Positions 1 to 37,205 of a stretch of DNA of 37,205 nt are shown here, one piece after another; position 1 is the first letter of the stretch; the number at the start of each line of letters is the position of its first letter. The position numbers and the translations under genes were made by a program. Location of the stretch: IMG/VR virus record IMGVR_UViG_2687453522_000004. One strand, written 5' to 3'. This stretch comes from a virus (lineage: Duplodnaviria > Heunggongvirae > Uroviricota > Caudoviricetes). Under the pieces are notes generated by a model, which saw only the letters and a program-made list of their open reading frames with translations, searched no databases and was not told the DNA's origin.

Positions 1-852
1 TTAAACACGAGGCATATAGGTCTGATTCCGATATTCAATTGGAGTCAGACCTTTTAATTTCAGGCTAATTCTTCTGCTGTTGTAGTATTCAATATATTCC
101 GTAACAGCATCCTTCAGTTCGCTTATATTACTGAACTCATCAAGATAAAAACACTCCGACTTTAAGGTTCCAAAGAAACACTCCACCACAGCATTATCCA
201 GACAATTGCCTTTTCTGGACATGCTTTGTTTAATACCATGTTCTTTAAGGATATTTTGATATCTTCTCATACGATACTGCCATCCCTGGTCAGAGTGCAG
301 AACAGGATGCTCGTGAGGATTAAGCTTTTTGAATGCCTGATCGAGCATATTCTCAACCATGTTCATCACTGGTCTTTCCGAAAGGCTGTAAGAAATAACT
401 TCGTTGTTGAAGAGATCTATTACTGGAGACAAATACAGCTTGCGCCCATTGACTGCAAATTCAGTAACATCGGTAACCCACTTCTCGTTTGGCCGCGTAG
501 CCTTGAAATCTCTTTGGAGAACATTAGGGGCGGTTTGCCCTACCTCTCCTCTGTAAGAGCGGTATCGCTTGACCTTAATCGCTGCTTTAAGTGAGAGGGT
601 TCCCATCAGGCGCTGAACAGCTTTATGGTTAATCTGTTTCCCTTCTCGATGAAGAGACAGCGTTACCCTACGGTATCCGTATCGGCCTCTATTCTCGTGA
701 TAAATCTCACTAATACGCTTTTTAACGTCCGCATACTTGTCAGGCTTGCTGAGAGCCTTTAGATGATAATAAAACGTACTGCGCGGTATCTCCGCAGCCC
801 TGAGAAGCTCATCAAGAGGATAAAACTGCCTTAGCTCGTTGAGTACTTTCAC
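1..852 (-). CDS. insK: IS150 OrfB (InsK-like, DDE integrase-core transposase); normally made as an OrfAB fusion by -1 frameshift
   Basis: 283-aa ORF in the -1 frame relative to OrfA, overlapping its 3' end; rve-type catalytic core; the stop codon is the first 3 nt of the window. Confidence 0.9.
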
Positions 853-1370
853 TTTTTCGTGGGATGAGCTAAGGCTTTCAGCTTTTTTAGATACATAAGC
901 CGCGTTTCAAGAAATCGAACTTGCCTTTCAAGATCCTCAATGCGTCGGTCTTTTGACAGCTCCAATGCTGATGCCGCTTTTTCTGGATCAACTGATATTG
1001 CAATGTTTCTTTTGGTGCCAATCTTGAGCGCGCGTAAACCAGCTTCTCCGCGCTCTTCATAGACCTTCAGCCACCTGGCTACAGAACCACTACCAGCAAG
1101 CATAAAGTGAGCAGCAGCCTGATTAAGGGACATGTGCTGCTCGATCACAGCTTTCACGACCTTAATACGCAACTCTGGATCAGCACTAACGCCTTTAGGT
1201 TTGGGAATTAAACCTTTTTCTCCATGTTTTTCATAGAGGGCAACCCATGTCCTGACCTGGGTTCGGGGGACACCAAAACGTGCCGAGATGATCCTGTAAC
1301 CATCATCAGTTGTGAAGTAGTGATTCACGACTTCAAGGCGCTTTTCAAAAGGGTATTTTGGCTTTGACAT
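849..1370 (-). CDS. insJ: IS150 OrfA (InsJ-like, HTH DNA-binding transposase subunit)
   Basis: 173-aa ORF starting MSKPKYPFEKRLEVVNHYF; HTH and leucine-zipper-like region typical of IS3-family OrfA. Confidence 0.9.
   Translation of the reverse strand: MSKPKYPFEKRLEVVNHYFTTDDGYRIISARFGVPRTQVRTWVALYEKHGEKGLIPKPKGVSADPELRIKVVKAVIEQHMSLNQAAAHFMLAGSGSVARWLKVYEERGEAGLRALKIGTKRNIAISVDPEKAASALELSKDRRIEDLERQVRFLETRLMYLKKLKALAHPTKK
882..888 (-). other. Programmed -1 ribosomal frameshift heptamer A AAA AAG (IS150 OrfA to OrfAB)
   Basis: On the minus strand, CTA AAA AAG is in the OrfA zero frame 11 codons before the OrfA stop; OrfB continues in the -1 frame. Confidence 0.8.
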
Positions 1371-1442
1371 ATTAGGGGCTATTCCATTTCATCGTCCAAC
1401 AAAATGGGTGCAGTACACGACTGAGGGGCTTTCTGTTTGTAA

Positions 1443-1661
1443 TTACATCCACATAATTTGCTGCCCTGACGGCAACGGGTGCGGCCTTACGGCGTGGACT
1501 TCTCCCGGTTTCACGATGTATCGCTGTACCGACTCATAAGTGATGAACGTGGCGCTGCAATTCACGTTCTGACACTGGTGATAACGCTCTTTTGTCGTGT
1601 CAGTAATATAGCGACTTGTACGCGCATGTGCGGCATGCTGGCATAAAGGACAATGAAACAT
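1443..1661 (-). CDS. ogr: Ogr, zinc-finger activator of P2 late transcription (72 aa; the ORF track extends to 1724 but the conserved start is MFHCPLCQ)
   Basis: Protein MFHCPLCQHAAHARTSRYITDTTKERYHQCQNVNCSATF... with the C-x2-C...C-x4-C zinc-finger pattern; position downstream of D as in P2. Confidence 0.9.
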   Translation of the reverse strand: MFHCPLCQHAAHARTSRYITDTTKERYHQCQNVNCSATFITYESVQRYIVKPGEVHAVRPHPLPSGQQIMWM

Positions 1662-1742
1662 CGCGAGCACCTCTTCCGGTTTTGTTGATGGTGCCATTTT
1701 AGTTAATTTATCCTTATAAAACAAACAGATAAAATAAAAACA

Positions 1743-2906
1743 TCACTCATCATCTTCTGTTTCGTACTCCACATCAGAAAGCCTGACCTCAAGCTCTAAG
1801 GACGTCGTGAAGCCGCTATTATTCAGAAAATGTGTCACCTTAGTGATTGTCCAGTCCTGCTCGTCTATGACGCGCTTAAAGCCTGACACTTTAACCGGTG
1901 TTTCCGTGTAAATATCAGCCCGACCGGTAGCCAGGCTGATGGAGAACTCCGCAACGCCCCGTTGCAGTTTATCCCACTTCGCCTGAGCGGCGCGCATGGC
2001 CTGCGCTTTCGTGGCATATACCGTAGTCAGGGCAAAAACATTGTCAGCCTCACCTGCCATGTATTCACCTTCGCGCGCTTCCGGTACTTTTGGCGCTTTC
2101 TTCTGCGTGACCGGTTTCGCTTTCGGGTGCTCCAGTGCGCGCAGGTGTTTCTCTTTCTTTTTGCGTTTCAGTTTTACCTTCTGCTTTTGCGGCTTCGGGT
2201 CTTTGGTGTGTAACCACTTTGCCGTTACGCCGGTGTAGGCTCCACGGTCAGCAATCGCAAAATGATGGCGGTCACCGTCGCTGCGGGTGATGGTGACCTG
2301 CGGGATTTTTTTACCGCTGGCCGTCACCCCCTGCCCCGCTTTGAGAAACAGCAGTTTTCCCATTTTTACCGACACCTCACCGCCGTTGCGTTCTGCAAGA
2401 CGGGTCAGAAATTTCGCATCAGACTCCTGCGACTGGTCGATGTGCGGGATTTTAATTCCGGCCAGTGACGGAGCGACACTGGCTTCCAGCCTGTTACGGG
2501 AGGCTATCGCCTCAACAATCGCACCGAGCGTGGTGTCATGCCATGAGCCTTCACGGCGGGAATTGAGCGTCCCGCGAAAATCTGCACTCCGGGCGCGGAT
2601 GGTGACCACATCCGGTGCGCCCCGGTGTTCAACCTCATCAACGGTAAATTTCCCTTTGCATACCAGGGCAAAACCTTTCCAGCCGATATACACCGTCAGG
2701 ACAGCGCCACGAATCGGTAGTCCGACCTGCCCGTCGGCATCGTTCAGTTCAATATCAAGCTGGTCAGCCTCAAAGCCCCGGTTATCCGTCAGGGTCATGC
2801 TCATCAGACGGTCGCTGATATTGCCGGTAATATCCCTGCTGTCGAGCATCAGCATGTAATCCGGCGTCAGCGTACTGCCTGCATCAAATGTCAGTGCATC
2901 CAGCAT
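1743..2906 (-). CDS. D: P2 gpD-like tail protein (late control gene D)
   Basis: 387 aa, same length as the remembered P2 gpD and same position after U. Confidence 0.9.
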   Translation of the reverse strand: MLDALTFDAGSTLTPDYMLMLDSRDITGNISDRLMSMTLTDNRGFEADQLDIELNDADGQVGLPIRGAVLTVYIGWKGFALVCKGKFTVDEVEHRGAPDVVTIRARSADFRGTLNSRREGSWHDTTLGAIVEAIASRNRLEASVAPSLAGIKIPHIDQSQESDAKFLTRLAERNGGEVSVKMGKLLFLKAGQGVTASGKKIPQVTITRSDGDRHHFAIADRGAYTGVTAKWLHTKDPKPQKQKVKLKRKKKEKHLRALEHPKAKPVTQKKAPKVPEAREGEYMAGEADNVFALTTVYATKAQAMRAAQAKWDKLQRGVAEFSISLATGRADIYTETPVKVSGFKRVIDEQDWTITKVTHFLNNSGFTTSLELEVRLSDVEYETEDDE

Positions 2907-3385
2907 TATCCCGCCCCCGTCATACCCGTGAATTTAGTCGCCATACTGCCAGCCTTACCGATGAGCGATTCCGCCTGTTTACCGATATCGCCATAAAGCG
3001 CGGCCAGTGATTCATCAACGCGGGTGAGCGACAGCGTAAAATCAATTTTCCGGGGTGTGCCGTCTGCAAAGAAAATACTCCCTGTTTCACTCACCTTGCT
3101 GATGACATACATGCCGTAAATCATGCCGGTGCCATCCAGCAACGGCCACGCCCGCCCCTCCTCTGCCATCAGCCTGAGCGTGGTCATCGTCAGCTTGCCG
3201 CCGGTCAGTTCGGGATAAAGCACACCGGCAAGCGTGATGTTTTCCTCACCCACACCGAGAAACTGAAAAGCGTCCCGTTTACCGATACGGGAATTTGACG
3301 GCCAGCGATAATCTGATTCACGCTGCATGGTCTGGTGTGGCAGCGTCTGGCGCATAAAAACAAACATACCTAACGCGAGCATCAT
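2906..3385 (-). CDS. U: P2 gpU-like tail protein
   Basis: 159 aa; start overlaps the D stop (ATGA); between T and D as in P2. Confidence 0.88.
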   Translation of the reverse strand: MMLALGMFVFMRQTLPHQTMQRESDYRWPSNSRIGKRDAFQFLGVGEENITLAGVLYPELTGGKLTMTTLRLMAEEGRAWPLLDGTGMIYGMYVISKVSETGSIFFADGTPRKIDFTLSLTRVDESLAALYGDIGKQAESLIGKAGSMATKFTGMTGAG

Positions 3386-3399
3386 TTTTCGTCACCTCC

Positions 3400-5847
3400 T
3401 TAACCGTCATGCATCATGCTGGCACGGGCGCGCGCACGTTTATCCCGCTCGTATTTTTCGAGCGCATCCTGTAACTGGCGGTCGAGCTGTGTCCCCGGCG
3501 CAGTACCACCCGTCAGGCTGATGTGATATTCGTTTTTACTCTGGTCTACATAAGAGCGGCCAGCCGGTGCCGTGACCGGCTGATAAGCCTGATAACCTGC
3601 ATAAGAGCTGGTCGCCGGAATATAACCACCGCGGCCATACGTGGCGGCTTGAGTTCTGGCGGCGGTCTGGTCAAGTGTGTCTGACTCTTTGTTGATAACA
3701 CCGAGTTTTTCCAGTACCCAGTCAATACCACTGCGCAGTTTGTTGAACGCATTAAGCGGCAGCATCAGCGCGTCAGCCAGTGCCTGCCCGAACATGACCC
3801 CCGTGTCACGGCAACGGTTCAGGGTGTCCTGAGTGGCTTTGACCGGGGCAATCAGGTTTTTAAACCACTGCCACGCGGCCTGTAACTTTTCACCCAGCCA
3901 GTCAAACACCGGCTTAAGTGGCGTGAACAGTTCCCCCACCGGCGCAAATGCCACTTTCAGCCCTTCAACCACACCGCCAAAGAATGCGCTGACAGGCTCC
4001 CAGTATTTACGGATAAGCAACGCCCCGGCGACAATTGCGGCCACCACGGCCACAACCGGCCAGCTAATAGCCCCGATGGCGGTCATAACAGCACTGCCAA
4101 CCGTCGTGAAGACTGCCCCCATTGCGCCTGCTGCCGCGATGATGGCATTGATGCCGGTGATAACCGGCCAGGCGACAAGACCAATGGCACCGATGATGCC
4201 AGTAAGCGCCAGTGCGCCACCGACAATGAGGCCGATGGTTGACGCCAGTGATTTGTTTTTCTTGATCCAGCCGTCGAGTTTTAACACATACTTTGTGGCC
4301 GTCTGCGTGAGATTACGCAGTGCGCCTTCCTGCTGGTCAAACAGGTCAGTCCCCACCGCCTCATAAGCAGACTGAAACTCCTTAAAGTCACCGCCGAGGT
4401 TGTCCTGCATGATATTTACCAGCTCGGCGGTCTTCCCGTCTGAGGCTTTAAACGCAGCGGTCAGTTTGTCCAGCTTTCCGGTTGAGGCGGCAGTCATCAG
4501 CACGGCGGCGGCTGAGCTGGCCTCCTCCCCGAAAATAGTTTTCATGTATTCAGCCTGCTGGGCAGTACCGAGCCGGTTTTTCTCAAAACTGGCCTGCATT
4601 TCTTTCAGAATGGTAAATACTGGTCGGGTGTTTCCCTTGCTGTCTGAGGTTTTCACACCAAGCTCTTTCAGTGCATCCCATGCTTTTCCCGTCGGTGCCT
4701 GCAGGCGGCTTAACACGGCACGGCTTCCCGTCCCCGCCATTGAACCGGTAATTTTTGCATCATGCAGTGCCCCGACCATTGCGGCGGTTTCTTCAATGCT
4801 GACACCGGCATTTTTTGCCACAGGTGCGGCATAGGTCAGCGCATCGCTCATGCCGTCAAAATCGGCGGCGGTTTTGTTCATCGTCATGGAGAGAACATCC
4901 CCGATATGAGCGACCTTATCGTTTGAAAGCTGAAAGGCGGATTTCATCCCCATCAACAGGGCGGCGTTTTCTTCCATCGTGCGACGGTTCGCCAGCGCCA
5001 TATTCAGCGTGACCGGCGTTGCCGCCTGAATGGCATCAACATCCCCGCCGGCTTTCGCAATGATAATCTGCGCACCGGCTGCATCATCCGCCGAGGCGGC
5101 GGTGTTGTCGCCAAGCTGGCGCGCCTGCTTGCGGAGTGCGGTCATTTCGGCGGAGTCTTTTGCCACTCCGAGCACGGCCTGCAATTCTGAGTTTTTCTGC
5201 TCAAACTCATAACCGGGCATCAGCAGCTTAACTCCGGCCATCGTTCCCGCCGCCGCAATCCCCACACCGGCAGCGCCCACTGAGGCTATATTTCCGGCCA
5301 GTTCCTTTCCGGCCTGATAACGCTGTTTGACTGCGTTAAGTTTTGCCTGTTGCGCACTGACACGCGCCAGCGCATCACGCTGACGGTTAAGCTGTGCGGT
5401 GGTTTCACTGATACGGTTTTTCAGTCCCTGCTCATCATGTGCAAGATTGCGGGTATTAATTCCCACAGCGGCCAGTTCCCGCTGCTGGCGTTTAACGGAA
5501 TCCGTCAGGCGGTTATATTTCGCCTGTAAGTCCTCCGCCGCACGCTTCGCGGATTCCAGCACTTTCGCCTGAGCACGTGTCGGACGTTCGGTGTTTTTAA
5601 ACTGTGTGGCAAGGGCTTCGGCCTCCTGCCGTGCCTTTTCAAGTGCATGACCAGTCACGGCGAGCTGTGCACTGGTCTTGCGAAATCCCTCAATACGGGA
5701 TGCCTGACCGTTCAGCTCGCGCAGTGATTTTTGTGTTTCCCGGATATCCCCCGACAGCGATTTGCTCGCTGTGCGGATGGATTTAAACGGACGGGATGCC
5801 TGGTCAACAGCCCTGAGCAATACCTGTAATTTTACATTGTTACTCAT
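3400..5847 (-). CDS. T: Tail tape measure protein (gpT-like)
   Basis: 815 aa, Ala/Gly-rich with coiled-coil N-terminus and hydrophobic central segments; immediately downstream of E/E'. Confidence 0.92.
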   Translation of the reverse strand: MSNNVKLQVLLRAVDQASRPFKSIRTASKSLSGDIRETQKSLRELNGQASRIEGFRKTSAQLAVTGHALEKARQEAEALATQFKNTERPTRAQAKVLESAKRAAEDLQAKYNRLTDSVKRQQRELAAVGINTRNLAHDEQGLKNRISETTAQLNRQRDALARVSAQQAKLNAVKQRYQAGKELAGNIASVGAAGVGIAAAGTMAGVKLLMPGYEFEQKNSELQAVLGVAKDSAEMTALRKQARQLGDNTAASADDAAGAQIIIAKAGGDVDAIQAATPVTLNMALANRRTMEENAALLMGMKSAFQLSNDKVAHIGDVLSMTMNKTAADFDGMSDALTYAAPVAKNAGVSIEETAAMVGALHDAKITGSMAGTGSRAVLSRLQAPTGKAWDALKELGVKTSDSKGNTRPVFTILKEMQASFEKNRLGTAQQAEYMKTIFGEEASSAAAVLMTAASTGKLDKLTAAFKASDGKTAELVNIMQDNLGGDFKEFQSAYEAVGTDLFDQQEGALRNLTQTATKYVLKLDGWIKKNKSLASTIGLIVGGALALTGIIGAIGLVAWPVITGINAIIAAAGAMGAVFTTVGSAVMTAIGAISWPVVAVVAAIVAGALLIRKYWEPVSAFFGGVVEGLKVAFAPVGELFTPLKPVFDWLGEKLQAAWQWFKNLIAPVKATQDTLNRCRDTGVMFGQALADALMLPLNAFNKLRSGIDWVLEKLGVINKESDTLDQTAARTQAATYGRGGYIPATSSYAGYQAYQPVTAPAGRSYVDQSKNEYHISLTGGTAPGTQLDRQLQDALEKYERDKRARARASMMHDG

Positions 5848-6267
5848 TCGTGTTTCCGCTTCGCCGGAGCGCCTTTTCGCGCCATGTGATGAGTTCGGTC
5901 AGGCTCATGGGATACAGTTCTGATGGCGGCCAGTGAAATATCACTGCCACATCCGCCATCAGGTCATCGACCGAGAGATTTTTCGGAAACGTCACTGCAC
6001 CGAGTTCGGCGACAAAAAACCGACCACCTTACCGGCCAGCGCCACAAGGTCAGGCAGTTCCAGTGCGGCGACTTCCTGCTCGGTCAGCATCGGTGCCGTC
6101 ATGCGCGGCAACACCTTAATCAGTGCATCGACTTCGGAGTTTGCGACCGCTGCCAGACTGACACCGCGCAGCGTCCCGGCACTGGGTTTCATCAGCGTGA
6201 CCTGTTCGATAACCTGCTCACCACGTTTGACCGGATTGTCCAGGGTAATCACATTTTCTTTGTTCAT
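5840..6267 (-). CDS. E': gpE+E' tail assembly chaperone made by programmed -1 frameshift (142 aa)
   Basis: Slipping at T TTT TTG (6013..6019) gives 85 zero-frame codons plus 57 -1-frame codons, ending at a TAA 2 nt before the T start codon. The 142-aa total equals the remembered P2 E+E' length. Confidence 0.85.
5992..6267 (-). CDS. E: Tail assembly chaperone gpE (zero-frame product)
   Basis: 91 aa ORF between FII and T, ending ...VGFLSPNSVQ. Confidence 0.9.
   Translation of the reverse strand: MNKENVITLDNPVKRGEQVIEQVTLMKPSAGTLRGVSLAAVANSEVDALIKVLPRMTAPMLTEQEVAALELPDLVALAGKVVGFLSPNSVQ
6013..6019 (-). other. Programmed -1 frameshift heptamer T TTT TTG (E to E+E')
   Basis: On the minus strand, GGT TTT TTG is in the E zero frame 7 codons before the E stop; the -1 frame stays open to 5840. 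Confidence 0.85.
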
Positions 6268-6323
6268 GGTTTTCTCACTTATGAATCGGGGTTAACCGGT
6301 CAGCCAGGCTGACCGGATGAAAA

Positions 6324-6842
6324 TCACAGGCCGATATTGCGGCGGTGTTGCTCCAGCCGGTCGACGCCGTTCACCTTCTCAATCATGTTGATGGTGTCGA
6401 TTTCGACCAGCTCCTTACCGTCCATCGTCAGCCGGAAATAGGTGCAGACCACGGAGATTTTCGACTCAGTGTCTTCTCCCTGTTTACCCTCGCCGGTGTC
6501 GATTTCTTTCTGACGTCCACGCATGACCACCTCGACGGCCACCGTTTCGCCGGTATCGTCACGCTGGTAAGAGCCTGCAAAACGAATCGGCACAGCATCC
6601 ACACCGGTTGCGGCGTAAAGCTCCCAGATAACCGAATCCGGGAAGCCCCCGAGCGACCACTCCATTGACAGCGCATCGTCATCAAGGCCGAGGTCTACCG
6701 GTGCGCTGCCGTTCATTCCCGCACCGCGATAGTTTTCGAGCTTACGGGTCAGTTTTGGCAGCGTGACGGACTTTGCAACGCCCTGATAGCTGTAGCCGTT
6801 CAGAAAGACGTTCATTAACTTGAGTTTGCGCGGCATTGCCAT
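6324..6842 (-). CDS. FII: Tail tube protein (gpFII-like)
   Basis: 172 aa ORF directly downstream of the sheath gene; length and position as in P2. Confidence 0.9.
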   Translation of the reverse strand: MAMPRKLKLMNVFLNGYSYQGVAKSVTLPKLTRKLENYRGAGMNGSAPVDLGLDDDALSMEWSLGGFPDSVIWELYAATGVDAVPIRFAGSYQRDDTGETVAVEVVMRGRQKEIDTGEGKQGEDTESKISVVCTYFRLTMDGKELVEIDTINMIEKVNGVDRLEQHRRNIGL

Positions 6843-6854
6843 CGGTCAGGCTCC

Positions 6855-8045
6855 TTAATTGCTGTTAACCGAGGTGACCAGATTTGCCAGGTATTTATCG
6901 GTAATACGCTGGCGCAGGGTCAGGTTTTCGAGAGGAGGCACCGGTGTATAGTCGTAGTCGATATACAGTTTTCCGGCCTTGAGGGTTTCCGCATCGTTGG
7001 ATTCTTCGCTGAACCAGCATGTGCCATCCACGATATAGCCGTTTGTTTTCAGCTCTCGGAATTTGGCATTGATGCCATCAACGATGTCGCGAATCAGCGT
7101 TGCGGTGATGGGCTTGTCCACCGCCCACATGTGCGCCTCAGCCATCGTGTCGGCCAGCACCTGCGCGGTGCGGGTGTAGTTTTCAAAGAGGAACAGCGGG
7201 TCATCAGAGCAGGTACGGTTACCCCAGAAGCGGAAACCGTCACGGCGAATCAGCGTTGTGACGCCTGACTCATTCAGCAGGTCAGCATCGGTGCCGGACT
7301 CCTGCAAATCCCAGAATACAGATGCGCTGATGCCGGTAACACCGTTCACCCCAACGTTGGACAGTGTTTTATGCCAGCCCTGCTCCTGGTCGATTTTAGC
7401 GCGCAGACCCAGCGCACGGGCGGTGGCATACGCGGTGGCGGTGGTACTGGTGACCGTATCCCATGCGAGGAAATCCGGCCAGATGACCATCAGCTCACGC
7501 TGGCTGAAATTCTGGCGGTAGGCTTTCACCTCGGAAATGGTTTTACAGCCCCATGCGCTGATATACCCGAAAGCGCGCAGCTTCTGACAGACTGATGCCA
7601 GTGCGACGGCAACCTCTTTGGTGTCCAGTCCCGGCACACCGAGAATGCGCGGCTTAACACCGGTTACCGACTCCGCCGCCAGCAGGGCTTTCAGTCCGGT
7701 GTACTGACCGTTTTCGTCGGTGGTGCCGATGATATTGGAAACGGTCTGCGCGAGTTTCGTTTCCTCGTCGTCACCGGTGCCGTCTTCCACACGCACGACA
7801 ACGGTGACCGGTTTTGACTGGTCGGCGATGGCCTGTAACGACGCCGCCAGCGTGCCTTTTTTACCAGCCTTTGCAATTGCGCTCTGCACATTGGTAATCA
7901 GCACCGGTTTATTGAGGGGGAAGGTTTCCGCATCCGCATCGCTGGCCGTGCAGACCATGCCGACAATGGCAGTGGATACGGTGGAAATGACGCGGGTGCC
8001 GTCGTTAATCTCCAGCACCTGCACGCCGTGATGATAGTCACTCAT
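6855..8045 (-). CDS. FI: Contractile tail sheath protein (gpFI-like)
   Basis: 396 aa ORF; length and position as in P2. Confidence 0.92.
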   Translation of the reverse strand: MSDYHHGVQVLEINDGTRVISTVSTAIVGMVCTASDADAETFPLNKPVLITNVQSAIAKAGKKGTLAASLQAIADQSKPVTVVVRVEDGTGDDEETKLAQTVSNIIGTTDENGQYTGLKALLAAESVTGVKPRILGVPGLDTKEVAVALASVCQKLRAFGYISAWGCKTISEVKAYRQNFSQRELMVIWPDFLAWDTVTSTTATAYATARALGLRAKIDQEQGWHKTLSNVGVNGVTGISASVFWDLQESGTDADLLNESGVTTLIRRDGFRFWGNRTCSDDPLFLFENYTRTAQVLADTMAEAHMWAVDKPITATLIRDIVDGINAKFRELKTNGYIVDGTCWFSEESNDAETLKAGKLYIDYDYTPVPPLENLTLRQRITDKYLANLVTSVNSN

Positions 8046-8104
8046 CCGTTTAACTCCGTGGTTAATGGGTGAGTGATATTTTTAGTTGTGCCGGAGATGT
8101 CAGG

Positions 8105-8673
8105 CTATTTGTCCCGGTTGGCTAAGGGATGACACAATTTATTTTTTGTCACTGAGGCGGGGAATTTTTTATAGAGCGTGGACAGGCCAATATCAAAAAT
8201 CAGTGCCACGCGTTGACGTGATTCCCCTGCAGCCAGCAACCGCCCGGCCTGCTCCCACTCACTCGCGGTGAGTTTCGGACGTCTGCCACCAATACGACCT
8301 TTGGCTCTGGCCGCCTCCAGTCCGGCGCGTGTCCGCTCGACAATGAGTTCTCGCTCCATTTCAGCCAGGGCACCCATCACATGAAAGAAAAAACGCCCCA
8401 TCGGCGTGCTGGTATCAATGGCATCCGTCAGGCTGCGAAAATTAATGCCGCGTTCGCGCAGCTCCTCAACCAGAATGACCAGATGCCGCATACTACGCCC
8501 CAGCCGGTCCAGCTTCCAGACTACCAGAGTGTCACCTTCCGATAATGTTCTGAGCAGTTTTTTCAGCCCCGGCCTGTCGGACTTCGTGCCGCTGATTTTA
8601 TCCTCAAAAATCAGCTCACATCCTGCGCACTCCAGCGCGTTACGCTGCAATTCCGTGTTCTGGTCATTTGTTG
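8105..8673 (-). pseudogene. Serine DNA invertase (Pin/Gin/Hin/Cin family), C-terminal fragment separated from its start by an IS66-family insertion
   Basis: Translation ...LQRNALECAGCELIFEDKISGTKSDRPGLKKLL...GDTLVVWKLDRLGRS...MGRFFFHVMGALAEMERE... is resolvase/invertase-like with a C-terminal HTH. Reading upstream in frame runs into the IS end instead of the MLIGYVRVS N-terminus. Confidence 0.88.
8666..8673. repeat. Target-site duplication ATTTGTTG, left copy (IS66-family insertion)
   Basis: Exact 8-bp direct repeat also present at 11129..11136 directly flanking the IS ends. Confidence 0.85.
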
Positions 8674-8714
8674 GTAAGCGTGCAGCAAGAACCGTATTGA
8701 CGGGGATGTGTTAT

Positions 8715-10250
8715 TCAGTCGGCAGTGCTACGCGCCAGGGGGAGCAGTTCGCCGACCCGGTTTATCGGCCAGTCGGCTATGACGTCAAGGACATAGCGGA
8801 GGTAGCTTTCTGGCTCCACTCCGTTCAGTTTGCACGTCCCGATCAGGCTGTACAGCAGCGCTCCCCGCTCTCCTCCATGATCCGAACCGAAGAACAGGTA
8901 GTTTTTGCGGCCCAGACTGACCATCCGCAACGCATTTTCAGCGATGTTATTGTCCGCCTCAGCCCAGCCATCATCTGCATAGTACGTCAGCGCCGGCCAC
9001 TGGTTCAGGGCGTATGCGAACGCTTTCGCCAGTTCTGAGTGTCGCGACAGGGTTTTCATCTTTTCACGCAGCCAGCTTTCCAGGGATTTCAGCAGCGGTT
9101 TCGTTTTCAACTGACGTTCGGCAAGGCGCTGCTCCGCCGTCATTCCCCTTATCTCTGCCTCGATGGCGTACAGTTCGCCGATCCGTTTCAGCGCTTCCTC
9201 CGTCAGGGCTGACGGGGTGCGAACGTGCACATCGTGGATTTTACGGCGGGCGTGAGCCCAACAGGCGGCTTCCGTTATCCGGCCATCCCGGTACAGCTCG
9301 TTGAACCCGGCGTATGCATCCGCCTGCAGTACACCACTGAACCCCGCAAGATGGGTCTGCGGATGGATGCCTTTTCTGTCCGGGCTGTAAGCGAACCACA
9401 CCGCCGGCGCCAGCGTTGACCCGGCGTTACGGTCGTCACGAACGTAGGTCCATAACCGCCCGGTCTTCGTTTTCTTATTGCCTGGCAACAGCACCGGGAC
9501 AGGCGTGTCATCAGCATGGAGCTTACCGTCAGTCAGCACATAGTCCTGAAGCGCTTCTTCCAGCGGTGACAGTAGCCGGCAGCATGCATCCACCCAGCCC
9601 GACAGCAGTGAACGACTCAGCTCCACGCCCTGGCGGCCGTACATTTCAGACTGGCGGTACAGCGGGGTGTGCTCTGCATACTTTGAGATCAGCACGCGGG
9701 CCAGCAGCCCCGGTCCTGCGATACCCCGCTCGATGGGCCGTGAAGGCGCGGGGGCCTGCACGATGGCATCGCACTGAGTACAGGCATGCTTTTCACGTAC
9801 AGTCCGGATAACCCGGAAGGCGCTGCGCATCAGCTCCAGCTGTTCGGCGGCATCCTCACCCAGATAGCTCAGCGAGCCTCCACATTCCGGGCAGCATGAC
9901 GCTGCCGGCAGCAGCCGTTTTTCATCGCGGGGGAGTGATTCGGGGAACGGTTTGCGGGTGCGGGTTTGACGCAGCGGGCGCTGCACGGCCGGGTCGTCAA
10001 CCCGACCGGTAAGGGTATCACTTTCTTTCTGAAGTGCCTTCAGGTCAGCTTCCATCTGTGCGATACGACGGGAGACTTTTTCCGAGCGGCTGCCGAAGTT
10101 CATCCGGCGCAGCTTATCCAGCTGTGCCTGCAGATGGTCTATTTCGCGTTCACGCTCGTTCAGCTTTTCCTGCAGGGCACGGTTCAGCGCCTCCTGTTCG
10201 GCAAGGAGACGTTTCAGTGCATTGATATCGTCAGGAAGTGAGCTGCTCAT
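8715..10250 (-). CDS. tnpC: IS66-family transposase TnpC
   Basis: 511-aa ORF with N-terminal coiled coil/leucine zipper, CxxC zinc-finger motifs (CCPECGG...CTQCD) and a DDE-type core, typical of IS66 TnpC. Confidence 0.88.
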
Positions 10251-10298
10251 ACCGGGTATATTACCAGGCTCATTCAGCGTCGACCAGGATAAAGAGGC

Positions 10299-10646
10299 TT
10301 ACAACATAGTCAGGGACGTAAGCAGTCTTTTAGGCTGCCGCCAGTCGATACCTTCCAGCAGCATCGCCAGCTGTGCCGGTGTGAGGAACACTTTGCCATC
10401 CCGGGCTGACGGCCAGGCGAAGCGGCCGCGCTCCAGCCGTTTGGTCAGCAGACACAGTCCATCGCCGGTAGACCAGAGGAGCTTTACCTGACTGCCATTA
10501 CGCCCACGGAAGATAAAAACGTGACCTGACATCGGATCGTCTTTCAGCGTCGTCTGCACCTTTGCCGCCAGGCCGTTGAAGCCGTTTCTCATATCGGTGA
10601 TGCCAGCGACCAGCCAGATCTTTGTCCCTGATGGTAATGGGATCAA
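10299..10646 (-). CDS. tnpB: IS66-family TnpB (Orf2)
   Basis: 115-aa ORF MIPLPSGTKIWLVAGITDMRNGFNGLAAKV..., typical IS66 Orf2. Confidence 0.85.
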   Translation of the reverse strand: MIPLPSGTKIWLVAGITDMRNGFNGLAAKVQTTLKDDPMSGHVFIFRGRNGSQVKLLWSTGDGLCLLTKRLERGRFAWPSARDGKVFLTPAQLAMLLEGIDWRQPKRLLTSLTML

Positions 10647-11047
10647 CGTTTGAGCTCCCGTATCAGCAGGTTCAGGATATTTTCGCTGATGGCACCATTC
10701 AGACGGAGTGATCCGTGCCGGAACGTCACTTCACAGCTGATATTGAGTGATTCAGGTGTCGCAGCAGCTACAGGTTGTGACCGGGGGGAGGTTGTAGGGA
10801 CAACATCTTCGGCATCAAGTGTTATCGGGAGCAGCTCAGGCACGTTGTTTTCTGTTGTTGAAGGAGGACGTAGTTTTCCTTCGCGCCAGTACTGGCGCCA
10901 CTTGAACAGCAAATTATCGTTGATCCCATGCTCACGAGCGAGTTGCGCTACGGAGATCTCTGGTCGATGCGAGAGTTCAACCATTTTGATTTTGAACTCA
11001 ACGGGATAATTAGGGCTTTTTTTACGCACTGCGGTTAATGATTTCAT
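10643..11047 (-). CDS. tnpA: IS66-family TnpA (HTH accessory protein)
   Basis: 134-aa ORF, first gene of the IS66 triad, overlapping tnpB. Confidence 0.8.
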   Translation of the reverse strand: MKSLTAVRKKSPNYPVEFKIKMVELSHRPEISVAQLAREHGINDNLLFKWRQYWREGKLRPPSTTENNVPELLPITLDAEDVVPTTSPRSQPVAAATPESLNISCEVTFRHGSLRLNGAISENILNLLIRELKR

Positions 11048-11128
11048 GGATTGCGTCCACCATATTTGGTGTCCACTATTCTCTCAGGAATTTCAGGATC
11101 TGCCAGACGGTGCTGAGACGACGCTTAC

Positions 11129-11136
11129 ATTTGTTG
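11129..11136. repeat. Target-site duplication ATTTGTTG, right copy (IS66-family insertion)
   Basis: Exact 8-bp direct repeat of 8666..8673. Confidence 0.85.
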
Positions 11137-11161
11137 ACACGCGTACATAGCCAATAAGCAT
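11129..11161 (-). pseudogene. Serine DNA invertase, N-terminal fragment (MLIGYVRVSTN) with Shine-Dalgarno GGGGG, cut off by the IS66-family insertion
   Basis: On the minus strand, ATG CTT ATT GGC TAT GTA CGC GTG TCA ACA AAT then runs into the IS terminal repeat. Joining it to 8665..8105 restores a 197-codon invertase. Confidence 0.85.
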
Positions 11162-11188
11162 GAGCATCCCCCTGAATAAAAACCGGAG

Positions 11189-11704
11189 ATGATGCCACTT
11201 GCCCGTTATCTCTGCATTTTCATAAACGTTGGTTTGGGAGAAGGCTCTGTATTACCCGTTGGTGTGCCTGTTCCGTGGCCTTCAGCCACACTGCCAACAG
11301 GCTGGCTGAAATGCAACGGGGCGGCATTTTCTGCTGAAGAATACCCGGAACTGGCAAAGGCTTACCCGACAAATATATTGCCTGATTTACGTGGTGAATT
11401 TATTCGTGGCTGGGATGACGGGCGCGGAGTGGACAGTAGCCGGACGTTGTTGTCGTGGCAAAAAGGCTCTTATCTGGTTCAGGAAGCCAATATATCACCC
11501 GACAGCGTGGTGCAGTTTTCGGTAAACGACATTGCCCTGCTGGGATGGGATAAAACTGAAACCAATTCAGATATTCTCAGAGCGAAAAGTATACCTACAG
11601 AACATATCTGGAACCCCGTTCCAGTGGGAGCCTGGGGGATTCAGTATCTGGGTTATGCAAGGCCACGTAACATTGCATTTAACTACATCGTAAGGGCTGC
11701 ATGA
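11189..11704 (+). CDS. Alternative tail-fibre C-terminal segment (Sv'-like), currently not joined to the constant part; would fuse to H after inversion
   Basis: The open frame passes through the crossover site, encoding ...FINVGLGEGSVLPVGVPVPWPSATLPTGWLKCNGAAFSAEEYPELAKAYP..., a remembered Mu/P1-type fibre tip motif. There is no convincing independent start or promoter. A dedicated assembly gene follows. Confidence 0.7.
   Translation: MMPLARYLCIFINVGLGEGSVLPVGVPVPWPSATLPTGWLKCNGAAFSAEEYPELAKAYPTNILPDLRGEFIRGWDDGRGVDSSRTLLSWQKGSYLVQEANISPDSVVQFSVNDIALLGWDKTETNSDILRAKSIPTEHIWNPVPVGAWGIQYLGYARPRNIAFNYIVRAA
11219..11244 (+). repeat. Putative invertase crossover site (gix/hix/pix-like 26-bp imperfect palindrome) bounding the invertible tail-fibre segment on the invertase side
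   Basis: TTTTCATAAACGTTGGTTTGGGAGAA resembles the remembered Hin/Gin consensus TTnnnnnAAACC-NN-GGTTTnnnnnAA. Its 14 inner bases TTGGTTTGGGAGAA are identical in inverted orientation to the site at 13168..13193. Confidence 0.7.
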
Positions 11705-12321
11705 TGAGCAAGAAAACCATGACTACAGCGGTGCTGAATGAATCGCGGCTGGCAACAGTTGCAGGAGAGGTTGTTGTCCACAGCTACGATAATAAGACGC
11801 GGGAATACCTTTGCACGTCAACCGAATATCTGGCTGTGGGCGTTGGCCTTCCTGCACATTCATGCACTGATGCCCCCGGGGAAAGGCGGGCTGGTTATGC
11901 AATTTGCCGCACAGCCGACCTGACCGCGTGGGAGTACGTGCCGGACCATCGGGGTGAGACAGTCTATAACACAGAAACCCGTGAGGCAGCAGAAATCACC
12001 ACTCCGGGGGATTACCCTGAAAACACAACCACTGTCGCCCCGTTAACGCCATACGATGAATGGGATGGTGAGAAATGGGTGACAGATACTGAGGCACAGC
12101 ATAGCGCCGCAGTAGGCGCGGCAGAAACACAGCGACAGTCACTGATTGATACTGCAATGGCTTCCATTAATCTGATTCAACTGAAATTGCAGGCCGGGCG
12201 AAAACTGACGCAGACAGAAACCACCCGGCTTAACGTCGTGCTGGATTACATTGACGCGGTGACGGTAACTGATACCAGCACCGCGCCGGATATCAATTGG
12301 CCTGCTCCCCCGGAGGCGTAG
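11701..12321 (+). CDS. Tail fibre assembly protein (U'-like) paired with the alternative fibre segment
   Basis: 206 aa; start overlaps the Sv' stop (ATGA); converges on and overlaps the other assembly gene by 29 bp. Confidence 0.75.
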   Translation: MMSKKTMTTAVLNESRLATVAGEVVVHSYDNKTREYLCTSTEYLAVGVGLPAHSCTDAPGERRAGYAICRTADLTAWEYVPDHRGETVYNTETREAAEITTPGDYPENTTTVAPLTPYDEWDGEKWVTDTEAQHSAAVGAAETQRQSLIDTAMASINLIQLKLQAGRKLTQTETTRLNVVLDYIDAVTVTDTSTAPDINWPAPPEA

Positions 12322-12739
12322 GCCAGACGGGATTTGATGTATCAACGCGCATCAGTAAGACCCGATATTTTTTCCATTCAGACAACGCGGCGGTTTCTTC
12401 TGCCGTCGCGATTTCCGCATCAAAAGCATCCTGTCTCCAGACTATTTCCTTATCAGCCATTGAACGCAATACCGTTCTTTTCTGTTCAGCCTGAATAATC
12501 TGTTGTTCAGCGGAGAGTGGCGGGATATCAATCCATGCAGGATTACCATTTTTATCAGCCCCCAGCGTTTTGCCTTCTGGCGCTACGCCTGTGTAAATTG
12601 CTATTGTTTCATCATCAACATCAACGCCATTTTCAGGCCATGAACCGGCGCTGATATATACCTCTTTTAGTGCTTTCGGATAGAAAGAGCCTTTATAAAA
12701 TTTATTCATTCTTAATACCCCAGCGCGATAAAACAACAA
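12293..12739 (-). CDS. Tail fibre assembly protein (P2 G / Mu U-like) for the currently expressed fibre variant
   Basis: 148-aa ORF immediately downstream of the fibre gene; C-terminus ...SEWKKYRVLLMRVDTSNPVWPTPP resembles the conserved assembly-chaperone C-terminus. Confidence 0.8.
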   Translation of the reverse strand: MLFYRAGVLRMNKFYKGSFYPKALKEVYISAGSWPENGVDVDDETIAIYTGVAPEGKTLGADKNGNPAWIDIPPLSAEQQIIQAEQKRTVLRSMADKEIVWRQDAFDAEIATAEETAALSEWKKYRVLLMRVDTSNPVWPTPPGEQAN

Positions 12740-14007
12740 TCTTCGGTGCCCTCTCCGGATGGCGACCAGTTCTGAATACTGATATGCGTTCTGCTGGCAA
12801 TACGCACATTCATCGCGGCATTGTAGCCAGATGTTCCACGGTTTCCGGTCGCAAACAAGCCTGCATAGGGAAAAGCAAATGGTAAGGCATATCCAGCATC
12901 AGCTCCCTTTTGTGTTGCCACCGTTCCCCACTGCAACATAAGTTTCACCGGGTTTCCTGTCGTCGCAATGCATGGAATGTAGATGTAGCCATTACCTGAC
13001 ATCATTGACCTGAAGCTGTCTAAATCCAGTAACTTCGAGGCATTATCTGCTCCAACATCTCGTGTTGCAGCGGTCCCTAACTGGAGCGCATTTCGGAAGG
13101 CTGATACATCAGAAATATCAGATCCATTAGCCGATTTCTGCATAGCTCTGGAGGCTCTATTTATCGTTTCTCCCAAACCAAGGTATGCGAGAAGGCCGGC
13201 AACATCCTTTCCGCTCAAATGAGTCAGCGTCTCATCCAGTGGCTGCTTACCTGACAGCGCATTGTTAATAGTGGTGCTGAATTTCGGGTCATTGTTAATG
13301 GCTGCGGCAATTTCTTTCAGTGTGTCCAGCGTGGCTGGCGCGCCGTTAATCAGAGCGGTAATAGCGGCCTGAACAAACTCAGTGGTCGCAATCCGCGTGG
13401 TGTTATTTCCTGCGGCAGGCGTCGGGGCTTTTGGTTCTCCGGTAAATGTCGGATTATGTTTCTGTGCATACTGGGTATGAGGATCCTGTGCGGCAATGTG
13501 GTTTCTCATCTGGTCATCCACATACAGCCTTAATTCCAGGACTTCATCATCCACATATTTACGGGTCGCCAGTACCACCGACGGGTCGATTTTCAGCGTG
13601 ATGGCTTCGATATTCGTGACAACCAGAATCATGCGGATAGTCTGGGTACGACCACTGCCTTCCTGTAACTGCGGTTTGTACGTTTCCGGGCAGTTGGCCA
13701 CCGCAATGAGTACGCCTTCATCATCATAAAGCCCAATCTCACGGATCCAGAATCCGCCCTCGTTCTCAGGGATGATTTGCTCCGCAATAATCTGGCTCTG
13801 GTTGTTCGGGTCAACACTCAGAAGATTCAGCGGTGCAATGCGTTTCTGATTAATCAGTTTTGTCTGTGCCGGGTCTGGTGTCGGCAAGACACCATTCGCA
13901 TCACCAACGGCCATTTGCGTCAGATTCAGCTTACTGCCAAGCATCGTCGCGTTAGCCAGCCGTGCTGCGCCCTGATTAGTCAGAATGGCGTAGTATTTCA
14001 CTGTCAT
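12712..14007 (-). CDS. H: Tail fibre protein (gpH-like): constant N-terminal part 13194..14007 plus variable C-terminal part 12712..13167 inside the invertible segment
   Basis: 431 aa; N-terminus aligns with remembered P2 H motifs (MAVGD, GGFWxRExGLYDD, LIAVAN, EGSGR, YVDD, NDPxFxTTxNALxGKQP). Confidence 0.9.
   Translation of the reverse strand: MTVKYYAILTNQGAARLANATMLGSKLNLTQMAVGDANGVLPTPDPAQTKLINQKRIAPLNLLSVDPNNQSQIIAEQIIPENEGGFWIREIGLYDDEGVLIAVANCPETYKPQLQEGSGRTQTIRMILVVTNIEAITLKIDPSVVLATRKYVDDEVLELRLYVDDQMRNHIAAQDPHTQYAQKHNPTFTGEPKAPTPAAGNNTTRIATTEFVQAAITALINGAPATLDTLKEIAAAINNDPKFSTTINNALSGKQPLDETLTHLSGKDVAGLLAYLGLGETINRASRAMQKSANGSDISDVSAFRNALQLGTAATRDVGADNASKLLDLDSFRSMMSGNGYIYIPCIATTGNPVKLMLQWGTVATQKGADAGYALPFAFPYAGLFATGNRGTSGYNAAMNVRIASRTHISIQNWSPSGEGTEDCCFIALGY
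13168..13193 (-). repeat. Putative invertase crossover site inside the tail-fibre gene at the constant/variable junction
   Basis: Plus strand TTCTCCCAAACCAAGGTATGCGAGAA; its reverse complement shares 14/14 inner bases with the site at 11219..11244; it encodes the fibre motif AYLGLGE. Confidence 0.7.
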
Positions 14008-14615
14008 GCGTTTACTCTCAGGTTATCAATTAAATGAATGGCCGAGGCCGGGAAATAATCCCCTCCGACAATAATGGCCTCCGGGGTGTAGGGATAAACC
14101 GTCAGGGCGTCGCCGTGATAGCATCCCGCACCGGCAAAAATGTTGCCGGTTGTACTTAAACTGATAGCCAGTCCCGTCAGATGGCGGCTTGCAGGTTTTG
14201 CATCAGCAACGAGACGCTCCAGCTCCTGATACATTTCCTCGGTAATACCCTGCTCAAGCACGCCAACAACGATGCGGAACGTCCCCGGTTCCTCGTTGAG
14301 CTGCCACCACTCCCTCACCTCAATCAGATAGCCGAGCGGCTCCACCACACGCCGGATTGCGCCTATAGTGCCCTTATGGCAGTGAATGAAATACGCATCG
14401 CGGATAACAGCGCGTTTTGTCGCTTCCGGCCACTTATCATCCCAGCGGTCAACCGAAAATGACCACGCCAGCCACGACAGCAGATTTGCCGGACAGGTAT
14501 CCGGGTTCCACAGTTCACGAATACTGACCGGCGTTTTTTCAATTTCCGCACAGGCTTTTGCGGCGGCAACTTCAAGCGGTGATGAGCCGGTCGGCAGCAG
14601 GCGCGAATCACTCAT
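14004..14615 (-). CDS. I: Baseplate protein gpI-like
   Basis: 203-aa ORF between J and H, stop overlapping the H start; the true start may be an internal Met (P2 gpI is remembered as shorter). Confidence 0.85.
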   Translation of the reverse strand: MSDSRLLPTGSSPLEVAAAKACAEIEKTPVSIRELWNPDTCPANLLSWLAWSFSVDRWDDKWPEATKRAVIRDAYFIHCHKGTIGAIRRVVEPLGYLIEVREWWQLNEEPGTFRIVVGVLEQGITEEMYQELERLVADAKPASRHLTGLAISLSTTGNIFAGAGCYHGDALTVYPYTPEAIIVGGDYFPASAIHLIDNLRVNA

Positions 14616-15516
14616 CCGAGCCTCCGGTCACGACGCTGTATTCGGTGCAGAAAGACGCCTGCGTACTGTTGAGCACAATGTCGGCCAGTGGTGCGGCCAG
14701 CTCGACACGCTGCACGCCTTCCACATGCAAAGCGGCATAAATGGCAGACAGACGGATGTCGCGCCCCAGCCGGTGCTGTGCCGTGATATACGCTTCCAGT
14801 TTTTTCACGGCGGCAGCGCGAATGGGTTCGCTTTCGGGACCAGGGTAAAGGTAAAGCGTGGCGTTTATCTGGTATTCAACGATGGCGGCGGACTGCACGG
14901 TCACGCGGTCGGCCACCGGTCTGACGTCCTCGCCATTCAGGGCGTTACGCACCACGGCCAGCAGGTCTTCGGATGCGACACCGTTATTTTCACGTGACAG
15001 CACGGAGATGGTGACGCAGGCCGGAGACGGACTGGTGACAGAGATATCCGCGACACGCCCGTCGGCACTGCGACCATGATACTGATAGGCTCCCACCGAC
15101 CCGGCGACGCTTAAGCCCTCAAATGACTGCTGAATACGCAGACGATAATCGGTGTCAGACTCCATCACTGCCGGTGTCGGCGGGATGGTCGAATCATCTG
15201 CCGGGGTGATAGTCAGGCGTGTGGTGTTGTAATTGGCACCAATCACATCAAGGTCATTACCGGCTGCACAGGCCAGCATCACCGCCCGTGCGGCCTCATT
15301 CACACGCTGACGCCAGATAAGCTCACGATAAGCATTTTCCTCCAGCAGTTTGACGAGAGGCTCAGATTCCAGCGTCAGGGTACGGGCGACCGCCTCCTGC
15401 TGGTCTTCCGGGTAAAGGGAAATCAGTGTCGCCTTGCGTTCGGCAAGAATGGTTTCAAAGTCCAGCTCCTCGACCACATCCGGTGCGGGTAGCTGGTTCA
15501 GGTCGATAATCGGCAT
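14608..15516 (-). CDS. J: Baseplate assembly protein gpJ-like
   Basis: 302 aa; length and position as in P2. Confidence 0.9.
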   Translation of the reverse strand: MPIIDLNQLPAPDVVEELDFETILAERKATLISLYPEDQQEAVARTLTLESEPLVKLLEENAYRELIWRQRVNEAARAVMLACAAGNDLDVIGANYNTTRLTITPADDSTIPPTPAVMESDTDYRLRIQQSFEGLSVAGSVGAYQYHGRSADGRVADISVTSPSPACVTISVLSRENNGVASEDLLAVVRNALNGEDVRPVADRVTVQSAAIVEYQINATLYLYPGPESEPIRAAAVKKLEAYITAQHRLGRDIRLSAIYAALHVEGVQRVELAAPLADIVLNSTQASFCTEYSVVTGGSDE

Positions 15517-15520
15517 GGTT

Positions 15521-15868
15521 TCAACTCACAGGGATGGTTAACGAAAGTGGCTGGCCGGTGTCGTTGTGCTGACCGGTTAACGTGACCGTCATTCGCCCCT
15601 CAAAACTGCGCTCAGTGGTGACAGATGACAGGGTGACGCGGGGTTCCCATTTCAGCACCGCCATGTAACAGGCGACCTTAATCTGCAACTCAAGCGCCGG
15701 GGTCTGCGGCTGGTCAATCATTGATGCCAGCAACGAGCCGTAATCACGACGCATCACCCGTGAGCCGACCGGTGTGCGCAGGATATCGCCGATACTCTGG
15801 CTGATATGCTCAAGGTCAGTGACAGTCAGGCCATCACTGCGATTCATTCCGAGATAACGTGCTGTCAT
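15521..15868 (-). CDS. W: Baseplate wedge protein gpW-like (gp25-like)
   Basis: 115 aa; length and position as in P2. Confidence 0.9.
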   Translation of the reverse strand: MTARYLGMNRSDGLTVTDLEHISQSIGDILRTPVGSRVMRRDYGSLLASMIDQPQTPALELQIKVACYMAVLKWEPRVTLSSVTTERSFEGRMTVTLTGQHNDTGQPLSLTIPVS

Positions 15869-16500
15869 AGAGGACTCCCGGTTGTGCCGCCGCTGTCTCC
15901 TGGGTGTTTATGGGTATGCAGTACCTTACCGTTTGATGAGAGTTCACCGCCGGTGTGTTCAATGTTGCCGCGCATCGTCCCGCCCTTCTGCACTTCCAGC
16001 GTGCCGGTGATCAGCTTGTTGGTGCAGACCACCTCCGGTGTGTCCAGGGTGACGCGGGTTGATGCTTTCACCATGACCACAGGCACCCTGGCAGTAACAG
16101 AATCAGAAGCCGTCACGCTGGCCGTTTTAATTCCGCTTACCGTGAGTGCACTAGTTTCGGGTTCATACTCAATCACCGCCCCGTCAGGGAAACGGATATG
16201 CAGGGCATCCGCCGACGCAGACGGCGCGGGGCTATCGCCGGAATAAATCCCCGGCAGAACGAACGCCGTGTCGAGTTCACCACCCACGGCCAGAATCAGC
16301 ACCTGTTCCCCCACGGAAGGTGCCCACCATGTGCGCGAACGCCCGGCACGACAGGTCAGCCACTGAAGCCAGTCGGTGCACATGCCGCCGGTCTGCACAC
16401 GGCAGCGACCGGCATTAAGGTCGGTTTCGACGATAATGCCGGTGCGGATCATGTTGCGCAGTGCGCGCGCGAGTTCCTGAATATTTGCGAGAGTGTTCAT
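15865..16500 (-). CDS. V: Baseplate central spike protein gpV-like
   Basis: 211 aa; length and position as in P2. Confidence 0.9.
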   Translation of the reverse strand: MNTLANIQELARALRNMIRTGIIVETDLNAGRCRVQTGGMCTDWLQWLTCRAGRSRTWWAPSVGEQVLILAVGGELDTAFVLPGIYSGDSPAPSASADALHIRFPDGAVIEYEPETSALTVSGIKTASVTASDSVTARVPVVMVKASTRVTLDTPEVVCTNKLITGTLEVQKGGTMRGNIEHTGGELSSNGKVLHTHKHPGDSGGTTGSPL

Positions 16501-16566
16501 AACGGGAAGGATGCCGCCGGGTCATACCGGCGGCAATGTGACGATGAGGTGTCAGGAATGGCACAA

Positions 16567-17019
16567 CTAACGGTCGAGGTGAGCCAGGATAATCTCTTCA
16601 ATCATCTGCACATCCTCACCGGTAAAGCCGAGCAGGGGACGCGCCGGATAATCAATTTTCTTACCGTCTTTCCGGGTTTCTTCCGACAGACCAAACTGAT
16701 GCACACTGGCGATTTTCGGTGACTTTCCGCCGTAAAATTCCATTGATGCCTGCTCCGGGCTGGCGCGGATATGCAAAAAACGATTGGTGATAAGTTTCGC
16801 AAACATTTTTCGCTTAACACGACCAGTCTTTTTTCTGGCGCTCTGCTGCTGGCGTGGCACGTAGGGTGTGCCGTCCGGGGCTTTCTGTGCCATCACCCGA
16901 CGCTGCTGACTCTGCCGCAGACGTTTCGCCAGTTCGGCACTCAGCCGCCGACGCCCTGACGGTGACAGCGATTCAGTCAGTCCGGCCAGCCGGTCTTCAA
17001 AACGCTTAAACTCATTCAT
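16567..17019 (-). CDS. S: Tail completion protein gpS-like
   Basis: 150 aa; length and position as in P2. Confidence 0.88.
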   Translation of the reverse strand: MNEFKRFEDRLAGLTESLSPSGRRRLSAELAKRLRQSQQRRVMAQKAPDGTPYVPRQQQSARKKTGRVKRKMFAKLITNRFLHIRASPEQASMEFYGGKSPKIASVHQFGLSEETRKDGKKIDYPARPLLGFTGEDVQMIEEIILAHLDR

Positions 17020-17479
17020 CCCACTTGCTCACCAGTTCGCCATTGATATACAGCTCCATCGGGCGGGTAACCGGCTCCGGCGGCGGGGGTTCCGGGATAT
17101 TCTTCACATGCAGTGCGCCGTCCACCTCACTGACCAGCGTGCGCTCGGTCAGCATCAGGCTGATGCTGATATCAAAGCTGCTGTCATTGTTGATGTCTGC
17201 ATAAAACGTGAAGCCCTTTTTCTGGCCTTCGTCGGTGGTCATGATGTCGGACTGATTTTCCCGCAGCCACGCCAGCACCGGCACAATGAGCAGGTCAAAA
17301 TCACCGGTAAAGTCGGTCACAATCACATTGAGCGTGTAACGCTTTTCGAATGACAGCGACGTCGCCAGTGTGGAGGCAATACTCCCGTTATCCACGAATA
17401 TCCGCAGCATATCGGGGTTAGTTTTCAGCACCGTGACGGCATCAGTCAGCGCCCTGCGCAGGCTGTCGGGTTTGAGCAT
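17012..17479 (-). CDS. R: Tail completion protein gpR-like
   Basis: 155 aa; length and position as in P2. Confidence 0.88.
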   Translation of the reverse strand: MLKPDSLRRALTDAVTVLKTNPDMLRIFVDNGSIASTLATSLSFEKRYTLNVIVTDFTGDFDLLIVPVLAWLRENQSDIMTTDEGQKKGFTFYADINNDSSFDISISLMLTERTLVSEVDGALHVKNIPEPPPPEPVTRPMELYINGELVSKWDE

Positions 17480-17732
17480 CGTTTTCGTCCTGACAGTGTT
17501 TAATCATTTTTACCTGGCTGGCACAGCGTGCCAGCGCGTTCTCAAGCTGCCGGATATCAGCACTTAAATCGCCGTTCGTCTCCGGGTCACTGCCCGGCAT
17601 CGGGCAAAGGCTCACTTTCGGGCAGGCGTTGTGGACAATCACTGGCGTCGGCGCAGGCCGGGCGCTGGTGCAACCGGCGCACAGCATCAGGCAGGCCAGC
17701 GCCGTACCAGCGGCGAAAATCTTCGTTTTCAT
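17442..17732 (-). CDS. lysC: LysC-like outer-membrane lipoprotein spanin (Rz1 equivalent), starting inside lysB in another frame
   Basis: 96-aa ORF with lipoprotein signal MKTKIFAAGTALACLMLCAGC and a Pro-rich mature region; nested in the lysB 3' region and overlapping the R start. Confidence 0.7.
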   Translation of the reverse strand: MKTKIFAAGTALACLMLCAGCTSARPAPTPVIVHNACPKVSLCPMPGSDPETNGDLSADIRQLENALARCASQVKMIKHCQDENDAQTRQPAQGAD

Positions 17733-18012
17733 TCAGTAACCTCGTGATGGTTTTCTCGCGCTGTGCTTCACGCTTCGCGGCGTTCTCCAGTTCCTGACGC
17801 AGTGCCACCTGCGCCAGCTCGTTTTTGTCTGCCCTGGTGAGGGCAACATGAAGCTGATTTTTCAGCATGGTGATGGTCGTCTGCTGCCCGCTGGCGACGC
17901 TGTTCGCCCTGTCCAGCGAGTAGCGCAGTCTGGCGTTTTCATGCTTCACCAGAAACAGCCCCGCCACCGCCAGCGATAACAACACGACCAGTGCAATCAT
18001 CAGCTTTGACAT
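17587..18012 (-). CDS. lysB: LysB-like inner-membrane spanin (Rz equivalent)
   Basis: 141 aa with an N-terminal transmembrane helix followed by a charged coiled-coil region. Confidence 0.85.
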   Translation of the reverse strand: MSKLMIALVVLLSLAVAGLFLVKHENARLRYSLDRANSVASGQQTTITMLKNQLHVALTRADKNELAQVALRQELENAAKREAQREKTITRLLNENEDFRRWYGAGLPDAVRRLHQRPACADASDCPQRLPESEPLPDAGQ

Positions 18013-18425
18013 AGTTCCCGCCCCTCAAGACGCTGACGGCAGGCCGTGCGTATCAGCCGGAAAAACAGCGACGCCACGAGATAAATCAGCGCAGTAAAAA
18101 TCCACCCGGCGGCAACCAGCGAGATAAACGTCGCCACCATCACTACCAGAGCCGCCGCCCGTCTGCACCACGGCACCGACTGCAAAAACAGCGACGTGAC
18201 AATCTTCACGGCCAGCGATTCCGGTGGCAGCTCCCGCCCGTAGCGTTCAAGTACATACTCCGTGGCATACACGCCGACACCACCGGCAACCACACAAATA
18301 ATCATCGCCAGAATCGCCCAGGCAGCGACAAAACTGACGGCCACGCTCTGCGGGTAAATCAGGGACAGTGCCAGCATCAGCGCCAGCGACACGTTCAGCA
18401 TCAGTGAAAGGGATAATTTCTTCAT
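18000..18425 (-). CDS. lysA: LysA-like lysis-timing membrane protein
   Basis: 141 aa with several hydrophobic helices; between the endolysin and lysB. Confidence 0.85.
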   Translation of the reverse strand: MKKLSLSLMLNVSLALMLALSLIYPQSVAVSFVAAWAILAMIICVVAGGVGVYATEYVLERYGRELPPESLAVKIVTSLFLQSVPWCRRAAALVVMVATFISLVAAGWIFTALIYLVASLFFRLIRTACRQRLEGRELCQS

Positions 18426-18439
18426 GGTGTTTACTCCGT

Positions 18440-18937
18440 TTAAGCCGGTACGCCGCCAGCGGTACGCCAGACGGTGACCAGTTTTTCCAGTGAATGCTCA
18501 CGCTGACCGTAACCGGCACCCGGCAGGGACGCCCAGATATTGCGACAGCGTGAAATGGCGCACTCAATGCGTCCCGCCCGGATGTCATCCAGTGCACCGC
18601 GTTCGCGGATCAACTGAATGGCGAGTCTGTCCTGTGACAACGGACTGAAATCCGGCAGGGCAAGCTGTTTGCGGTAGTGCGGCCAGAACAGGTAAAGCTG
18701 CTGATAGCGACCGGAGGCCGTGGACTTTTCACCGCGACGGTTAAACACCTTCGCCGGTCGGCCATGCGCGAACGGGTGGTCACTGTAGTCGGTGAAAATT
18801 TCCGGCTTCCCGTCCAGTCCGGTGACTATCACGTCATAGCCCCGGTTTTTCGTCAGCGGATGATTCGCCGTCCCTTCGGACACGGCCAGCATGTCGAGAA
18901 AGGCGGCGATATTCTGATGCGTGTTAATAACCGGCAT
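18440..18937 (-). CDS. K: Endolysin (gpK-like lysozyme)
   Basis: 165 aa, immediately downstream of the holin. Confidence 0.9.
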   Translation of the reverse strand: MPVINTHQNIAAFLDMLAVSEGTANHPLTKNRGYDVIVTGLDGKPEIFTDYSDHPFAHGRPAKVFNRRGEKSTASGRYQQLYLFWPHYRKQLALPDFSPLSQDRLAIQLIRERGALDDIRAGRIECAISRCRNIWASLPGAGYGQREHSLEKLVTVWRTAGGVPA

Positions 18938-19218
18938 TACGGTTTCCCCCTGCCCTTAAAGCGACGCTGAATGGCAATCTCAATCACCTGATAACCGGCG
19001 ATACCCAGCATGGAACCGATGCCGCACACCGCAGGCAGTGACAGGTCAGGAAACTGCACCAGAACAACACCGGCAACCATCGAGACAAAACCACCGAGCA
19101 ACATGCGCCCGATAAACAGACGCGGGGTGATGGGTTCACCACCGGCAAGCACCTTGCCGACAACAATCAGCACCCCAATCATGAAAAGCGACAGGACGCT
19201 TTTTTCTTCTGCTGTCAT
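18937..19218 (-). CDS. Y: Holin (gpY-like)
   Basis: 93 aa with transmembrane helices and a charged C-terminus (RRFKGRGKP); directly precedes the endolysin. Confidence 0.88.
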   Translation of the reverse strand: MTAEEKSVLSLFMIGVLIVVGKVLAGGEPITPRLFIGRMLLGGFVSMVAGVVLVQFPDLSLPAVCGIGSMLGIAGYQVIEIAIQRRFKGRGKP

Positions 19219-19221
19219 GCG

Positions 19222-19425
19222 TTACTCCCACAGATTGACAGTTTCAGCCACGGGCGCGGTCTGAACGTCGGGCAGTTCGACGGCGGTGCCGTGTGGCAGC
19301 ACCGCACCCAGTTCAGCCAGTCCCGAATTTGCGGCGAGCACGGTCTCAACCACGCCCTCAGTGCGCCCGTAATACCGGACACAAATGGCGTCGAGCGTGT
19401 CGCCCTGTAGCGCAAAGGTCTTCAT
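19222..19425 (-). CDS. X: Tail protein gpX-like (67 aa; the ORF track extends upstream to 19494)
   Basis: Conserved start MKTFALQGDTLDAICVRYYGRTEG; the ATG overlaps the L stop. Confidence 0.85.
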   Translation of the reverse strand: MKTFALQGDTLDAICVRYYGRTEGVVETVLAANSGLAELGAVLPHGTAVELPDVQTAPVAETVNLWE

Positions 19426-19934
19426 CAGATTTGACTCACGATGCAGCGCGGCTTGTCCTGGATACGCGCCACTGCCCAGCGCATATCCCGCCACAGCTTA
19501 TCAATAGTGCTGTCTATGCTGTCGGCCTTCTTGTCGCCTTTTGCACTGGCATCCACACCGCGATAACGCTCATAAAGCGACGCGGTCGCCATCGCACACA
19601 CGGCGCGCTCGTAGTAAAAAACTTTGATGCTTTCACCGTCGATATCGTCCGCCGGGACGTCCGCCAGACGCGTAAAACCGGCGGCAATTTTCTGTTCACG
19701 GTACTCGTACAGCTCCGCATTCGTTTCAGCCATGCCTGACTTGATGGCCTCACGCAGACGGGCGGGGGCGACGGTCTGCTCAAGGCGCATACGTTCCCGG
19801 ACGCGCTTCGGGTCGATATCGGGAAAAAAGAACGTGTTTTTAATCACCGGCTCGTCGCCTGCCGGTTGCGGGATGACCACCGTACCCTCACCGGACACGG
19901 GAGCCTCCTTTCGCGGAATAATCAGCGTCATCAT
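19425..19934 (-). CDS. L: Capsid completion protein gpL-like (169 aa from MMTLIIPR; the ORF track extends to 19994)
   Basis: Conserved N-terminus; follows M. Confidence 0.85.
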   Translation of the reverse strand: MMTLIIPRKEAPVSGEGTVVIPQPAGDEPVIKNTFFFPDIDPKRVRERMRLEQTVAPARLREAIKSGMAETNAELYEYREQKIAAGFTRLADVPADDIDGESIKVFYYERAVCAMATASLYERYRGVDASAKGDKKADSIDSTIDKLWRDMRWAVARIQDKPRCIVSQI

Positions 19935-20033
19935 GACTACCTCTGAAAAGTCGGGCGGTGGACGCCGGTGCAGTGTCAGGTGATTCACCCTCACTGACCG
20001 GCGTGCCGCCCTGGCGCGGGGCGCATTCGGTTG

Positions 20034-20777
20034 TTAACTGGCTTTCTTTTTCGGGCGTCCACGTTTTGCCGGTGTCACGCTCCGGGTCTTACGCGTGGCA
20101 CGGGTGGCCGCTTTGGGTTGCTGCTCCGGCTTCGGTTTCAGCTCCCGCTCCAGTCGTTCAATCTCTTTTTTGACGCCTGCCTGACAGTCGAGCCGGGTCG
20201 CACGTTGCAGGTGAGCCAGCGCACCGGCGGCATCACCACCGTCACGCAGAAACAGACCGGTGATTTTGTGCAGCTTTGCGCGCACTTCATCAGGCATGTC
20301 AGCCGTGGCGGTCAGTTCAAGGGTCTCCGTCAGCAGGCGGGTATCCACGGATTCACCGGCAGCGTGAGCGCGTATGGCCGCAAGCGCCACCTCCTCGGTG
20401 AACATGTACGGCGGAGTGCGGCGGTGTTTACCCGGCATGGTCAGACCGTACTTCAGGGCATAACGGGCAATCTCCAGCGCACCGGCAATATCGCCGGTAT
20501 CCAGACGCCACAGCATGACCGTCATCAGAATGTCATCCTGTGCACCTTTGCCCTGCTCCAGCACGCCGTTCACCCACGGCAACCAGAACGGCAGCAGTTC
20601 GCGTTTTTTCGCGGCCTTCAGCTCTTTTGAATAAATCGCTTTCAGTGTGCGCTGATCTGCGGCGAGCTTAACCAGCATCTGCTCATAGACAGTTGCATGT
20701 CGCAGCGGGGCGGCTTCCCGCTGCGCGGTCATCGCTGCCGAGACCCGCATCATGTGGCGCTGTGCGGGACTCGTCAT
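20034..20777 (-). CDS. M: Terminase small (endonuclease) subunit gpM-like
   Basis: 247 aa; basic C-terminal tail; follows N. Confidence 0.9.
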   Translation of the reverse strand: MTSPAQRHMMRVSAAMTAQREAAPLRHATVYEQMLVKLAADQRTLKAIYSKELKAAKKRELLPFWLPWVNGVLEQGKGAQDDILMTVMLWRLDTGDIAGALEIARYALKYGLTMPGKHRRTPPYMFTEEVALAAIRAHAAGESVDTRLLTETLELTATADMPDEVRAKLHKITGLFLRDGGDAAGALAHLQRATRLDCQAGVKKEIERLERELKPKPEQQPKAATRATRKTRSVTPAKRGRPKKKAS

Positions 20778-20780
20778 CGG

Positions 20781-21854
20781 TTACGCTCCCGGCTCTGCGG
20801 TCGCCTTAGCCGGTGTGGAGAAATCACCGACCTTAATTTTTTCCACCAGACAACCGGCGGCGTAGTCTTCCACCACGTAATCAATGTTCATTGACTCGTA
20901 GTTCTCCACGCGGTCGAGTTTCGGGTTTTCCACAATCACGCGGCGATGGCTGTCATCCATGTAGTAGATGGACAGGTTTTCCAGCTTCGTGATGAGCATC
21001 GCATCCGCCGGGAAGTACGGGACGCGTACCGCTGGCAGGTTACCGATGCGTTTCTGGCTGATGATGACGTCAGCGGCCAGCATTTCGCTGTTGTCCTGCT
21101 CCTTGTTAACGATGGGGAAATACTTGTCCGCCAGTAACTGACGCCCCACAATCACCACAAGGTCAGGGTCTTCCTGATACCACGGCTCAATCAGGTTGTT
21201 GGTCGCATCCATCACCAGTGCATCAAGGCTGGCATAATCACCGCCCTTACCCACGCGGATAACCTCAGAGGTGGTGCGGCCTTCCTCGTCAGTGACCTTA
21301 CTCATCACGCGCGCCGGGGCTTCATTGCGGTATTTCTGCAGCCAGCCGACCGCCACATCCTGCAGCATCGGGTTACTGCTGCGGTCAGAGGTTTCGGCAC
21401 GCTTCACACCGTTAAAACCGGCCATGATTAAATCAAGAGCCTGACGTTTGATAATGGCGTTACGGACACGGAGCTGGAAATCCTGATAACGCGCCCACAG
21501 GTCAAGCGTTTTGTAGCGGATATAAAAATCGAAGTTAATCTGGTCGCATTCGTACTTGTTTGACGCCAGCTTCGAGAAGTCCTTCGGCTGACGCTCGGTG
21601 CCACCGGCGGTGTCGGTGGTGCTGGCGATGGAGCCGGTGACACCAATACCAATTTTTTCCCCTTTCATTTCGCTGACCGGCACAATGTTGATGCGGGTCA
21701 GAAAGTCAGAGGACTCCTGCATGGTGTTCATCAGGGTCTGGGTGACCGACGGTTCAACGGTGAATTTTTTCGACACATCACCGGCGTCGATGCCGTTCAG
21801 TTCGGCAACACGGGACAGGTAGGCATTAAATTTAAAGCGGGTTTCCTGGCGCAT
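20781..21854 (-). CDS. N: Major capsid protein gpN-like
   Basis: 357 aa; follows O. Confidence 0.92.
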   Translation of the reverse strand: MRQETRFKFNAYLSRVAELNGIDAGDVSKKFTVEPSVTQTLMNTMQESSDFLTRINIVPVSEMKGEKIGIGVTGSIASTTDTAGGTERQPKDFSKLASNKYECDQINFDFYIRYKTLDLWARYQDFQLRVRNAIIKRQALDLIMAGFNGVKRAETSDRSSNPMLQDVAVGWLQKYRNEAPARVMSKVTDEEGRTTSEVIRVGKGGDYASLDALVMDATNNLIEPWYQEDPDLVVIVGRQLLADKYFPIVNKEQDNSEMLAADVIISQKRIGNLPAVRVPYFPADAMLITKLENLSIYYMDDSHRRVIVENPKLDRVENYESMNIDYVVEDYAAGCLVEKIKVGDFSTPAKATAEPGA

Positions 21855-21912
21855 AGTTTTTCCTGAAATTAAGGGTTAATCGTGAAGGTTTTCCCGGACT
21901 GACTGACGCCGG

Positions 21913-22767
21913 TCAGCAGTTCGTCATCAGCGCGTCACCGCCACCGCCGGTGGCCTTGCTGCGGCGCTGCTGGGTCAGACTTTCGGTGTGGTCGAGGCTG
22001 TTTTTCAGGCTGGTGAATGCCTGGCTGGTTTCATCCGCCCTGTCAGTCACCTCCTGCTTAAGAGCGGAAAAGGCAGTTTCCATCTCAGCGAGGCGCTGCT
22101 CAGTGGCGCTCAGTTTTTCCTGCACATGTTCAGCAACAGCGGTCACCGCTTCATGCACGTCATTCAGACGGGCGTCATCGCTGGCCTGTTTGCGGCCAAA
22201 AATAGATTTCACCTTTTCGGTCAGGGCGGTGAACACGGTTTCAGGCAGGTCTTCAAATTCCAGCTCAACAGGCGTTGCCACTGAAATCAGGTTTTCAGGG
22301 CTTAATTTGAAGCGGTTCAGAGGGTTATGTTTTGCCGTGCGGCAGAATTCCAGGTATTCCGTGCCGAGGCTTGCCGGGTCATCGGTGACGGCCAGCCCCA
22401 CCAGATAACATTTGCCGGTGTTGGCAAAGTTCGGCTGAATTTCCATTGAGGTGTAGACCTTCTGCGCGGCCTTGTTCATCGCGATAAGGTCATCGGTCGG
22501 GGTGATTTTCGCAAACAGCGCCCATTTGCCTTTCAGCGCCGAATCGTCGTCAATCTTTTCGGCCTTCAGTTCGGCCACATCGCCATAACGCTTAAAAATA
22601 CCGTCAGGCAGGATGCCGCGCAGATGTTCCAGGTTAATGCGGCAACCATAGACACGCGGGTCAAAGGTTTCGGCCATTTCCTGAATATCCTGCGCACTGA
22701 TGACACGCCCGTCACAGGTGTCACCCTCAACGCCGATACGAAAGAATTTTGAGACTTTTTTTGCCAT
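21913..22767 (-). CDS. O: Capsid scaffolding protein gpO-like (284 aa from MAKKVSKFF; the ORF track extends to 22833)
   Basis: ATG at 22767 preceded by an AGGA Shine-Dalgarno; divergent from P. Confidence 0.9.
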   Translation of the reverse strand: MAKKVSKFFRIGVEGDTCDGRVISAQDIQEMAETFDPRVYGCRINLEHLRGILPDGIFKRYGDVAELKAEKIDDDSALKGKWALFAKITPTDDLIAMNKAAQKVYTSMEIQPNFANTGKCYLVGLAVTDDPASLGTEYLEFCRTAKHNPLNRFKLSPENLISVATPVELEFEDLPETVFTALTEKVKSIFGRKQASDDARLNDVHEAVTAVAEHVQEKLSATEQRLAEMETAFSALKQEVTDRADETSQAFTSLKNSLDHTESLTQQRRSKATGGGGDALMTNC

Positions 22768-22940
22768 TGTCAGGAGTCCTGAATAGTGATTAGAGGAGTC
22801 ACATGTCGGCATCAGTTTCCCGACGATGCGCATCCTCCGCCATCAGTCCCGGATGGCTTATCACTGACACAACAGCACCTTAGCGAATCGCGGGGCGCGA
22901 CTCAGTAGCCTTGCCGTGTATTCATCACGGCGAGGTATTC

Positions 22941-24713
22941 ATGACCATCACCACAGACACCACTCTTTTACACGACCCGCGTCGTCAGGCGGCGCTGCTG
23001 TACTGGCAGGGATTTTCCGTGCCGCAGATTGCCGCCATGTTGCAGATGAAACGCCCGACGGTGCAGAGCTGGAAACAGCGCGACGGCTGGGACAGCGTTG
23101 CCCCCATCAGCCGTGTCGAAATGAGTCTGGAAGCGCGGCTGACCCAGCTCATCATCAAACCGCAGAAAACCGGCGGTGACTTCAAGGAAATTGACCTGCT
23201 GGGACGCCAGATTGAACGACTGGCACGGGTCAACCGTTACAGTCAGACCGGCAACGAGGCAGACCTTAATCCGAACGTCGCTAACCGCAACAAAGGCGGG
23301 CGGCGCAAACCGAAAAAGAATTTTTTCAGTGACGAGGCCATCGAAAAGCTGGAGCAGATTTTCTTTGAGCAGTCTTTCGAATATCAGTTGCACTGGTATC
23401 GCGCCGGGCTTGAGCACCGCATCCGCGATATCCTGAAATCCCGCCAGATTGGCGCGACGTTTTATTTTTCCCGCGAGGCGCTGCTGCGCGCCCTGAAAAC
23501 CGGTCATAACCAGATTTTTCTGTCGGCCAGTAAAACGCAGGCGTATGTGTTCCGCGAATACATCATCGCCTTTGCCCGGCTGGTTGACGTTGACCTGACC
23601 GGTGACCCGATTGTCCTGGGCAATAACGGCGCAAAACTGATTTTTCTCGGCACCAACTCCAACACCGCGCAGAGCCATAACGGCGACCTGTACGTCGACG
23701 AGATTTTCTGGATCCCGAATTTTCAGGTACTGCGTAAGGTGGCATCAGGTATGGCCTCACAGAGTCACCTGCGTTCGACCTATTTCTCCACCCCGTCCAC
23801 GCTGGCGCACGACGCCTACCCGTTCTGGTCGGGTGAACTGTTCAACCGGGGACGCGCCAGCGCCGCCGAACGCGTGGAAATCGACGTCAGTCATAACGCC
23901 CTTGCCGGTGGGCTTCTCTGTGCAGACGGCCAGTGGCGGCAGATTGTCACCATTGAGGACGCGCTGAAAGGCGGCTGCACGCTGTTCGACATTGAGCAGC
24001 TCAAACGTGAAAACAGCGCCGACGATTTTAAAAACCTGTTCATGTGTGAATTTGTTGACGACAAGGCGTCGGTGTTCCCGTTCGAGGAGCTGCAACGCTG
24101 CATGGTCGACACGCTGGAAGAATGGGAAGACTATGCGCCGTTTGCCGCGAATCCGTTCGGCTCCCGCCCGGTATGGATTGGTTACGACCCGTCACACCGT
24201 GGCGACAGCGCCGGATGCGTGGTACTGGCACCGCCGGTGGTGGCCGGTGGCAAATTCAGAATACTTGAGCGTCACCAGTGGAAAGGCATGGACTTTGCCA
24301 CTCAGGCGGAATCCATCCGCAAACTCACCGAAAAATACAACGTCGAATACATCGGTATTGATGCCACCGGCCTCGGTGTCGGCGTGTTCCAGCTCGTGCG
24401 CTCGTTCTATCCCGCCGCGCGCGATATCCGCTACACACCGGAAATGAAAACCGCAATGGTGCTCAAGGCAAAAGACGTCATCCGCCGTGGCTGTCTGGAA
24501 TATGACGTCAGCGCCACCGACATCACCAGCTCGTTTATGGCTATCCGCAAGACCATGACCAGCAGCGGACGCAGCGCCACGTATGAGGCCAGCCGCAGCG
24601 AGGAAGCCAGCCACGCCGACCTCGCCTGGGCGACCATGCACGCCCTGTTAAATGAGCCACTCACCGCCGGTATCAGCACCCCGCTGACATCCACCATTCT
24701 GGAGTTTTACTGA
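22941..24713 (+). CDS. P: Terminase large (ATPase) subunit gpP-like (start MTITTDTTLLHD; the ORF track starts at 22911)
   Basis: About 590 aa; GAGG Shine-Dalgarno before 22941; stop overlaps the Q start. Confidence 0.92.
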   Translation: MTITTDTTLLHDPRRQAALLYWQGFSVPQIAAMLQMKRPTVQSWKQRDGWDSVAPISRVEMSLEARLTQLIIKPQKTGGDFKEIDLLGRQIERLARVNRYSQTGNEADLNPNVANRNKGGRRKPKKNFFSDEAIEKLEQIFFEQSFEYQLHWYRAGLEHRIRDILKSRQIGATFYFSREALLRALKTGHNQIFLSASKTQAYVFREYIIAFARLVDVDLTGDPIVLGNNGAKLIFLGTNSNTAQSHNGDLYVDEIFWIPNFQVLRKVASGMASQSHLRSTYFSTPSTLAHDAYPFWSGELFNRGRASAAERVEIDVSHNALAGGLLCADGQWRQIVTIEDALKGGCTLFDIEQLKRENSADDFKNLFMCEFVDDKASVFPFEELQRCMVDTLEEWEDYAPFAANPFGSRPVWIGYDPSHRGDSAGCVVLAPPVVAGGKFRILERHQWKGMDFATQAESIRKLTEKYNVEYIGIDATGLGVGVFQLVRSFYPAARDIRYTPEMKTAMVLKAKDVIRRGCLEYDVSATDITSSFMAIRKTMTSSGRSATYEASRSEEASHADLAWATMHALLNEPLTAGISTPLTSTILEFY

Positions 24714-25747
24714 TGAGCAAGAAAAAAGGGAAAACACCGCAACCTGCGGCCAAAAAAATGACCGCCAGCGCCCCGAAAATGGAAGCATTCACCTTTGGCG
24801 AGCCGGTACCGGTACTCGACCGCCGTGACATTCTGGATTACGTCGAGTGCATCAGTAACGGCAGATGGTATGAACCACCGGTCAGCTTTACCGGTCTGGC
24901 AAAAAGCCTGCGTGCTGCCGTGCATCACAGCTCACCGATTTACGTCAAACGTAATATTCTGGCCTCAACATTTATCCCGCATCCGTGGCTTTCCCAGCAG
25001 GATTTCAGCCGCTTTGTGCTGGATTTTCTGGTGTTCGGTAATGCGTTTCTGGAAAAGCGTTACAGCACCACCGGTAAGGTCATCAGACTGGAAACCTCAC
25101 CGGCAAAATATACCCGTCGTGGCGTGGAGGAGGATGTTTACTGGTGGGTGCCGTCCTTCAACGAGCCGACACCTTTCACGCCCGGCTCCGTGTTTCACCT
25201 GCTGGAGCCGGATATCAATCAGGAGCTGTACGGCCTGCCAGAATATCTGAGCGCCCTTAACTCTGCCTGGCTGAATGAGTCGGCCACGCTGTTCCGCCGC
25301 AAGTATTACGAAAACGGCGCTCATGCCGGATATATCATGTACGTCACCGATGCCGTGCAGGACCGCAACGATATCGAAATGCTTCGCGAAAACATGGTTA
25401 AGTCGAAAGGCCGCAACAACTTTAAAAATCTGTTTCTCTATGCCCCGCAGGGGAAAGCTGACGGCATTAAAATTATCCCGCTCAGTGAAGTGGCAACGAA
25501 GGACGATTTTTTTAATATCAAAAAAGCCAGCGCCGCTGACCTGCTGGACGCGCACCGCATCCCCTTTCAGTTGATGGGCGGCAAGCCGGAGAACGTCGGG
25601 TCACTGGGAGATATTGAGAAAGTGGCAAAGGTCTTTGTCCGCAATGAGCTTATCCCGCTACAGGACAGGATCCGCGAGATAAACGGCTGGCTCGGTCAGG
25701 AGGTCATCCGCTTTAAAAACTACTCACTGGACACTGACAACGGCTGA
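24713..25747 (+). CDS. Q: Portal protein gpQ-like
   Basis: 344 aa; last gene before cos. Confidence 0.92.
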   Translation: MSKKKGKTPQPAAKKMTASAPKMEAFTFGEPVPVLDRRDILDYVECISNGRWYEPPVSFTGLAKSLRAAVHHSSPIYVKRNILASTFIPHPWLSQQDFSRFVLDFLVFGNAFLEKRYSTTGKVIRLETSPAKYTRRGVEEDVYWWVPSFNEPTPFTPGSVFHLLEPDINQELYGLPEYLSALNSAWLNESATLFRRKYYENGAHAGYIMYVTDAVQDRNDIEMLRENMVKSKGRNNFKNLFLYAPQGKADGIKIIPLSEVATKDDFFNIKKASAADLLDAHRIPFQLMGGKPENVGSLGDIEKVAKVFVRNELIPLQDRIREINGWLGQEVIRFKNYSLDTDNG

Positions 25748-25752
25748 ACATC

Positions 25753-25774
25753 GCCGCCTGCGGGCGGCTTTTTT
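25753..25774 (+). terminator. Rho-independent terminator after Q
   Basis: GCCGCC-TGCG-GGCGGC hairpin followed by TTTTTT, 6 nt after the Q stop. Confidence 0.7.
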
Positions 25775-25916
25775 ACATCCCGTCATCACGCCCTCACACG
25801 CTCACCACCGCACAAAACAGTCCGCAGGCAAACCAACGCCTCAACGGACAGACTAAGCGCCGTCACGACGCGCTGAGACGCTGAAAAAATAAAATCAGCA
25901 CCACCGCCAGCGCGCA

Positions 25917-25935
25917 GTGCTTTCCCCGCCTCGCC
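25917..25935 (-). other. cos site (19-nt cohesive end GGCGAGGCGGGGAAAGCAC on the minus strand)
   Basis: Plus strand GTGCTTTCCCCGCCTCGCC matches the remembered P2 cohesive-end sequence; it lies between the portal gene and the accessory hotspot, as expected. Confidence 0.75.
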
Positions 25936-26030
25936 CGCCCGCTTCATGGGGCGGTTTTGATGCAACCTCGTATTAAAGGGGACACCATAGCCCATCAAAC
26001 CTCAGACTTCGCCCCTAGCTAACGTTTATG

Positions 26031-26060
26031 AATGCAATGTAATGCAACTTAATGCAAGTT
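26031..26060 (+). repeat. Three tandem 10-bp repeats AATGCAA(T/C/G)(G/T)T upstream of the cargo gene
   Basis: AATGCAATGT AATGCAACTT AATGCAAGTT, ending 58 bp before the ATG at 26119. Confidence 0.6.
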
Positions 26061-26118
26061 ATGGTAATGATAATTCTGCGTTAACAATTAAACTAATGTA
26101 CCTGTAAGAGGATAAAAA

Positions 26119-28602
26119 ATGTCTGGTTTTTTCCTTGATTTAACCAAGCTTTCGCCCAGTGTAAATAGCGACACAGCGATTCCACCGCGAGATATATTTA
26201 CAGCTCTACCGAGCAAAGACACCAAATTTCAATACCCTCGAGATGTGCAATCAGAGGTCTGGGAAAAATGGTATGAAGCAAGGAGAAGCCCAACCAATGT
26301 AATAAAAATGAATACCGGAAGCGGTAAAACTTCAGTTGGGTTAATCATTCTTAAAAGCTGTATAAATGAAGGAGAAGGTCCCGCTGTATATGTTGTTCCT
26401 GACAACTATCTAGTTGAGCAAGTGGTTTTGGAGGCTAATCAACTTGGTATACCTGTAACTCAAGATGAGAGGTCCCCCAAATTTATTGCAGGTAAAGAAA
26501 TTTTAGTTACAAATATATTCAAAGTGGTTAATGGACGTTCTGCATTTGGCGTTGGAGATGATGGACAAAGAATACCAATAGGTTCTATAATAATTGACGA
26601 TGCTCACGCTTGCCTTTCTTCAATTGAAGAACAATTCTCCATTAGCATTCAAAAAAACAACCCTGCCTATGATAAATTATTCAGAATTTTTGAAAATTCA
26701 CTAATGACACAAGCTGGTGCAAAAACACTAGAGATAAAATCCGGCGATAGAAATGCTTATGTGAGAGTTCCATTTTGGAAATGGCAAGAAAGCATAAATG
26801 ATATAATGACAATCTTGTTAGAAAATAAAGACCATGATGACTTGAGTTTCAAATGGCCATTAATAAAAGACAATCTAATATTATCGAAATGCGTTGTAAG
26901 TGCTTCCAAAATAGAGATATCACCTCATTGCATACCAATCCAAATGATCCCAAGCCTATCAAACGCAAGAAGAAAAATATTCATGACAGCTACTCTTGTC
27001 GATGAATCCATTCTAGCGAGCCACTTCGGAATAACGGATGAATCACTCTCTAATCCGATAACACCAAAAACAATTGGTGATATTGGTGATAGAATGATAC
27101 TAATGCCTCAGGTTATAAACCCTAGTCTTTCTGATGTAGATATCAAAGCTATGTGCAAGGAGATATCCTCCAAACATAATGTTGTTGTAATTGTACCATC
27201 CGATTACAGAACTAGATTTTGGCAAGATGTTGCAGACAGAATATTAGATAAAAATACAATTTATCAAGGTGTACAAGAATTAAGGACACAACATGTTGGC
27301 TTAGTAGTCCTAGTTAATAGATATGATGGTATTGATTTACCAAATACCGCATGTCGTCTATTAGTAATAGATGGACTTCCTGACGTTCGTAGACTAATAG
27401 ATAAAGTCTCACAAAGCTTATTGCTTGGAAGCGAAAAAACCAAAGATGAAATTATCCAGAAAATTGAACAAGGAATGGGGCGAGGAGTGAGATCAAGCGA
27501 CGACTTCTGCGGAGTGATCTTACTTGGCAAAGCATTAAATGGCGCTGTTTTCCTTGGCTCCTCCTTAGAAAGGTTTTCTCCAGCAACGAAAGCACAAATT
27601 CAACTTTCACAGCAATTGGTATCGATACTGCCGGATACAACTATTGATTCAATCAAAGGTGCTCTTGATTATTGTCTGTTACGCAATTCTGACTGGGTCT
27701 CAAAAAGCAAAGGTATATTGACTGGCTTAACATTGGAAAATAAGCAGATTGACCAGCATACTATAAATAAAAGATTGGCATATGACTTAGCATCACGAAA
27801 TATGTTTCAACAAGCCGCTTTAACTCTAAAAAATGATAGTAGTACAGCTGACAAAGTTTATAAGGGTTATCTAAAAGAACATGCTGCGGAATATGTAAAC
27901 TTATATGACAAATCTGAAGCTCAGATATTGCTTCAGTCTGCATCAAACGATAACTATCGGGTATTAAAACCACTAATCGGCGTAACATATAATAGACTTA
28001 ATGGTGCGGCACTTGAACAGGCCAGGGAATGTAGCTCCTATCTCAGAAGTAATTTTGAATCGGCCAATCAAGTCGTTGTGCATACTAATTCAATAATAGA
28101 AAACCTTATTTTCTCCGAGGGCACATCGAATCCCTTCGAAGATGCTATCGAAAAAGTTGCATATTTGGTCGGTTTTCGTAGCCAACGGCCAGAAAATGAT
28201 ACAGGTAAAGGACCTGACAATTTATGGGCAATGGGAGAAAACAATTATCTAGTAATTGAATGCAAAAATGGAGCAACCGCAGAAAGAATAAGTAAGCATG
28301 ACTGCAATCAGTTAAATGGGTCGGGTGCATGGTTCAGAAACATGTATGATCAAACTGCTACCGCCACACCTATAATGATACATCACTCTAATATGCCTGA
28401 ATATGCCGCAACACTAAACGAAGGGTCTCGAATAATGACCATAAATGATCTTGAACGTTTTAAAGCATCTATCCTCAGTTTTATCACGGCCATTTGTACA
28501 AGTGATAAACGACACGATGAGATATTTATAAGAGAACAATTGATCACATGTAAATTACGTGCATCAGACATAGTTGAAACCTATACGCGAAACCCTCGTT
28601 AA
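26119..28602 (+). CDS. Low-GC cargo gene: 827-aa SF2 (DEAH/ResIII-like) helicase fused to a C-terminal PD-(D/E)xK nuclease; candidate single-gene anti-phage defence protein
   Basis: Uninterrupted ORF with AAGAGG Shine-Dalgarno. Helicase motifs: MNTGSGKT (Walker A), VVPDNY, IIIDDAHAC (motif II), FMTATL (motif III), QGMGRGVR (motif VI). C-terminal ...GPDNLWAMGENNYLVIECK... gives a D ... E-x-K pattern. Codon usage is AT-rich, unlike the flanking phage genes. Confidence 0.6.
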   Translation: MSGFFLDLTKLSPSVNSDTAIPPRDIFTALPSKDTKFQYPRDVQSEVWEKWYEARRSPTNVIKMNTGSGKTSVGLIILKSCINEGEGPAVYVVPDNYLVEQVVLEANQLGIPVTQDERSPKFIAGKEILVTNIFKVVNGRSAFGVGDDGQRIPIGSIIIDDAHACLSSIEEQFSISIQKNNPAYDKLFRIFENSLMTQAGAKTLEIKSGDRNAYVRVPFWKWQESINDIMTILLENKDHDDLSFKWPLIKDNLILSKCVVSASKIEISPHCIPIQMIPSLSNARRKIFMTATLVDESILASHFGITDESLSNPITPKTIGDIGDRMILMPQVINPSLSDVDIKAMCKEISSKHNVVVIVPSDYRTRFWQDVADRILDKNTIYQGVQELRTQHVGLVVLVNRYDGIDLPNTACRLLVIDGLPDVRRLIDKVSQSLLLGSEKTKDEIIQKIEQGMGRGVRSSDDFCGVILLGKALNGAVFLGSSLERFSPATKAQIQLSQQLVSILPDTTIDSIKGALDYCLLRNSDWVSKSKGILTGLTLENKQIDQHTINKRLAYDLASRNMFQQAALTLKNDSSTADKVYKGYLKEHAAEYVNLYDKSEAQILLQSASNDNYRVLKPLIGVTYNRLNGAALEQARECSSYLRSNFESANQVVVHTNSIIENLIFSEGTSNPFEDAIEKVAYLVGFRSQRPENDTGKGPDNLWAMGENNYLVIECKNGATAERISKHDCNQLNGSGAWFRNMYDQTATATPIMIHHSNMPEYAATLNEGSRIMTINDLERFKASILSFITAICTSDKRHDEIFIREQLITCKLRASDIVETYTRNPR

Positions 28603-28611
28603 ACAGTAAAA

Positions 28612-28634
28612 GACCACCTCCTAAGGAGGTGGTC
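28612..28634. terminator. Probable bidirectional rho-independent terminator after the cargo gene
   Basis: Perfect 10-bp stem GACCACCTCC / GGAGGTGGTC with a 3-nt loop, 10 nt after the stop, with T/A-rich runs on both sides. Confidence 0.65.
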
Positions 28635-28841
28635 CTTGTATAATAAAAAGAACCAGTTTTTATTGTTAATAATACAATTCTCGAATTTCAACATAGACTT
28701 ATTGTACCACCAGTAAAATCATCAATATTAATATATAGAAAAAAAGAAATGTCGATTGTTTGTACGTAGCGTAATCATATTAACATATACAGATAAACAG
28801 CAACCTTACCATTATGCAACCAATCTAAAACATTATGTTTA

Positions 28842-29834
28842 TTACTCTGAATAACCAGAAAACCCACTCCACTCATCTACACTAGGATATGAAAATTGCT
28901 TTTCATTGTAATTGACGATCGCACCGCGTACTAACGCCTCAAGCTCCCATCGCTGCGGCCTGATACCGTTTTGAGCAAGGTCAACACGGATACGGGTGAT
29001 TTGCAATCGTTCAGACCGGGTCAGTCTGGCCGATGGTGCAATTTCATGTGGTTTTAACGGGCTTCCGTTTCTTTGCTGACGACCTGGCGTTCTCCGACCG
29101 TGTTTTAATGCACCCCTGAGCGCCCTCACGACCTCCGGGTCATTCCATTCGATAACACCGTCATCAACCAGATTTAGCACTGCTGCGGCGTGCTCAGAAG
29201 GTGTGGGAGCCGGTAACGAAGTATCACCACCGGTGAGCTTTCCACAGTTATTGACAGGACTCCGAGGCGCGGCGATGCCGCTTTTTAAAGTCAAAGGCTC
29301 AACGACCGGAACTTTCGGCACAATGCGCCAGTCCGTCGTTCTGGTGATATGAATATGACGCGCGCCGAGATGCGGCGCGTAAATGCCGACCACTCTCTCG
29401 ACTTCTTCCTCGTACTCGTTAACGTCATCCGACAGACTACGGGCGACCCTGACAGTCTGACAATCGCGCGGGACATTTGCCCCGCCCTGCGCGCTGATAT
29501 ACAGCGCAAAATCACCACTGTCTGCGGCGGCGCGTGCAGCCTCGACGCGCTCGTCAAACTCATCAGCAATGCTGACGCCGCGAGGCAATTTGCGTAGTTC
29601 ACGGTAAGCCCCCATTGTCGGCAGGCCAACCGTTTTAAATTGCGGAATGCGCCACGTTGACGCCCATGCGGTAACAGCCGCTGCAGTGTCTTTCAGCGGC
29701 CTGCCGGTGTCGTTATCGAGCTGACCATCCAGTGCATAGCCGTCGATGTTTTTTGAAATGTATTTCGCGATATATCCCGCAGCACCGCCCCGGTTAAGGT
29801 GTTTTGCCTGAAAACGGTTTCGCGCGGCTCCTCT
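28842..29834 (-). pseudogene. A: Replication initiation protein gpA-like, C-terminal fragment (about 330 codons) cut off from the N-terminal part by an IS21-family insertion
   Basis: Reading upstream from the ORF start at 29615 stays open and P2 A-like (...RGAARNRFQAKHLNRGGAAGYIAKYISKNIDGYALDG...) up to the IS boundary at 29835. Confidence 0.85.
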
Positions 29835-29919
29835 TGCGTATTACCGTGAAGGAGATCGGTGAGTAACATCGATGGAGATCGGTTCGTGTCACTTTCACAG
29901 AACCGTTTTTAAATTACCT

Positions 29920-30669
29920 TCACTGATCTCCTTCGGTCAACGGAGATTGTATTTTCCGCATTGATTCTCCTTTAAGTTCGATCTTGATACTGCCATGAAC
30001 CAGTCGATCTAGGATGGCATCCGCATGTGTGGAGTCTCCGATCATTTTGTACCAGTTTTCCACCGGCAACTGGCTCACTACGATGATTGAGCCTCGTTGG
30101 TACATCAGATCCACTATTTCCAGCAGGTCGCTACGCTGTTCTGATGAGAGAGGTTCCAGCCCCCAGTCATCCAGAAGCAGCAGATCGCTATTATTCAGCC
30201 TGGTCAAAAGTTTGCTGTATCTTCCATCAGCATGCCCCTGATAGCACTGTTCCATCAGCGCTTTAAGGCGATAATAGTAGACCTTGTATCCCTGTCGGCA
30301 GGCATTATGACCAAGTGCACATGCCAGGAACGTTTTACCGCTGCCGGTGGCCCCGGTCAGTAAAATATTTTGTTTCAGGGTTAACCAGTTTCCCTGACTG
30401 AGTGAACGGATGAGGGCCCTGTCCAGCCCTCTATTGTTACGATAATCCAGCTTTGATAACTCAGCATTAAGTCTGAACCGTGCATGTTTGATCAGACGCT
30501 CTGCCTTCCTGTTTTCACGGCAGGTTAGTTCTTCTGCTGTCAGTAATGACAGGCGTTCTTCGAAGCCCAGCTCCTGGTATGTGCCCGGTTGAGCAAGTTG
30601 CTTTTTAAGCGCATCACGGAAGCCGGTGAGTTTAAGTGCGGTCAGTTGTTCGTAAAGATGATTCATCAT
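29920..30669 (-). CDS. istB: IS21-family ATP-binding helper IstB
   Basis: 249 aa with Walker A (GATGSGKT) and Walker B (LLLLDDWG) motifs, DnaC-like. Confidence 0.88.
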   Translation of the reverse strand: MMNHLYEQLTALKLTGFRDALKKQLAQPGTYQELGFEERLSLLTAEELTCRENRKAERLIKHARFRLNAELSKLDYRNNRGLDRALIRSLSQGNWLTLKQNILLTGATGSGKTFLACALGHNACRQGYKVYYYRLKALMEQCYQGHADGRYSKLLTRLNNSDLLLLDDWGLEPLSSEQRSDLLEIVDLMYQRGSIIVVSQLPVENWYKMIGDSTHADAILDRLVHGSIKIELKGESMRKIQSPLTEGDQ

Positions 30670-30680
30670 TGGATCCCGTA

Positions 30681-32222
30681 TCAGTGGTAATACTCACTGC
30701 CGCGTACGTTTTCGTGTTCCATCGTGGATAACAGATCTGGTTTTGGATCCTGAACAGGTTGTTTATCCAGACCTTTTTCCAGGATCGATTTAATACCTGA
30801 CAGACGCCATACCTTTGTTTCCAGAGCTCTTGCACATGCTGCATTAAGTCTGGCTTTACTGTATTTTTTATGAAGGTTCAGGAGTCCAAGGCAGAAGCGA
30901 TAGCTTTGTTCCGGATGTGGACGAGAGTTCAGTATATGAAGCACATAACTATGAGTTTCACTGCCTATGTGCCCCGCCCATTCCAGAAGACGCTCTGGCG
31001 TCCAGGTGGCATGCTGTCGATGAGCTTCAGGCATGTGCTCGTTGCGGGTACTGTAGCCATAAGTACGCTTGCGCGGGTGCACAGCAACCTCCTGCCCCTG
31101 ATTGAAGAGTCTTACCAGTTCTCCGGAGATCCATGCTTCCAGTTGCTGGCCTAACAGCGAACATGGAACCGAGTAGTAATGTTTGTCGATTTCCACGTGG
31201 TAATCGGCATGAACTCTGACTTTCTTCACCAGGGTGTAACTGTAACTGGCTTCAGGAAGAGGCTTCAGTGCGGGTTTATCAAGCTGGATGAAGAGTTCTG
31301 CACGTGAATAACCCAACTTCTGCATTATTTTGTTATTCAGTCTTTCCAGCAACTCCCGAATGCGCTGATTAAGCGATGCAAGGCTGTAGAAGATCTCATG
31401 CCTGATTCGGGCCATGATCCAGCGTTCAACAACCTGAACGCCAACTTCAGCTTTGGCTTTATCTTTCGGTTTACGTGGCCGCGCAGGCAAAACTGCGACA
31501 TTATAATGCTCAAGCATCTGCTGGTAGGTAGGGTTAACGTCAGGATCATACTTACATGCCCTGGATGTGGCGCTTTTCAGATTGTCCGGAACAACAAGTT
31601 CAGGAACGCCACCCAACCACTGGAAGCAGCGAACATGACTCATCACCCAGTCTTCAAGCTGCTGAGACCAGGTGGCCTCTGCCCATGTGTAACTTGATGC
31701 CCCGAGAACAGCTACGATGACCTGAGCAGTTCTTATTTCTCCGGTCTCAGGGTCGGTAACGCCAACGGTAGGTCCACAGTAATCAACGAAAAGTTTTTCG
31801 CCAGCTTTATGTACCTGACGCATTGATGGTGAAGTGGTTTTGAGCCATTCACGGTACATCCGGCAGTAATGGTTATAGCTGTAAAAACCGCCTGGATTAC
31901 GCTCACAGTATTCTTCCCAGAGTAGCTGCAGCGTCACGCATTTATTACGCAGTTCCCGGTGTACTGTAGCCCAGTCAGGCAGAGAGTGCTTCTTCATCTT
32001 AACCTGGGTCTGAAGGAACGCATGTTTTAGTTTTGTATCATCCCATCCTGTAGGTAAGGGCCACTGCTTTATGCCAAGTTGAGCCGCCCGATTAGCATAT
32101 CTGGATACAACGGAAGGGGAGATTGCAAGACTACGACCAATTTGTCGATGGCTGAGTCCAACACCGTATTTAAGCCTAAGAATTTCTTTAAGTTTTCTCA
32201 TAGAAATTGGAACTGTTGGCAT
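30681..32222 (-). CDS. istA: IS21-family transposase IstA
   Basis: 513-aa ORF with N-terminal HTH and DDE core, upstream of and nearly abutting istB. Confidence 0.85.
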   Translation of the reverse strand: MPTVPISMRKLKEILRLKYGVGLSHRQIGRSLAISPSVVSRYANRAAQLGIKQWPLPTGWDDTKLKHAFLQTQVKMKKHSLPDWATVHRELRNKCVTLQLLWEEYCERNPGGFYSYNHYCRMYREWLKTTSPSMRQVHKAGEKLFVDYCGPTVGVTDPETGEIRTAQVIVAVLGASSYTWAEATWSQQLEDWVMSHVRCFQWLGGVPELVVPDNLKSATSRACKYDPDVNPTYQQMLEHYNVAVLPARPRKPKDKAKAEVGVQVVERWIMARIRHEIFYSLASLNQRIRELLERLNNKIMQKLGYSRAELFIQLDKPALKPLPEASYSYTLVKKVRVHADYHVEIDKHYYSVPCSLLGQQLEAWISGELVRLFNQGQEVAVHPRKRTYGYSTRNEHMPEAHRQHATWTPERLLEWAGHIGSETHSYVLHILNSRPHPEQSYRFCLGLLNLHKKYSKARLNAACARALETKVWRLSGIKSILEKGLDKQPVQDPKPDLLSTMEHENVRGSEYYH

Positions 32223-32415
32223 AGGTATCCTTTACCGGAATGGCAAAAGATACAGATCAACACACCTGTGAAGTTCCAATAACATTGATGGAGATCACTG
32301 AATAACAAAATGAGTCAAAAGTGATCTCCATCGATGTTATTCAGCGATCTGTTCAAATGTTATTACCCGATCTCGATGGAAGTTATTGAGTGATCTCCTT
32401 TCATGAAAATACGCA

Positions 32416-33707
32416 CCTCTTTCGTCGCCATCCTCTTTGAGCGCATAGCGACGCATGATTTCGATAATCTGGTTACGCTGGCGTGGATGACAAAAAAGCA
32501 TCATATGCCAGTGCGGCGTTCCGTCGTGGTGTGGCTCGACGACTCGCAAACCGTAGACCTGTAAATCATTATCCTTGAATGCCGTGCGCATCAGGCTCCA
32601 GATACGGCAGAGATAACGCTGCGCATCCTTTGGATTAAATGCCTCATCGTTCCAGCCGTGATTAAGCTGAACGGTTTTACTTTCGCCTTTTCCGACCTGA
32701 CGTGTCGGGTGATACTTTGACGGCGCGGTCAGCGTGATAAACATCCCCACATCACCCTCTGCGGCGGCGTAACGCTCAATACCGGCAATGGTGTTCATCA
32801 GCTCCATCCGGCGAATTTCAGGATTAGAAATACTGCCCATCACCTTACTGATAAGGTCGATGCGCTCGCCGGTTTCCCTGTTTTCAAGGTCACACGATTT
32901 AAGAAATTCCAGATTTGCCTGGCGGCGCGCACGCACATCACGAATGGCGTGTTTACTGGCATAAGGAGAACGGTCTTTATTGACCTCCCCGACAGCTATC
33001 AGTAACGCCTCATGCCAGCGCATACGCTGGCCTTTAAGCTGATGAGTCCACCACTCATCGTTAAACAGGCGGGCAATGGCAGAATATGCCTGCCTCGTGG
33101 TCATCTGTCCTTTACGGTATTTTTTCCAGTAGAGCGGGGAAATATTGAAAGCACGTGCAGCGCCAGCAACATGACCATACAGGTGAGCCTGCGCCTCATC
33201 CGTAAACAGCGATTCTTTTTCACCATGCGCATCAACCCATGCATCGCAGAGTTCCTCATACATCATGAAAAGCTGCGATGAGATACGGGCGGCAAACTTT
33301 TTCAGCTCCTTGTCATTCATTCCCGGCAGGCGCGCATAGTGGTCACGCTCTGCCAGAAACAGCAACGACGCGTCGGTGTTCATTTCATGGCGCTGATTCA
33401 CACGCTCAATGCGCGGCCATAAACGACGCTGAAAAGTAGATGTGAGGAAATAAAACCCGTGCACCGGGCTTTTATTGCGCCGGATGTAGTCATAGCGTGA
33501 AGTAAACAGCGAGCGCAAAAAGTAAGGCAGGCGGTTAATCGTGGATAAAACACCTTGCACCTGACGCATCTCGTCACGTGTAAGAGGTCTTTCGCGCCCG
33601 ACAGCCTCGCGTGGCGCGTTCCATGCATAAGCACCGGTAAACGCCTTACCGGTGCCTGCGGTAAATGCTGACGGAGGGACAAAACGCCCGGAGGCTTTAA
33701 CGGCCAT
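32416..33707 (-). pseudogene. A: Replication initiation protein gpA-like, N-terminal fragment (about 430 codons); the frame runs into the IS and stops at 32337
   Basis: Start MAVKASGRFVPPSAF (the ORF track extends to 33749); the P2 A-like sequence ends ...EDGDERGA at the IS junction, then reads IS-derived residues. Confidence 0.85.
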
Positions 33708-33972
33708 ATGAGCCAAAAGCCTCTGAACAACGCTTGCTGAGTTGCTCAACCTGCGCGTTTAAATCAGCAAAAGATTTTGCGCTTCCGGTCAGAATATCGT
33801 GATGCATCAGGCCGGAAACGAGCTGGCCTAATTTCGGGTAATAACCAACCACCGCCAGCCATTCCTGACCGGCGTTTTTACCGCTTTCCGCTCTCTTTTT
33901 CTCGTGGAGAATAAACTGAAAGCTGTCACTGGTAACGACATAACGTTCGCCAATTTCAATACGAATACTCAT
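33697..33972 (-). CDS. Small early-region hypothetical protein (P2 orf83-like position)
   Basis: 91-aa ORF immediately upstream of A, overlapping its start. Confidence 0.6.
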   Translation of the reverse strand: MSIRIEIGERYVVTSDSFQFILHEKKRAESGKNAGQEWLAVVGYYPKLGQLVSGLMHHDILTGSAKSFADLNAQVEQLSKRCSEAFGSYGR

Positions 33973-34193
33973 GCCGTTCTCCGGTAATGTTTGTTTTTTG
34001 CTTCAAAGACTGACTGACAGGAAACACAACGCGTGGCTGACGGATAAGCCGCACGACGGGCAGCAGGTATTGGCGCGTCACACTCTTCGCAAACCAGCGC
34101 AGAAACACCGCAATGTTTTACCCTTGCCGCGTTAATCTGGCGCTCCAGTAATTCAGCCTGTTGTTCCTGAATAAAATCCACGTTGTCCGGCAT
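33969..34193 (-). CDS. TraR/DksA-family C4 zinc-finger protein
   Basis: 74 aa with two Cys pairs: C-x2-C (CEECDAPIP) and C-x2-C (CVSCQ). Confidence 0.7.
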   Translation of the reverse strand: MPDNVDFIQEQQAELLERQINAARVKHCGVSALVCEECDAPIPAARRAAYPSATRCVSCQSVFEAKNKHYRRTA

Positions 34194-34498
34194 TACCAGC
34201 TCCTTTTGTCGTTCAGCTTCTTAAATTCATCAGCGCAATAACTGGCGAGTTCTGTCGTTAATTTTGTCAGTTCATCCACTGAGGAAATTTGCTTGTGGAA
34301 TACAGCGCGTTTAACAAGTAAATTGACCACATCAGACAGGAGGTTTAATTCACTCTGATAAATCGCGATAACAGATTCAGTTATTTCGCGCTTCTCTTTA
34401 TCAATACCAAGTTGAATAAGAGACAAATCACCATTTTTCATAACGGCGATTTTTAAGGCGTTATTCAGTAATACAACCGAACGAGAACAGGACATCAA
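34193..34498 (-). CDS. Hypothetical protein (small early-region ORF, AT-rich)
   Basis: 101-aa ORF with ATGA-type overlap to its neighbours; no recognisable motif. Confidence 0.5.
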
Positions 34499-34719
34499 AG
34501 CACCTCCCCGCGAGACAATCCGATATTGTGAAATTTTTCCGACTCCTGACTGAGCAGCTCAACTATCTCCACGCGGGATAACTCCGCCTTTGTGATGTGG
34601 CGAATCATGGCGTCAAGATGAGAAGAAAAGCGCGTCGCAGCGTCGGCCTGTGCTTCGGTTCTGGCCTGTTGCAGCAGTAATGCGTATTTACCGCACTGAT
34701 TTTCAGAAACTGTATGCAT
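34495..34719 (-). CDS. Hypothetical protein (small early-region ORF)
   Basis: 74-aa ORF immediately downstream of B. Confidence 0.5.
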
Positions 34720-34782
34720 GACTTTCTCCAGGCAAAAAGAAGCCCCGCACGATTAAGTGCGTTAAAAACTCTGGTTAATTAT

Positions 34783-35289
34783 TTAATGCAGATATTGCTC
34801 TGGTTTTACCGACGTCAGAATTGTCGGTGCATACTCAAACAGACTGAATAATTCACGTAATGCACGGAATAAAGCATCACGCCAGTAACATGATTCTTCA
34901 TTAATTCGCCAGTACGGCTGATTGAATTCTTTTTCTGTCAATCCCGCATGCATAAATAAAGTACGACGCTGACTGACTGTTAAAAAACTAATATATGCAT
35001 ACTCACTTGCGCCGACCTGACGGCGTTTTGAGAATGCGCCACGCAATTCATCAATTGCACAAACCAGTCGTTCACGTTCGACGTCGTTCATTTCTTCAAA
35101 ACGCATCGTTGCGTGACGCTGTTTTAACTGTGCATGAAAGCAAACCGTTAGCCGTTCGCGCTCCATCATCTGATTATAATAATCACATGTATCCTGCCAG
35201 CGAGGGACGGCAAGATGCTTGCCAATTATCCGGCGCATAGCTGCTGGCTGTTTTTCAACGAGATTGAGCGTCATCACTGTCATTTCCAT
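34783..35289 (-). CDS. B: Replication protein gpB-like (helicase-loader-like early protein)
   Basis: 168-aa ORF; the conserved start is probably the internal MTLNLVEKQPAAMRR. Confidence 0.85.
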   Translation of the reverse strand: MEMTVMTLNLVEKQPAAMRRIIGKHLAVPRWQDTCDYYNQMMERERLTVCFHAQLKQRHATMRFEEMNDVERERLVCAIDELRGAFSKRRQVGASEYAYISFLTVSQRRTLFMHAGLTEKEFNQPYWRINEESCYWRDALFRALRELFSLFEYAPTILTSVKPEQYLH

Positions 35290-35477
35290 ACCCTCCGGCT
35301 TTTCAGAAAGGTCAGAGCCTTTTTTAACGGACTCTGTTTTTTGGTGCGGATAATGATTCCCTTACGCCCCTTACCGTGGGTGATGGTGAAGTCAATCGCC
35401 CTGGGGCTTTCGTTACGCAATAACTGAGCAATACAACGCGGCTCATTCATAATCACAACCCCATCCACAAAAGCCAT
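35280..35477 (-). CDS. Small early protein (P2 orf78-like position between cox and B)
   Basis: 65-aa basic ORF overlapping the cox end and the B start. Confidence 0.55.
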   Translation of the reverse strand: MAFVDGVVIMNEPRCIAQLLRNESPRAIDFTITHGKGRKGIIIRTKKQSPLKKALTFLKSRRVWK

Positions 35478-35740
35478 GCATCACGCTGTTCAACCGGTCG
35501 GTTATAAAACGCCTCACGTACAGCGCGATTAAACTCAGGAATGAAAACCCATTTTTCACCGGCACGAGCCTTCGGTTTGCAAGGATCACGCAATTCAATA
35601 ATTGGTAATTTATTTGCCTTCACCATTTCACTGACGGCTGTCTTTGGCTTCCCTAATAAATCAGCAAATTTATCCACATGAACCGCATCAAGCGGATACT
35701 GAATCACATAATTTTCAGCGTCCATATATGGTACCCTCAT
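35453..35740 (-). CDS. cox: Cox-like excision control / early-operon regulator
   Basis: 95-aa ORF (the start may be the Met at codon 6), first gene of the leftward early operon, divergent from C; motifs KLPIIELRDP...RAGEKWVFIPEFNRAVREAFYNRP resemble Cox. Confidence 0.75.
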   Translation of the reverse strand: MRVPYMDAENYVIQYPLDAVHVDKFADLLGKPKTAVSEMVKANKLPIIELRDPCKPKARAGEKWVFIPEFNRAVREAFYNRPVEQRDAWLLWMGL

Positions 35741-35802
35741 AGGATCCAGCCCTTTCTAAACCACTCAAAACCGTTTAGATGCTGGTTTATTCTCAAATCA
35801 AT

Positions 35803-35820
35803 GGAACCTATATAGGTTCC
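35803..35820. promoter_or_regulatory. Perfect 18-bp palindrome GGAACCTATATAGGTTCC in the C/cox switch region (candidate operator overlapping a -10-like TATATA)
   Basis: Exact palindrome; its core CCTATATAGG recurs at 35841..35850. Confidence 0.6.
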
Positions 35821-35837
35821 AGTTTTGAGGGGATTTA

Positions 35838-35855
35838 GTCCCTATATAGGCACCA
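35838..35855. promoter_or_regulatory. Second operator-like element AGTCCCTATATAGGCACC in the C/cox switch region
   Basis: Shares the 10-bp palindromic core CCTATATAGG with the first element, 34 bp centre to centre, just upstream of the C start. Confidence 0.5.
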
Positions 35856-35861
35856 TGTCAA

Positions 35862-36155
35862 ATGAAATTAAGCGAAAAGATTAAGGCCTTGCGTGAGGCT
35901 GAAGGGCTAAGCCAATCAAAATTCTGTGAAATCATAGAGTTACCGCTAAGCACACTTAAAAAATATGAAGGAGGAAACTTTGAACCCGGTGGCACAGCTT
36001 TGCTAAAAATCACTATGCATCCCACATTCCAAAAATATGCTCTATGGCTTATGACAGATAAAACCGCGCCGGACGCAGGACAAATCGCACCGGCTCTCGC
36101 GCACATTGGGCCAGAGTCAACAGAGTCCAACCACTCCGCGAAAAGGATTGGCTAA
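35862..36155 (+). CDS. C: Immunity repressor C-like (HTH)
   Basis: 97 aa; N-terminal HTH and C-terminal motif ...LWLMTDKTAPDAGQIAPALAHIG resemble the remembered P2 C; divergent from cox. Confidence 0.85.
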   Translation: MKLSEKIKALREAEGLSQSKFCEIIELPLSTLKKYEGGNFEPGGTALLKITMHPTFQKYALWLMTDKTAPDAGQIAPALAHIGPESTESNHSAKRIG

Positions 36156-36224
36156 CTCTATATAAAGATTACATTTTCACCATTTGCTACCAAGATGGTG
36201 AATACAGCGCCGGAGGGCTTTCTT

Positions 36225-37205
36225 ATGGCAATTAAGAAGCTCGATGATGGTCGCTATGAAGTGGACATTAGACCTCGCGGTCGCGACGGAAAACGCATCC
36301 GCAGGAAATTCGAAAGAAAAGCTGAAGCACTAGCATTTGAGCGATACACAATCGCCAATGCCAGTCAGAAAGAATGGGGAGGCCAGCGAGCAGACCGCCG
36401 GACTTTGAGTGAGTTGCTGGACATCTGGTGGAAATATCACGGGCAAAACCACGAGCATGGAACAAAAGAGTTTAATCATCTACTCAAAACCATCAGCGGC
36501 ATAGGTGATATACCAGTGAGCAGGATGAGCAAAAGGGCTTTGATGGATTATCGTTCCATGCGACTACGTGATGGTATCAGTGCCGCAACGATAAACCGTG
36601 ACATGTACCGATTATCCGGCATGTTCACAAAATTAATTCAATTGGATGAATTTTCCGGGCAACACCCAATTCACGGACTGCCGCCACTGGCGGAGGCCAA
36701 CCCTGAAATGACGTTCCTGGAAAAAGCAGAAATCGAAAAACTGTTAAATGTTTTGGCTGGTGATGACTTACTTGTCGCGCTTTTATGTCTGAGCACCGGA
36801 GGAAGATGGACGGAAGTTGCCACGCTAAAACCAGCACAGATTACAAATTGCAGGGTTACCTTCCTGAAAACCAAAAACGGTAAAAAGCGAACCGTGCCGA
36901 TTTCTGAGGAACTGGAGAAAAAAGTTAAAGAGGAGGCCAGCGCCAAATTATTCAAAGTTGATTATGAGAAATTTTGCGGGATTTTACGCAGAGTGAAACC
37001 TGATATACCACCCAATCAGGCAACCCACATCCTGCGGCATACATTCGCAAGCCATTTCATGATGAATGGGGGCAATATAATCGCACTGCAACAGATTCTG
37101 GGACATGCGAGCATTCAGCAGACGATGGCCTATGCGCACCTTGCGCCTGACTATCTGCAAAATGCCGTCGCTCTGAATCCACTAAAAGGCGGAGTGACGT
37201 TATAA
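36225..37205 (+). CDS. int: Tyrosine integrase Int-like (start MAIKKLDDGRYEVDIRP; the ORF track starts at 36195)
   Basis: C-terminal catalytic motifs (...ATHILRHTFASHFMMNGGNIIALQQILGHASIQQTMAYAHLAPDY) with the R..H-x-x-R..Y pattern; the stop is the last codon of the window. Confidence 0.9.
   Translation: MAIKKLDDGRYEVDIRPRGRDGKRIRRKFERKAEALAFERYTIANASQKEWGGQRADRRTLSELLDIWWKYHGQNHEHGTKEFNHLLKTISGIGDIPVSRMSKRALMDYRSMRLRDGISAATINRDMYRLSGMFTKLIQLDEFSGQHPIHGLPPLAEANPEMTFLEKAEIEKLLNVLAGDDLLVALLCLSTGGRWTEVATLKPAQITNCRVTFLKTKNGKKRTVPISEELEKKVKEEASAKLFKVDYEKFCGILRRVKPDIPPNQATHILRHTFASHFMMNGGNIIALQQILGHASIQQTMAYAHLAPDYLQNAVALNPLKGGVTL

Follow-up and report, generated by a model that had tools for sequence, protein, structure and literature searches.

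The DNA analysed here, a stretch of 37,205 nucleotides referred to in full as the window, belongs, as judged by its sequence, to a P2-like (Peduovirus) prophage of an Escherichia coli ST167 hospital clone, and this prophage carries a cargo gene that encodes a putative full-length homologue of the defence protein Hna. We suggest that the prophage is likely undergoing recent and essentially neutral erosion driven by insertion sequences (IS): (i) ISEc22 would first have split the tail-fibre invertase, (ii) IS150 would have entered the loop of the ogr terminator and ISEc12 the replication gene A, both within the ST167 clade, with the insertion in A expected to abolish phage replication, and (iii) in sub-branches the ISEc12 copy would have given rise to adjacent deletions that took away what was left of A together with the cargo and genes for head, lysis and baseplate. 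The relative order of IS150 and ISEc12 as well as the neutrality of the process are what we infer. In this model, the cargo, C, int and the structural genes are intact because the window is only about two substitutions away from the IS-free state and not because of selection.

The window matches the chromosome of the E. coli ST167 strain CRE1493 with 100% identity. The late genes (positions 1418-25000) share 96-97% nucleotide identity with P2-like phages (P2, pro483, fiAA91-ss and others), and in the RefSeq annotation the gene order is collinear with that of the P2-like phages, i.e. Q P / O N M L X Y K lys R S V W J I H G / FI FII E T U D ogr together with the early int-C / cox-B-A genes (Table 1). 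The att core is a 27-bp exact direct repeat between fieF and cpxP, at 3106-3132 and 41342-41368 of the CRE1493 locus (L001); its left copy is located outside the window and its right copy 137 bp past the right end. Apart from the three IS sites, every prophage gene is a full ORF. Compared to P2-like prophages, the element has the three IS insertions and, in the interval that separates the tail-fibre assembly gene from FI, a tail-fibre segment that can be inverted, together with a Din invertase; compared to the P2-like carrier S51, it has a different att site and integrase (fieF/cpxP here and yegR/yegQ in S51).

Table 1. Features of the prophage in window coordinates (a dot stands for no strand)
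Feature	Position	Strand	Remarks
IS150 (IS3 family)	1..1417	-	RefSeq; window begins inside element
ogr terminator hairpin, right half	1418..1440	-	loop occupied by IS150
ogr, late-gene activator	1443..1661	-	intact; annotated ogrK
Tail genes D, U, T, E/E', FII, FI	1743..8045	-	complete ORFs; 0 SNPs vs clonal relatives
Din-family invertase, 3' part	8105..8673	-	codons 12 to end; Pfam Resolvase + HTH_7
ISEc22 (IS66 family)	8674..11128	-	2455 bp; 8-bp TSD ATTTGTTG at 8666-8673 and 11129-11136
Invertase, stranded 5' end	11129..11161	-	MLIGYVRVSTN with catalytic serine, read from translation
Invertible tail-fibre segment (Sv'/U' and U/Sv)	11214..13196	.	inverted crossover sites 11214-11242 and 13168-13196; opposed tail-fibre/assembly ORFs
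H, I, J, W, V, S, R, lysC/B/A, K, Y, X, L, M, N, O	12712..22767	-	all full length
Terminase ATPase P and portal Q	22941..25747	+	intact ORFs
Cargo, Hna-family helicase-nuclease (putative)	26119..28602	+	827 aa; GC ~37%; full ORF in P2 Q/A hotspot
Hairpin right after cargo stop, terminator-like	28609..28637	.	dG -18.9 kcal/mol
Gene A, C-terminal fragment	28842..29834	-	codons 430-759, containing YIAKY 450-454
ISEc12 (IS21 family)	29835..32415	-	2581 bp; 5-bp TSD CCTCT
Gene A, N-terminal fragment	32416..33707	-	codons 1-429 plus second TSD copy
Early operon: small ORFs, B, cox	33697..35725	-	all intact
cox-C switch region	35726..35861	.	clade-specific derived A>G at 35832, between two CCTATATAGG repeats
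C repressor	35862..36155	+	intact; Pfam HTH_3; 100% identical in loci L007 and L009
Tyrosine integrase (int)	36225..37205	+	intact; ends exactly at window end; Pfam Int_N + Phage_integrase

All three IS elements, which belong to the IS3, IS66 and IS21 families, carry terminal inverted repeats and are flanked by family-typical target-site duplications (TSDs) of 3, 8 and 5 bp, respectively. ISEc12 interrupts A precisely behind codon 429 of 759, ahead of the YIAKY tyrosine pair (Y450/Y454), and this split is predicted to cause the loss of phage replication and particle formation. Its junction on the istA side is present in 73 genomes and that on the istB (cargo) side in 41, and an uninterrupted A beside the cargo, 100% identical over the reconstructed empty site, is present in 13 genomes. 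ISEc12 is also present at other sites in P2-like prophages, i.e. in gene E of strain S51 and in the structural region of 98195 and ES4. In ES4, T is annotated as two pieces.

ISEc22 splits the invertase after codon 11, and as a consequence the YVRVSTxxQ motif is present but cut off from the resolvase and HTH domains. The 200-aa invertase annotated as "intact" in RefSeq is a fusion to the end of the IS, with an IS-derived N-terminus and without the catalytic serine. The invertase shares with the Din-family switches Gin of Mu, Cin of P1 and Pin of e14 the N-terminal MLIGYVRVSTNDQ serine-recombinase motif, the Resolvase and HTH_7 domains and a segment of ~1.9 kb with opposed Sv/U gene sets and inverted crossover sites at both ends; unlike in these systems, the gene is interrupted. 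Because of the split, the fibre segment is frozen unless another Din invertase acts in trans. Din-family invertases are accessory host-range switches rather than key phage functions. Thus, the suggestion made from the sequence alone that two key functions are knocked out by IS elements stands to the extent that A and the invertase are both split; the invertase is not essential, and the hit in A alone should be lethal for the phage. The ISEc22 junction is shared by 81 genomes, among them the fetched relatives without IS150 and without ISEc12 in A, and the tnpC gene of ISEc22 is flagged as frameshifted in all carriers. An intact 197-aa invertase, with 100% identity over the reconstructed junction, is encoded by strain 600055. 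The same prophage without ISEc22 was not found; the sole 100% identical empty site is that of strain 600055 in a P2-like prophage other than the present one, with a different cargo and att site, and this makes ISEc22 the earliest of the three insertions.

The complete IS150 (1443 bp, L001 3975-5417) has an intact 3-bp TSD, CGA, and ends at window position 1417, 25 bp past the ogr stop codon. The restored ogr terminator consists of a 16-bp stem, 13 pairs of which form a perfect inverted repeat, followed by a T-run (dG -28.3 kcal/mol), and it is uninterrupted in 83 genomes. The IS150/ogr junction is present in 72 of 5426 genomes and the 100% identical IS150-free ogr junction in 12; the ogr protein (WP_000468308.1) is annotated in relatives too. 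The third IS had been described as abutting ogr at the prophage edge: IS150 is indeed located directly 3' of ogr but not at the edge, given that the prophage continues for ~870 bp beyond IS150, including an ORF of 213 aa, up to the att core. This ORF was considered as a second defence gene truncated by IS150, which is ruled out by the intact TSD and by the same 213-aa protein adjoining ogr in the 83 IS150-free genomes. A match of the ORF to PD-T4-10_B covers its C-terminal two-thirds only.

The 2.5-kb ORF had been recognised as defence cargo from the sequence, and the comparisons agree with this assignment. The cargo matches PADLOC PDC-S28 over its full length (E=0) and Hna of Sinorhizobium meliloti (PDB 10uj/9yhn/9ykj) with an E-value of 7.3e-121, residues 60-792 aligning with residues 62-806 of Hna. 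Its N-terminal part is an SF2 helicase (Pfam ResIII, DEAD and Helicase_C_2), and the motifs GSGKT (67-71), DDAH (160-163), GPD (698-700) and ECK (714-716) are present; for the C-terminal half, including the nuclease domain, there was no match in Pfam or NCBIfam. GPDNLW...IECK aligns with GPDNLW...FECK of Hna, and K716 corresponds to the catalytic K729 of the S. meliloti protein. Thus, the two systems share a single gene of similar length (827 aa here versus 845 aa), the SF2 motifs and the PD-(D/E)xK GPD...ECK signature including the catalytic lysine; they differ in that the S. meliloti gene is located on the pSymA megaplasmid whereas the present gene, known from sequence, is located on an enterobacterial prophage and is listed by PADLOC v2 only as the candidate PDC-S28. 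Hna was reportedly described by Sather et al. in 2023 as a helicase-nuclease abortive-infection system. In S. meliloti, Hna combines an SF2 ATPase with a fused PD-(D/E)xK 3'-5' ssDNA exonuclease, and ATP maintains an auto-inhibited dimer that is freed by phage SSB during infection, resulting in abortive infection (Hooper et al. 2026, PMC13381803). By analogy, we suggest that the cargo may act by an Hna-type abortive-infection mechanism.

As in the P2-like Q/A (old-tin) defence hotspot (Rousset et al. 2022, PMC9122126; Vassallo et al. 2022, PMC9519451), the low-GC cargo is placed precisely in the interval that separates the portal gene from the replication endonuclease gene. In a promoter scan of the + strand from Q to the cargo ATG, no match was obtained at the scan threshold. 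The same cargo is found on different P2 backbones and at two att sites, and in comparisons with other P2-like prophages dS is 0.004-0.019 for the cargo versus 0.06-0.19 for the backbone. Only 2-11 substitutions separate the cargo from that of other carriers, given that the cassette has been exchanged recently.

That the prophage is decaying, as proposed in the sequence-only reading, is correct, and the cargo, C, int and the structural genes are complete ORFs as stated there. That reading had also named what would speak against selective retention, namely close relatives with the same prophage free of IS elements and identical in sequence. For IS150 and ISEc12 such relatives exist: the window is separated from CFS3273, 219, 4/2-1 and 26561 by 2-3 SNPs in ~41 kb that comprise prophage and flanks, A is intact in relatives at this distance and ISEc22 is still present, with CFS3273 having the ISEc22 insertion alone. 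One clade-specific SNP, in L at position 19499, is non-synonymous (E146K). A cargo-deleted strain has 0 SNPs except for one alignment-end mismatch by the ISEc12 duplication, and two single-base indels. With 2-3 SNPs over ~41 kb there has been no time for decay by point mutations, and full-length ORFs are, therefore, the neutral expectation and silent on selection; the structural genes are no more damaged than the cargo. The alternative that the insertions are very recent, already allowed for in the sequence-only reading, is thus supported for IS150 and ISEc12, with ISEc22 being older. The proposed comparison of dN/dS between the cargo and the structural genes does not discriminate: within the lineage there are 0 cargo substitutions, and against 83%-identical variants the omega of the cargo is ~0.04-0.05, i.e. 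within the range of the backbone (about 0-0.5 per gene, mostly <0.2).

The cargo is not conserved across the descendant lineages. Among the 73 genomes with ISEc12 in A, the junction on the cargo side is kept in 41, and an 18.55-kb ISEc12-adjacent deletion that removes the cargo is common to 19 genomes, six of which are derivatives of one isolate. Given that the carriers total 69 (41 plus 28; all full length and at least 99% identical), the remaining ~13 of the 73 genomes would also be without the cargo, a number obtained by arithmetic from counts rather than by a per-genome join. Altogether, ~32 of the 73 genomes lack it; the independent losses behind them are probably few, which tempers the case for neutral erosion. 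In two further genomes, ISEc12 is located 14 bp upstream of the cargo ATG. The cargo-keeping CRE1493 and the cargo-deleted 51008369SK1, SCEC020007 and Ryan-0026 are part of one ST167 branch (PMC7193042). With near-identical relatives free of IS150 and ISEc12 and with the cargo gone from sister genomes, the proposal that the prophage is kept for its accessory function is not supported.

Could the host nevertheless keep a crippled prophage for a beneficial Hna cargo together with C and int, while the phage functions are left to die? Several observations point in this direction and run contrary to neutral erosion: the cargo is full length in 69/69 carriers; strain 26561 has lost ~21 kb of structural genes and kept the cargo, A, C and int, which is the pattern predicted by selective retention; and the omega values speak for strong purifying selection on the cargo across the phage population. 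Similarly, P2-like elements have been published that are defective and whose replication genes are often pseudogenised although their defence genes are near-identical (PMC13586616). Weighed against the short distance to the copies free of IS150 and ISEc12, the equally intact structural genes, the uninformative dN/dS, the separation of the cargo from its upstream region by ISEc12 in two genomes and the cargo losses, which include successful and internationally spread NDM-5 ST167 isolates, we consider such a domestication unlikely. That the insertions are mis-assembled repeats or annotation artefacts is hardly credible: IS elements are a classic source of mis-assembly and RefSeq wrongly annotates the invertase as intact, but every junction recurs unchanged in 41 to 81 complete genomes that were assembled independently, and all three TSDs are correct for their family.

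Alternatively, selection may have favoured an immobilised prophage, in that the loss of A together with the SNP in the cox-C switch would reduce the risk of lysis or the exploitation by P4-like satellites. The fixation of both the A knock-out and the A>G change at 35832 in the ST167 clade is in agreement with this idea, as is the finding that replication genes are the core genes most often pseudogenised in defective P2/P4 elements (PMC13586616). ISEc12 has, moreover, inserted repeatedly in P2-like prophages (A, upstream of the cargo, E of S51, and the structural region of 98195 and ES4), but these hits may equally reflect IS activity or target preference. P2 prophages are not SOS-inducible and are rarely released, and inactivation of A should, therefore, bring little benefit. 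The frequency of the knock-out is explained equally well by one insertion that hitch-hiked in an expanding clone, and parallel independent knock-outs of A were not seen in this lineage; we regard immobilisation by selection as improbable. In a broader version, the ISEc12 lesions, including the loss of Hna in the globally spreading K48/NDM-5 ST167 branch, would be non-neutral, reflecting selection against the Abi cargo or for immobilisation in a hospital-adapted clone, with the cox-C mutation as part of the same adaptation; this we find quite improbable. We, therefore, favor recent and essentially neutral erosion.

P2-like prophages, the Q/A defence hotspot, Hna and defective P2 elements with defence genes have all been described already. 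Defective P2/P4 elements keep near-identical defence genes, and whether this reflects domestication or ongoing exchange has been raised as a question (NAR 2026, PMC13586616). The present prophage shares with these elements a disrupted replication gene and a conserved defence gene; it differs in that the time scale is readable (2-3 SNPs) and in the loss of the defence gene from sister genomes, and this speaks for neutral erosion here. It provides a worked example that intact genes beside IS hits are no proof of selection if the insertions date back by just a few SNPs. The ST167 genomes document this erosion in steps, from ISEc22 to IS150 and ISEc12 and on to the ISEc12-adjacent deletions that take the defence gene. 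The PADLOC candidate PDC-S28 corresponds to Hna, and the Hna content varies among ST167 isolates, which could matter for their susceptibility to phage therapy.

The RefSeq annotation and an identity of 96-97% between the window and P2, pro483, fiAA91-ss and other Peduoviruses show that, judged by sequence, the element is a P2-like prophage located between fieF and cpxP. All 37,205 bases are 100% identical in the E. coli chromosome of strain CRE1493 (ST167 O89b:K48:H9, NDM-5; PMC7193042) and in dozens of other clinical isolates. Because the two copies of the att core lie outside both window ends, the prophage is slightly larger than the span assigned to it in the sequence-only reading.

That reading had claimed that replication gene A is knocked out by an IS element, and this holds: ISEc12 severs the gene exactly after codon 429 of 759, shortly before the YIAKY motif (residues 450-454), and from this gene structure phage replication should be abolished. 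The tail-fibre invertase is interrupted as well, by ISEc22 after codon 11, but it was wrongly counted among the key functions: in the Gin/Cin/Pin systems, loss of the invertase fixes host range and is not lethal to the phage. ISEc22 cuts off the native N-terminus with the catalytic serine and leaves the invertible fibre segment and both of its crossover sites undamaged. The "intact" 200-aa recombinase in RefSeq takes its first ~11 residues from the ISEc22 end and lacks the catalytic serine; this entry is an annotation artefact, repeated in all carriers of the insertion that were fetched. The tnpC gene of ISEc22 carries a frameshift flag in every fetched carrier, and this copy may itself be non-autonomous. 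The remaining genes are complete ORFs throughout, and so is A once reconstructed. Many complete E. coli assemblies (NZ_CP086338, NZ_CP085060, NZ_CP067250, NZ_CM129037 and others) have been rotated to begin with the start codon of P2 gene A, presumably because start-fixing tools take the phage replication endonuclease for the replicon initiator; this rotation divides the prophage between the ends of the record.

IS150 does abut ogr, where it interrupts a perfect terminator hairpin at the loop (-28 kcal/mol for the restored hairpin), but it does not mark the prophage edge, since a 213-aa ORF and attR lie beyond it. This ORF adjoins ogr in 83 IS150-free genomes too and is unchanged beside ogr in several different P2-like prophages, which suggests that the ogr/att end is a third, little-noted cargo position. 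Its match to the PADLOC model for PD-T4-10 toxin component B (E 1e-34) covers the C-terminal two-thirds of the model only, and no A-component partner is annotated adjoining the ORF.

Features of the prophage and its relatives (window positions unless a locus is named: L001, CRE1493 chromosome around the window; L002, strain 26561; L003, a strain with ISEc12 upstream of the cargo; L008, strain S51)
Feature	Position	Target duplication	Remark
att core, 27-bp exact direct repeat CATGTGGGGGAAGACAGGGATGGTGTC	~870 bp left of window start; 137 bp right of window end
213-aa ORF WP_000416606.1	L001 3215-3856 (~150-790 bp left of window start)		between IS150 and attR
IS150	ends 1417	3 bp, CGA	25 bp past ogr stop codon
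Annotated recombinase WP_062914736.1	8105-8707
ISEc22 (IS66 family)	8674-11128	8 bp, ATTTGTTG	Din-type invertase
ISEc22 tnpC	8711-10250
Severed invertase N-terminus	11129-11161		MLIGYVRVSTN
Crossover sites of fibre segment	11214-11242; 13168-13196
18.55-kb deletion, 51008369SK1	11282-29834
E146K	19499		gene L
AATGCAA repeats (three)	26030-26056
Cargo ORF	26119-28602 (+)		827 aa
ISEc12 (IS21 family)	29835-32415	5 bp, CCTCT	gene A
A>G	35832		cox-C switch region
ISEc12 upstream of cargo	L003 IS end 29898; ATG 29920	L003 29899-29905 (window equivalent ~26098-26104)	219 and 4/2-1
D'-P' fusion	L002 26856-28514		26561
ISEc12 in tail gene E	L008 30608-32910		S51

The cargo (GC ~37% vs ~55% in the backbone) is flanked by portal gene Q and by gene A; P2-like phages are well known to have their old/tin defence hotspot in this interval (PMC9122126, PMC9519451). 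It matches the PADLOC candidate PDC-S28 over its full length, and its residues 60-792 align with the solved Hna of S. meliloti (PDB 9yhn/9ykj/10uj; E 7e-121), with which it shares the SF2 motifs GSGKT and DDAH and the nuclease motif GPD...ECK; cargo K716 is the alignment partner of the catalytic K729. Hna is a single-protein abortive-infection system, a 3'-5' ssDNA exonuclease that, with ATP bound, stays an auto-inhibited dimer until a phage SSB releases it (Hooper et al., PMC13381803), and from the homology we infer that the cargo would act by the same mechanism. The AT-rich stretch directly upstream of the cargo contains three AATGCAA repeats, where a regulator of cargo expression could bind; a consensus scan of the plus strand from Q to the cargo ATG found no sigma-70 promoter-like site.

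Each empty site was reconstructed and then searched for in 5,426 complete E. coli genomes. An uninterrupted A adjoining the same cargo is present in 28 of these (13 of the 28 being 100% identical over 2,215 bp), and 12 genomes match the ogr junction without IS150 at 100% identity. CFS3273 has only the IS66-family element; strains 219 and 4/2-1 have this element together with ISEc12 14 bp before the cargo ATG, where the ribosome-binding site alone stays joined to the cargo, probably uncoupling it from its native promoter. In 26561, an independent deletion of ~21 kb fuses truncated D to truncated terminase P, with loss of all structural and lysis genes from the interval; Q, the cargo, A, the early genes, C and int are retained.

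With the IS elements removed, 2-3 SNPs in ~41 kb, prophage and chromosomal flanks taken together, separate the fetched relatives' loci from the window. The window's clade has just two substitutions of its own: E146K in head-completion protein L, which is non-synonymous and the sole coding substitution on the window's branch, and A>G in the switch region, which is derived (6/6 outgroup loci have A) and specific to the ST167 clade with IS150 and the interrupted A. The latter position lies between two CCTATATAGG repeats, 30 bp ahead of the start codon of C, and is possibly within an operator or promoter.

The same cargo occurs in the IS-free P2-like prophages of M10 and WP2-W18-CRE-03 at the same att site, in S51 at another att site and in viral contigs of ~30 kb, always between Q and A. 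Compared with other carriers, dS is 0.004-0.019 for the cargo and 0.06-0.19 for the backbone; this roughly tenfold lower divergence marks the cargo as a cassette that was exchanged recently. Comparison with variants of 83% identity gives an omega of ~0.04-0.05, and the gene is therefore functional at the population level, which holds equally for intact phages. Defective P2 elements that keep near-identical defence genes, with replication genes often pseudogenised, have been described, the question of domestication being left open (PMC13586616); the general observation of a defective P2 element with a conserved defence gene is thus already known.

From full-length cargo, C, int and structural genes beside the IS hits, the sequence-only reading had argued that the prophage is kept for an accessory function, with very recent insertions as its alternative. 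At 2-3 SNPs, however, full-length cargo, C, int and structural genes are uninformative on selection, as point-mutation decay is expected in no ORF after so little divergence, and near-identical relatives that are IS150-free or have an intact A speak against retention, as do sister genomes in which the cargo is deleted. Such relatives are exactly what the sequence-only reading had named as its refutation. The IS66/invertase junction is found in 81 genomes, the IS150/ogr junction in 72 and the IS21/A junction in 73 on the istA side and in 41 on the istB (cargo) side; the cargo is present in 69 (41 + 28). The gap between 73 and 41 is explained by strain 51008369SK1, which has the same three insertions and has lost 18.55 kb from the exact istB end of ISEc12; gone are the cargo, what had remained of A on that side and every head, lysis, baseplate and fibre gene. 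This junction occurs in 19 genomes (6 derived from one isolate) from Switzerland, China, the USA and elsewhere, and by arithmetic from the counts, not genome by genome, ~13 further genomes must be cargo-less. CRE1493, with cargo, and 51008369SK1, SCEC020007 and Ryan-0026, with the cargo deleted, belong to the same ST167 branch (PMC7193042). The cargo is not spared from deletion, and we regard selective retention of the prophage for it as improbable.

The explanation that we favor, with good confidence, is neutral IS-driven erosion, caught early. An extra ISEc12 within the structural region of 98195 and ES4, in the latter of which the annotation shows tape-measure gene T as two pieces, adds a further decay event, and in S51 an unrelated P2-like prophage has ISEc12 in its tail gene E; such recurrent hits in P2-like prophages suggest high activity or target preference of ISEc12. 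In total, the element type and its defence gene are both known, and the three IS insertions are simple, recent events in a clone that is expanding.

Follow-up and report, generated by a model that had tools for sequence, protein, structure and literature searches.

An ISEc22 copy in the tail-fibre invertase gene of a P2-like Escherichia coli prophage

The interrupted invertase gene

The window analyzed here, a 37,205-nucleotide stretch of DNA (IMG/VR record IMGVR_UViG_2687453522_000004), belongs to a P2-like E. coli prophage whose integration site adjoins fieF and whose invertase system is flanked by the tail-sheath and fibre genes. The invertase gene lies on the minus strand and is split at codons 9-11 by a 2455-bp copy of the insertion sequence (IS) ISEc22 (8674-11128, minus strand). 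On one side remains a 5' remnant of codons 1-11 (11129-11161, minus strand; MLIGYVRVSTN), which includes the codon for the catalytic Ser9, and on the other the 3' part of the gene, which begins at base 2 of codon 9 and extends to the stop (coding nt 26-594; 8105-8673, minus strand). The element is bounded by two copies of the 8-bp target-site duplication ATTTGTTG (8666-8673 and 11129-11136), and exact agreement of an 8-mer at two fixed positions would arise by chance with a probability of 1.5e-5; a third copy of the octamer lies within the window at 24050. Read as CAACAAAT, the duplicated octamer spans bases 2-3 of codon 9 (Ser) together with codons 10-11. The initial annotation had described an IS66-family element with an exact 8-bp duplication at the catalytic-serine codons, and its coordinates are exact apart from the end of its span (8105-11167), which falls a few bases past the ATG at 11161.

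The identity of the element was further confirmed by its three consecutive IS66-type genes, all on the minus strand: tnpA (10643-11047, 134 aa; Pfam HTH_Tnp_1, E=9e-12), tnpB (10299-10646, 115 aa; TnpB_IS66, E=1.6e-38) and tnpC, a 511-aa ORF encoding the DDE transposase (8715-10250; DDE_Tnp_IS66, E=5e-107). The tnpC product also contains zf-IS66, LZ_Tnp_IS66 and DDE_Tnp_IS66_C domains, and the gene is labeled "frameshifted" by PGAP in every identical copy inspected. The element begins with GTAAGCGT and finishes with ACGCTTAC; its terminal inverted repeats are imperfect and start with GTAAGCG, reading inward as GTAAGCGT at both ends with further partial matches. Over its full 2455 bp it matches, at 100% identity, elements that carry the ISEc22 annotation in many genomes and plasmids of E. 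coli, and more than 1000 records hold ISEc22 copies at >=99% identity. The tnpA-tnpB-tnpC layout, the GTAAGCG-type ends and the 8-bp target duplication are all those of ISEc22; there is no difference between the two, and this is one more copy of which only the location is particular. The direct repeats flank true IS ends, as the full-length identity indicates, and the ends are genuine because two identical copies elsewhere end in the same way and carry 8-bp duplications of their own (GTATGATG and GAATATGC). Its presence elsewhere in identical form also shows that the element is mobile.

Excision in silico of the element and one repeat restores a 197-codon ORF on the minus strand that begins with MLIGYVRVSTNDQ, with its ATG at 11161 and its stop ending at 8105. 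An uninterrupted allele 100% identical to this reconstruction is found in NZ_CM129037.1 and in another IMG/VR locus (L014). The earlier reading of the restored ORF as a Pin-like invertase is borne out by the protein, which aligns collinearly, residue by residue, with Mu Gin (PDB 3UJ3 and 4M6F; residues 1-182, E ~1e-94), its Ser9 corresponding to Gin residue 9, and which contains the Pfam domains Resolvase (PF00239, E=3e-52) and HTH_7 (PF02796, E=5e-13). It differs from Gin in a 15-residue C-terminal extension and is 81% identical to P1 Cin. A catalytic domain with a serine near residue 9-10 and a C-terminal helix-turn-helix place the reconstructed ORF, as predicted from its translation, in the serine invertase class. 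Related invertases belong to P2-like phages, at 96-99% identity in pro483 and S164 (Escherichia) and MET_P1_103_31 (Salmonella) and at 86% in Fels-2, where tail-fibre genes are annotated beside the invertase; unlike in the window prophage, the invertase genes of all four are intact.

As it stands in the window, the 3' part has lost Ser9, and the frame leaving the IS reads ...ARLPTNDQ. In PGAP/RefSeq this part is called a 200-aa "recombinase family protein", with its start placed within the IS. No enzyme is made because the IS splits the gene, and an active invertase cannot be produced with the Ser9-bearing codons 1-11 cut off from the gene body.

The invertible fibre segment

Two 26-bp crossover sites bracket an invertible segment of about 1.95 kb (11230-13180). 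One lies beside the invertase gene (11217-11242, central TT at 11229-11230) and the other within the tail-fibre gene (13168-13193, central AA at 13180-13181); they are in inverted orientation with matching central dinucleotides, and the site pattern matches twice in the window and never in 100 shuffles. Of 71 relatives, 63 have a similar site 67-68 nt upstream of the ATG. The two sites have 14-17 identical bases in common, so that an inversion breakpoint cannot be placed at the central dinucleotide itself. Within the segment are a silent fibre C-terminal cassette with a Collar domain (ending at 11704, plus strand), a tail-fibre assembly gene (11701-12321, plus strand), a second assembly gene (12293-12739, minus strand) and the expressed fibre C-terminus. 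The form expressed in the window orientation is a 431-aa fibre protein with a Gp53-like C-terminus (12712-14007, minus strand), and the flipped form is annotated in the genome of EJN001 as a 433-aa protein. Both crossover sites and both fibre cassettes remain intact.

This arrangement resembles the Gin (Mu), Cin (P1), Pin (e14) and Hin (Salmonella) systems in its 26-bp inverted sites with matching central dinucleotides, in the position of a crossover site 68 bp upstream of the ATG and in the alternative fibre C-termini and assembly genes carried by the segment. Unlike those systems, the invertase gene is split by an IS and is located in a P2-like prophage.

The recombinational enhancer

The enhancer of the P1 system is annotated at cin nt 19-90, and the invertase gene is collinear with cin over this region, which suggests the same enhancer position in the 5' coding region as for cin. 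Based on the P1 record, the eLife text and motif matches, candidate Fis cores of the form G-N13-C were placed at coding nt 22-36 (GTGTCAACAAATGAC in the intact gene) and nt 71-85, the latter meeting a stricter consensus. Their centres are 49 bp apart, compared with a family spacing of about 47-48 bp, and 97 bp separate the centre of the proximal core from that of the crossover site; the corresponding figures for hin are 47 bp between the two Fis sites and about 100 bp to the crossover site (PMC3798978). In agreement with this placement, synonymous diversity across 59 relatives is reduced in codons 7-30, with an entropy of 0.59 against 0.93 in the remainder of the gene (p=0.0016); a comparison with P1 cin as a single pair (11/21 vs 44/120) was too weak alone, hence the use of the 59 relatives.

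By homology to P1 cin, the IS very probably falls inside this enhancer, within the crossover-proximal Fis site. The predicted part that stays beside the crossover site comprises coding nt 19-33 (11129-11143, minus strand) and has most of the proximal Fis core, and the part displaced by 2.46 kb with the gene body comprises nt 26-90 (8609-8673, minus strand), including the distal Fis consensus site (8614-8628). The initial annotation had the gene start moving about 2.5 kb away from the body, where the enhancer of this family normally sits; the enhancer appears not to have been simply displaced from the gene start, since the IS would sit within it. Considering this homology and the published Hin data, a wild-type invertase supplied in trans should work only poorly on the split enhancer. 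As the body side retains nt 26-90, a weakened enhancer might still act from 2.5 kb away on the nearer site.

Orientation of the segment among E. coli genomes

A search of 5426 complete E. coli genomes found the same IS junction in 81. These 81 genomes are related, so that the following are counts of genomes and not of events: 59 are oriented as in the window, 3 contain the exact product of inversion (junction 100% identical) and 19 fit neither form. All three inspected genomes of the last kind have a deletion (11283-29829) next to another element, ISEc12, by which the segment was lost; some descendants later lost 18.5 kb, the segment included. One record in the IS-bearing group is literally named ST167, and records of the clone often have NDM-type names.

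When the window is inverted in silico, the IS-bearing, flipped genome of EJN001 runs collinear with it for 22,081 bp with a single mismatch, and the inversion breakpoints of this genome lie within the two crossover sites. The uninterrupted form of the same prophage occurs at the same chromosomal site, and uninterrupted, 100% identical alleles at this locus are found in both orientations, that of the window in 600055 and the inverted one in 720632. Among the matches listed, uninterrupted loci at this chromosomal position are oriented about 5:4. Both orientations therefore occur in nature, for uninterrupted and IS-bearing loci alike. A count of 1095 vs 88 records was considered as a baseline orientation ratio and proved unusable, since the window-orientation cassette is common to many other prophages.

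These data bear on the proposal of the initial annotation that the segment is probably locked in its present orientation. The claim is too strong in the face of three IS-bearing genomes with a precise inversion product, although the 59:3 skew fits much reduced flipping. We regard the fibre switch as nearly, not absolutely, frozen.

Origin of the flipped genomes

We consider it likely that a single ISEc22 insertion damaged both invertase and enhancer, that the switch is nearly frozen with rare flips in trans, and that all of this belongs to the decay of the prophage. One ISEc22 transposition into the invertase gene, in the ancestor of a clonal E. coli group, would have parted codons 1-11 (with Ser9) from the gene body, leaving no active invertase, and would have fallen inside the Fis-dependent enhancer (coding nt 19-90), within its crossover-proximal Fis site. 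Most descendants would have retained the window orientation while in a few the segment inverted precisely at the sites, presumably by the action in trans of a serine invertase that was either transient or has gone unrecognized. The insertion would then be one step in the decay of an already non-viable prophage.

The initial annotation allowed for another invertase acting in trans, and for this no candidate is visible in two of the flipped genomes, EJN001 and EBJ001, where no other Gin- or PinQ-type invertase is detectable at the DNA level. In both, megablast returned the invertase body in single copy only, and the sole second match in a distant blastn search was a 168-bp pinH pseudogene fragment. 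A helper suggested by matches in at least two places per chromosome in the distant blastn was accordingly rejected, the extra place in EJN001 being this fragment. A pinQ probe gave no added match in either genome, and a synteny search found Qin (pinQ) and Rac (pinR) to be absent from EJN001. EJN001 and EBJ001 each carry one IncX3 plasmid (pNDM5), of the same size in both and annotated with the same resolvase protein. This resolvase family protein is the only plasmid serine recombinase and was rejected as a helper, the EJN001 copy being 24% identical to the invertase.

The lack of an invertase candidate in EJN001 or EBJ001, together with an enhancer that is probably broken, would agree with a complete lock, under which the three flipped genomes arose from an independent ISEc22 insertion at the same site, into a prophage oriented the other way, or from recombination importing the segment or an IS-bearing allele from a relative; the 600055 and 720632 alleles indicate that donor DNA of the other orientation circulates. 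We nevertheless find this unlikely. For an independent insertion, an IS 100% identical to this one would have had to land in the same octamer and in the same orientation. The duplications of the three identical copies (ATTTGTTG, GTATGATG and GAATATGC) show no strict target. Import is opposed by EJN001, where a single base in 22 kb departs from the window once the inversion is set aside, giving no sign of imported DNA.

Gin/Pin-family invertases can act on one another's sites. This exchangeability raises the opposite reading, in which the insertion has little functional effect and another invertase flips the segment freely in trans. Some IS-bearing genomes do have 3-4 invertase-like places in distant blastn, including the flipped 11899A_LBHALD, and trans action has a precedent in PinQ of Qin, which inverts the P segment of e14 (PMC12529663). 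The likeness is that of a prophage invertase flipping the segment of another prophage; PinQ, however, is 43% identical to the window invertase, pinQ-like DNA is absent from the flipped EJN001 and EBJ001, and the e14 enhancer is not known to be broken. Free flipping in trans is also hard to reconcile with a 59:3 skew in IS-bearing genomes against about 5:4 at the uninterrupted loci listed, with the pinH fragment as the only second match in most IS-bearing chromosomes, and with an IS very probably inside the enhancer, and we judge it very unlikely. That the flips arose by rare events of microhomology-mediated inversion or template switching between the 14-17 bases shared by the inverted sites is extremely improbable, for although the breakpoints can be placed only within these shared bases and no recombinase was found, use of exactly the invertase crossover sites would be a coincidence and other 12-20 nt inverted repeats nearby are unrearranged in the inspected genomes.

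Significance

The insertion is real, but ordinary as an example of IS-mediated decay; every part of it is known and annotated in RefSeq, and it changes nothing in the knowledge of invertases or IS66 elements. The prophage is defective in any case because ISEc12 splits its replication gene A, and there is no consequence for phage host range because the prophage is defective. In annotation, the RefSeq 200-aa "recombinase family protein" is a dead invertase and should be a pseudogene. We think it quite unlikely that precise inversion took place without a recognizable Gin/Pin- or PinQ-type gene or an intact enhancer; if true, inversion without a known invertase would suggest either an unrecognized recombinase acting in trans in these E. 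coli strains or a way of inverting the segment that does not need the enhancer. For tracing lineages, the fixed orientation and the later ISEc12 deletion make convenient markers. The locus also offers a natural double knock-out in a widespread clinical clone, with the catalytic serine removed and the enhancer very probably split, and from the 81 genomes one may estimate the flipping frequency of a Gin-type segment deprived of its own enzyme and enhancer.

The split invertase gene and its insertion element

The tail-fibre invertase gene of this P2-like prophage, read from the sequence on the minus strand at 8105-11161, is split by a 2455-bp element (8674-11128) with termini GTAAGCGT... and ...ACGCTTAC. 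The octamer ATTTGTTG lies on both sides of it (8666-8673 and 11129-11136) and occurs once more in the window, at 24050. The full 2455 bp match at 100% copies labelled "IS66-like element ISEc22" on many E. coli chromosomes and plasmids, and copies at ≥99% identity occur in 1072 records. All three element ORFs have IS66 family domains in Pfam (HTH_Tnp_1, TnpB_IS66 and DDE_Tnp_IS66), the last accompanied by zinc-finger, leucine-zipper and C-terminal modules. Two identical copies elsewhere, one in a cbrC-family gene and one next to yahK, share the exact end bases and have 8-bp duplications of their own (GTATGATG and GAATATGC). The ends of the element are thus true IS ends and the octamer is a true target duplication, as the initial annotation had proposed. 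The ISEc22 transposase gene (window 8711-10250) is flagged "frameshifted" by PGAP in every copy inspected (comparison loci L001 and L010-L013); these copies are 100% identical to one another and widely dispersed, and the flag reflects either a quirk of annotation or the element's normal state.

Removal of the element and one octamer in silico yields a 197-codon ORF beginning MLIGYVRVSTNDQNTELQRNAL, with its ATG at 11161 and a stop ending at 8105, in which the coding-strand octamer CAACAAAT supplies the last two bases of the Ser9 codon and all of codons 10 and 11. The product has Resolvase (E=3e-52) and HTH_7 domains in Pfam and aligns without gaps to Mu Gin residues 1-182 (PDB 3UJ3 and 4M6F; E ~1e-94), with Ser9 facing Gin residue 9. 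Identity is 81% with P1 Cin and 96-99% with invertases of P2-like phages such as pro483, S164 and MET_P1_103_31, and the intact allele is found at 100% identity in NZ_CM129037.1 and one IMG/VR contig. Judged by sequence, ISEc22 has interrupted a serine invertase of the Gin/Cin/Pin type, and the earlier description of a restored Pin-like invertase split at the Ser9 region stands. In the window as it is, the frame from the IS into the gene body reads ...ARLPTNDQ, replacing Ser9 and losing the YVRVS motif. PGAP treats this truncated gene as intact, calling a 200-aa "recombinase family protein" (WP_062914736.1; window 8105-8707, L001 9077-9679) whose start codon is inside the IS end; without the catalytic serine, it should be labelled a pseudogene.

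Segment orientation in IS-bearing genomes

The invertible segment (1.95 kb) offers the tail fibre two alternative C-termini, one Gp53-like and one with a Collar domain, and also holds two genes for tail-fibre assembly. It is bounded by 26-bp crossover sites inverted relative to one another, one near the invertase (11217-11242; TTTTCATAAACG TT GGTTTGGGAGAA) and one in the fibre gene (13168-13193; TTCTCCCAAACC AA GGTATGCGAGAA), which in the window orientation spans 12712-14007 (431 aa). The two sites agree exactly in their inner halves and central dinucleotides, and the site pattern had no matches in shuffled windows. Of 71 related loci, 63 have a crossover-type site at the spacing seen in the window, 67-68 nt before the invertase ATG.

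The identical IS/invertase junction is present in 81 of 5426 complete E. coli genomes, with 59 carrying the segment in the window orientation, three (EJN001, EBJ001 and 11899A_LBHALD) carrying, at 100% identity, exactly the inversion product predicted, and 19, by subtraction, showing neither; these counts represent related genomes and not independent events. When the window is inverted in silico between the sites, it matches the EJN001 locus collinearly across 22,081 bp, with one mismatch. Among the listed matches to the intact allele, prophages at this chromosomal position that lack the insertion show the two orientations at ~5:4, whereas the 59:3 skew fits a much reduced flipping rate. By far the most parsimonious account is that the IS inserted once; the segment must then have flipped precisely on one or more occasions after the invertase was destroyed. 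The proposal that the segment is probably locked therefore holds as reduced flipping, but not as a full lock.

In the three "neither" genomes inspected (strains ST167, 51008369SK1 and SCEC020007; loci L010, L095 and L096), an 18.5-kb deletion of window 11283-29829, abutting ISEc12, took out the invertible segment together with every gene for baseplate, lysis, head and terminase, leaving a segment remnant in the window orientation. This deletion probably accounts for the 19. The invertase body and other-end IS junction of 11899A_LBHALD (NZ_CP130447.1) are ~1 Mb apart (1,620,168 and 2,611,872), which suggests that the prophage was split by an extensive rearrangement of the chromosome between copies of ISEc22. 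Several assemblies, such as NZ_CP086338.1 (EJN001), appear rotated, with the record start in or beside the prophage and the invertase at ~20-23 kb, perhaps as an artefact of start-fixing software.

Decay of the prophage

The prophage adjoins fieF, with sheath, tube, tape measure, D and ogr on one side and I, J, W and V on the other. ISEc12 (IS21 family; about 29830-32400), whose istA (30681-32222) and istB (29920-30669) are both on the minus strand, splits the P2-type replication gene A. An N-terminal stretch of 470 aa survives at 32337-33749, and the prophage is therefore replication-defective. The terminase gene is also flagged frameshifted by PGAP in EJN001. The ISEc22 insertion is a further step in the decay of a cryptic, already defective prophage. 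Between the portal gene and gene A, the variable cargo position of P2-like phages, lies an 827-aa helicase-like protein (26119-28602, plus strand) with ResIII/DEAD and Helicase_C_2 domains, which may thus be a defence gene.

The insertion point and the predicted enhancer

The P1 record AF234172 annotates an "enhancer of Cin-mediated C-segment inversion" at cin coding nt 19-90, over which the window gene is collinear and very similar. A proximal Fis core (G-N13-C; GTGTCAACAAATGAC) is predicted at invertase nt 22-36, its center 97 bp from that of the neighboring crossover site, and a stricter Fis consensus is matched at nt 71-85. For hin, the proximal Fis site is ~100 bp from hixL and 47 bp from the other Fis site, enhancer shape is critical, and without Fis there are <0.001 inversions per molecule per minute (PMC3798978). 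Synonymous codon entropy among 59 distinct relatives is 0.59 in codons 7-30 vs 0.93 in the rest of the gene (Mann-Whitney p=0.0016), with the lowest diversity at nt 1-36 and nt 55-108, which is supportive only because the 59 sequences are related. Taken together, these features place ISEc22, which entered between nt 33 and 34, inside the predicted proximal Fis core. The crossover-site side retains nt 1-33, and the gene-body side, now 2.46 kb off, retains nt 26-90 minus the G at the core edge. We infer that ISEc22 breaks, or at least weakens, the predicted enhancer; the gene start was indeed displaced from the body by about 2.5 kb, as noted initially, and the enhancer itself was probably also hit.

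Candidate sources of the flipping activity

Another host invertase acting in trans had been suggested, and none was detected in EJN001 or EBJ001 by blastn and a pinQ probe. The invertase body is single-copy in IS-bearing chromosomes by megablast. Sensitive blastn finds one additional place, which in EJN001 proves to be a 168-bp piece of the pinH pseudogene without either end, and a third hit in 11899A_LBHALD. Qin and Rac, the K-12 prophages with pinQ and pinR, are absent from EJN001, and adding pinQ to the query gave no further match in EJN001 or EBJ001. Both genomes have a same-size IncX3 plasmid (46,161 bp) on which a resolvase is the sole serine recombinase; in the EJN001 copy it shares 24% identity with the invertase. 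K-12 PinQ (2623-3213 of its locus, L003) is only 43% identical to the window invertase, and the K-12 pinH fragment has 81% DNA identity over 140 nt; by these similarities, the chromosomal relic of this invertase type is pinH, not pinQ or pinR. Trans action between prophages has precedent in PinQ, which inverts the e14 P segment (PMC12529663). The likeliest flipping agent is either a helper that the strains no longer carry, such as a phage, a phage-plasmid or another prophage, or a recombinase too diverged for DNA-level searches to detect.

The finding is real, was correctly described and is ordinary, with all components known and annotated in RefSeq. What this work refines is the probable hit to the enhancer and the observation that "dead" switches have still flipped, if rarely.

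What the first reader, a model, noticed from the sequence alone, without database searches (positions are those of the whole stretch)
11219..13193. Invertible tail-fibre segment (Mu G / P1 C / e14 P-type) in a P2-like prophage
Two 26-bp sites in inverted orientation (11219..11244 and 13168..13193) bracket about 1.97 kb holding two alternative fibre C-termini and two convergent assembly genes that overlap by 29 bp. One site lies inside the fibre gene at the constant/variable junction (encoding AYLGLGE). The other lies at the start of the silent alternative segment, which reads through the same GLGE motif. Inversion would swap the fibre tip and its chaperone and so switch host range. In P2 itself this position holds G and Z/fun, so the whole fibre module has been replaced.
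Basis: partly seen in the sequence, partly recalled or inferred. Interest (0 to 1): 0.6.

Follow-up and report, generated by a model that had tools for sequence, protein, structure and literature searches.

The report
Prophage tail-fibre switch with broken invertase
This is a real example of a well-known DNA flip-switch that lets a P2-like E. coli prophage alternate between two tail-fibre tips, but an insertion sequence has cut its flipping enzyme gene in two, so this copy is an ordinary, almost frozen relic.

Summary
Two 26-bp sites in inverted orientation (11217-11242 and 13168-13193) bracket two alternative fibre tips and two convergent assembly-chaperone genes.

- **Sites:** the invertase-proximal site is 26/26 identical to the e14 pix site next to pinE. 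Both sites are identical to those of phage pro483.
- **Reading frame:** in-silico inversion gives an in-frame 433-aa fibre followed by the second chaperone gene.
- **Natural flip:** the exact predicted flipped sequence occurs in public E. coli genomes.
- **How common:** this is a Pin/Gin/Cin/Hin-type switch in a P2-like prophage. That arrangement is published, and the junction occurs in 948 of 5,426 complete E. coli genomes.

The catalytic serine is separated from the rest of the protein, and the insertion lies in the predicted Fis enhancer. The prophage is also defective, because its replication gene is split by ISEc12.

Among genomes with this same IS insertion, 78 have the window's orientation and 3 are flipped. 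No intact invertase was found in one flipped genome. The switch is therefore essentially locked but has flipped at least once since the insertion. Interest is low and the kind is known.

The parts
13168..13193 (.). Distal crossover site (pix-like), inside fibre gene H at the constant/variable junction. The + strand reads TTCTCCCAAACC AA GGTATGCGAGAA; the central dinucleotide is at 13180-13181.
   Evidence: Identical to the site in pro483. Compare P1 cixR TTCTCTTAAACCAAGGTATTGGATAA.
11217..11242 (.). Invertase-proximal crossover site (pix-like). The - strand reads TTCTCCCAAACC AA CGTTTATGAAAA; the central dinucleotide is at 11229-11230.
   Evidence: 26/26 identical to the e14 pix site next to pinE (L007 4606-4631) and to the pro483 site.
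11229..13181 (.). Invertible segment, from one crossover centre to the other. It holds tip B, tfa-2, tfa-1 and tip A.
   Evidence: In-silico inversion reproduces EJN001 with 0 mismatches over 12,879 nt.
13168..14007 (-). Constant part of tail-fibre gene H (aa 1-280, ending ...LAYLGLGE), outside the invertible segment.
   Evidence: Pfam PF12571, 5.8e-62. 98.9% aa identity to pro483 H, 66% to Fels-2 H and 42% to P2 H.
12712..13167 (-). Tip A, the fibre C-terminus currently expressed (H aa 281-431 plus stop).
   Evidence: Pfam Gp53-like_C, 1.1e-07; ORF.
12293..12709 (-). tfa-1, the tail-fibre assembly chaperone paired with tip A (138 aa).
   Evidence: Pfam Caudo_TAP, 9.7e-32.
11701..12321 (+). 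tfa-2, the chaperone paired with tip B. It is silent in this orientation. PGAP starts it at 11719.
   Evidence: Pfam Caudo_TAP, 2.6e-31. 76% aa identity to e14 TfaE.
11243..11704 (+). Tip B, the silent alternative fibre C-terminus (153 aa after GLGE). The open frame starts at 11189.
   Evidence: Pfam Collar PF07484, 2.7e-14. In frame with H 1-280 after inversion. 55% aa identity to e14 StfE.
11129..11161 (-). 5' stub of the invertase gene: codons 1-11, MLIGYVRVSTN, including the catalytic-serine motif.
8674..11128 (-). ISEc22 (IS66 family), 2,455 bp, inserted in the invertase gene. It carries tnpA 11047-10643, tnpB 10646-10299 and tnpC 10250-8715. Its ends read GTAAGCG..., and the 8-bp duplication CAACAAAT lies at 11136-11129 and 8673-8666.
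   Evidence: The empty site is seen in strain 720632.
8105..8665 (-). 3' remnant of the invertase gene (codons 12-197 plus stop), lacking the catalytic serine.
   Evidence: Pfam Resolvase 4.8e-44 (profile positions 19-144 only) and HTH_7 4.4e-13. The rejoined gene is 100% aa identical to the intact invertase of 720632.
8609..8665 (-). Larger part of the predicted recombinational (Fis) enhancer, gene nt 34-90. The remaining part (nt 19-33) lies at 11143-11129 on the other side of the IS.
   Evidence: Inferred by position from the enhancer annotated at nt 19-90 of P1 cin and the alignment of gene 5' ends. Candidate Fis cores lie at nt 22-36 and 71-85. The IS duplication covers nt 26-33.

Best explanation
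This is a Pin-type (Hin/Gin/Cin/Pin 'Din' family) invertible tail-fibre switch in a P2-like (Peduovirus) prophage of an E. coli lineage with many clinical and carbapenem-resistant isolates.

**Design.** The constant 280 residues of fibre protein H are encoded outside the segment. Recombination at the central dinucleotide of two 26-bp sites flips 1.95 kb. H is then completed by either tip A with chaperone tfa-1 (the state in this window) or by the Collar-domain tip B with chaperone tfa-2.

**State of this copy.** The cognate serine invertase gene is split after codon 11 by ISEc22. The insertion removes the catalytic serine from the rest of the protein and lands inside the predicted proximal Fis site of the enhancer. 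The prophage also cannot replicate, because gene A is split by ISEc12. The switch is therefore essentially locked in the tip-A orientation. It can flip only rarely, and only if an invertase is supplied in trans. At least one such flip has happened since the IS insertion.

**Shown:** the sites, the reading frames, the IS disruption, and the natural occurrence of both orientations.
**Inferred:** the Fis sites, the dependence on a trans-acting enzyme, and the consequence for host range.
For: **Sites and anatomy.** Searches give the sites and their identity to e14 pix and pro483, and their similarity to cix and gix. Searches give the genes and domains. One search gives the in-frame 433-aa fibre after inversion.

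**Invertase.** When the IS and one copy of the duplication are removed, the gene is an uninterrupted 197-aa protein. It is 100% identical to the intact invertase of 720632, 87.5% to PinE, 85.9% to Fin, 79.6% to Cin and 77.7% to Gin.

**IS insertion.** It has an 8-bp duplication, and the empty site is seen in 720632.

**Enhancer position.** P1 annotates its enhancer at nt 19-90 of cin. The proximal candidate Fis site lies 96.5 bp from the pix centre, matching the roughly 100 bp reported for hin (PMC3798978).

**Both orientations in nature.**
- With an intact invertase: strain 600055 has the window orientation (100% over the 314-nt junction query, same layout). Strain 720632 is flipped (99.9%).
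- With the same IS insertion: 78 genomes have the window orientation and 3 are flipped. EJN001 has 0 mismatches to the in-silico flipped window over 12,879 nt.

**Context.** The P2-like setting and defects are shown. Invertible fibre segments in P2-like prophages are shown experimentally in PMC4272514. Cross-action of invertases on pix sites is shown in PMC12529663.
Against: - No experiment or read-level data are available for this strain, so a minority flipped subpopulation cannot be excluded.
- The three flipped genomes show that 'locked' is not absolute.
- In the flipped genome EJN001 I found no intact invertase that could have acted, so the trans-acting step is unproven.
- The rest of this window's own host genome was not seen. 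Some genomes of the lineage have 3-4 invertase-like loci.
- The Fis sites are assigned by homology and consensus only.
Confidence: 0.85

Rival explanations
1. The switch is still operating at a useful rate in this strain. Another resident serine invertase from a different prophage or plasmid acts in trans on the pix sites.
For: - Din invertases are interchangeable, and even PinQ/PinR (38% identical to PinE) invert a segment flanked by the same TTGGTTTGGGAGAAGG repeats (PMC12529663).
- Flipped genomes exist within the IS-bearing lineage.
- Some lineage genomes have 3-4 invertase-like loci.
- Near-identical invertase genes occur on plasmids.
Against: - The 78:3 orientation ratio in the IS-bearing lineage is what rare events would give, not a free-running switch.
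- Most lineage chromosomes have only the split gene and the pinH fragment, and adding a pinQ probe leaves the counts unchanged.
- The IS lies in the predicted enhancer. Reactions without Fis run below 0.001 inversions per molecule per minute for Hin (PMC3798978).
Confidence: 0.12
2. The flips seen in EJN001, EBJ001 and 11899A were not made by a foreign invertase. They were made by leftover cognate invertase protein in the first generations after the IS hit, so the two orientations were frozen at the base of the clade.
For: - No resident invertase was found in EJN001.
- EJN001 and EBJ001 look like sister isolates, with identical coordinates.
Against: - This needs the flipped genomes to branch at the very root of the IS-bearing clade, which was not tested.
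- The same insertion damaged the enhancer.
- If the 11899A result is real, it would need the same basal position.
Confidence: 0.1
3. The flipped copies arose without site-specific recombination, by rare short-homology or template-switch recombination between the 14-bp identical inverted cores, or they are assembly artefacts.
For: - Any crossover within the shared 14 bp (TTGGTTTGGGAGAA) gives the same product, so the exact crossover point cannot be read from the sequence.
- The 11899A_LBHALD assembly is visibly scrambled around the prophage.
Against: - 14 bp is far below the length needed for efficient homologous recombination.
- The repeats are bona fide invertase sites.
- A 26-bp repeat is shorter than any sequencing read, so orientation is not ambiguous in assembly. 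EJN001 and EBJ001 are clean.
Confidence: 0.04
4. The inverted repeat is a chance feature and the segment is not an inversion switch.
For: None beyond the imperfect 21/26 match between the two sites.
Against: The sites are identical to e14 pix and to the pro483 sites. A Din-family invertase gene lies adjacent. The frame is preserved after inversion. Both orientations exist in nature.
Confidence: 0.01

Closest known systems
e14 P segment with PinE (E. coli K-12 cryptic prophage e14)
   Same: - The invertase-proximal site is 26/26 identical.
- The invertase is 87.5% aa identical.
- The layout is the same: fibre constant part, tip, tfa, then convergent tfa, tip and invertase.
- Module B is related: StfE 55% and TfaE 76% aa identity.
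- Segment size is similar: 1,797 bp in e14 (PMC12529663) and 1,951 bp here.
   Different: - e14 is a lambdoid remnant integrated at icd. Here the host element is a P2-like myovirus prophage between fieF and cpxP.
- Tip A and tfa-1 are unrelated to StfP/TfaP at the level tested.
- The invertase here is split by ISEc22.
P2-like phages and prophages with an invertase: Escherichia phage pro483, the two P2-like prophages of EPEC E2348/69, and strains 720632 and 600055
   Same: - Both crossover sites are identical to those of pro483.
- The invertase is 96.4% and the H constant part 98.9% aa identical to pro483.
- Gene order is the same: V W J I H, tfa, tfa', tip', invertase, FI.
- Inversion in the P2-like prophages of EPEC was shown by sequencing (PMC4272514).
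- 720632 and 600055 carry the same prophage with an intact invertase, one in each orientation.
   Different: - pro483 has a different active tip (H is 399 aa).
- The window's copy has the IS-split invertase and a split replication gene.
Fels-2 prophage of Salmonella LT2 with the Fin invertase
   Same: - It is a P2-like prophage with H, G, G', H' and the invertase placed between the fibre genes and FI.
- Its sites, TTCGCCTAAACCGAGGTATGTGAGAA and TTCGCCTAAACCGAGGTTTATGAAAA, have the same form.
- Fin is 85.9% identical.
- Fin acts in trans on the H segment (Kutsukake 2006, as cited).
   Different: Different genus (Felsduovirus). The H constant part is only 66% identical. The central dinucleotide differs (GA rather than AA).
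Mu G segment with Gin, and P1 C segment with Cin
   Same: Same mechanism and logic: 26-bp gix/cix sites, an invertase with the enhancer in its 5' coding region, and alternative S/U and S'/U' modules.
   Different: The segments are larger (3 and 4.2 kb). There is no nucleotide similarity between the tips. Invertase identity is 78-80%. In Mu and P1 the invertase lies beside the variable end in unrelated phage backbones.

Membership tests
Din-family (Hin/Gin/Cin/Pin) DNA inversion system | An adjacent small serine recombinase with an N-terminal Resolvase catalytic domain (catalytic Ser in the YVRVST motif) and a C-terminal HTH_7 domain. | tested here: not met
   As it stands the gene is broken. 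Codons 1-11, with the serine motif, lie at 11161-11129. Codons 12-197 lie at 8665-8105. ISEc22 (2,455 bp) plus its 8-bp duplication lies between them. The rejoined gene meets the feature fully: it is 100% identical to the intact invertase of 720632 and 87.5% to PinE. The locus is therefore a member by descent with an inactivated recombinase.
Din-family (Hin/Gin/Cin/Pin) DNA inversion system | Two 26-bp imperfectly dyad-symmetric crossover sites in inverted orientation, with matching central dinucleotides. | tested here: met
   The sites are 11217-11242 and 13168-13193, with central dinucleotides TT and AA on the + strand. The proximal site is 26/26 identical to e14 pix. Both align with cix, gix and the Fels-2 sites.
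Din-family (Hin/Gin/Cin/Pin) DNA inversion system | A recombinational enhancer with two Fis sites in cis, typically in the 5' coding region of the invertase gene. | tested here: inconclusive
   The homologous region (gene nt 19-90, as annotated for P1 cin) is conserved. It has candidate Fis cores at nt 22-36 and 71-85. The first lies 96.5 bp from the pix centre. The IS duplication (nt 26-33) falls inside the first core, so the enhancer is split. Fis binding was not tested.
Din-family (Hin/Gin/Cin/Pin) DNA inversion system | The segment actually inverts, with crossover inside the sites. | tested here: met
   The in-silico product of crossover at the central dinucleotide is found at 100.0% in EJN001, EBJ001 and 11899A, and at 99.9% in 720632. 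The unflipped form with an intact invertase is found in 600055. The crossover can be placed only within the shared 14 bp.
Din-family (Hin/Gin/Cin/Pin) DNA inversion system | Dependence on Fis, negative supercoiling and subunit-rotation strand exchange. | not testable with these tools
   This is biochemical. It is known for Hin and Gin (PMC3798978).
Invertible tail-fibre module (Mu G / P1 C / e14 P type) | A constant fibre N-terminus outside the segment, fused in frame to either of two C-termini, each followed by its own assembly chaperone. | tested here: met
   H 1-280 plus tip A gives 431 aa, and H 1-280 plus tip B gives 433 aa. Each is followed directly by a Caudo_TAP gene.
P2-like phage (Peduoviridae, Peduovirus) | P2 late-gene order (V W J I H ... 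FI FII E T U D ogr) and close similarity of structural proteins to P2. | tested here: met
   The annotation of the identical M217 region shows the P2 gene order. FI is 98.5% and I 82% aa identical to P2. Pfam finds Tail_P2_I and Phage_GPA.
IS66 family insertion sequence (ISEc22) | Three ORFs (tnpA, tnpB, tnpC with DDE_Tnp_IS66), terminal inverted repeats starting GTAAGCG, and an 8-bp target duplication. | tested here: met
   Pfam hits. Ends and the CAACAAAT duplication. RefSeq names it ISEc22 and marks tnpC as frameshifted.

The most novel reading that the evidence does not exclude
The segment flipped in a lineage whose cognate invertase is destroyed and whose enhancer is split, and in genomes (EJN001, EBJ001) with no recognisable Pin/Gin/Cin-type or PinQ/R-type gene. 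This could mean that an unrecognised host or mobile-element recombinase, or an enhancer-independent route, acts on pix sites. Orphan invertible fibre segments in cryptic prophages would then remain switchable by enzymes not yet linked to them.
Probability: 0.1. Interest if true: 0.5.

Novelty: already known. Interest (0 to 1): 0.25.

Why it matters
As a discovery it matters little. Invertible tail-fibre switches of this family have long been textbook material, and they have been shown in P2-like prophages.

It has three practical uses.
1. **Annotation.** RefSeq calls the split invertase an intact 200-aa 'recombinase family protein', which hides the disruption.
2. **Lineage marker.** The ISEc22 junction together with the segment orientation is a clean marker for a clinically important E. 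coli lineage. One matching record is a strain named ST167, and one flipped genome carries an NDM-5 plasmid.
3. **A small natural experiment.** The 78:3 orientation split, with no resident invertase found in a flipped genome, shows how often an orphaned inversion switch still flips.

Tried and rejected
**Search for the enzyme that flipped the segment in EJN001.**
- e14 is absent: icd is followed directly by iraM.
- Rac appears absent, judged from the coordinate offset between icd and nifJ.
- Qin is absent: ydfJ is intact and followed by rspB.
- The lambdoid prophage at potB/potC carries no invertase.
- The only plasmid in the assembly, IncX3 pNDM5, has only a 220-aa resolvase-like recombinase.
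- The second invertase-like chromosomal locus seen in every lineage genome by sensitive blastn disappears with megablast. In EJN001 it is the 168-nt pinH pseudogene fragment.
- Adding a pinQ probe did not raise the counts.

**Other points.**
- Tips compared with Mu and P1: no nucleotide similarity and no significant protein similarity, so the 'Mu/P1 fibre variant' lead was dropped.
- A third crossover site, which would allow multiple inversions as in EPEC or p15B: none was found in the window.
- The plasmid search with the invertase protein showed only that close homologues are widespread.
- Literature searches for EJN001 and pro483 gave nothing useful. Kutsukake 2006 is not held.
- 11899A_LBHALD was downgraded as evidence because the assembly around the prophage is scrambled.
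Full report
**What is in the sequence.**
The late genes of a P2-like prophage run right to left. V, W, J and I are followed by fibre gene H (14007-12712, 431 aa). H has the P2-type N-terminal fibre domain PF12571 and a Gp53-like C-terminus. After H come:
- tfa-1 (12709-12293), a Caudo_TAP chaperone gene;
- tfa-2 (11701-12321, + strand), a convergent second chaperone gene that overlaps tfa-1 by 29 bp;
- an ORF on the + strand (11189-11704) with a phage Collar domain.

An inverted repeat brackets these genes. The best 26-bp register is 11217-11242 against 13168-13193, with 21/26 identical. The shared 14-mer TTCTCCCAAACCAA occurs exactly twice in the window, once per strand.

**Are the sites real crossover sites?**
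I extracted the annotated cixL and cixR of P1, the G-segment boundaries of Mu, and the corresponding sites of e14, Fels-2 and pro483.
- The invertase-proximal site (TTCTCCCAAACCAACGTTTATGAAAA) is 26/26 identical to the e14 site next to pinE and to the pro483 site.
- The distal site (TTCTCCCAAACCAAGGTATGCGAGAA) is identical to the distal pro483 site. It resembles P1 cixR (TTCTCTTAAACCAAGGTATTGGATAA).
- The central dinucleotides (TT and AA on the + strand) are in inverted orientation, as inversion requires.

In-silico recombination at the central dinucleotide gives an in-frame 433-aa fibre. It shares H residues 1-280 (ending LAYLGLGE), continues into the Collar tip, and is followed directly by tfa-2.

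**The missing piece: the invertase is broken.**
- Downstream of the silent tip, on the - strand, lies ATG CTT ATT GGC TAT GTA CGC GTG TCA ACA AAT (MLIGYVRVSTN, 11161-11129). It is followed at once by GTAAGCG..., the end of an IS66-family element.
- The element spans 8674-11128 (2,455 bp) and carries tnpA, tnpB and tnpC. RefSeq names it ISEc22.
- It is flanked by an 8-bp duplication, CAACAAAT.
- Beyond it the invertase frame continues (8665-8105). Pfam matches the Resolvase domain only from profile position 19, plus HTH_7.
- Removing the IS and one copy of the duplication restores a 197-aa protein. It is 100% identical to the intact invertase of strain 720632, 96.4% to pro483, 87.5% to PinE, 85.9% to Fin, 79.6% to Cin and 77.7% to Gin.
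- Strain 720632 shows the empty site.

The catalytic serine is therefore separated from the rest of the enzyme.

The P1 record annotates the recombinational enhancer at nt 19-90 of cin. In the aligned gene here, candidate Fis cores lie at nt 22-36 and 71-85. The first is 96.5 bp from the pix centre, which matches the roughly 100 bp reported for hin (PMC3798978). The IS duplication covers nt 26-33, inside the first core. By inference the enhancer is split as well.

**Context.**
- The window differs by 1 nt in 37,205 from E. coli M217.
- The prophage sits between fieF and cpxP.
- It is P2-like: FI is 98.5% and I 82% identical to P2, and the H constant part is 42% identical to the P2 H N-terminus.
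- P2 itself has H, G, fun(Z) and FI at this position.
- It is defective: replication gene A is split by ISEc12, and an IS150 sits next to ogr.

**Does it flip in nature?**
- The window-orientation 2.9-kb region occurs at 100% identity in many complete genomes.
- The in-silico flipped version occurs at 100.0% in EJN001, EBJ001 and 11899A_LBHALD, and at 99.9% in 720632.
- 720632 has the intact invertase. Strain 600055 has the same intact invertase protein with the window orientation. With a working enzyme, both states are therefore seen.
- EJN001 carries the same ISEc22 insertion. It has 0 mismatches to the flipped window over 12,879 nt.
- Junction-specific queries count 78 genomes with the IS and the window orientation, and 3 with the IS and the flipped orientation.
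- One of the three, 11899A_LBHALD, is a scrambled assembly and counts for less.

A single IS insertion cannot arise in both orientations. The segment has therefore flipped at least once after its own invertase was destroyed, and it does so rarely.

**Who flipped it?** I could not find the enzyme.
- EJN001 lacks e14 and Qin. Rac appears absent too, judged only from coordinate arithmetic.
- Its only other invertase-like chromosomal locus is the pinH pseudogene fragment.
- A pinQ probe finds nothing more.
- Its IncX3 plasmid has only a resolvase-like gene.

These were nucleotide-level searches with two probes, so a divergent serine recombinase could have been missed. Cross-action is well established. 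PinE, PinQ and PinR all invert the e14 segment, which is flanked by the same TTGGTTTGGGAGAAGG repeats. Fin acts on the Salmonella H segment, and PinE acts on the Mu G segment (PMC12529663). The likeliest sources are an element since lost (e14 is absent from EJN001 and, from my own knowledge, is known to excise), a superinfecting phage or plasmid, or residual invertase protein just after the IS hit. I cannot choose between them.

**Comparison with what is known.**
- The architecture is that of the e14 P segment and of P2-like phages such as pro483 and Fels-2.
- Inversion in two P2-like prophages of EPEC E2348/69 was shown by sequencing, one of them with three repeats and three alternative C-termini (PMC4272514).
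- The invertase-pix-Collar-tip junction is present in 948 of 5,426 complete E. coli genomes.
- The tips are not Mu- or P1-like. Module B is e14-like (StfE 55%, TfaE 76%). Tip A has no close relative among the phage, e14 and Qin fibre proteins compared.

**Verdict.**
The finding is correct and ordinary: a known kind of switch, common in E. coli. This copy is disabled by an IS in a defective prophage. The only mildly surprising point is that it has still flipped in a few clone-mates with no visible invertase.

Noticed in passing
window 29920-32222, with gene A fragments at 28842-29615 and 32337-33749: An IS21-family element (ISEc12, istA and istB) splits the P2 replication endonuclease gene A. 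The prophage should therefore be unable to replicate.
   Followed up: partly
window 1-1370: An IS150 (IS3 family, two ORFs with a programmed frameshift) lies directly next to ogr at the prophage's late-gene end. It is the third IS in this one prophage.
   Followed up: partly
window 26119-28602 (+): An 827-aa DEAD/DEAH helicase-like protein lies in the P2 cargo position next to the portal gene. It matches the PADLOC candidate defence family PDC-S28 along its whole length (1,054 bits).
   Followed up: partly
window 8105-8707 (-); L001 1977-2579: RefSeq/PGAP annotates the IS-split invertase as an intact 200-aa 'recombinase family protein' (WP_062914736.1). Its N-terminus is read out of the IS end from a non-standard start, which hides the loss of the catalytic serine.
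   Followed up: yes
L022 (phage P2 H, aa 379-390): P2's own non-invertible H protein contains EYLGLQETVNRA. This closely resembles the AYLGLGETINRA encoded across the crossover site here, and looks like a relic of an ancestral inversion site.
   Followed up: no
L011 and L012 (E. coli 11899A_LBHALD, NZ_CP130447.1): In this assembly the fibre module and the invertase remnant of the same prophage lie about 1 Mb apart. They are flanked by fragments of IS elements, tRNA genes and partial 23S rRNA. This is either IS-mediated rearrangement or misassembly.
   Followed up: partly
EJN001, EBJ001 and 11899A chromosomes (one search compared): Each of the three flipped genomes shows one extra megablast match to the 2.9-kb fibre query that M217 lacks. 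The location was not found in the regions fetched.
   Followed up: partly
L019 34902-35069 (EJN001); L018 18066-18305 (K-12 pinH): The pinH invertase pseudogene fragment between ypjA and ypjB is present in EJN001 as well as in K-12. It probably explains why sensitive blastn finds a second 'invertase-like' locus in most E. coli genomes (median 2 per genome).
   Followed up: yes
L013/L014 (EJN001 1,799,604-1,845,250): A lambdoid prophage is inserted between potC and potB. Its side tail-fibre region is disrupted by IS fragments and a group II intron (ltrA). It also carries iss and a second iraM-like gene.
   Followed up: no

Follow-up and report, generated by a model that had tools for sequence, protein, structure and literature searches.

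What is the AT-rich stretch of DNA that separates replication gene A from the packaging site in a P2-like prophage, and is it the swappable cargo module for which an initial annotation had taken it? We examined the IMG/VR record IMGVR_UViG_2687453522_000004, a stretch of 37,205 nucleotides (the window), which is an E. coli P2-like prophage. Beside the packaging site, P2-like phages have a well-known, swappable defence hotspot; the island is this hotspot, here with one copy of the already characterised anti-phage gene hna, and is an unexceptional example of a familiar type. The features are listed in Table 1.

Table 1. Features of the island and its flanks (positions in the window; strand as + or -, with a dot where no strand applies).
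Feature	Position	Strand	Basis or detail
Phage_portal (gene Q)	24713-25747		Pfam/RefSeq annotation
cos, P2 19-nt cohesive-end sequence	25917..25935	.	Exact reverse complement of NC_001895 cosL 1-19
Right half of cos core, conserved	25935..25964	+	GC hairpin and TTTT 25935-25954 (terminator-like in scan); first ATGCA 25960-25964
Three AATGCAA repeats, 10-bp phase	26031..26057	+	Exact copies at 26031, 26041, 26051
Inferred promoter and 5' UTR of hna	26058..26118	+	-10-like GATAAT 26069-26074, ribosome-binding site AAGAGG 26106-26111; read from sequence
hna, SF2 (DinG-like) helicase with C-terminal PD-(D/E)XK nuclease fusion, 827 aa	26119..28602	+	RefSeq WP_000012516; PADLOC, Pfam, PDB matches
Hairpin between convergent hna and gene A	28609..28637	.	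Fold energy and terminator scan
AT-rich spacer, allele-specific	28638..28779	.	Matches only hna-carrying genomes/contigs; no detectable feature
Segment common to DUF7380/DUF4209 cassettes	28780..28843	.	84.4% identity over 64 nt
Replication gene A, C-terminal fragment	28842..29834	-	RefSeq annotation; last codons (28842 to ~28909) low GC, variable between phages
IS21-family ISEc12, istA and istB, splitting gene A	29835..32415	-	CCTCT at both ends
Phage_GPA fragments (gene A)	28842-29834 and 32337-33749		Pfam/RefSeq annotation

The island lies between portal gene Q with cos and replication gene A, and its GC content was 0.37 over approximately 26020-28905 compared with 0.56 for the phage backbone. 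When GC was computed in sliding 300-nt segments, it was 0.371 ± 0.028 within 26000-28850 (maximum 0.417) and 0.558 ± 0.037 in the backbone at 2000-25900, confirming that the island is AT-rich relative to the phage genes. Further, the GC3 of hna was 0.284, and those of Q and P were 0.646 and 0.716 (0.65-0.72), so the composition of the cargo is foreign. The edges of the low-GC region were offset from the annotated features: GC was still about 0.5 at 25940-26019, the drop to about 0.3 began at approximately 26020, and low GC extended about 65 nt into gene A, up to approximately 28905. A single long ORF (26119-28602, plus strand, 827 aa) was present in the island and the slot held no partner gene. 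The other elements that the initial annotation had described were also found, namely three exact AATGCAA repeats at 10-bp spacing upstream of the gene, a strong hairpin after its stop codon and approximately 200 bp of AT-rich non-coding DNA.

Of 5426 E. coli genomes searched, 2153 had both flanks in conserved form, and only 69 of these 2153 carried the cassette. Seven other P2-like phages kept both flanks with unrelated genes between them, which bears out the claim of a swappable module between cos and A. The other cargos in the same slot were DUF4209/DUF7380, Fic (VbhT), DUF3850, ParB-N with a methyltransferase, cytolethal distending toxin and old/tin, and the slot of P2 itself was equally AT-rich (GC 0.353). 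On the left, backbone homology detectable by BLAST stopped at 25963-25964 in P2 and six further P2-like phages. On the right, where breakpoints fell at 28780-28909, the sequences of other phages became homologous again within the 3' end of A, at 28854-28909; in one cassette type this was already so at 28780. The stop codon of A, initially given as the right breakpoint, is not the limit of the cassette; these alignments place the right boundary within gene A itself, about 10-65 bp in from its 3' end.

The cargo is an Hna-family helicase-nuclease, as judged from profile matches, motifs and length. PADLOC aligned residues 6-825 of the product with positions 2-826 of the 831 positions of its PDC-S28 profile (E = 0, 1054.6 bits), Pfam returned ResIII, DEAD and Helicase_C_2, all above cut-offs, and an NCBIfam search gave no informative family. 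PDC-S28 is an unpublished candidate label, and the same proteins are named Hna by DefenseFinder (PMC11811056 supplement). When the product was searched against PDB with phmmer, residues 60-792 aligned with entries 10UJ/9YKJ, which are S. meliloti Hna (PMC13381803), at 32.7% identity (E = 7e-121). The gene therefore resembles the described Hna (Hooper et al., 2026; PMC13381803) in being a single gene (827 aa here, approximately 830-845 aa in the family) that aligns over nearly its full length and combines SF2 motifs with a PD-(D/E)XK core and its catalytic lysine. It differs from S. meliloti Hna in its sequence (approximately 33% identity) and location (a P2-like prophage here, pSymA there).

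The helicase motifs GSGKT (67-71), DDAH (160-163), TAT (290-292) and QGMGRGVR (451-458) were found, and in 17 homologues G67, G69-T71, D160-H163, T290, A291, Q451-G456 and R458 were invariant and T292 nearly so. The nuclease residues P699-D700 and E714-C715-K716 were present and likewise invariant in the 17-sequence alignment, and K716 aligned with the catalytic K729 of S. meliloti Hna. The fold described for Hna is DinG-like but lacks the four-cysteine iron-sulfur cluster; the translation of the present gene has one cysteine, C81, between motifs I and II. Further, S. meliloti Hna dimerizes through residues T30, D31 and P34 of its HEL1 loop, and the dimer is auto-inhibited and depends on ATP (PMC13381803). 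The N-terminal 59 residues fell outside the phmmer alignment, which hence did not cover these positions; a conserved N-terminal stretch, SDTALxPRDIFTALP, was present.

The copies of hna outside this prophage were found in diverse elements. An allele of 90% identity lay in another P2-like hotspot, one of 80% in a Pectobacterium integrase island and one of 77% in a Cronobacter lambdoid prophage, and DNA homology with the Pectobacterium and Cronobacter copies was limited to 26107-28563. Thus, by these alignments, what the present copy has in common with those of a lambdoid prophage or an integrase island is the hna ORF alone, without its flanks. Collections of isolated phages and plasmids contained no close relative of the cassette. 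Many strains with this hna came from human hosts, and several strain names suggest what we take to be carbapenem-resistant lineages.

We considered whether the helicase-nuclease might be a replication or repair gene of the prophage itself, acting in the manner of DinG/XPD, instead of defence cargo. The generic helicase domains that alone were returned by Pfam, a weak match of the product to type IV CRISPR DinG and the position of hna next to replication gene A would agree with such a role. However, hna was missing from approximately 97% of the E. coli genomes with the same flanks, its near relatives resided in unrelated islands and a lambdoid prophage, and the sole match in the isolated-phage collection was 30% identical and belonged to a Salmonella genome record. 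Given the full-length match to Hna and PDC-S28 and the presence of hna in so few flank-positive genomes, we rejected a replication helicase of the phage's own as extremely improbable.

The repeats upstream of hna raised a separate question, namely whether they belong to the cassette, as the initial annotation had it. The reverse complement of the annotated P2 cosL, GGCGAGGCGGGGAAAGCAC, matched 25917-25935 exactly, and from this point positions +0 to +47 were 94% identical across phages. ATGCA was found at +43, +115, +125 and +134 to +138 from cos in P2, P4, 186, PsP3 and seven prophages or contigs; the last three starts were shared by 10 of the 11 phage and satellite sequences. The density of the motif was 31 hits in the 33-nt zone compared with 5 in the other 215 nt, and the distance of 72 bp from +43 to +115 was exactly kept. 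The sequence L015 had four copies of the repeat. A scan of whole collections for the triple repeat recovered mostly unrelated tandem repeats from many phyla, and the relevant hits were nine viral contigs that tblastn recovered again.

As an alternative, the three AATGCAA repeats may serve the hna cassette as an operator or as part of its promoter, for example by binding a cargo regulator. They are situated 62-88 nt upstream of the hna start codon, directly ahead of the best -10-like hexamer, and in the 90% allele the repeats were perfectly conserved and the spacers between them variable; both points favour this alternative. The phased motif was nevertheless present at the same distance from cos whatever the cargo (old/tin, Fic and cargos on the opposite strand), as well as in 186, PsP3 and the satellite P4, where the gene on that side is the core gene psu; further, the hna copies outside P2 had no repeats. 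We consequently regard an operator as unlikely and rejected it. The fixed position under every cargo examined indicates that the ATGCA repeats are a backbone element of the cos flank in the P2/P4/186 family, not a part of the cassette.

In phage lambda, cosB consists of terminase-binding repeats beside cos. The ATGCA repeats are similarly short, phased, located at a fixed distance to one side of the nicking site and conserved among phages and a satellite with one common terminase. The published cos core of the P2 family is 55 bp, according to PMC5694545, which cites Ziermann and Calendar (1990); this falls short of +115, so the repeats are outside the core. It is conceivable, although we put it forward tentatively and at less than even weight, that the phased repeats belong to the P2/P4/186 packaging signal as a distal portion that has so far escaped notice, and that they set the inner edge of the hotspot, with a 10-bp unit that can slip (three or four copies).

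The expression signals of hna are predicted. A strict sigma-70 scan detected no plus-strand promoter upstream of hna and no convincing -35/-10 pair was seen by eye; the start of the P2 old-tin transcript is annotated at the equivalent position, +167/+169 from cos. The free energy of the hairpin after hna was -18.9 kcal/mol on the plus strand (z = -3.9) and -21.6 kcal/mol on the minus strand (z = -4.7), values that no shuffled sequence equalled. On the minus strand it comprised 13 pairs followed by the tail TCTTTTACTGTTT, and the scan flagged a terminator on that strand; the plus strand had no T-run, so that an intrinsic terminator was recognized in the minus orientation only. The 90% allele had a hairpin of different sequence at the same place. 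The hairpin at 28609-28637 is probably a two-way terminator for hna and A.

The AT-rich tail (28638-28841) had a GC content of 0.255 and contained no ORF longer than 33 aa. It had been proposed to hold a small RNA or the remnant of a displaced earlier cargo. Rfam returned no match to the tail at the gathering score, the best being STnc370 (28.8 bits compared with 54) and CyaR (22.9 compared with 47); these sub-threshold matches overlie the hairpin and are terminator-type. Folding of both strands gave no signal (z = -1.47 and +0.40), and the ORFs of the tail matched nothing. The small RNA was thus not borne out. The idea of a remnant held in part: 28780-28843 matched 41 E. coli genomes and phage vB_EcoM-569R9, and its counterpart in the DUF7380/DUF4209 cassettes (84% identical) is the spacer directly downstream of the A stop, whereas the central part of approximately 140 bp had no detectable relative. 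The shared segment is probably a recombination joint.

That the tail encodes a small RNA or micro-protein working with hna would fit its company with the 99% hna allele (69 of 69 genomes and several viral contigs), a minus-strand promoter-like site at 28669-28640 and the weak sRNA-like matches over 28605-28673. However, those matches reached 23-29 bits against thresholds of 47-54, and neither the folding nor the ORFs spoke for a product. Further, the 90% allele had two unrelated genes in place of the tail, and the copies of hna outside P2 lacked it altogether. A functional partner in the tail is accordingly very improbable, and a small protein was rejected, the ORFs being 33 aa or shorter and without matches. 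We favour, with some reserve, the reading that the tail is simply the 3' UTR of the early transcript, that of A, together with the scar of an earlier cassette exchange. Gene A reads into the tail and the T-run of the hairpin (28637-28609) lies on the A strand; the segment shared with the DUF7380/DUF4209 cassette there follows the A stop immediately, and short intergenic remnants at such loci have been described as likely recombination leftovers (PMC13586616). No result spoke directly against this reading, although the central 140 bp had no detectable relative.

Traces of the exchange itself were visible on the left. In the sequences L017 and L043, the late genes were 61-88% identical in 100-nt windows; identity rose to approximately 100% past the last left-flank mismatch at 25917 and was 94-100% through the tail and A. 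This profile places one recombination junction in or beside cos.

Alongside the composition, flank conservation, alternative cargos, family assignment and junction that we observed, it is very probable that the island is an accessory slot of P2-like phages, between cos/Q and the end of A, holding the self-contained anti-phage gene hna. In the lysogen, hna would probably be transcribed from its own promoter to the right of the cos-flank repeats, and transcription would probably end at the hairpin that also halts the convergent early (A) transcript. By analogy with the S. meliloti homologue (PMC13381803), the single-stranded-DNA-binding protein of an infecting phage would release Hna, and the released enzyme would degrade DNA and so abort the infection. 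Exchange of the slot would proceed through recombination: one crossover would fall within or next to the conserved core of cos, where the junction was seen, and a second one towards the 3' end of A. Phage resistance through abortive infection, triggered by phage SSB, has been reported for S. meliloti Hna and one E. coli Hna (PMC10732053); the defence activity of the present allele and its trigger are predictions, and at approximately 33% identity to the studied Hna, trigger and regulation may differ. The IS in gene A suggests that the prophage is decaying, and hna could be silent in it.

The gpA-gpQ cos-proximal hotspot of P2-like phages has been published (Rousset et al., 2022, PMC9122126; de Sousa et al., 2026, PMC13586616), and a supplementary table of PMC9122126 gives WP_000012516 for this locus as a single-gene 'ResIII/DEAD' arrangement. 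Hna in the P2 hotspot is thus already known. Retrons occur in 186-like prophages (Dodd and Egan, 1996, as cited in PMC5694545). The present island has the same position from Q/cos to A, is as AT-rich as the old/tin slot of P2 and carries one of many cargos. An IS21-family element interrupts gene A in this prophage, and nothing essential differs.

For these E. coli genomes, the label Hna in the P2 hotspot can replace 'DEAD/DEAH box helicase family protein', a change of little import beyond annotation. The locus is useful for studies of how defence cassettes are exchanged, with a crossover in or near cos and with only the hna ORF common to other mobile elements. If the repeats were indeed a packaging signal, the promoters of the cargos would have to begin directly after them, and the conserved ATGCA repeats may help to delimit the real packaging site of the P2 family.

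The window is a P2-like prophage of Escherichia coli. Many complete E. coli chromosomes contain positions 25700-29000 at 100% identity, and the gene annotations there read portal protein, DEAD/DEAH box helicase family protein and replication endonuclease. Further, the left cohesive end annotated for P2 (NC_001895), when reverse-complemented, matches the 19 nt at 25917-25935 exactly. The initial annotation described an AT-rich compositional island between cos and replication gene A that holds one gene and about 200 bp of AT-rich non-coding DNA. Windowed GC analysis confirmed that the island is real (300-nt windows within 26000-28850: mean 0.371, sd 0.028, maximum 0.417; backbone windows: mean 0.558, sd 0.037). 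The third-position GC of the island gene, hna, was 0.284, whereas portal gene Q had 0.646 and terminase gene P had 0.716. The gene and the non-coding stretch (hereafter the tail) were both found as described.

Features of the window, by position
Feature	Position	Strand	Remarks
IS3-type orfB (rve)	1-852	-	
IS3-type orfA (HTH)	849-1370	-	
Transposase HTH fragment	10643-11047	-	
Tail-collar-domain ORF	11189-11704	+	
Tail-fibre assembly gene	11701-12321	+	
Tail-fibre assembly gene	12293-12739	-	
AATGCAA repeats	26031-26057		three exact copies, 10 bp spacing
hna ORF	26119-28602	+	827 aa; the island's one long ORF
Hairpin	28609-28637		strong
Non-coding stretch (tail)	28638-28841		204 nt; GC 0.255; no ORF above 33 aa
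ISEc12	29835-32415		IS21 family
istB	29920-30669	-	ISEc12
istA	30681-32222	-	ISEc12

The proposal that the island is a swappable cargo module was correct. When the window was aligned to P2 and six other P2-like phages, the flanks were kept and the DNA between them differed: alignment of the left flank stopped at 25963-25964, and that of the right flank restarted at 28854-28909 (in one case at 28780). The cargos between the same flanks included DUF4209/DUF7380, a Fic protein (VbhT), DUF3850 with a hypothetical gene, a ParB-N protein with a methyltransferase, and cytolethal distending toxin. P2 itself carries orf91, tin and old in this slot, which is equally AT-rich (GC 0.353 versus 0.532 for P2 gene A). 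The cassette was present in only 69 of the 2153 genomes that matched the flanks among 5426 complete E. coli genomes, in all cases at 99.5% identity or more. The stop codon of gene A (28842-28844), which had been taken as the right boundary, is not the breakpoint. Homology resumes to the right of it, inside the 3' end of gene A, and low GC extends to approximately 28905; thus, the last 4-22 codons of gene A lie within the variable region.

The three tandem repeats had been assigned to the cassette. They are present, but comparison of sequences indicates that they belong to the cos flank of the phage. The comparison placed side by side the sequence rightward of cos, oriented as in the window, for P2, 186, PsP3, satellite P4, six more P2-like prophages or contigs and the window itself, 11 sequences in total. 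ATGCA started at +43, +115, +125 and +134 to +138 from the first base of cos in almost all of them, and a 33-nt zone held 31 copies compared with 5 in the remaining 215 nt. From +48 to +107 conservation was poor (41% ungapped identity) and length was kept, with a fixed motif spacing of 72 bp across this segment. The positions were maintained with cargos of either strand and also in P4, where the neighboring gene is the core gene psu; P4 has only the packaging signal in common with P2. The hna copies in the non-P2 contexts checked lacked the repeats. Repeat number varies, since an IMG/VR P2-like contig with the same cassette (L015, 2921-2960) has four AATGCAA units rather than three, a gain of one 10-bp unit. 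In the simplest reading, the repeats may be a distal part of the P2-family packaging site, whose core is given as 55 bp in PMC5694545. The cos of phage lambda is flanked by terminase-binding repeats, to which the ATGCA repeats may be likened. In that reading, the DNA that truly varies would start at approximately 26058.

Close relatives of hna were found in three kinds of element. An allele of 90% identity occupies another P2-like hotspot; one of 80% adjoins an integrase in Pectobacterium; and one of 77% is in a lambdoid prophage of Cronobacter, flanked by replication gene P and the region of the Q antiterminator. DNA similarity to both non-P2 contexts was limited to 26107 (the ribosome-binding site) through 28563. 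Thus, only the reading frame is shared and the flanks come from each host element. The GC content of all hna copies was 0.35-0.38, regardless of their surroundings. In other P2-like prophages (L009, 6548-7631; L018; L049), the 90% allele is followed, before gene A, by two extra minus-strand genes, one with a SocA_Panacea domain (antitoxin-like) and the other with a faint DUF2975 match, making a two-module cargo.

Two viral contigs (L017 and L043) recorded an exchange. Their late genes were 61-88% identical to those of the window (100-nt windows), and identity rose to approximately 100% to the right of 25917, a position within cos and the last mismatch of the left flank. Identity of 94-100% was then kept across the cassette, tail and gene A; on the right, mismatches begin at 28971. 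The jump places one crossover within the conserved cos core or next to it. Cutting by terminase may make this spot recombinogenic. Another viral contig carrying hna (L028, 2916-5233) has an insertion of approximately 2.3 kb that separates the end of portal gene Q (window 25671) from cos (window 25910). In E. coli strain 219 (NZ_CP020514.1), the cassette match begins only at query base 134 and lies in two places in the record, which points to DNA rearranged or inserted between cos and hna.

A strict scan called no promoter upstream of hna. The old-tin transcript start of P2, annotated at +167/+169, corresponds to approximately 26084 in the window, downstream of GATAAT at 26069-26074, and the hna promoter probably lies directly after the repeats. 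At the other end of the gene, the strong hairpin reported as a terminator lies 7-10 nt past the stop, but its T-run is on the minus strand only, the direction of an early transcript reading through A. A hairpin also follows hna in the 90% allele, at the corresponding position but with another sequence; on this evidence the element is probably a real terminator, likely two-way.

The tail had been suggested to hold a small RNA or the remnant of a displaced cargo. There was no sign of a structured RNA: an Rfam search of the tail gave only sub-threshold matches, over the hairpin, and folding gave z-scores of -1.47 and +0.40. The remnant proposal held in part. The last 64 nt (28780-28843) were 84% identical to the spacer that 41 other genomes, with DUF7380/DUF4209 cassettes, have 3' of the A stop. 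An origin as the leftover of a previous exchange fits this, in line with a general suggestion for such loci (PMC13586616), but the central 140 nt had no other match in the collections searched. The tail accompanied the 99% allele in 69 of 69 genomes; the 90% allele has its two genes instead.

The hna product gave a full-length match (E=0, 1054.6 bits) to PADLOC candidate PDC-S28, and the same proteins are called Hna by DefenseFinder in a study running both tools (PMC11811056 supplement). A search of solved structures gave a sole match, PDB 10UJ/9YKJ (E=7e-121, residues 60-792), the Sinorhizobium meliloti Hna monomer and dimer (Hooper et al., 2026; PMC13381803). K716 pairs with S. meliloti K729, mutation of which kills the nuclease (PMC13381803), and lies within an E-C-K motif with P699-D700 ahead. 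The helicase motifs GSGKT (67-71), DDAH (160-163) and QGMGRGVR (451-458) were also found, and 17 aligned homologues (51-90% identity) showed no or almost no variation at the key helicase and nuclease residues. On the basis of these matches and motifs, we assign the predicted product to the Hna family. The catalytic lysine and helicase motifs are like those of S. meliloti Hna, although identity is only 32.7% across 727 aligned residues. In S. meliloti, Hna is kept inactive as a dimer by ATP and is activated by a phage single-stranded-DNA-binding protein, leading to abortive infection (PMC13381803). By analogy, the Hna of the window would be held as an inactive ATP-bound dimer and switched on by such a phage protein, with abortive infection as the outcome. 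An E. coli Hna, which may not be this allele, is reported to respond to phage SSB (PMC10732053).

Replication gene A is split by ISEc12, which has CCTCT at both ends and the termini TGCGTATT...AATACGCA; the gene is intact at this site in four related loci. The prophage probably can no longer replicate, though hna is kept. The IS3-type transposase pair at the left end of the window (GC 0.40-0.48) represents another insertion sequence, located at the prophage end or inside it. The tail-fibre region (10643-12739) has lower GC (0.47-0.52) and two assembly genes in opposite orientation, and may be a host-range segment that has been rearranged or was once invertible.

The island is the published cos-proximal gpA-gpQ hotspot of P2-like phages (Rousset et al., 2022, PMC9122126; de Sousa et al., 2026, PMC13586616), a slot foreshadowed for retrons in 186-like prophages (Dodd and Egan, 1996, as cited in PMC5694545). 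The RefSeq protein of the window's hna, WP_000012516, is listed at least 13 times in a supplementary table of PMC9122126, as a 'ResIII/DEAD' arrangement of one gene. Earlier publications already cover the locus and the cargo family, and even the occurrence of this protein there. The present results add modest points: the assignment of the repeats to the cos flank instead of the cassette, the positions of the two boundaries and the mosaic tail.

What the first reader, a model, noticed from the sequence alone, without database searches (positions are those of the whole stretch)
26119..28602. Single-gene helicase-nuclease cargo in the cos-proximal (old/tin) hotspot: candidate undescribed anti-phage system
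An intact 827-aa ORF sits between cos and the end of gene A, where P2 carries old and tin and where P2-like phages are known to swap defence cargo. The protein is AT-rich against GC-rich phage genes, so it looks horizontally acquired. Its N-terminal two thirds carry a full SF2 helicase motif set (MNTGSGKT, VVPDNY, IIIDDAHAC, FMTATL, QGMGRGVR). The C-terminal 140 aa carry a PD-(D/E)xK nuclease signature (GPD ... LVIECK). The layout resembles a type III Res subunit, but no Mod methyltransferase or any partner gene is present. It may belong to a helicase-nuclease family such as Hna, or be a new one; I cannot tell without a search.
Basis: partly seen in the sequence, partly recalled or inferred. 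Interest (0 to 1): 0.9.

Follow-up and report, generated by a model that had tools for sequence, protein, structure and literature searches.

The report
Hna defence gene in P2 prophage hotspot
The 827-residue helicase-nuclease gene next to the cos site of this P2-like E. coli prophage is a clear member of Hna, a single-protein anti-phage system described in 2023 whose structure is now solved, so it is a real defence cargo gene but not an undescribed system.

Summary
An intact 827-aa ORF (26119..28602, +) lies in a 2.8-kb low-GC insert (37% against 56%). The insert sits between the P2 cos core (25917-25935) and the 3' end of gene A, with no partner gene.

The "undescribed system" reading does not hold. 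The protein is an Hna-family helicase-nuclease:
- It aligns with S. meliloti Hna (SMa2245) at 32% identity over 751 residues (E=3e-129).
- It is the only strong sequence hit to the solved Hna structures 9yhn/9ykj/10uj (E=7e-121).
- Its AlphaFold model matches the Hna monomer best (E=6e-60, TM 0.72).
- Hna and this protein both score over 1000 bits, full length, on the same PADLOC model (PDC-S28).
- The tested ATP-binding and nuclease residues of Hna are all conserved (R41/Q44, K70/T71, D160/D161, K716).

The likely mechanism, inferred by homology, is a 3'-5' ssDNA exonuclease held as an ATP-bound autoinhibited dimer. [quoted passage not shown]

Close homologues sit in P2, P4-like, lambdoid and integrase-island hotspots. 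The exact allele is in 70 of 5,426 complete E. coli genomes. Only the N-terminal dimerisation loop differs notably from S. meliloti Hna. This is ordinary and of low novelty.

The parts
24713..25747 (+). Portal gene (gpQ), the left conserved flank of the hotspot
   Evidence: 344-aa ORF. It is annotated as phage portal protein in the identical E. coli M217 locus. It is ~95% identical to P2-like phages.
25917..25935 (-). P2-type cos core (19-nt cohesive-end sequence GGCGAGGCGGGGAAAGCAC)
   Evidence: Exact match found. That this 19-mer is the P2 cohesive end is from my own knowledge. The cos-adjacent position of the hotspot is stated in PMC9122126.
25965..28779 (.). Low-GC cargo insert (2.8 kb) carrying one gene
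   Evidence: Homology to P2-like phages L004/L005 ends at 25963/25964 and resumes at 28780/28869. GC is 0.369 against 0.54-0.56 in the flanks. Other P2-like phages carry DUF4209, Fic/VbhT, DUF3850 or CDT genes at this place.
25965..26118 (+). AT-rich upstream region holding three AATGCAA repeats at a 10-bp period (26031-26057), a -10-like GATAAT (26069-26074) and the Shine-Dalgarno AGAGGA (26107-26112)
   Evidence: The strict sigma-70 scan found no promoter here, so the promoter is not established. The repeats are absent upstream of homologues.
26119..28602 (+). hna-family gene, 827 aa (WP_000012516.1)
   Evidence: PADLOC PDC-S28 1054.6 bits, full length. BLASTP against S. meliloti Hna E=3e-129. 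PDB phmmer E=7e-121. Foldseek to 9yhn E=6e-60.
26236..26622 (+). HEL1 ATP-binding core (aa 40-168): Q motif R41/Q44, Walker A K70/T71 (26308-26331), Walker B D160/D161 (26587-26613)
   Evidence: Pfam ResIII 40-168 and DEAD. The columns are invariant and equivalent to Hna R36/Q39, K72/T73 and D162/D163 (residues).
27316..27531 (+). HEL2 lobe core (aa 400-471) with motif VI QGMGRGVR (27469-27492)
   Evidence: Pfam Helicase_C_2 400-471. E450-Q-G-M-G-R455 and R458 are invariant.
28126..28437 (+). C-terminal PD-(D/E)xK nuclease core (aa ~670-773): E674, D700 (GPD, 28210-28227), E714-x-K716 (28249-28266)
   Evidence: These columns are invariant. K716 aligns with Hna K729, whose K729A mutant lacks nuclease activity. 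[quoted passage not shown]
28609..28637 (.). Perfect GC-rich hairpin 7 nt after the stop codon, a likely transcription stop between the convergent hna and gene A
   Evidence: 13-pair stem, 3-nt loop; scored as terminator-like on the minus strand. Homologues also carry a hairpin just after their stop codons.
28842..29839 (-). 3' fragment of replication gene A, the right conserved flank of the hotspot
   Evidence: Annotated 'replication endonuclease, missing N-terminus' in M217. It is 93.6% identical to intact gpA of phage vB_EcoM-569R9.

Best explanation
The gene encodes an Hna-family protein, a single-polypeptide anti-phage abortive-infection system. It is carried as self-contained cargo in the cos-proximal Q-A hotspot of a P2-like E. 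coli prophage.

Shown here:
- Family membership.
- Conservation of the tested ATP-binding and nuclease residues.
- The Hna fold.
- The hotspot location and the mobility of the gene among mobile elements.

Inferred by homology to S. meliloti Hna (PMC13381803):
- In uninfected cells the protein binds ATP through its DinG-like SF2 helicase lobes. It sits as an autoinhibited homodimer joined through a disordered N-terminal loop, with the C-terminal PD-(D/E)xK domain uncoupled.
[quoted passage not shown] - The resulting DNA damage stops phage replication and kills or arrests the infected cell, so no progeny are released.
- The lysogen population, and with it the prophage, is protected from competing phages.
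For: Sequence:
- 32% identity over 751 aa to SMa2245, E=3e-129.
- It is the only strong PDB sequence hit, to the Hna entries 10uj/9yhn/9ykj, E=7e-121.

Profile:
- The window protein scores 1054.6 bits and authentic Hna 1020 bits on the same PADLOC model PDLC04986. Both matches are full length.

Residues:
- R41/Q44, K70/T71, D160/D161 and K716 match Hna's R36/Q39, K72/T73, D162/D163 and K729. All are invariant.

Structure:
- The AF2 model has pLDDT 83.5.
- Its best match is the Hna monomer, E=6e-60, TM 0.72/0.73 over 838 columns. XPD/DinG/CasDinG follow at about 1e-10 with TM of 0.41 or less.
- Only one Cys lies between Walker A and Walker B, so there is no Fe-S cluster, as in Hna.
- Residues 33-38 are low-confidence. 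This fits the unstructured dimer loop.

Context:
- The Q-A hotspot beside cos is a published defence hotspot.
- Homologues of 69-80% identity sit in a Rouxiella P2 Q-A hotspot, beside a P4-like primase, in a lambdoid prophage, and in an integrase island with Lamassu-type genes.

Literature:
- Hna confers Abi defence triggered by phage SSB.
- Hna is annotated in E. coli NILS08.
Against: - No experiment was done on this allele, and I could not establish which E. coli Hna Sather et al. tested.
- Identity to the characterised protein is only 32%.
- The first 59 residues do not align pairwise.
- The residues shown to form the Hna dimer interface (T30/D31/P34) align to D34/T35/Q38, so they are not conserved in identity. 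Hna also has a 7-residue insert before Walker A that this clade lacks. Dimer autoinhibition and SSB recognition may therefore differ in detail.
- No promoter was identified by the consensus scan.
- The prophage is IS-ridden, although the gene itself is intact and 100% conserved in 70 genomes.
Confidence: 0.82

Rival explanations
1. It is an Hna-family member that works differently from the S. meliloti paradigm. It may sense a different phage factor than a T7 gp2.5-like SSB, may be regulated other than by the T30/D31/P34-type dimer, or may degrade phage replication intermediates directly without killing the cell.
For: - The N-terminal 59 residues do not align pairwise.
- The dimer-interface residues are not conserved in identity, and a 7-aa insert is absent.
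- Even so, the loop (P31, K33, Y39, P40) is invariant within the 50-sequence clade. This suggests a conserved but different interface.
- The authors of PMC13381803 themselves expect diversity in trigger recognition among orthologues.
Against: - All catalytic and ATP-binding residues and the overall fold are the same.
- An E. coli Hna is reported to be SSB-activated as well.
- The loop is predicted disordered, like the Hna loop.
Confidence: 0.13
2. It is an orphan type III restriction Res-like subunit, or another restriction-type enzyme, that cuts foreign double-stranded DNA directly.
For: Pfam ResIII matches residues 40-168 (E=1e-9), and a PD-(D/E)xK motif lies at the C-terminus.
Against: - There is no Mod or any other partner gene in the 2.8-kb insert.
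- The second lobe is Helicase_C_2 (DinG/XPD type), not the Res type.
- No NCBIfam restriction family comes near its cut-off.
- The full-length match is to Hna. Hna does not cut dsDNA or unwind it.
Confidence: 0.02
3. It is a DinG/XPD-like repair or replication helicase that serves the prophage's own DNA metabolism and has no role in defence.
For: The next-best structural neighbours are XPD, DinG and CasDinG. PHROG 'DNA helicase' families give weak partial hits.
Against: - Those matches cover only the helicase core, at TM of 0.41 or less and 10-16% identity.
- There is no Fe-S cluster.
- The gene lies in the accessory hotspot, not among replication genes. It is replaced by unrelated cargo in sister phages.
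- Homologues move between unrelated mobile elements and defence islands.
- The characterised homologue is a defence protein.
Confidence: 0.03

Closest known systems
Hna (helicase-nuclease abortive infection), S. meliloti SMa2245; structures 9yhn, 9ykj, 10uj
   Same: - A single stand-alone protein of ~830-845 aa.
- DinG-like SF2 lobes without an Fe-S cluster, plus a C-terminal PD-(D/E)xK domain.
- All tested catalytic and ATP-binding residues are conserved.
- Alignable over residues 61-792, and the best structural match.
- The same PADLOC profile at an equal score.
   Different: - Only 32% identity.
- The N-terminal ~59 residues diverge.
- The dimer-interface residues T30/D31/P34 are replaced by D34/T35/Q38.
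- There is no 7-aa insert before Walker A.
- The carrier is a P2-like prophage hotspot in E. coli rather than a rhizobial megaplasmid.
- This allele's phage spectrum and trigger are untested.
PADLOC candidate system PDC-S28
   Same: Full-length match to model PDLC04986 (6-825 of 827 aa, 1054.6 bits). It is a single-gene system.
   Different: Nothing structural differs. PDC-S28 is simply an unnamed catalogue label. Authentic Hna hits the same model at 1020 bits, so the two names cover one family.
ExoDinG / DinG / XPD / CRISPR type IV CasDinG (Csf4) helicases
   Same: The SF2 Rad3/XPD-type helicase core. Supported by the Pfam Helicase_C_2 and PADLOC typeIV_DinG partial hits and by Foldseek E~1e-10.
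   Different: - No Fe-S cluster.
- A reduced Arch domain, as reported for Hna.
- An added C-terminal PD-(D/E)xK nuclease.
- TM of 0.41 or less and 10-16% identity.
P2 old and tin (and other Q-A hotspot cargo)
   Same: The same genomic slot between cos/Q and A. The same role as prophage-borne exclusion cargo.
   Different: The proteins are unrelated. Old is an ATPase-TOPRIM nuclease, and no old or tin homologue is present in this window's hotspot.
Hachiman (HamAB) and Nhi
   Same: Helicase plus nuclease defence logic. Activation is linked to phage SSB or to DNA replication intermediates.
   Different: Hachiman has two proteins, with a DUF1837 nuclease. Nhi is an SF1 helicase with an N-terminal nuclease. 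Neither gave a significant family-level match here.

Membership tests
Hna | Single stand-alone protein of ~840 aa that acts without a partner gene | tested here: met
   827 aa. The 2.8-kb insert holds no other ORF above 45 aa outside the gene and no annotated neighbour. Hna's size and single-effector nature are stated.
Hna | Full-length sequence homology to S. meliloti Hna (SMa2245) | tested here: met
   BLASTP gives 32% identity over 751 aa, E=3e-129. phmmer against PDB Hna gives E=7e-121. Both proteins score over 1000 bits on the same profile.
Hna | N-terminal SF2 helicase motifs: Q motif R/Q, Walker A K/T, Walker B DD, motif VI | tested here: met
   R41/Q44, K70/T71, D160/D161 and QGMGRGVR 451-458 are all invariant columns shared with Hna R36/Q39, K72/T73 and D162/D163.
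Hna | C-terminal PD-(D/E)xK nuclease with the catalytic lysine equivalent to K729 | tested here: met
   D700 and E714-C-K716 are present, and K716 aligns with K729. E674 is also invariant.
Hna | Fold: DinG/XPD-like HEL1-HEL2 without an Fe-S cluster, a long linker and a NUC domain | tested here: met
   AF2 model pLDDT 83.5. The best PDB match is the 9yhn Hna monomer, TM 0.72/0.73, E=6e-60. Only one Cys lies between Walker A and B.
Hna | Conserved unstructured HEL1 loop forming the autoinhibitory dimer interface (T30, D31, P34) | tested here: inconclusive
   The loop is present, predicted disordered (pLDDT below 50 at 33-38) and invariant within this clade. Its residues differ from Hna, however: D34/T35/Q38.
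Hna | 3'-5' ssDNA exonuclease activity, no duplex unwinding, inhibition by ATP | not testable with these tools
   A biochemical property reported for S. meliloti Hna.
Hna | Phage protection by abortive infection, triggered by a phage SSB | not testable with these tools
   A phenotype reported for S. meliloti Hna and, according to PMC10732053, for an E. coli Hna. Whether that is this allele is unknown.
PADLOC PDC-S28 | Full-length match to the family HMM, single gene | tested here: met
   PDLC04986: E=0, 1054.6 bits, residues 6-825 on profile positions 2-826 of 831.
Type III restriction-modification (Res subunit) | Adjacent Mod methyltransferase gene forming the Res2Mod2 enzyme | tested here: not met
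   There is no methyltransferase or any partner in the insert or its flanks. No restriction-family NCBIfam hit comes near its cut-off.
DinG/XPD (Rad3) helicases | Four-cysteine Fe-S cluster domain inserted in HEL1 | tested here: not met
   Only C81 lies between Walker A (aa 64-71) and Walker B (aa 157-165). Structural similarity is limited to the helicase core.

The most novel reading that the evidence does not exclude
This enterobacterial Hna clade has a differently built but clade-invariant N-terminal interface loop, and it hops between P2, P4-like, lambdoid and integrase-island hotspots. It may recognise a different phage trigger, or a different class of SSB, than S. meliloti Hna. It could then serve mainly in competition between temperate phages and satellites, giving a natural pair of Hna variants for mapping how trigger specificity is encoded.
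Probability: 0.25. Interest if true: 0.35.

Novelty: already known. Interest (0 to 1): 0.15.

Why it matters
It matters little as a discovery. The locus is one more case of a known defence gene (Hna) in a known prophage defence hotspot.

Practical value:
- The RefSeq product name 'DEAD/DEAH box helicase family protein' (WP_000012516.1) can be upgraded to Hna.
- PADLOC's PDC-S28 can be equated with Hna.
- The allele is a convenient E. coli-native orthologue, with its own flanking signals. It could be used to test whether the ATP-dimer/SSB-trigger model from S. meliloti generalises.

Tried and rejected
- Sather et al. 2023, by DOI and by PubMed id: not held. I therefore could not identify which E. 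coli Hna was tested there. I rely on PMC10732053's statement and my own recollection of the abstract.
- Supplements of Rousset et al. 2022, searched for the accession and helicase terms: one malformed query, then a time-out.
- Supplements of the 2026 P2/P4 hotspot preprint: no 'Hna' or 'PDC-S28' strings.
- 'PDC-S28' in the literature: one unrelated survey paper only.
- Pairwise alignment of the N-terminal 114 aa to PDB Hna: residues 1-59 failed to align. This was resolved only by multiple alignment.
- Sigma-70 consensus scan: no promoter in the 154-bp upstream region, and the overall count was no higher than in shuffles.
- Rfam: nothing in 25700-29000.
- Phage isolate genomes: none carries this gene. 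The single 30%-identity hit is a Salmonella genomic contig.
- Upstream AATGCAA repeats: not conserved in homologues, so I did not build on them.
- Type III Res and DinG/XPD assignments: considered and rejected (see the membership tests).
Full report
**Observation**

The window holds an intact ATG-initiated ORF at 26119..28602 on the + strand, encoding 827 residues. RefSeq annotates the same coordinates in the identical E. coli M217 locus as WP_000012516.1, 'DEAD/DEAH box helicase family protein'.

GC content drops to 0.34-0.40 across 26001-29000, against 0.53-0.58 on both sides. Computed on the insert itself it is 0.369, against 0.562 and 0.543 in the flanks.

- MNTGSGKT at aa 64-71
- VVPDNY at 92-97
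- IIIDDAHAC at 157-165
- FMTATL at 288-293
- QGMGRGVR at 451-458
- GPDNLW at 698-703
- LVIECK at 711-716

**Setting**

Upstream lie the P2-type terminase (22911..24713) and portal (24713..25747) genes. Downstream on the opposite strand is the 3' end of replication gene A.

The 19-nt P2 cohesive-end sequence occurs at 25917-25935. The identity of the 19-mer as the P2 cos core is from my own knowledge.

BLAST against two P2-like phages shows ~95% identity up to 25963/25964 and again from 28780/28869. Nothing is shared in between. In that slot other P2-like phages carry DUF4209, Fic/VbhT, DUF3850, cytolethal distending toxin or an exoribonuclease.

This is the gpQ-gpA, cos-adjacent hotspot that Rousset et al. 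described as a reservoir of anti-phage systems and where P2 itself carries old and tin (PMC9122126).

The insert contains one gene only:
- The intergenic stretches hold ORFs of 21-45 aa at most, and none is annotated.
- There is no Rfam match.
- A good Shine-Dalgarno (AGAGGA, 26107-26112) precedes the start codon.
- A perfect 13-bp hairpin (28609-28637) follows the stop codon.
- The consensus scan found no sigma-70 promoter in the 154-bp upstream region.

**Identity**

Pfam finds ResIII/DEAD over residues 40-172 and Helicase_C_2, the DinG/XPD type of second lobe, over 400-471. PADLOC gives a full-length match of 1054.6 bits to its candidate single-gene system PDC-S28. PHROGs gives a function-unknown family.

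The decisive result is the search of solved structures. The only strong hit (E=7e-121, residues 60-792) is an 845-aa chain in entries 10uj/9yhn/9ykj. The paper that deposited 9yhn and 9ykj identifies it as Hna from Sinorhizobium meliloti.

I recovered the full Hna sequence (SMa2245) from pSymA. Three comparisons followed:
- BLASTP gives 32% identity over 751 residues, E=3e-129.
- Authentic Hna scores 1020 bits, full length, on the same PADLOC model PDLC04986. PDC-S28 and Hna are therefore the same family, and the window protein fits that profile as well as Hna does.
- An AlphaFold2 model built on a 50-sequence alignment (mean pLDDT 83.5, pTM 0.68) matches the Hna monomer best (9yhn, E=6e-60, TM 0.72/0.73 over 838 columns). 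XPD, DinG and CasDinG follow at about 1e-10 with TM of 0.41 or less, covering only the helicase core.

**Residue-level membership**

The structural paper names these functional residues:
- Q motif R36/Q39
- Walker A K72/T73
- Walker B D162/D163
- nuclease K729 (K729A is nuclease-dead)
- dimer-interface loop T30/D31/P34

In a 13-sequence alignment that includes Hna, the first four sets fall in invariant columns. They correspond to R41/Q44, K70/T71, D160/D161 and K716 of the window protein. Motif III (A291/T292), motif VI (E450-R455, R458), E674 and G698-P-D700 are invariant too.

Only one cysteine lies between Walker A and Walker B. There is therefore no Fe-S cluster, as reported for Hna.

The one feature that does not carry over cleanly is the dimer loop. 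Hna T30/D31/P34 align with D34/T35/Q38, and Hna has a 7-residue insert before Walker A that this clade lacks. The first 59 residues do not align pairwise at all.

The loop is nevertheless invariant within the 50-sequence clade (P31, K33, Y39, P40). The model predicts it to be disordered (pLDDT below 50 at 33-38). This fits a conserved, flexible interface with a different sequence.

**How it most likely works**

Family membership, catalytic residues, fold and genomic setting are shown here. The mechanism is inferred from S. meliloti Hna.

In S. meliloti, Hna alone confers resistance to diverse tailed phages by abortive infection. Expression of a phage SSB is enough to trigger it.

Biochemically Hna behaves as follows:
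- It is a Mg-dependent 3'-5' ssDNA exonuclease that does not unwind duplex DNA.
- ATP binding stabilises a homodimer in which nuclease activity is suppressed.

I expect the window protein to work in the same way. The caveat is that the interface loop, and hence possibly the trigger, differs. [quoted passage not shown] I could not determine whether that E. coli protein is this allele, because the original paper is not held.

**Distribution**

- The 2.8-kb segment is 100% identical in 70 of 5,426 complete E. coli genomes, always on the chromosome.
- The family has at least 3,958 members in the large protein database, spanning Enterobacterales, Pseudomonas, Legionella and cyanobacteria.
- It occurs on 268 plasmid records.

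The close homologues are cargo of several mobile elements:

| Homologue | Identity | Setting |
|---|---|---|
| Rouxiella | 69% | Same Q-A hotspot of a P2-like prophage with intact gene A |
| Pantoea | 80% | Just downstream of the primase of a P4-like satellite |
| Cronobacter | 77% | Lambdoid prophage, between the lambda-P-like gene and the RusA/Q genes |
| Pectobacterium | 80% | Integrase-linked island with Lamassu-type genes |

Each copy has its own AT-rich leader and a hairpin after the stop codon, but the non-coding sequences are not conserved. This matches the reported extensive horizontal transfer of hna. DefenseFinder already labels Hna in natural E. coli isolates such as NILS08.

**Rivals**

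- An orphan type III Res subunit is excluded. There is no Mod gene, the second lobe is of the DinG type, and the full-length homologue neither cuts nor unwinds dsDNA.
- A housekeeping DinG/XPD-like helicase is unlikely. There is no Fe-S cluster, structural similarity is confined to the core, and the gene sits in an accessory slot that sister phages fill with unrelated cargo.
- The only live alternative is a within-family one: this clade may sense a different trigger, or be regulated somewhat differently, than S. meliloti Hna.

**Verdict**

The headline claim of an undescribed system does not stand. This is Hna, already described, structurally solved and catalogued (as PDC-S28 in PADLOC), sitting where P2-like phages are known to carry defence cargo. 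Novelty is 'already known' and interest is low (0.15).

The most novel reading still open is a divergent trigger specificity encoded by the N-terminal loop. I give it a probability of about 0.25 and modest interest if true.

Noticed in passing
window 29840-32412 (IS); gene A fragments 28842-29839 and 32413-33749: An IS21-family element (ISEc12; istB 29920-30669, istA 30681-32222) splits replication gene A, so this prophage cannot replicate. 42 of the 70 hna-carrying complete E. coli genomes share the same hna / gene A / IS junction. The rest presumably keep an intact gene A.
   Followed up: partly
window 8105-12739: An IS66-family element lies beside a resolvase-type DNA invertase (8105-8650). 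Its transposase is at 8715-10250 and an HTH_Tnp_1 ORF at 10643-11047. Next to these are oppositely oriented tail-collar and tail-fibre-assembly genes (11189-12321 +, 12293-12739 -). This looks like an invertible tail-fibre segment disrupted or bordered by an IS.
   Followed up: partly
window 1-1370: Another transposase pair lies at the left edge of the window: an HTH_28/HTH_Tnp_1 ORF at 849-1370, and an ORF at 1-852 at the very start of the window. It is a third IS in or beside the prophage tail region.
   Followed up: no
window 26031-26057: Three exact AATGCAA repeats at a 10-bp period lie just upstream of a -10-like GATAAT (26069-26074) in the hna leader. They could be an operator or phased element. 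They are absent upstream of homologues in other elements.
   Followed up: partly
L002 3950-6424 (S. meliloti GR4 plasmid pRmeGR4a): S. meliloti carries a second, 824-aa Hna paralogue. It is closer to the E. coli protein (39.9% identity) than the characterised SMa2245 is (32%). It hits PDC-S28 at 1008 bits and lies in a region that also holds cytosine methyltransferase and Vsr endonuclease genes.
   Followed up: partly
NC_001949.1 38022-40514 (Lactococcus lactis plasmid, hit H34); NZ_CP016506.1 and related ~37.7-kb Salmonella/E. coli plasmids (H39-H47): Full-length Hna-family homologues (32% and 29% identity) occur on a 60-kb lactococcal plasmid. They also occur on a family of small Salmonella/E. 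coli plasmids. Enterobacteria therefore carry at least two distinct Hna lineages.
   Followed up: no
PADLOC models PDLC04986/PDLC04987: PADLOC-DB v2.0.0 has no model named Hna among the hits. Authentic S. meliloti Hna is captured by the 'candidate' label PDC-S28 (1020 bits). The two names therefore denote one family.
   Followed up: yes
L012 3396-8490 and L013 2071-7141 (Pantoea, P4-like satellite): An 80%-identical hna sits directly after the P4-type primase gene of a satellite that also carries Ogr/Delta, AlpA and Ash genes. The same clade is thus shared between helper-type phage and satellite hotspots.
   Followed up: partly

What the first reader, a model, noticed from the sequence alone, without database searches (positions are those of the whole stretch)
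29830..32420. IS21-family element interrupts replication gene A (5-bp target duplication CCTCT)
The gpA-like reading frame is continuous across the insertion once the IS and one repeat copy are removed (...EDGDERGA | ARNRFQ...), giving about 760 codons, close to the remembered P2 A length. As found, A is split into a 430-codon N-terminal and a 330-codon C-terminal fragment. Without A the prophage should not replicate after induction.
Basis: seen in the sequence. Interest (0 to 1): 0.5.

Follow-up and report, generated by a model that had tools for sequence, protein, structure and literature searches.

The report
ISEc12 insertion splits P2 replication gene
A common E. coli jumping gene (ISEc12) has landed in the replication-initiator gene A of a P2-like prophage and should stop the phage copying itself; this is an ordinary lesion that is already annotated in public genomes of the ST167 clone.

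Summary
A 2,581-bp IS21-family element occupies 29835-32415. It is 100% identical to ISEc12, has TG...CA ends and encodes istA and istB on the minus strand. It is flanked by a 5-bp target duplication, CCTCT, at 29830-29834 and 32416-32420.

Removing the IS and one repeat copy restores a 759-codon gene A (33707 to 28842, minus strand). The restored gene is 96% identical to P2 gpA and 2280/2280 nt identical to the intact A of the same prophage in E. coli strain 4/2-1.

The break lies after codon 430, inside the nuclease domain. It separates the HUH motif (H399-W-H401) from the two tyrosines Y450 and Y454. The origin nick site (window ~29263) stays in the C-terminal piece. There is no second A gene in the window.

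The same insertion is present in 52 of 5,426 complete E. coli genomes, including known ST167 strains. RefSeq already annotates the two halves as pseudogenes. 1,531 genomes carry the uninterrupted site.

Loss of replication is inferred, not tested. Mitomycin C induction is a poor test, because P2-type prophages are not SOS-inducible. The finding is ordinary prophage decay and of low interest.

The parts
29830..29834 (.). Left copy of the 5-bp target-site duplication, CCTCT. On the minus strand it reads AGAGG, which is A codon 430 plus 2 nt of codon 431.
   Evidence: P2 and strain 4/2-1 have a single copy at this position.
29835..32415 (-). ISEc12, an IS21-family element of 2,581 bp, complete. 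It is transcribed in the same direction as gene A.
   Evidence: 100% identity over its full length to many annotated ISEc12 copies. The ends are shared by 7 other copies.
29835..29850 (.). Terminal inverted repeat at the istB-distal end (TGCGTATTACCGTGAA). It is followed by repeated GGAGATC-type motifs up to about 29901.
   Evidence: I1, I2, I19, D1
32400..32415 (.). Terminal inverted repeat at the istA-proximal end (TTCATGAAAATACGCA). It is preceded by repeated GATCTCC-type motifs from about 32278.
   Evidence: I1-I7, I19, D2
30681..32222 (-). istA, a 513-aa DDE transposase.
   Evidence: NF033546 IS21 family transposase, 310 bits against a cut-off of 160. Pfam rve and Mu-transpos_C_2. RefSeq WP_002431311.1.
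29920..30669 (-). istB, the AAA+ helper ATPase. The ORF is 249 aa; RefSeq starts it one codon later, at 30666.
   Evidence: PF01695 IstB_IS21, 227 bits. NF038214, 270 bits against a cut-off of 200.
32416..32420 (.). Right copy of the target-site duplication, CCTCT.
32416..33707 (-). 5' fragment of gene A: ATG at 33707 and native codons 1-430. It contains the HUH motif H399-W-H401. As found, the frame runs on into the IS and stops at 32337, giving a 456-aa product with about 25 IS-encoded residues.
   Evidence: RefSeq annotates it as a pseudogene 'missing C-terminus'.
28842..29834 (-). 3' fragment of gene A: codons 430-759, including Y450 and Y454. A stop codon in the IS lies 2 codons upstream of the junction. 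The first in-frame ATG is M503, at 29615.
   Evidence: RefSeq annotates it as a pseudogene 'missing N-terminus'.
29247..29270 (-). P2-type origin of replication. The 24-nt sequence GCGCCTCGGAGTCCTGTCAATAAC is identical to P2. The annotated P2 nick position maps to window ~29263, which is nt 1859 of A and 572 bp from the IS.
   Evidence: rep_origin feature of NC_001895, sequence, mapping.

Best explanation
A single transposition event put a complete copy of ISEc12 (IS21 family; IstA transposase and IstB helper ATPase) into the replication-initiator gene A of a P2-like (Peduovirus-type) prophage. The prophage is integrated between fieF and cpxP.

The staggered 5-bp cut at AGAGG (A nt 1288-1292) was filled in and produced the CCTCT duplication. 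The insertion lies inside the HUH rolling-circle nuclease domain. The metal-binding HUH motif (H399-W-H401) stays on a 456-aa truncated product. The tyrosines Y450 and Y454 and the phage origin lie on a downstream fragment that has no start codon at the junction.

Without gpA the prophage cannot nick its own origin, so it cannot start rolling-circle replication. The lesion was then inherited vertically in a lineage that includes the ST167 carbapenem-resistant clone.

Shown here: the structure, the identity of the IS, the exact restoration of an intact allele, and the distribution across genomes. Inferred: loss of replication, and a single ancestral event.
For: IS identity and family:
- 100% identity over 2,581 bp to annotated ISEc12 copies.
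- IstA and IstB score above the curated cut-offs for IS21 models.
- The same termini occur in 7 other copies, with mostly 5-bp duplications.

Gene A:
- The restored ORF is 759 aa and matches Pfam Phage_GPA at E = 2.8e-124 over residues 133-462. REP_ORF2-G2P covers residues 360-458, so the break at 430/431 is inside the domain.
- 96% identity to P2 gpA with no gaps, and Y450/Y454 are conserved.
- 97-98% identity to the A genes of isolated, viable P2-like phages.
- 2280/2280 nt identity to the intact A of strain 4/2-1, which carries the same prophage at the same site.
- The P2 record describes A as essential and as the enzyme that nicks ori, and places ori inside A. That origin sequence is conserved in the 3' fragment.

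Distribution:
- The identical 4,866-bp structure is in 52 of 5,426 complete genomes.
- Six of the 52 (ECONIH6, AR_0149, AR_0150, AR_0151, WCHEC005237, CRE1493) are listed as ST167 in PMC6392093.
- The uninterrupted site is in 1,531 genomes.
- None of 50,697 phage records carries the A/IS junction.
- RefSeq flags both halves as pseudogenes.
Against: - No functional data exist: replication, excision and phage release were not measured.
- The assignment of H399/H401 and Y450/Y454 as catalytic residues rests on my knowledge of the P2 literature and on motif position. No solved structure was found.
- The prophage carries two further IS insertions, ISEc22 in the tail-fibre invertase and IS150 next to ogr. 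Gene A may therefore not be the only defect.
Confidence: 0.96

Rival explanations
1. The prophage was already non-viable before ISEc12 arrived, so the insertion in A is a neutral hit in dead DNA and not the event that disabled replication.
For: Two other complete IS elements sit in the same prophage. ISEc22 (8674-11128, TSD ATTTGTTG) splits the tail-fibre invertase after codon 11. IS150 (1-1417, TSD CGA) lies in the hairpin just downstream of ogr. The ISEc22 insertion is also present in strain 4/2-1, which still has an intact A, so it is older.
Against: Neither of the other insertions hits a gene known to be essential for P2 growth. An invertase only switches tail-fibre type, and the ogr coding sequence is intact. 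RefSeq flags no other prophage gene as a pseudogene. The A allele shows no other damage: it is 100% identical to intact alleles.
Confidence: 0.15
2. The IS reached gene A by a short-range hop from a neighbouring site in the same prophage. The candidate donor is the site between portal gene Q and the helicase gene, where strain 4/2-1 carries an ISEc12 copy.
For: In strain 4/2-1 the same prophage has ISEc12 about 5 kb away, in the same orientation, 21 bp upstream of the helicase ATG, with TSD GTACC.
Against: The window has a clean single GTACC at that position, with no footprint. The two IS copies differ at 3 of 2,581 nt. The two insertions are therefore independent, from different source copies.
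Confidence: 0.03
3. Assembly artefact: a repeated IS was placed wrongly inside A.
For: ISEc12 is multicopy. Genomes that carry it have a median of 3 places, and up to 17.
Against: 52 independently assembled complete genomes show the identical junctions. A perfect 5-bp target duplication flanks the element. Misassembly would not create a duplication.
Confidence: 0.01
4. Gene A remains functional despite the insertion, through split-protein complementation or frequent precise excision of the IS.
For: Both fragments keep undamaged native sequence, and the origin is intact.
Against: The 3' fragment has an in-frame stop 2 codons upstream of the junction and no start codon before M503, which is downstream of Y450/Y454. 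The HUH motif and the tyrosines would sit on different chains, or the tyrosines would not be made at all. The insertion is stable across 52 genomes.
Confidence: 0.02

Closest known systems
ISEc12 (IS21 family insertion sequence of E. coli)
   Same: 100% nucleotide identity over all 2,581 bp. It has istA and istB, TG...CA ends with repeated subterminal motifs, and a 5-bp target duplication.
   Different: Nothing in the element itself. Only the insertion site is particular.
Bacteriophage P2 gene A / gpA (Pfam PF05840 Phage_GPA, an HUH rolling-circle initiator)
   Same: The restored protein is 96% identical over 759 aa. It has the same position in the early operon after orf83 (DUF5405) and the same origin sequence inside the gene.
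   Different: It is interrupted after codon 430. It is 759 aa against 761 aa, with a divergent last ~40 residues. It is followed by a different cargo gene (a PDC-S28 helicase) in place of orf91, tin and old.
The same prophage with intact A in E. coli strain 4/2-1 (NZ_CP023834.1)
   Same: Same integration site next to cpxP. There is 1 mismatch in 14 kb of late genes. The A sequence, the helicase cargo and the ISEc22 insertion are identical.
   Different: A is uninterrupted. Its ISEc12 copy differs at 3 nt and sits upstream of the helicase gene instead.

Membership tests
IS21 family (ISEc12) | Two consecutive genes: a long istA (HTH plus DDE transposase) followed by a shorter istB (AAA+ helper ATPase). 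| tested here: met
   istA is 513 aa: NF033546 at 310 bits (cut-off 160), plus Pfam rve. istB is 249 aa: NF038214 at 270 bits (cut-off 200), plus PF01695 at 227 bits.
IS21 family (ISEc12) | Imperfect terminal inverted repeats ending 5'-TG...CA-3', with multiple repeated motifs inside both ends. | tested here: met
   Terminal arms of 16 nt at 81% complementarity, and extended arms of 53 nt at 72%. GGAGATC-type repeats occur 3 times at each end.
IS21 family (ISEc12) | Short target-site duplication. The family range of 4-8 bp is from my own knowledge. | tested here: met
   5 bp (CCTCT) here. Five other independent ISEc12 sites have 5 bp and one has 6 bp.
IS21 family (ISEc12) | Nucleotide identity to the named element. 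| tested here: met
   100% over 2,581 bp to copies that RefSeq names ISEc12. The ISfinder reference entry itself was not available.
P2 gpA / Phage_GPA HUH replication initiators | Sequence membership across the nuclease domain. | tested here: met
   PF05840 at E = 2.8e-124 and 415 bits (cut-off 31.4). 96% identity to P2 gpA. This was tested on the in-silico restored protein.
P2 gpA / Phage_GPA HUH replication initiators | An HUH motif plus a pair of catalytic tyrosines (Y450, Y454 in P2) on one polypeptide. | tested here: not met
   The residues are conserved (H399-W-H401, Y450, Y454). As found in the window, however, they are separated by 2,586 bp and a stop codon. The gene is a pseudogene of this family. 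The catalytic roles of these residues are taken from the P2 literature as I remember it.
P2 gpA / Phage_GPA HUH replication initiators | The cognate origin and nick site lie inside the gene's own coding sequence. | tested here: met
   The 24-nt P2 origin sequence is identical, at window 29247-29270. The P2 record marks the nick at 29892, inside A.
P2 gpA / Phage_GPA HUH replication initiators | Site-specific nicking and covalent attachment activity. | not testable with these tools
   This needs biochemistry.
P2-like (Peduovirus-type) prophage | P2 gene order (int-C-cox-B-orf80-83-A, cargo, Q-P / O-N-M-L ... D-ogr), a short P2-type C repressor, and att repeats. | tested here: met
   RefSeq annotation of the identical region in M217. 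C is 43% identical to P2 C. A 27-bp att core is repeated next to fieF and cpxP.

The most novel reading that the evidence does not exclude
The A::ISEc12 lesion locks the prophage into the chromosome of an ST167 lineage. The prophage can no longer replicate or kill its host. It keeps immunity, a candidate anti-phage helicase (PDC-S28) in the A-Q hotspot, and an apparently complete late-gene set.

From my own knowledge, satellite P4 does not need the P2 A gene and switches on the late genes itself. On that basis the crippled prophage could still serve as a helper for P4-like satellites while being harmless to the cell.
Probability: 0.2. Interest if true: 0.3.

Novelty: already known. Interest (0 to 1): 0.08.

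Why it matters
It matters little beyond bookkeeping. IS insertions that disable prophage genes are a routine form of prophage decay. This one is already visible in RefSeq annotation as ISEc12 flanked by two 'replication endonuclease' pseudogenes.

It has some practical value:
- It is a clean clonal marker for part of the ST167 high-risk lineage.
- It tells anyone scoring prophages as 'intact' that this P2-like element should not be counted as replication-competent.
- The prophage still carries a candidate defence gene that the host may retain.

Tried and rejected
- Chance repeat: rejected. The IS ends are fixed by 7 other copies, and excision restores a known allele exactly.
- Second A gene in the window: none found.
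- Local hop from the Q-helicase intergenic site seen in strain 4/2-1: rejected. The window has a clean empty site there, and the two IS copies differ at 3 nt.
- Solved structure for gpA, to anchor the active-site residues: none found by sequence; the only hit was a spurious porin at E = 0.65.
- Literature:
  - The P2 review by Christie & Calendar and the review by Christie & Dokland are not held.
  - Searches for P2 gpA tyrosine and cis-action papers returned nothing usable. Those points are therefore marked as my own knowledge.
  - A search for ISEc12 plus prophage found no paper describing this insertion.
- Loci L002 and L004-L010 were not available to the Python sandbox. Their ends were compared with DNA alignment and get_sequence instead.
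Full report
**What is in the sequence**

The bases between 29835 and 32415 form a 2,581-bp element that begins TGCGTATT and ends AATACGCA. CCTCT lies directly outside each end, at 29830-29834 and 32416-32420.

The element carries two minus-strand genes. One is a 513-aa ORF (30681-32222) and the other a 249-aa ORF (29920-30669). Both ends contain imperfect inverted repeats and several copies of a GGAGATC-type motif.

**Identity of the element**

The element is 100% identical over its full length to many copies that RefSeq names ISEc12. These are found in 1,908 of 5,426 complete E. coli genomes, on chromosomes and on plasmids.

The large protein scores 310 bits on NCBIfam 'IS21 family transposase' (cut-off 160) and has a Pfam rve domain. 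The small protein scores 270 bits on 'IS21-like helper ATPase IstB' (cut-off 200) and 227 bits on Pfam IstB_IS21.

I aligned both ends of seven other ISEc12 copies, which represent six independent sites. Similarity starts and stops at exactly the same bases as in the window. Five sites have a 5-bp duplication (ACCAC, CCAGC, CTGGT, ACACC, CCAGG) and one has 6 bp (GCTGGC). The boundaries and the 5-bp duplication are therefore properties of the element and not a coincidence.

**The interrupted gene**

Deleting 29835-32420 joins the two flanks into one open frame of 759 codons on the minus strand, running from the ATG at 33707 to the stop after 28845.

- The restored protein aligns to P2 gpA (761 aa) without gaps at 732/759 identities.
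- It aligns at 97-98% to the A proteins of many isolated P2-like phages.
- It matches Pfam Phage_GPA at E = 2.8e-124 over residues 133-462.
- The restored DNA is identical at 2,280 of 2,280 positions to the intact 'replication endonuclease' gene of E. coli strain 4/2-1.

Strain 4/2-1 carries the same prophage at the same chromosomal site beside cpxP. P2 itself has the target AGAGG only once at this position.

**What the break does**

As found, the 5' piece reads on into the IS and stops at 32337, giving a 456-aa product. The 3' piece is preceded by an in-frame stop two codons inside the IS, and its first in-frame ATG is M503.

The HUH-type motif H399-W-H401 is on the 5' piece. Y450 and Y454 are on the 3' piece. 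From my knowledge of the P2 literature, these are the two active-site tyrosines.

The P2 reference record describes A as essential and as the enzyme that nicks the origin. It marks the nick inside A, at genome position 29892. The surrounding 24 nt are identical in the window at 29247-29270. This places the nick near 29263, which is 572 bp from the IS and inside the 3' piece.

The inference is that no active initiator can be made, so rolling-circle replication cannot start. No second A-like sequence exists in the window.

**Where it occurs**

The window matches the chromosome of strain M217 (NZ_AP019189.1, 4563241-4600445), with one mismatch at window position 19499.

- The full A::ISEc12 structure (4,866 bp) is present at about 100% identity in 52 of 5,426 complete genomes.
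- Six of the 52 (ECONIH6, AR_0149, AR_0150, AR_0151, WCHEC005237, CRE1493) are listed as ST167 in PMC6392093.
- RefSeq annotates the two halves as pseudogenes: 'missing N-terminus' and 'missing C-terminus'.
- An 800-bp probe spanning the empty site is uninterrupted in 1,531 genomes, many at 100% identity.
- None of 50,697 phage records contains the junction.

The simplest reading is one insertion event that was then inherited vertically.

**Context of the prophage**

RefSeq annotation of the identical M217 region shows a complete P2 gene order from ogr to int. Outside A, its only pseudogene flag in the prophage is on the transposase gene of the ISEc22 insertion described below.

The repressor is a short P2-type C protein, 43% identical to P2 C. 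A 27-bp att core is repeated beside fieF and beside cpxP, just outside the window.

Two more complete IS elements lie in the prophage:
- ISEc22 (IS66 family) at 8674-11128, with the 8-bp duplication ATTTGTTG. It splits a Hin/Gin-type invertase after codon 11.
- IS150 at 1-1417, with the 3-bp duplication CGA. It sits in the loop of the hairpin downstream of ogr.

Strain 4/2-1 shares the ISEc22 insertion but has an intact A, so the ISEc22 event is older.

Strain 4/2-1 has its own ISEc12 copy 21 bp upstream of the helicase gene, with duplication GTACC. That copy differs from the window's copy at 3 nt, and the window has a clean empty site there. The two ISEc12 insertions are therefore independent.

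**Comparison with what is known, and verdict**

The element is ISEc12. The gene is a P2 gpA pseudogene. The event is ordinary IS-mediated prophage decay that is already annotated in public genomes. A literature search found no paper that singles it out.

Two points on testing need correction:
- P2 prophages are assayed by spontaneous or Cox-stimulated phage release (PMC3936717), not by SOS induction. That P2 is non-inducible is my own knowledge.
- gpA acts mainly in cis (my own knowledge), so a second copy elsewhere would not rescue the prophage.

Interest is low.

Noticed in passing
window 26119-28602 (+): An 827-aa DEAD/ResIII plus DinG-like helicase occupies the cargo hotspot between gene A and portal gene Q, where P2 has old and tin. 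It matches the PADLOC candidate defence model PDC-S28 over its full length (1,054 bits). Rousset et al. 2022 (PMC9122126) describe this A-Q locus as an anti-phage hotspot.
   Followed up: partly
window 8674-11128, flanks 8666-8673 and 11129-11136: A complete ISEc22 (IS66 family, 2,455 bp, GTAAGCG...CGCTTAC ends, 8-bp duplication ATTTGTTG) splits a Hin/Gin-type invertase gene. Codons 1-11 (MLIGYVRVSTN, with the presumed catalytic serine) lie at 11129-11161, and the rest at 8105-8673. RefSeq annotates the truncated part as an intact 200-aa 'recombinase family protein' with a non-standard start. The insertion probably freezes the tail-fibre switch.
   Followed up: partly
window 11189-14007: This looks like an invertible tail-fibre segment. 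A tail-fibre gene (12712-14007, minus strand) and an assembly gene (12293-12739, minus strand) face an alternative collar-domain fragment (11189-11704, plus strand) and a second assembly gene (11701-12321, plus strand). The crossover sites were not looked for.
   Followed up: no
window 1-1417: IS150 (IS3 family; orfA 849-1370, orfB 1-852) runs off the left edge of the window. In strain M217 it is complete, with the 3-bp duplication CGA. It sits in the loop of the hairpin AGAAAGCCCCTC/GAGGGGCTTTCT just downstream of ogr (stop at 1443).
   Followed up: partly
L011 14083-16663 (strain 4/2-1, NZ_CP023834.1): The same prophage with an intact gene A carries an independent ISEc12 copy (3 nt different) 21 bp upstream of the helicase ATG, with duplication GTACC. 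The window has the clean empty site at 26099-26103. That insertion may alter expression of the candidate defence gene.
   Followed up: yes
L003 4347-4373 and L001 14501-14527 (strain M217, outside the window): A 27-bp direct repeat, CATGTGGGGGAAGACAGGGATGGTGTC, lies beside fieF and beside cpxP and is the likely att core. The prophage therefore extends beyond both ends of the window. It includes a 213-aa hypothetical gene between IS150 and the fieF-side att.
   Followed up: partly
hits H84, H85, H87, H89, H90, H95, H97, H100, H105: In at least nine complete E. coli assemblies the probe matches record positions 888-1687, which means the record starts at base 1 of the prophage A gene. The assembly software probably rotated the chromosome onto this 'replication' gene instead of dnaA.
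   Followed up: no
window 19499: This is the only base that differs between the window and the M217 chromosome. The rest of the 37,205 bases are identical.
   Followed up: no
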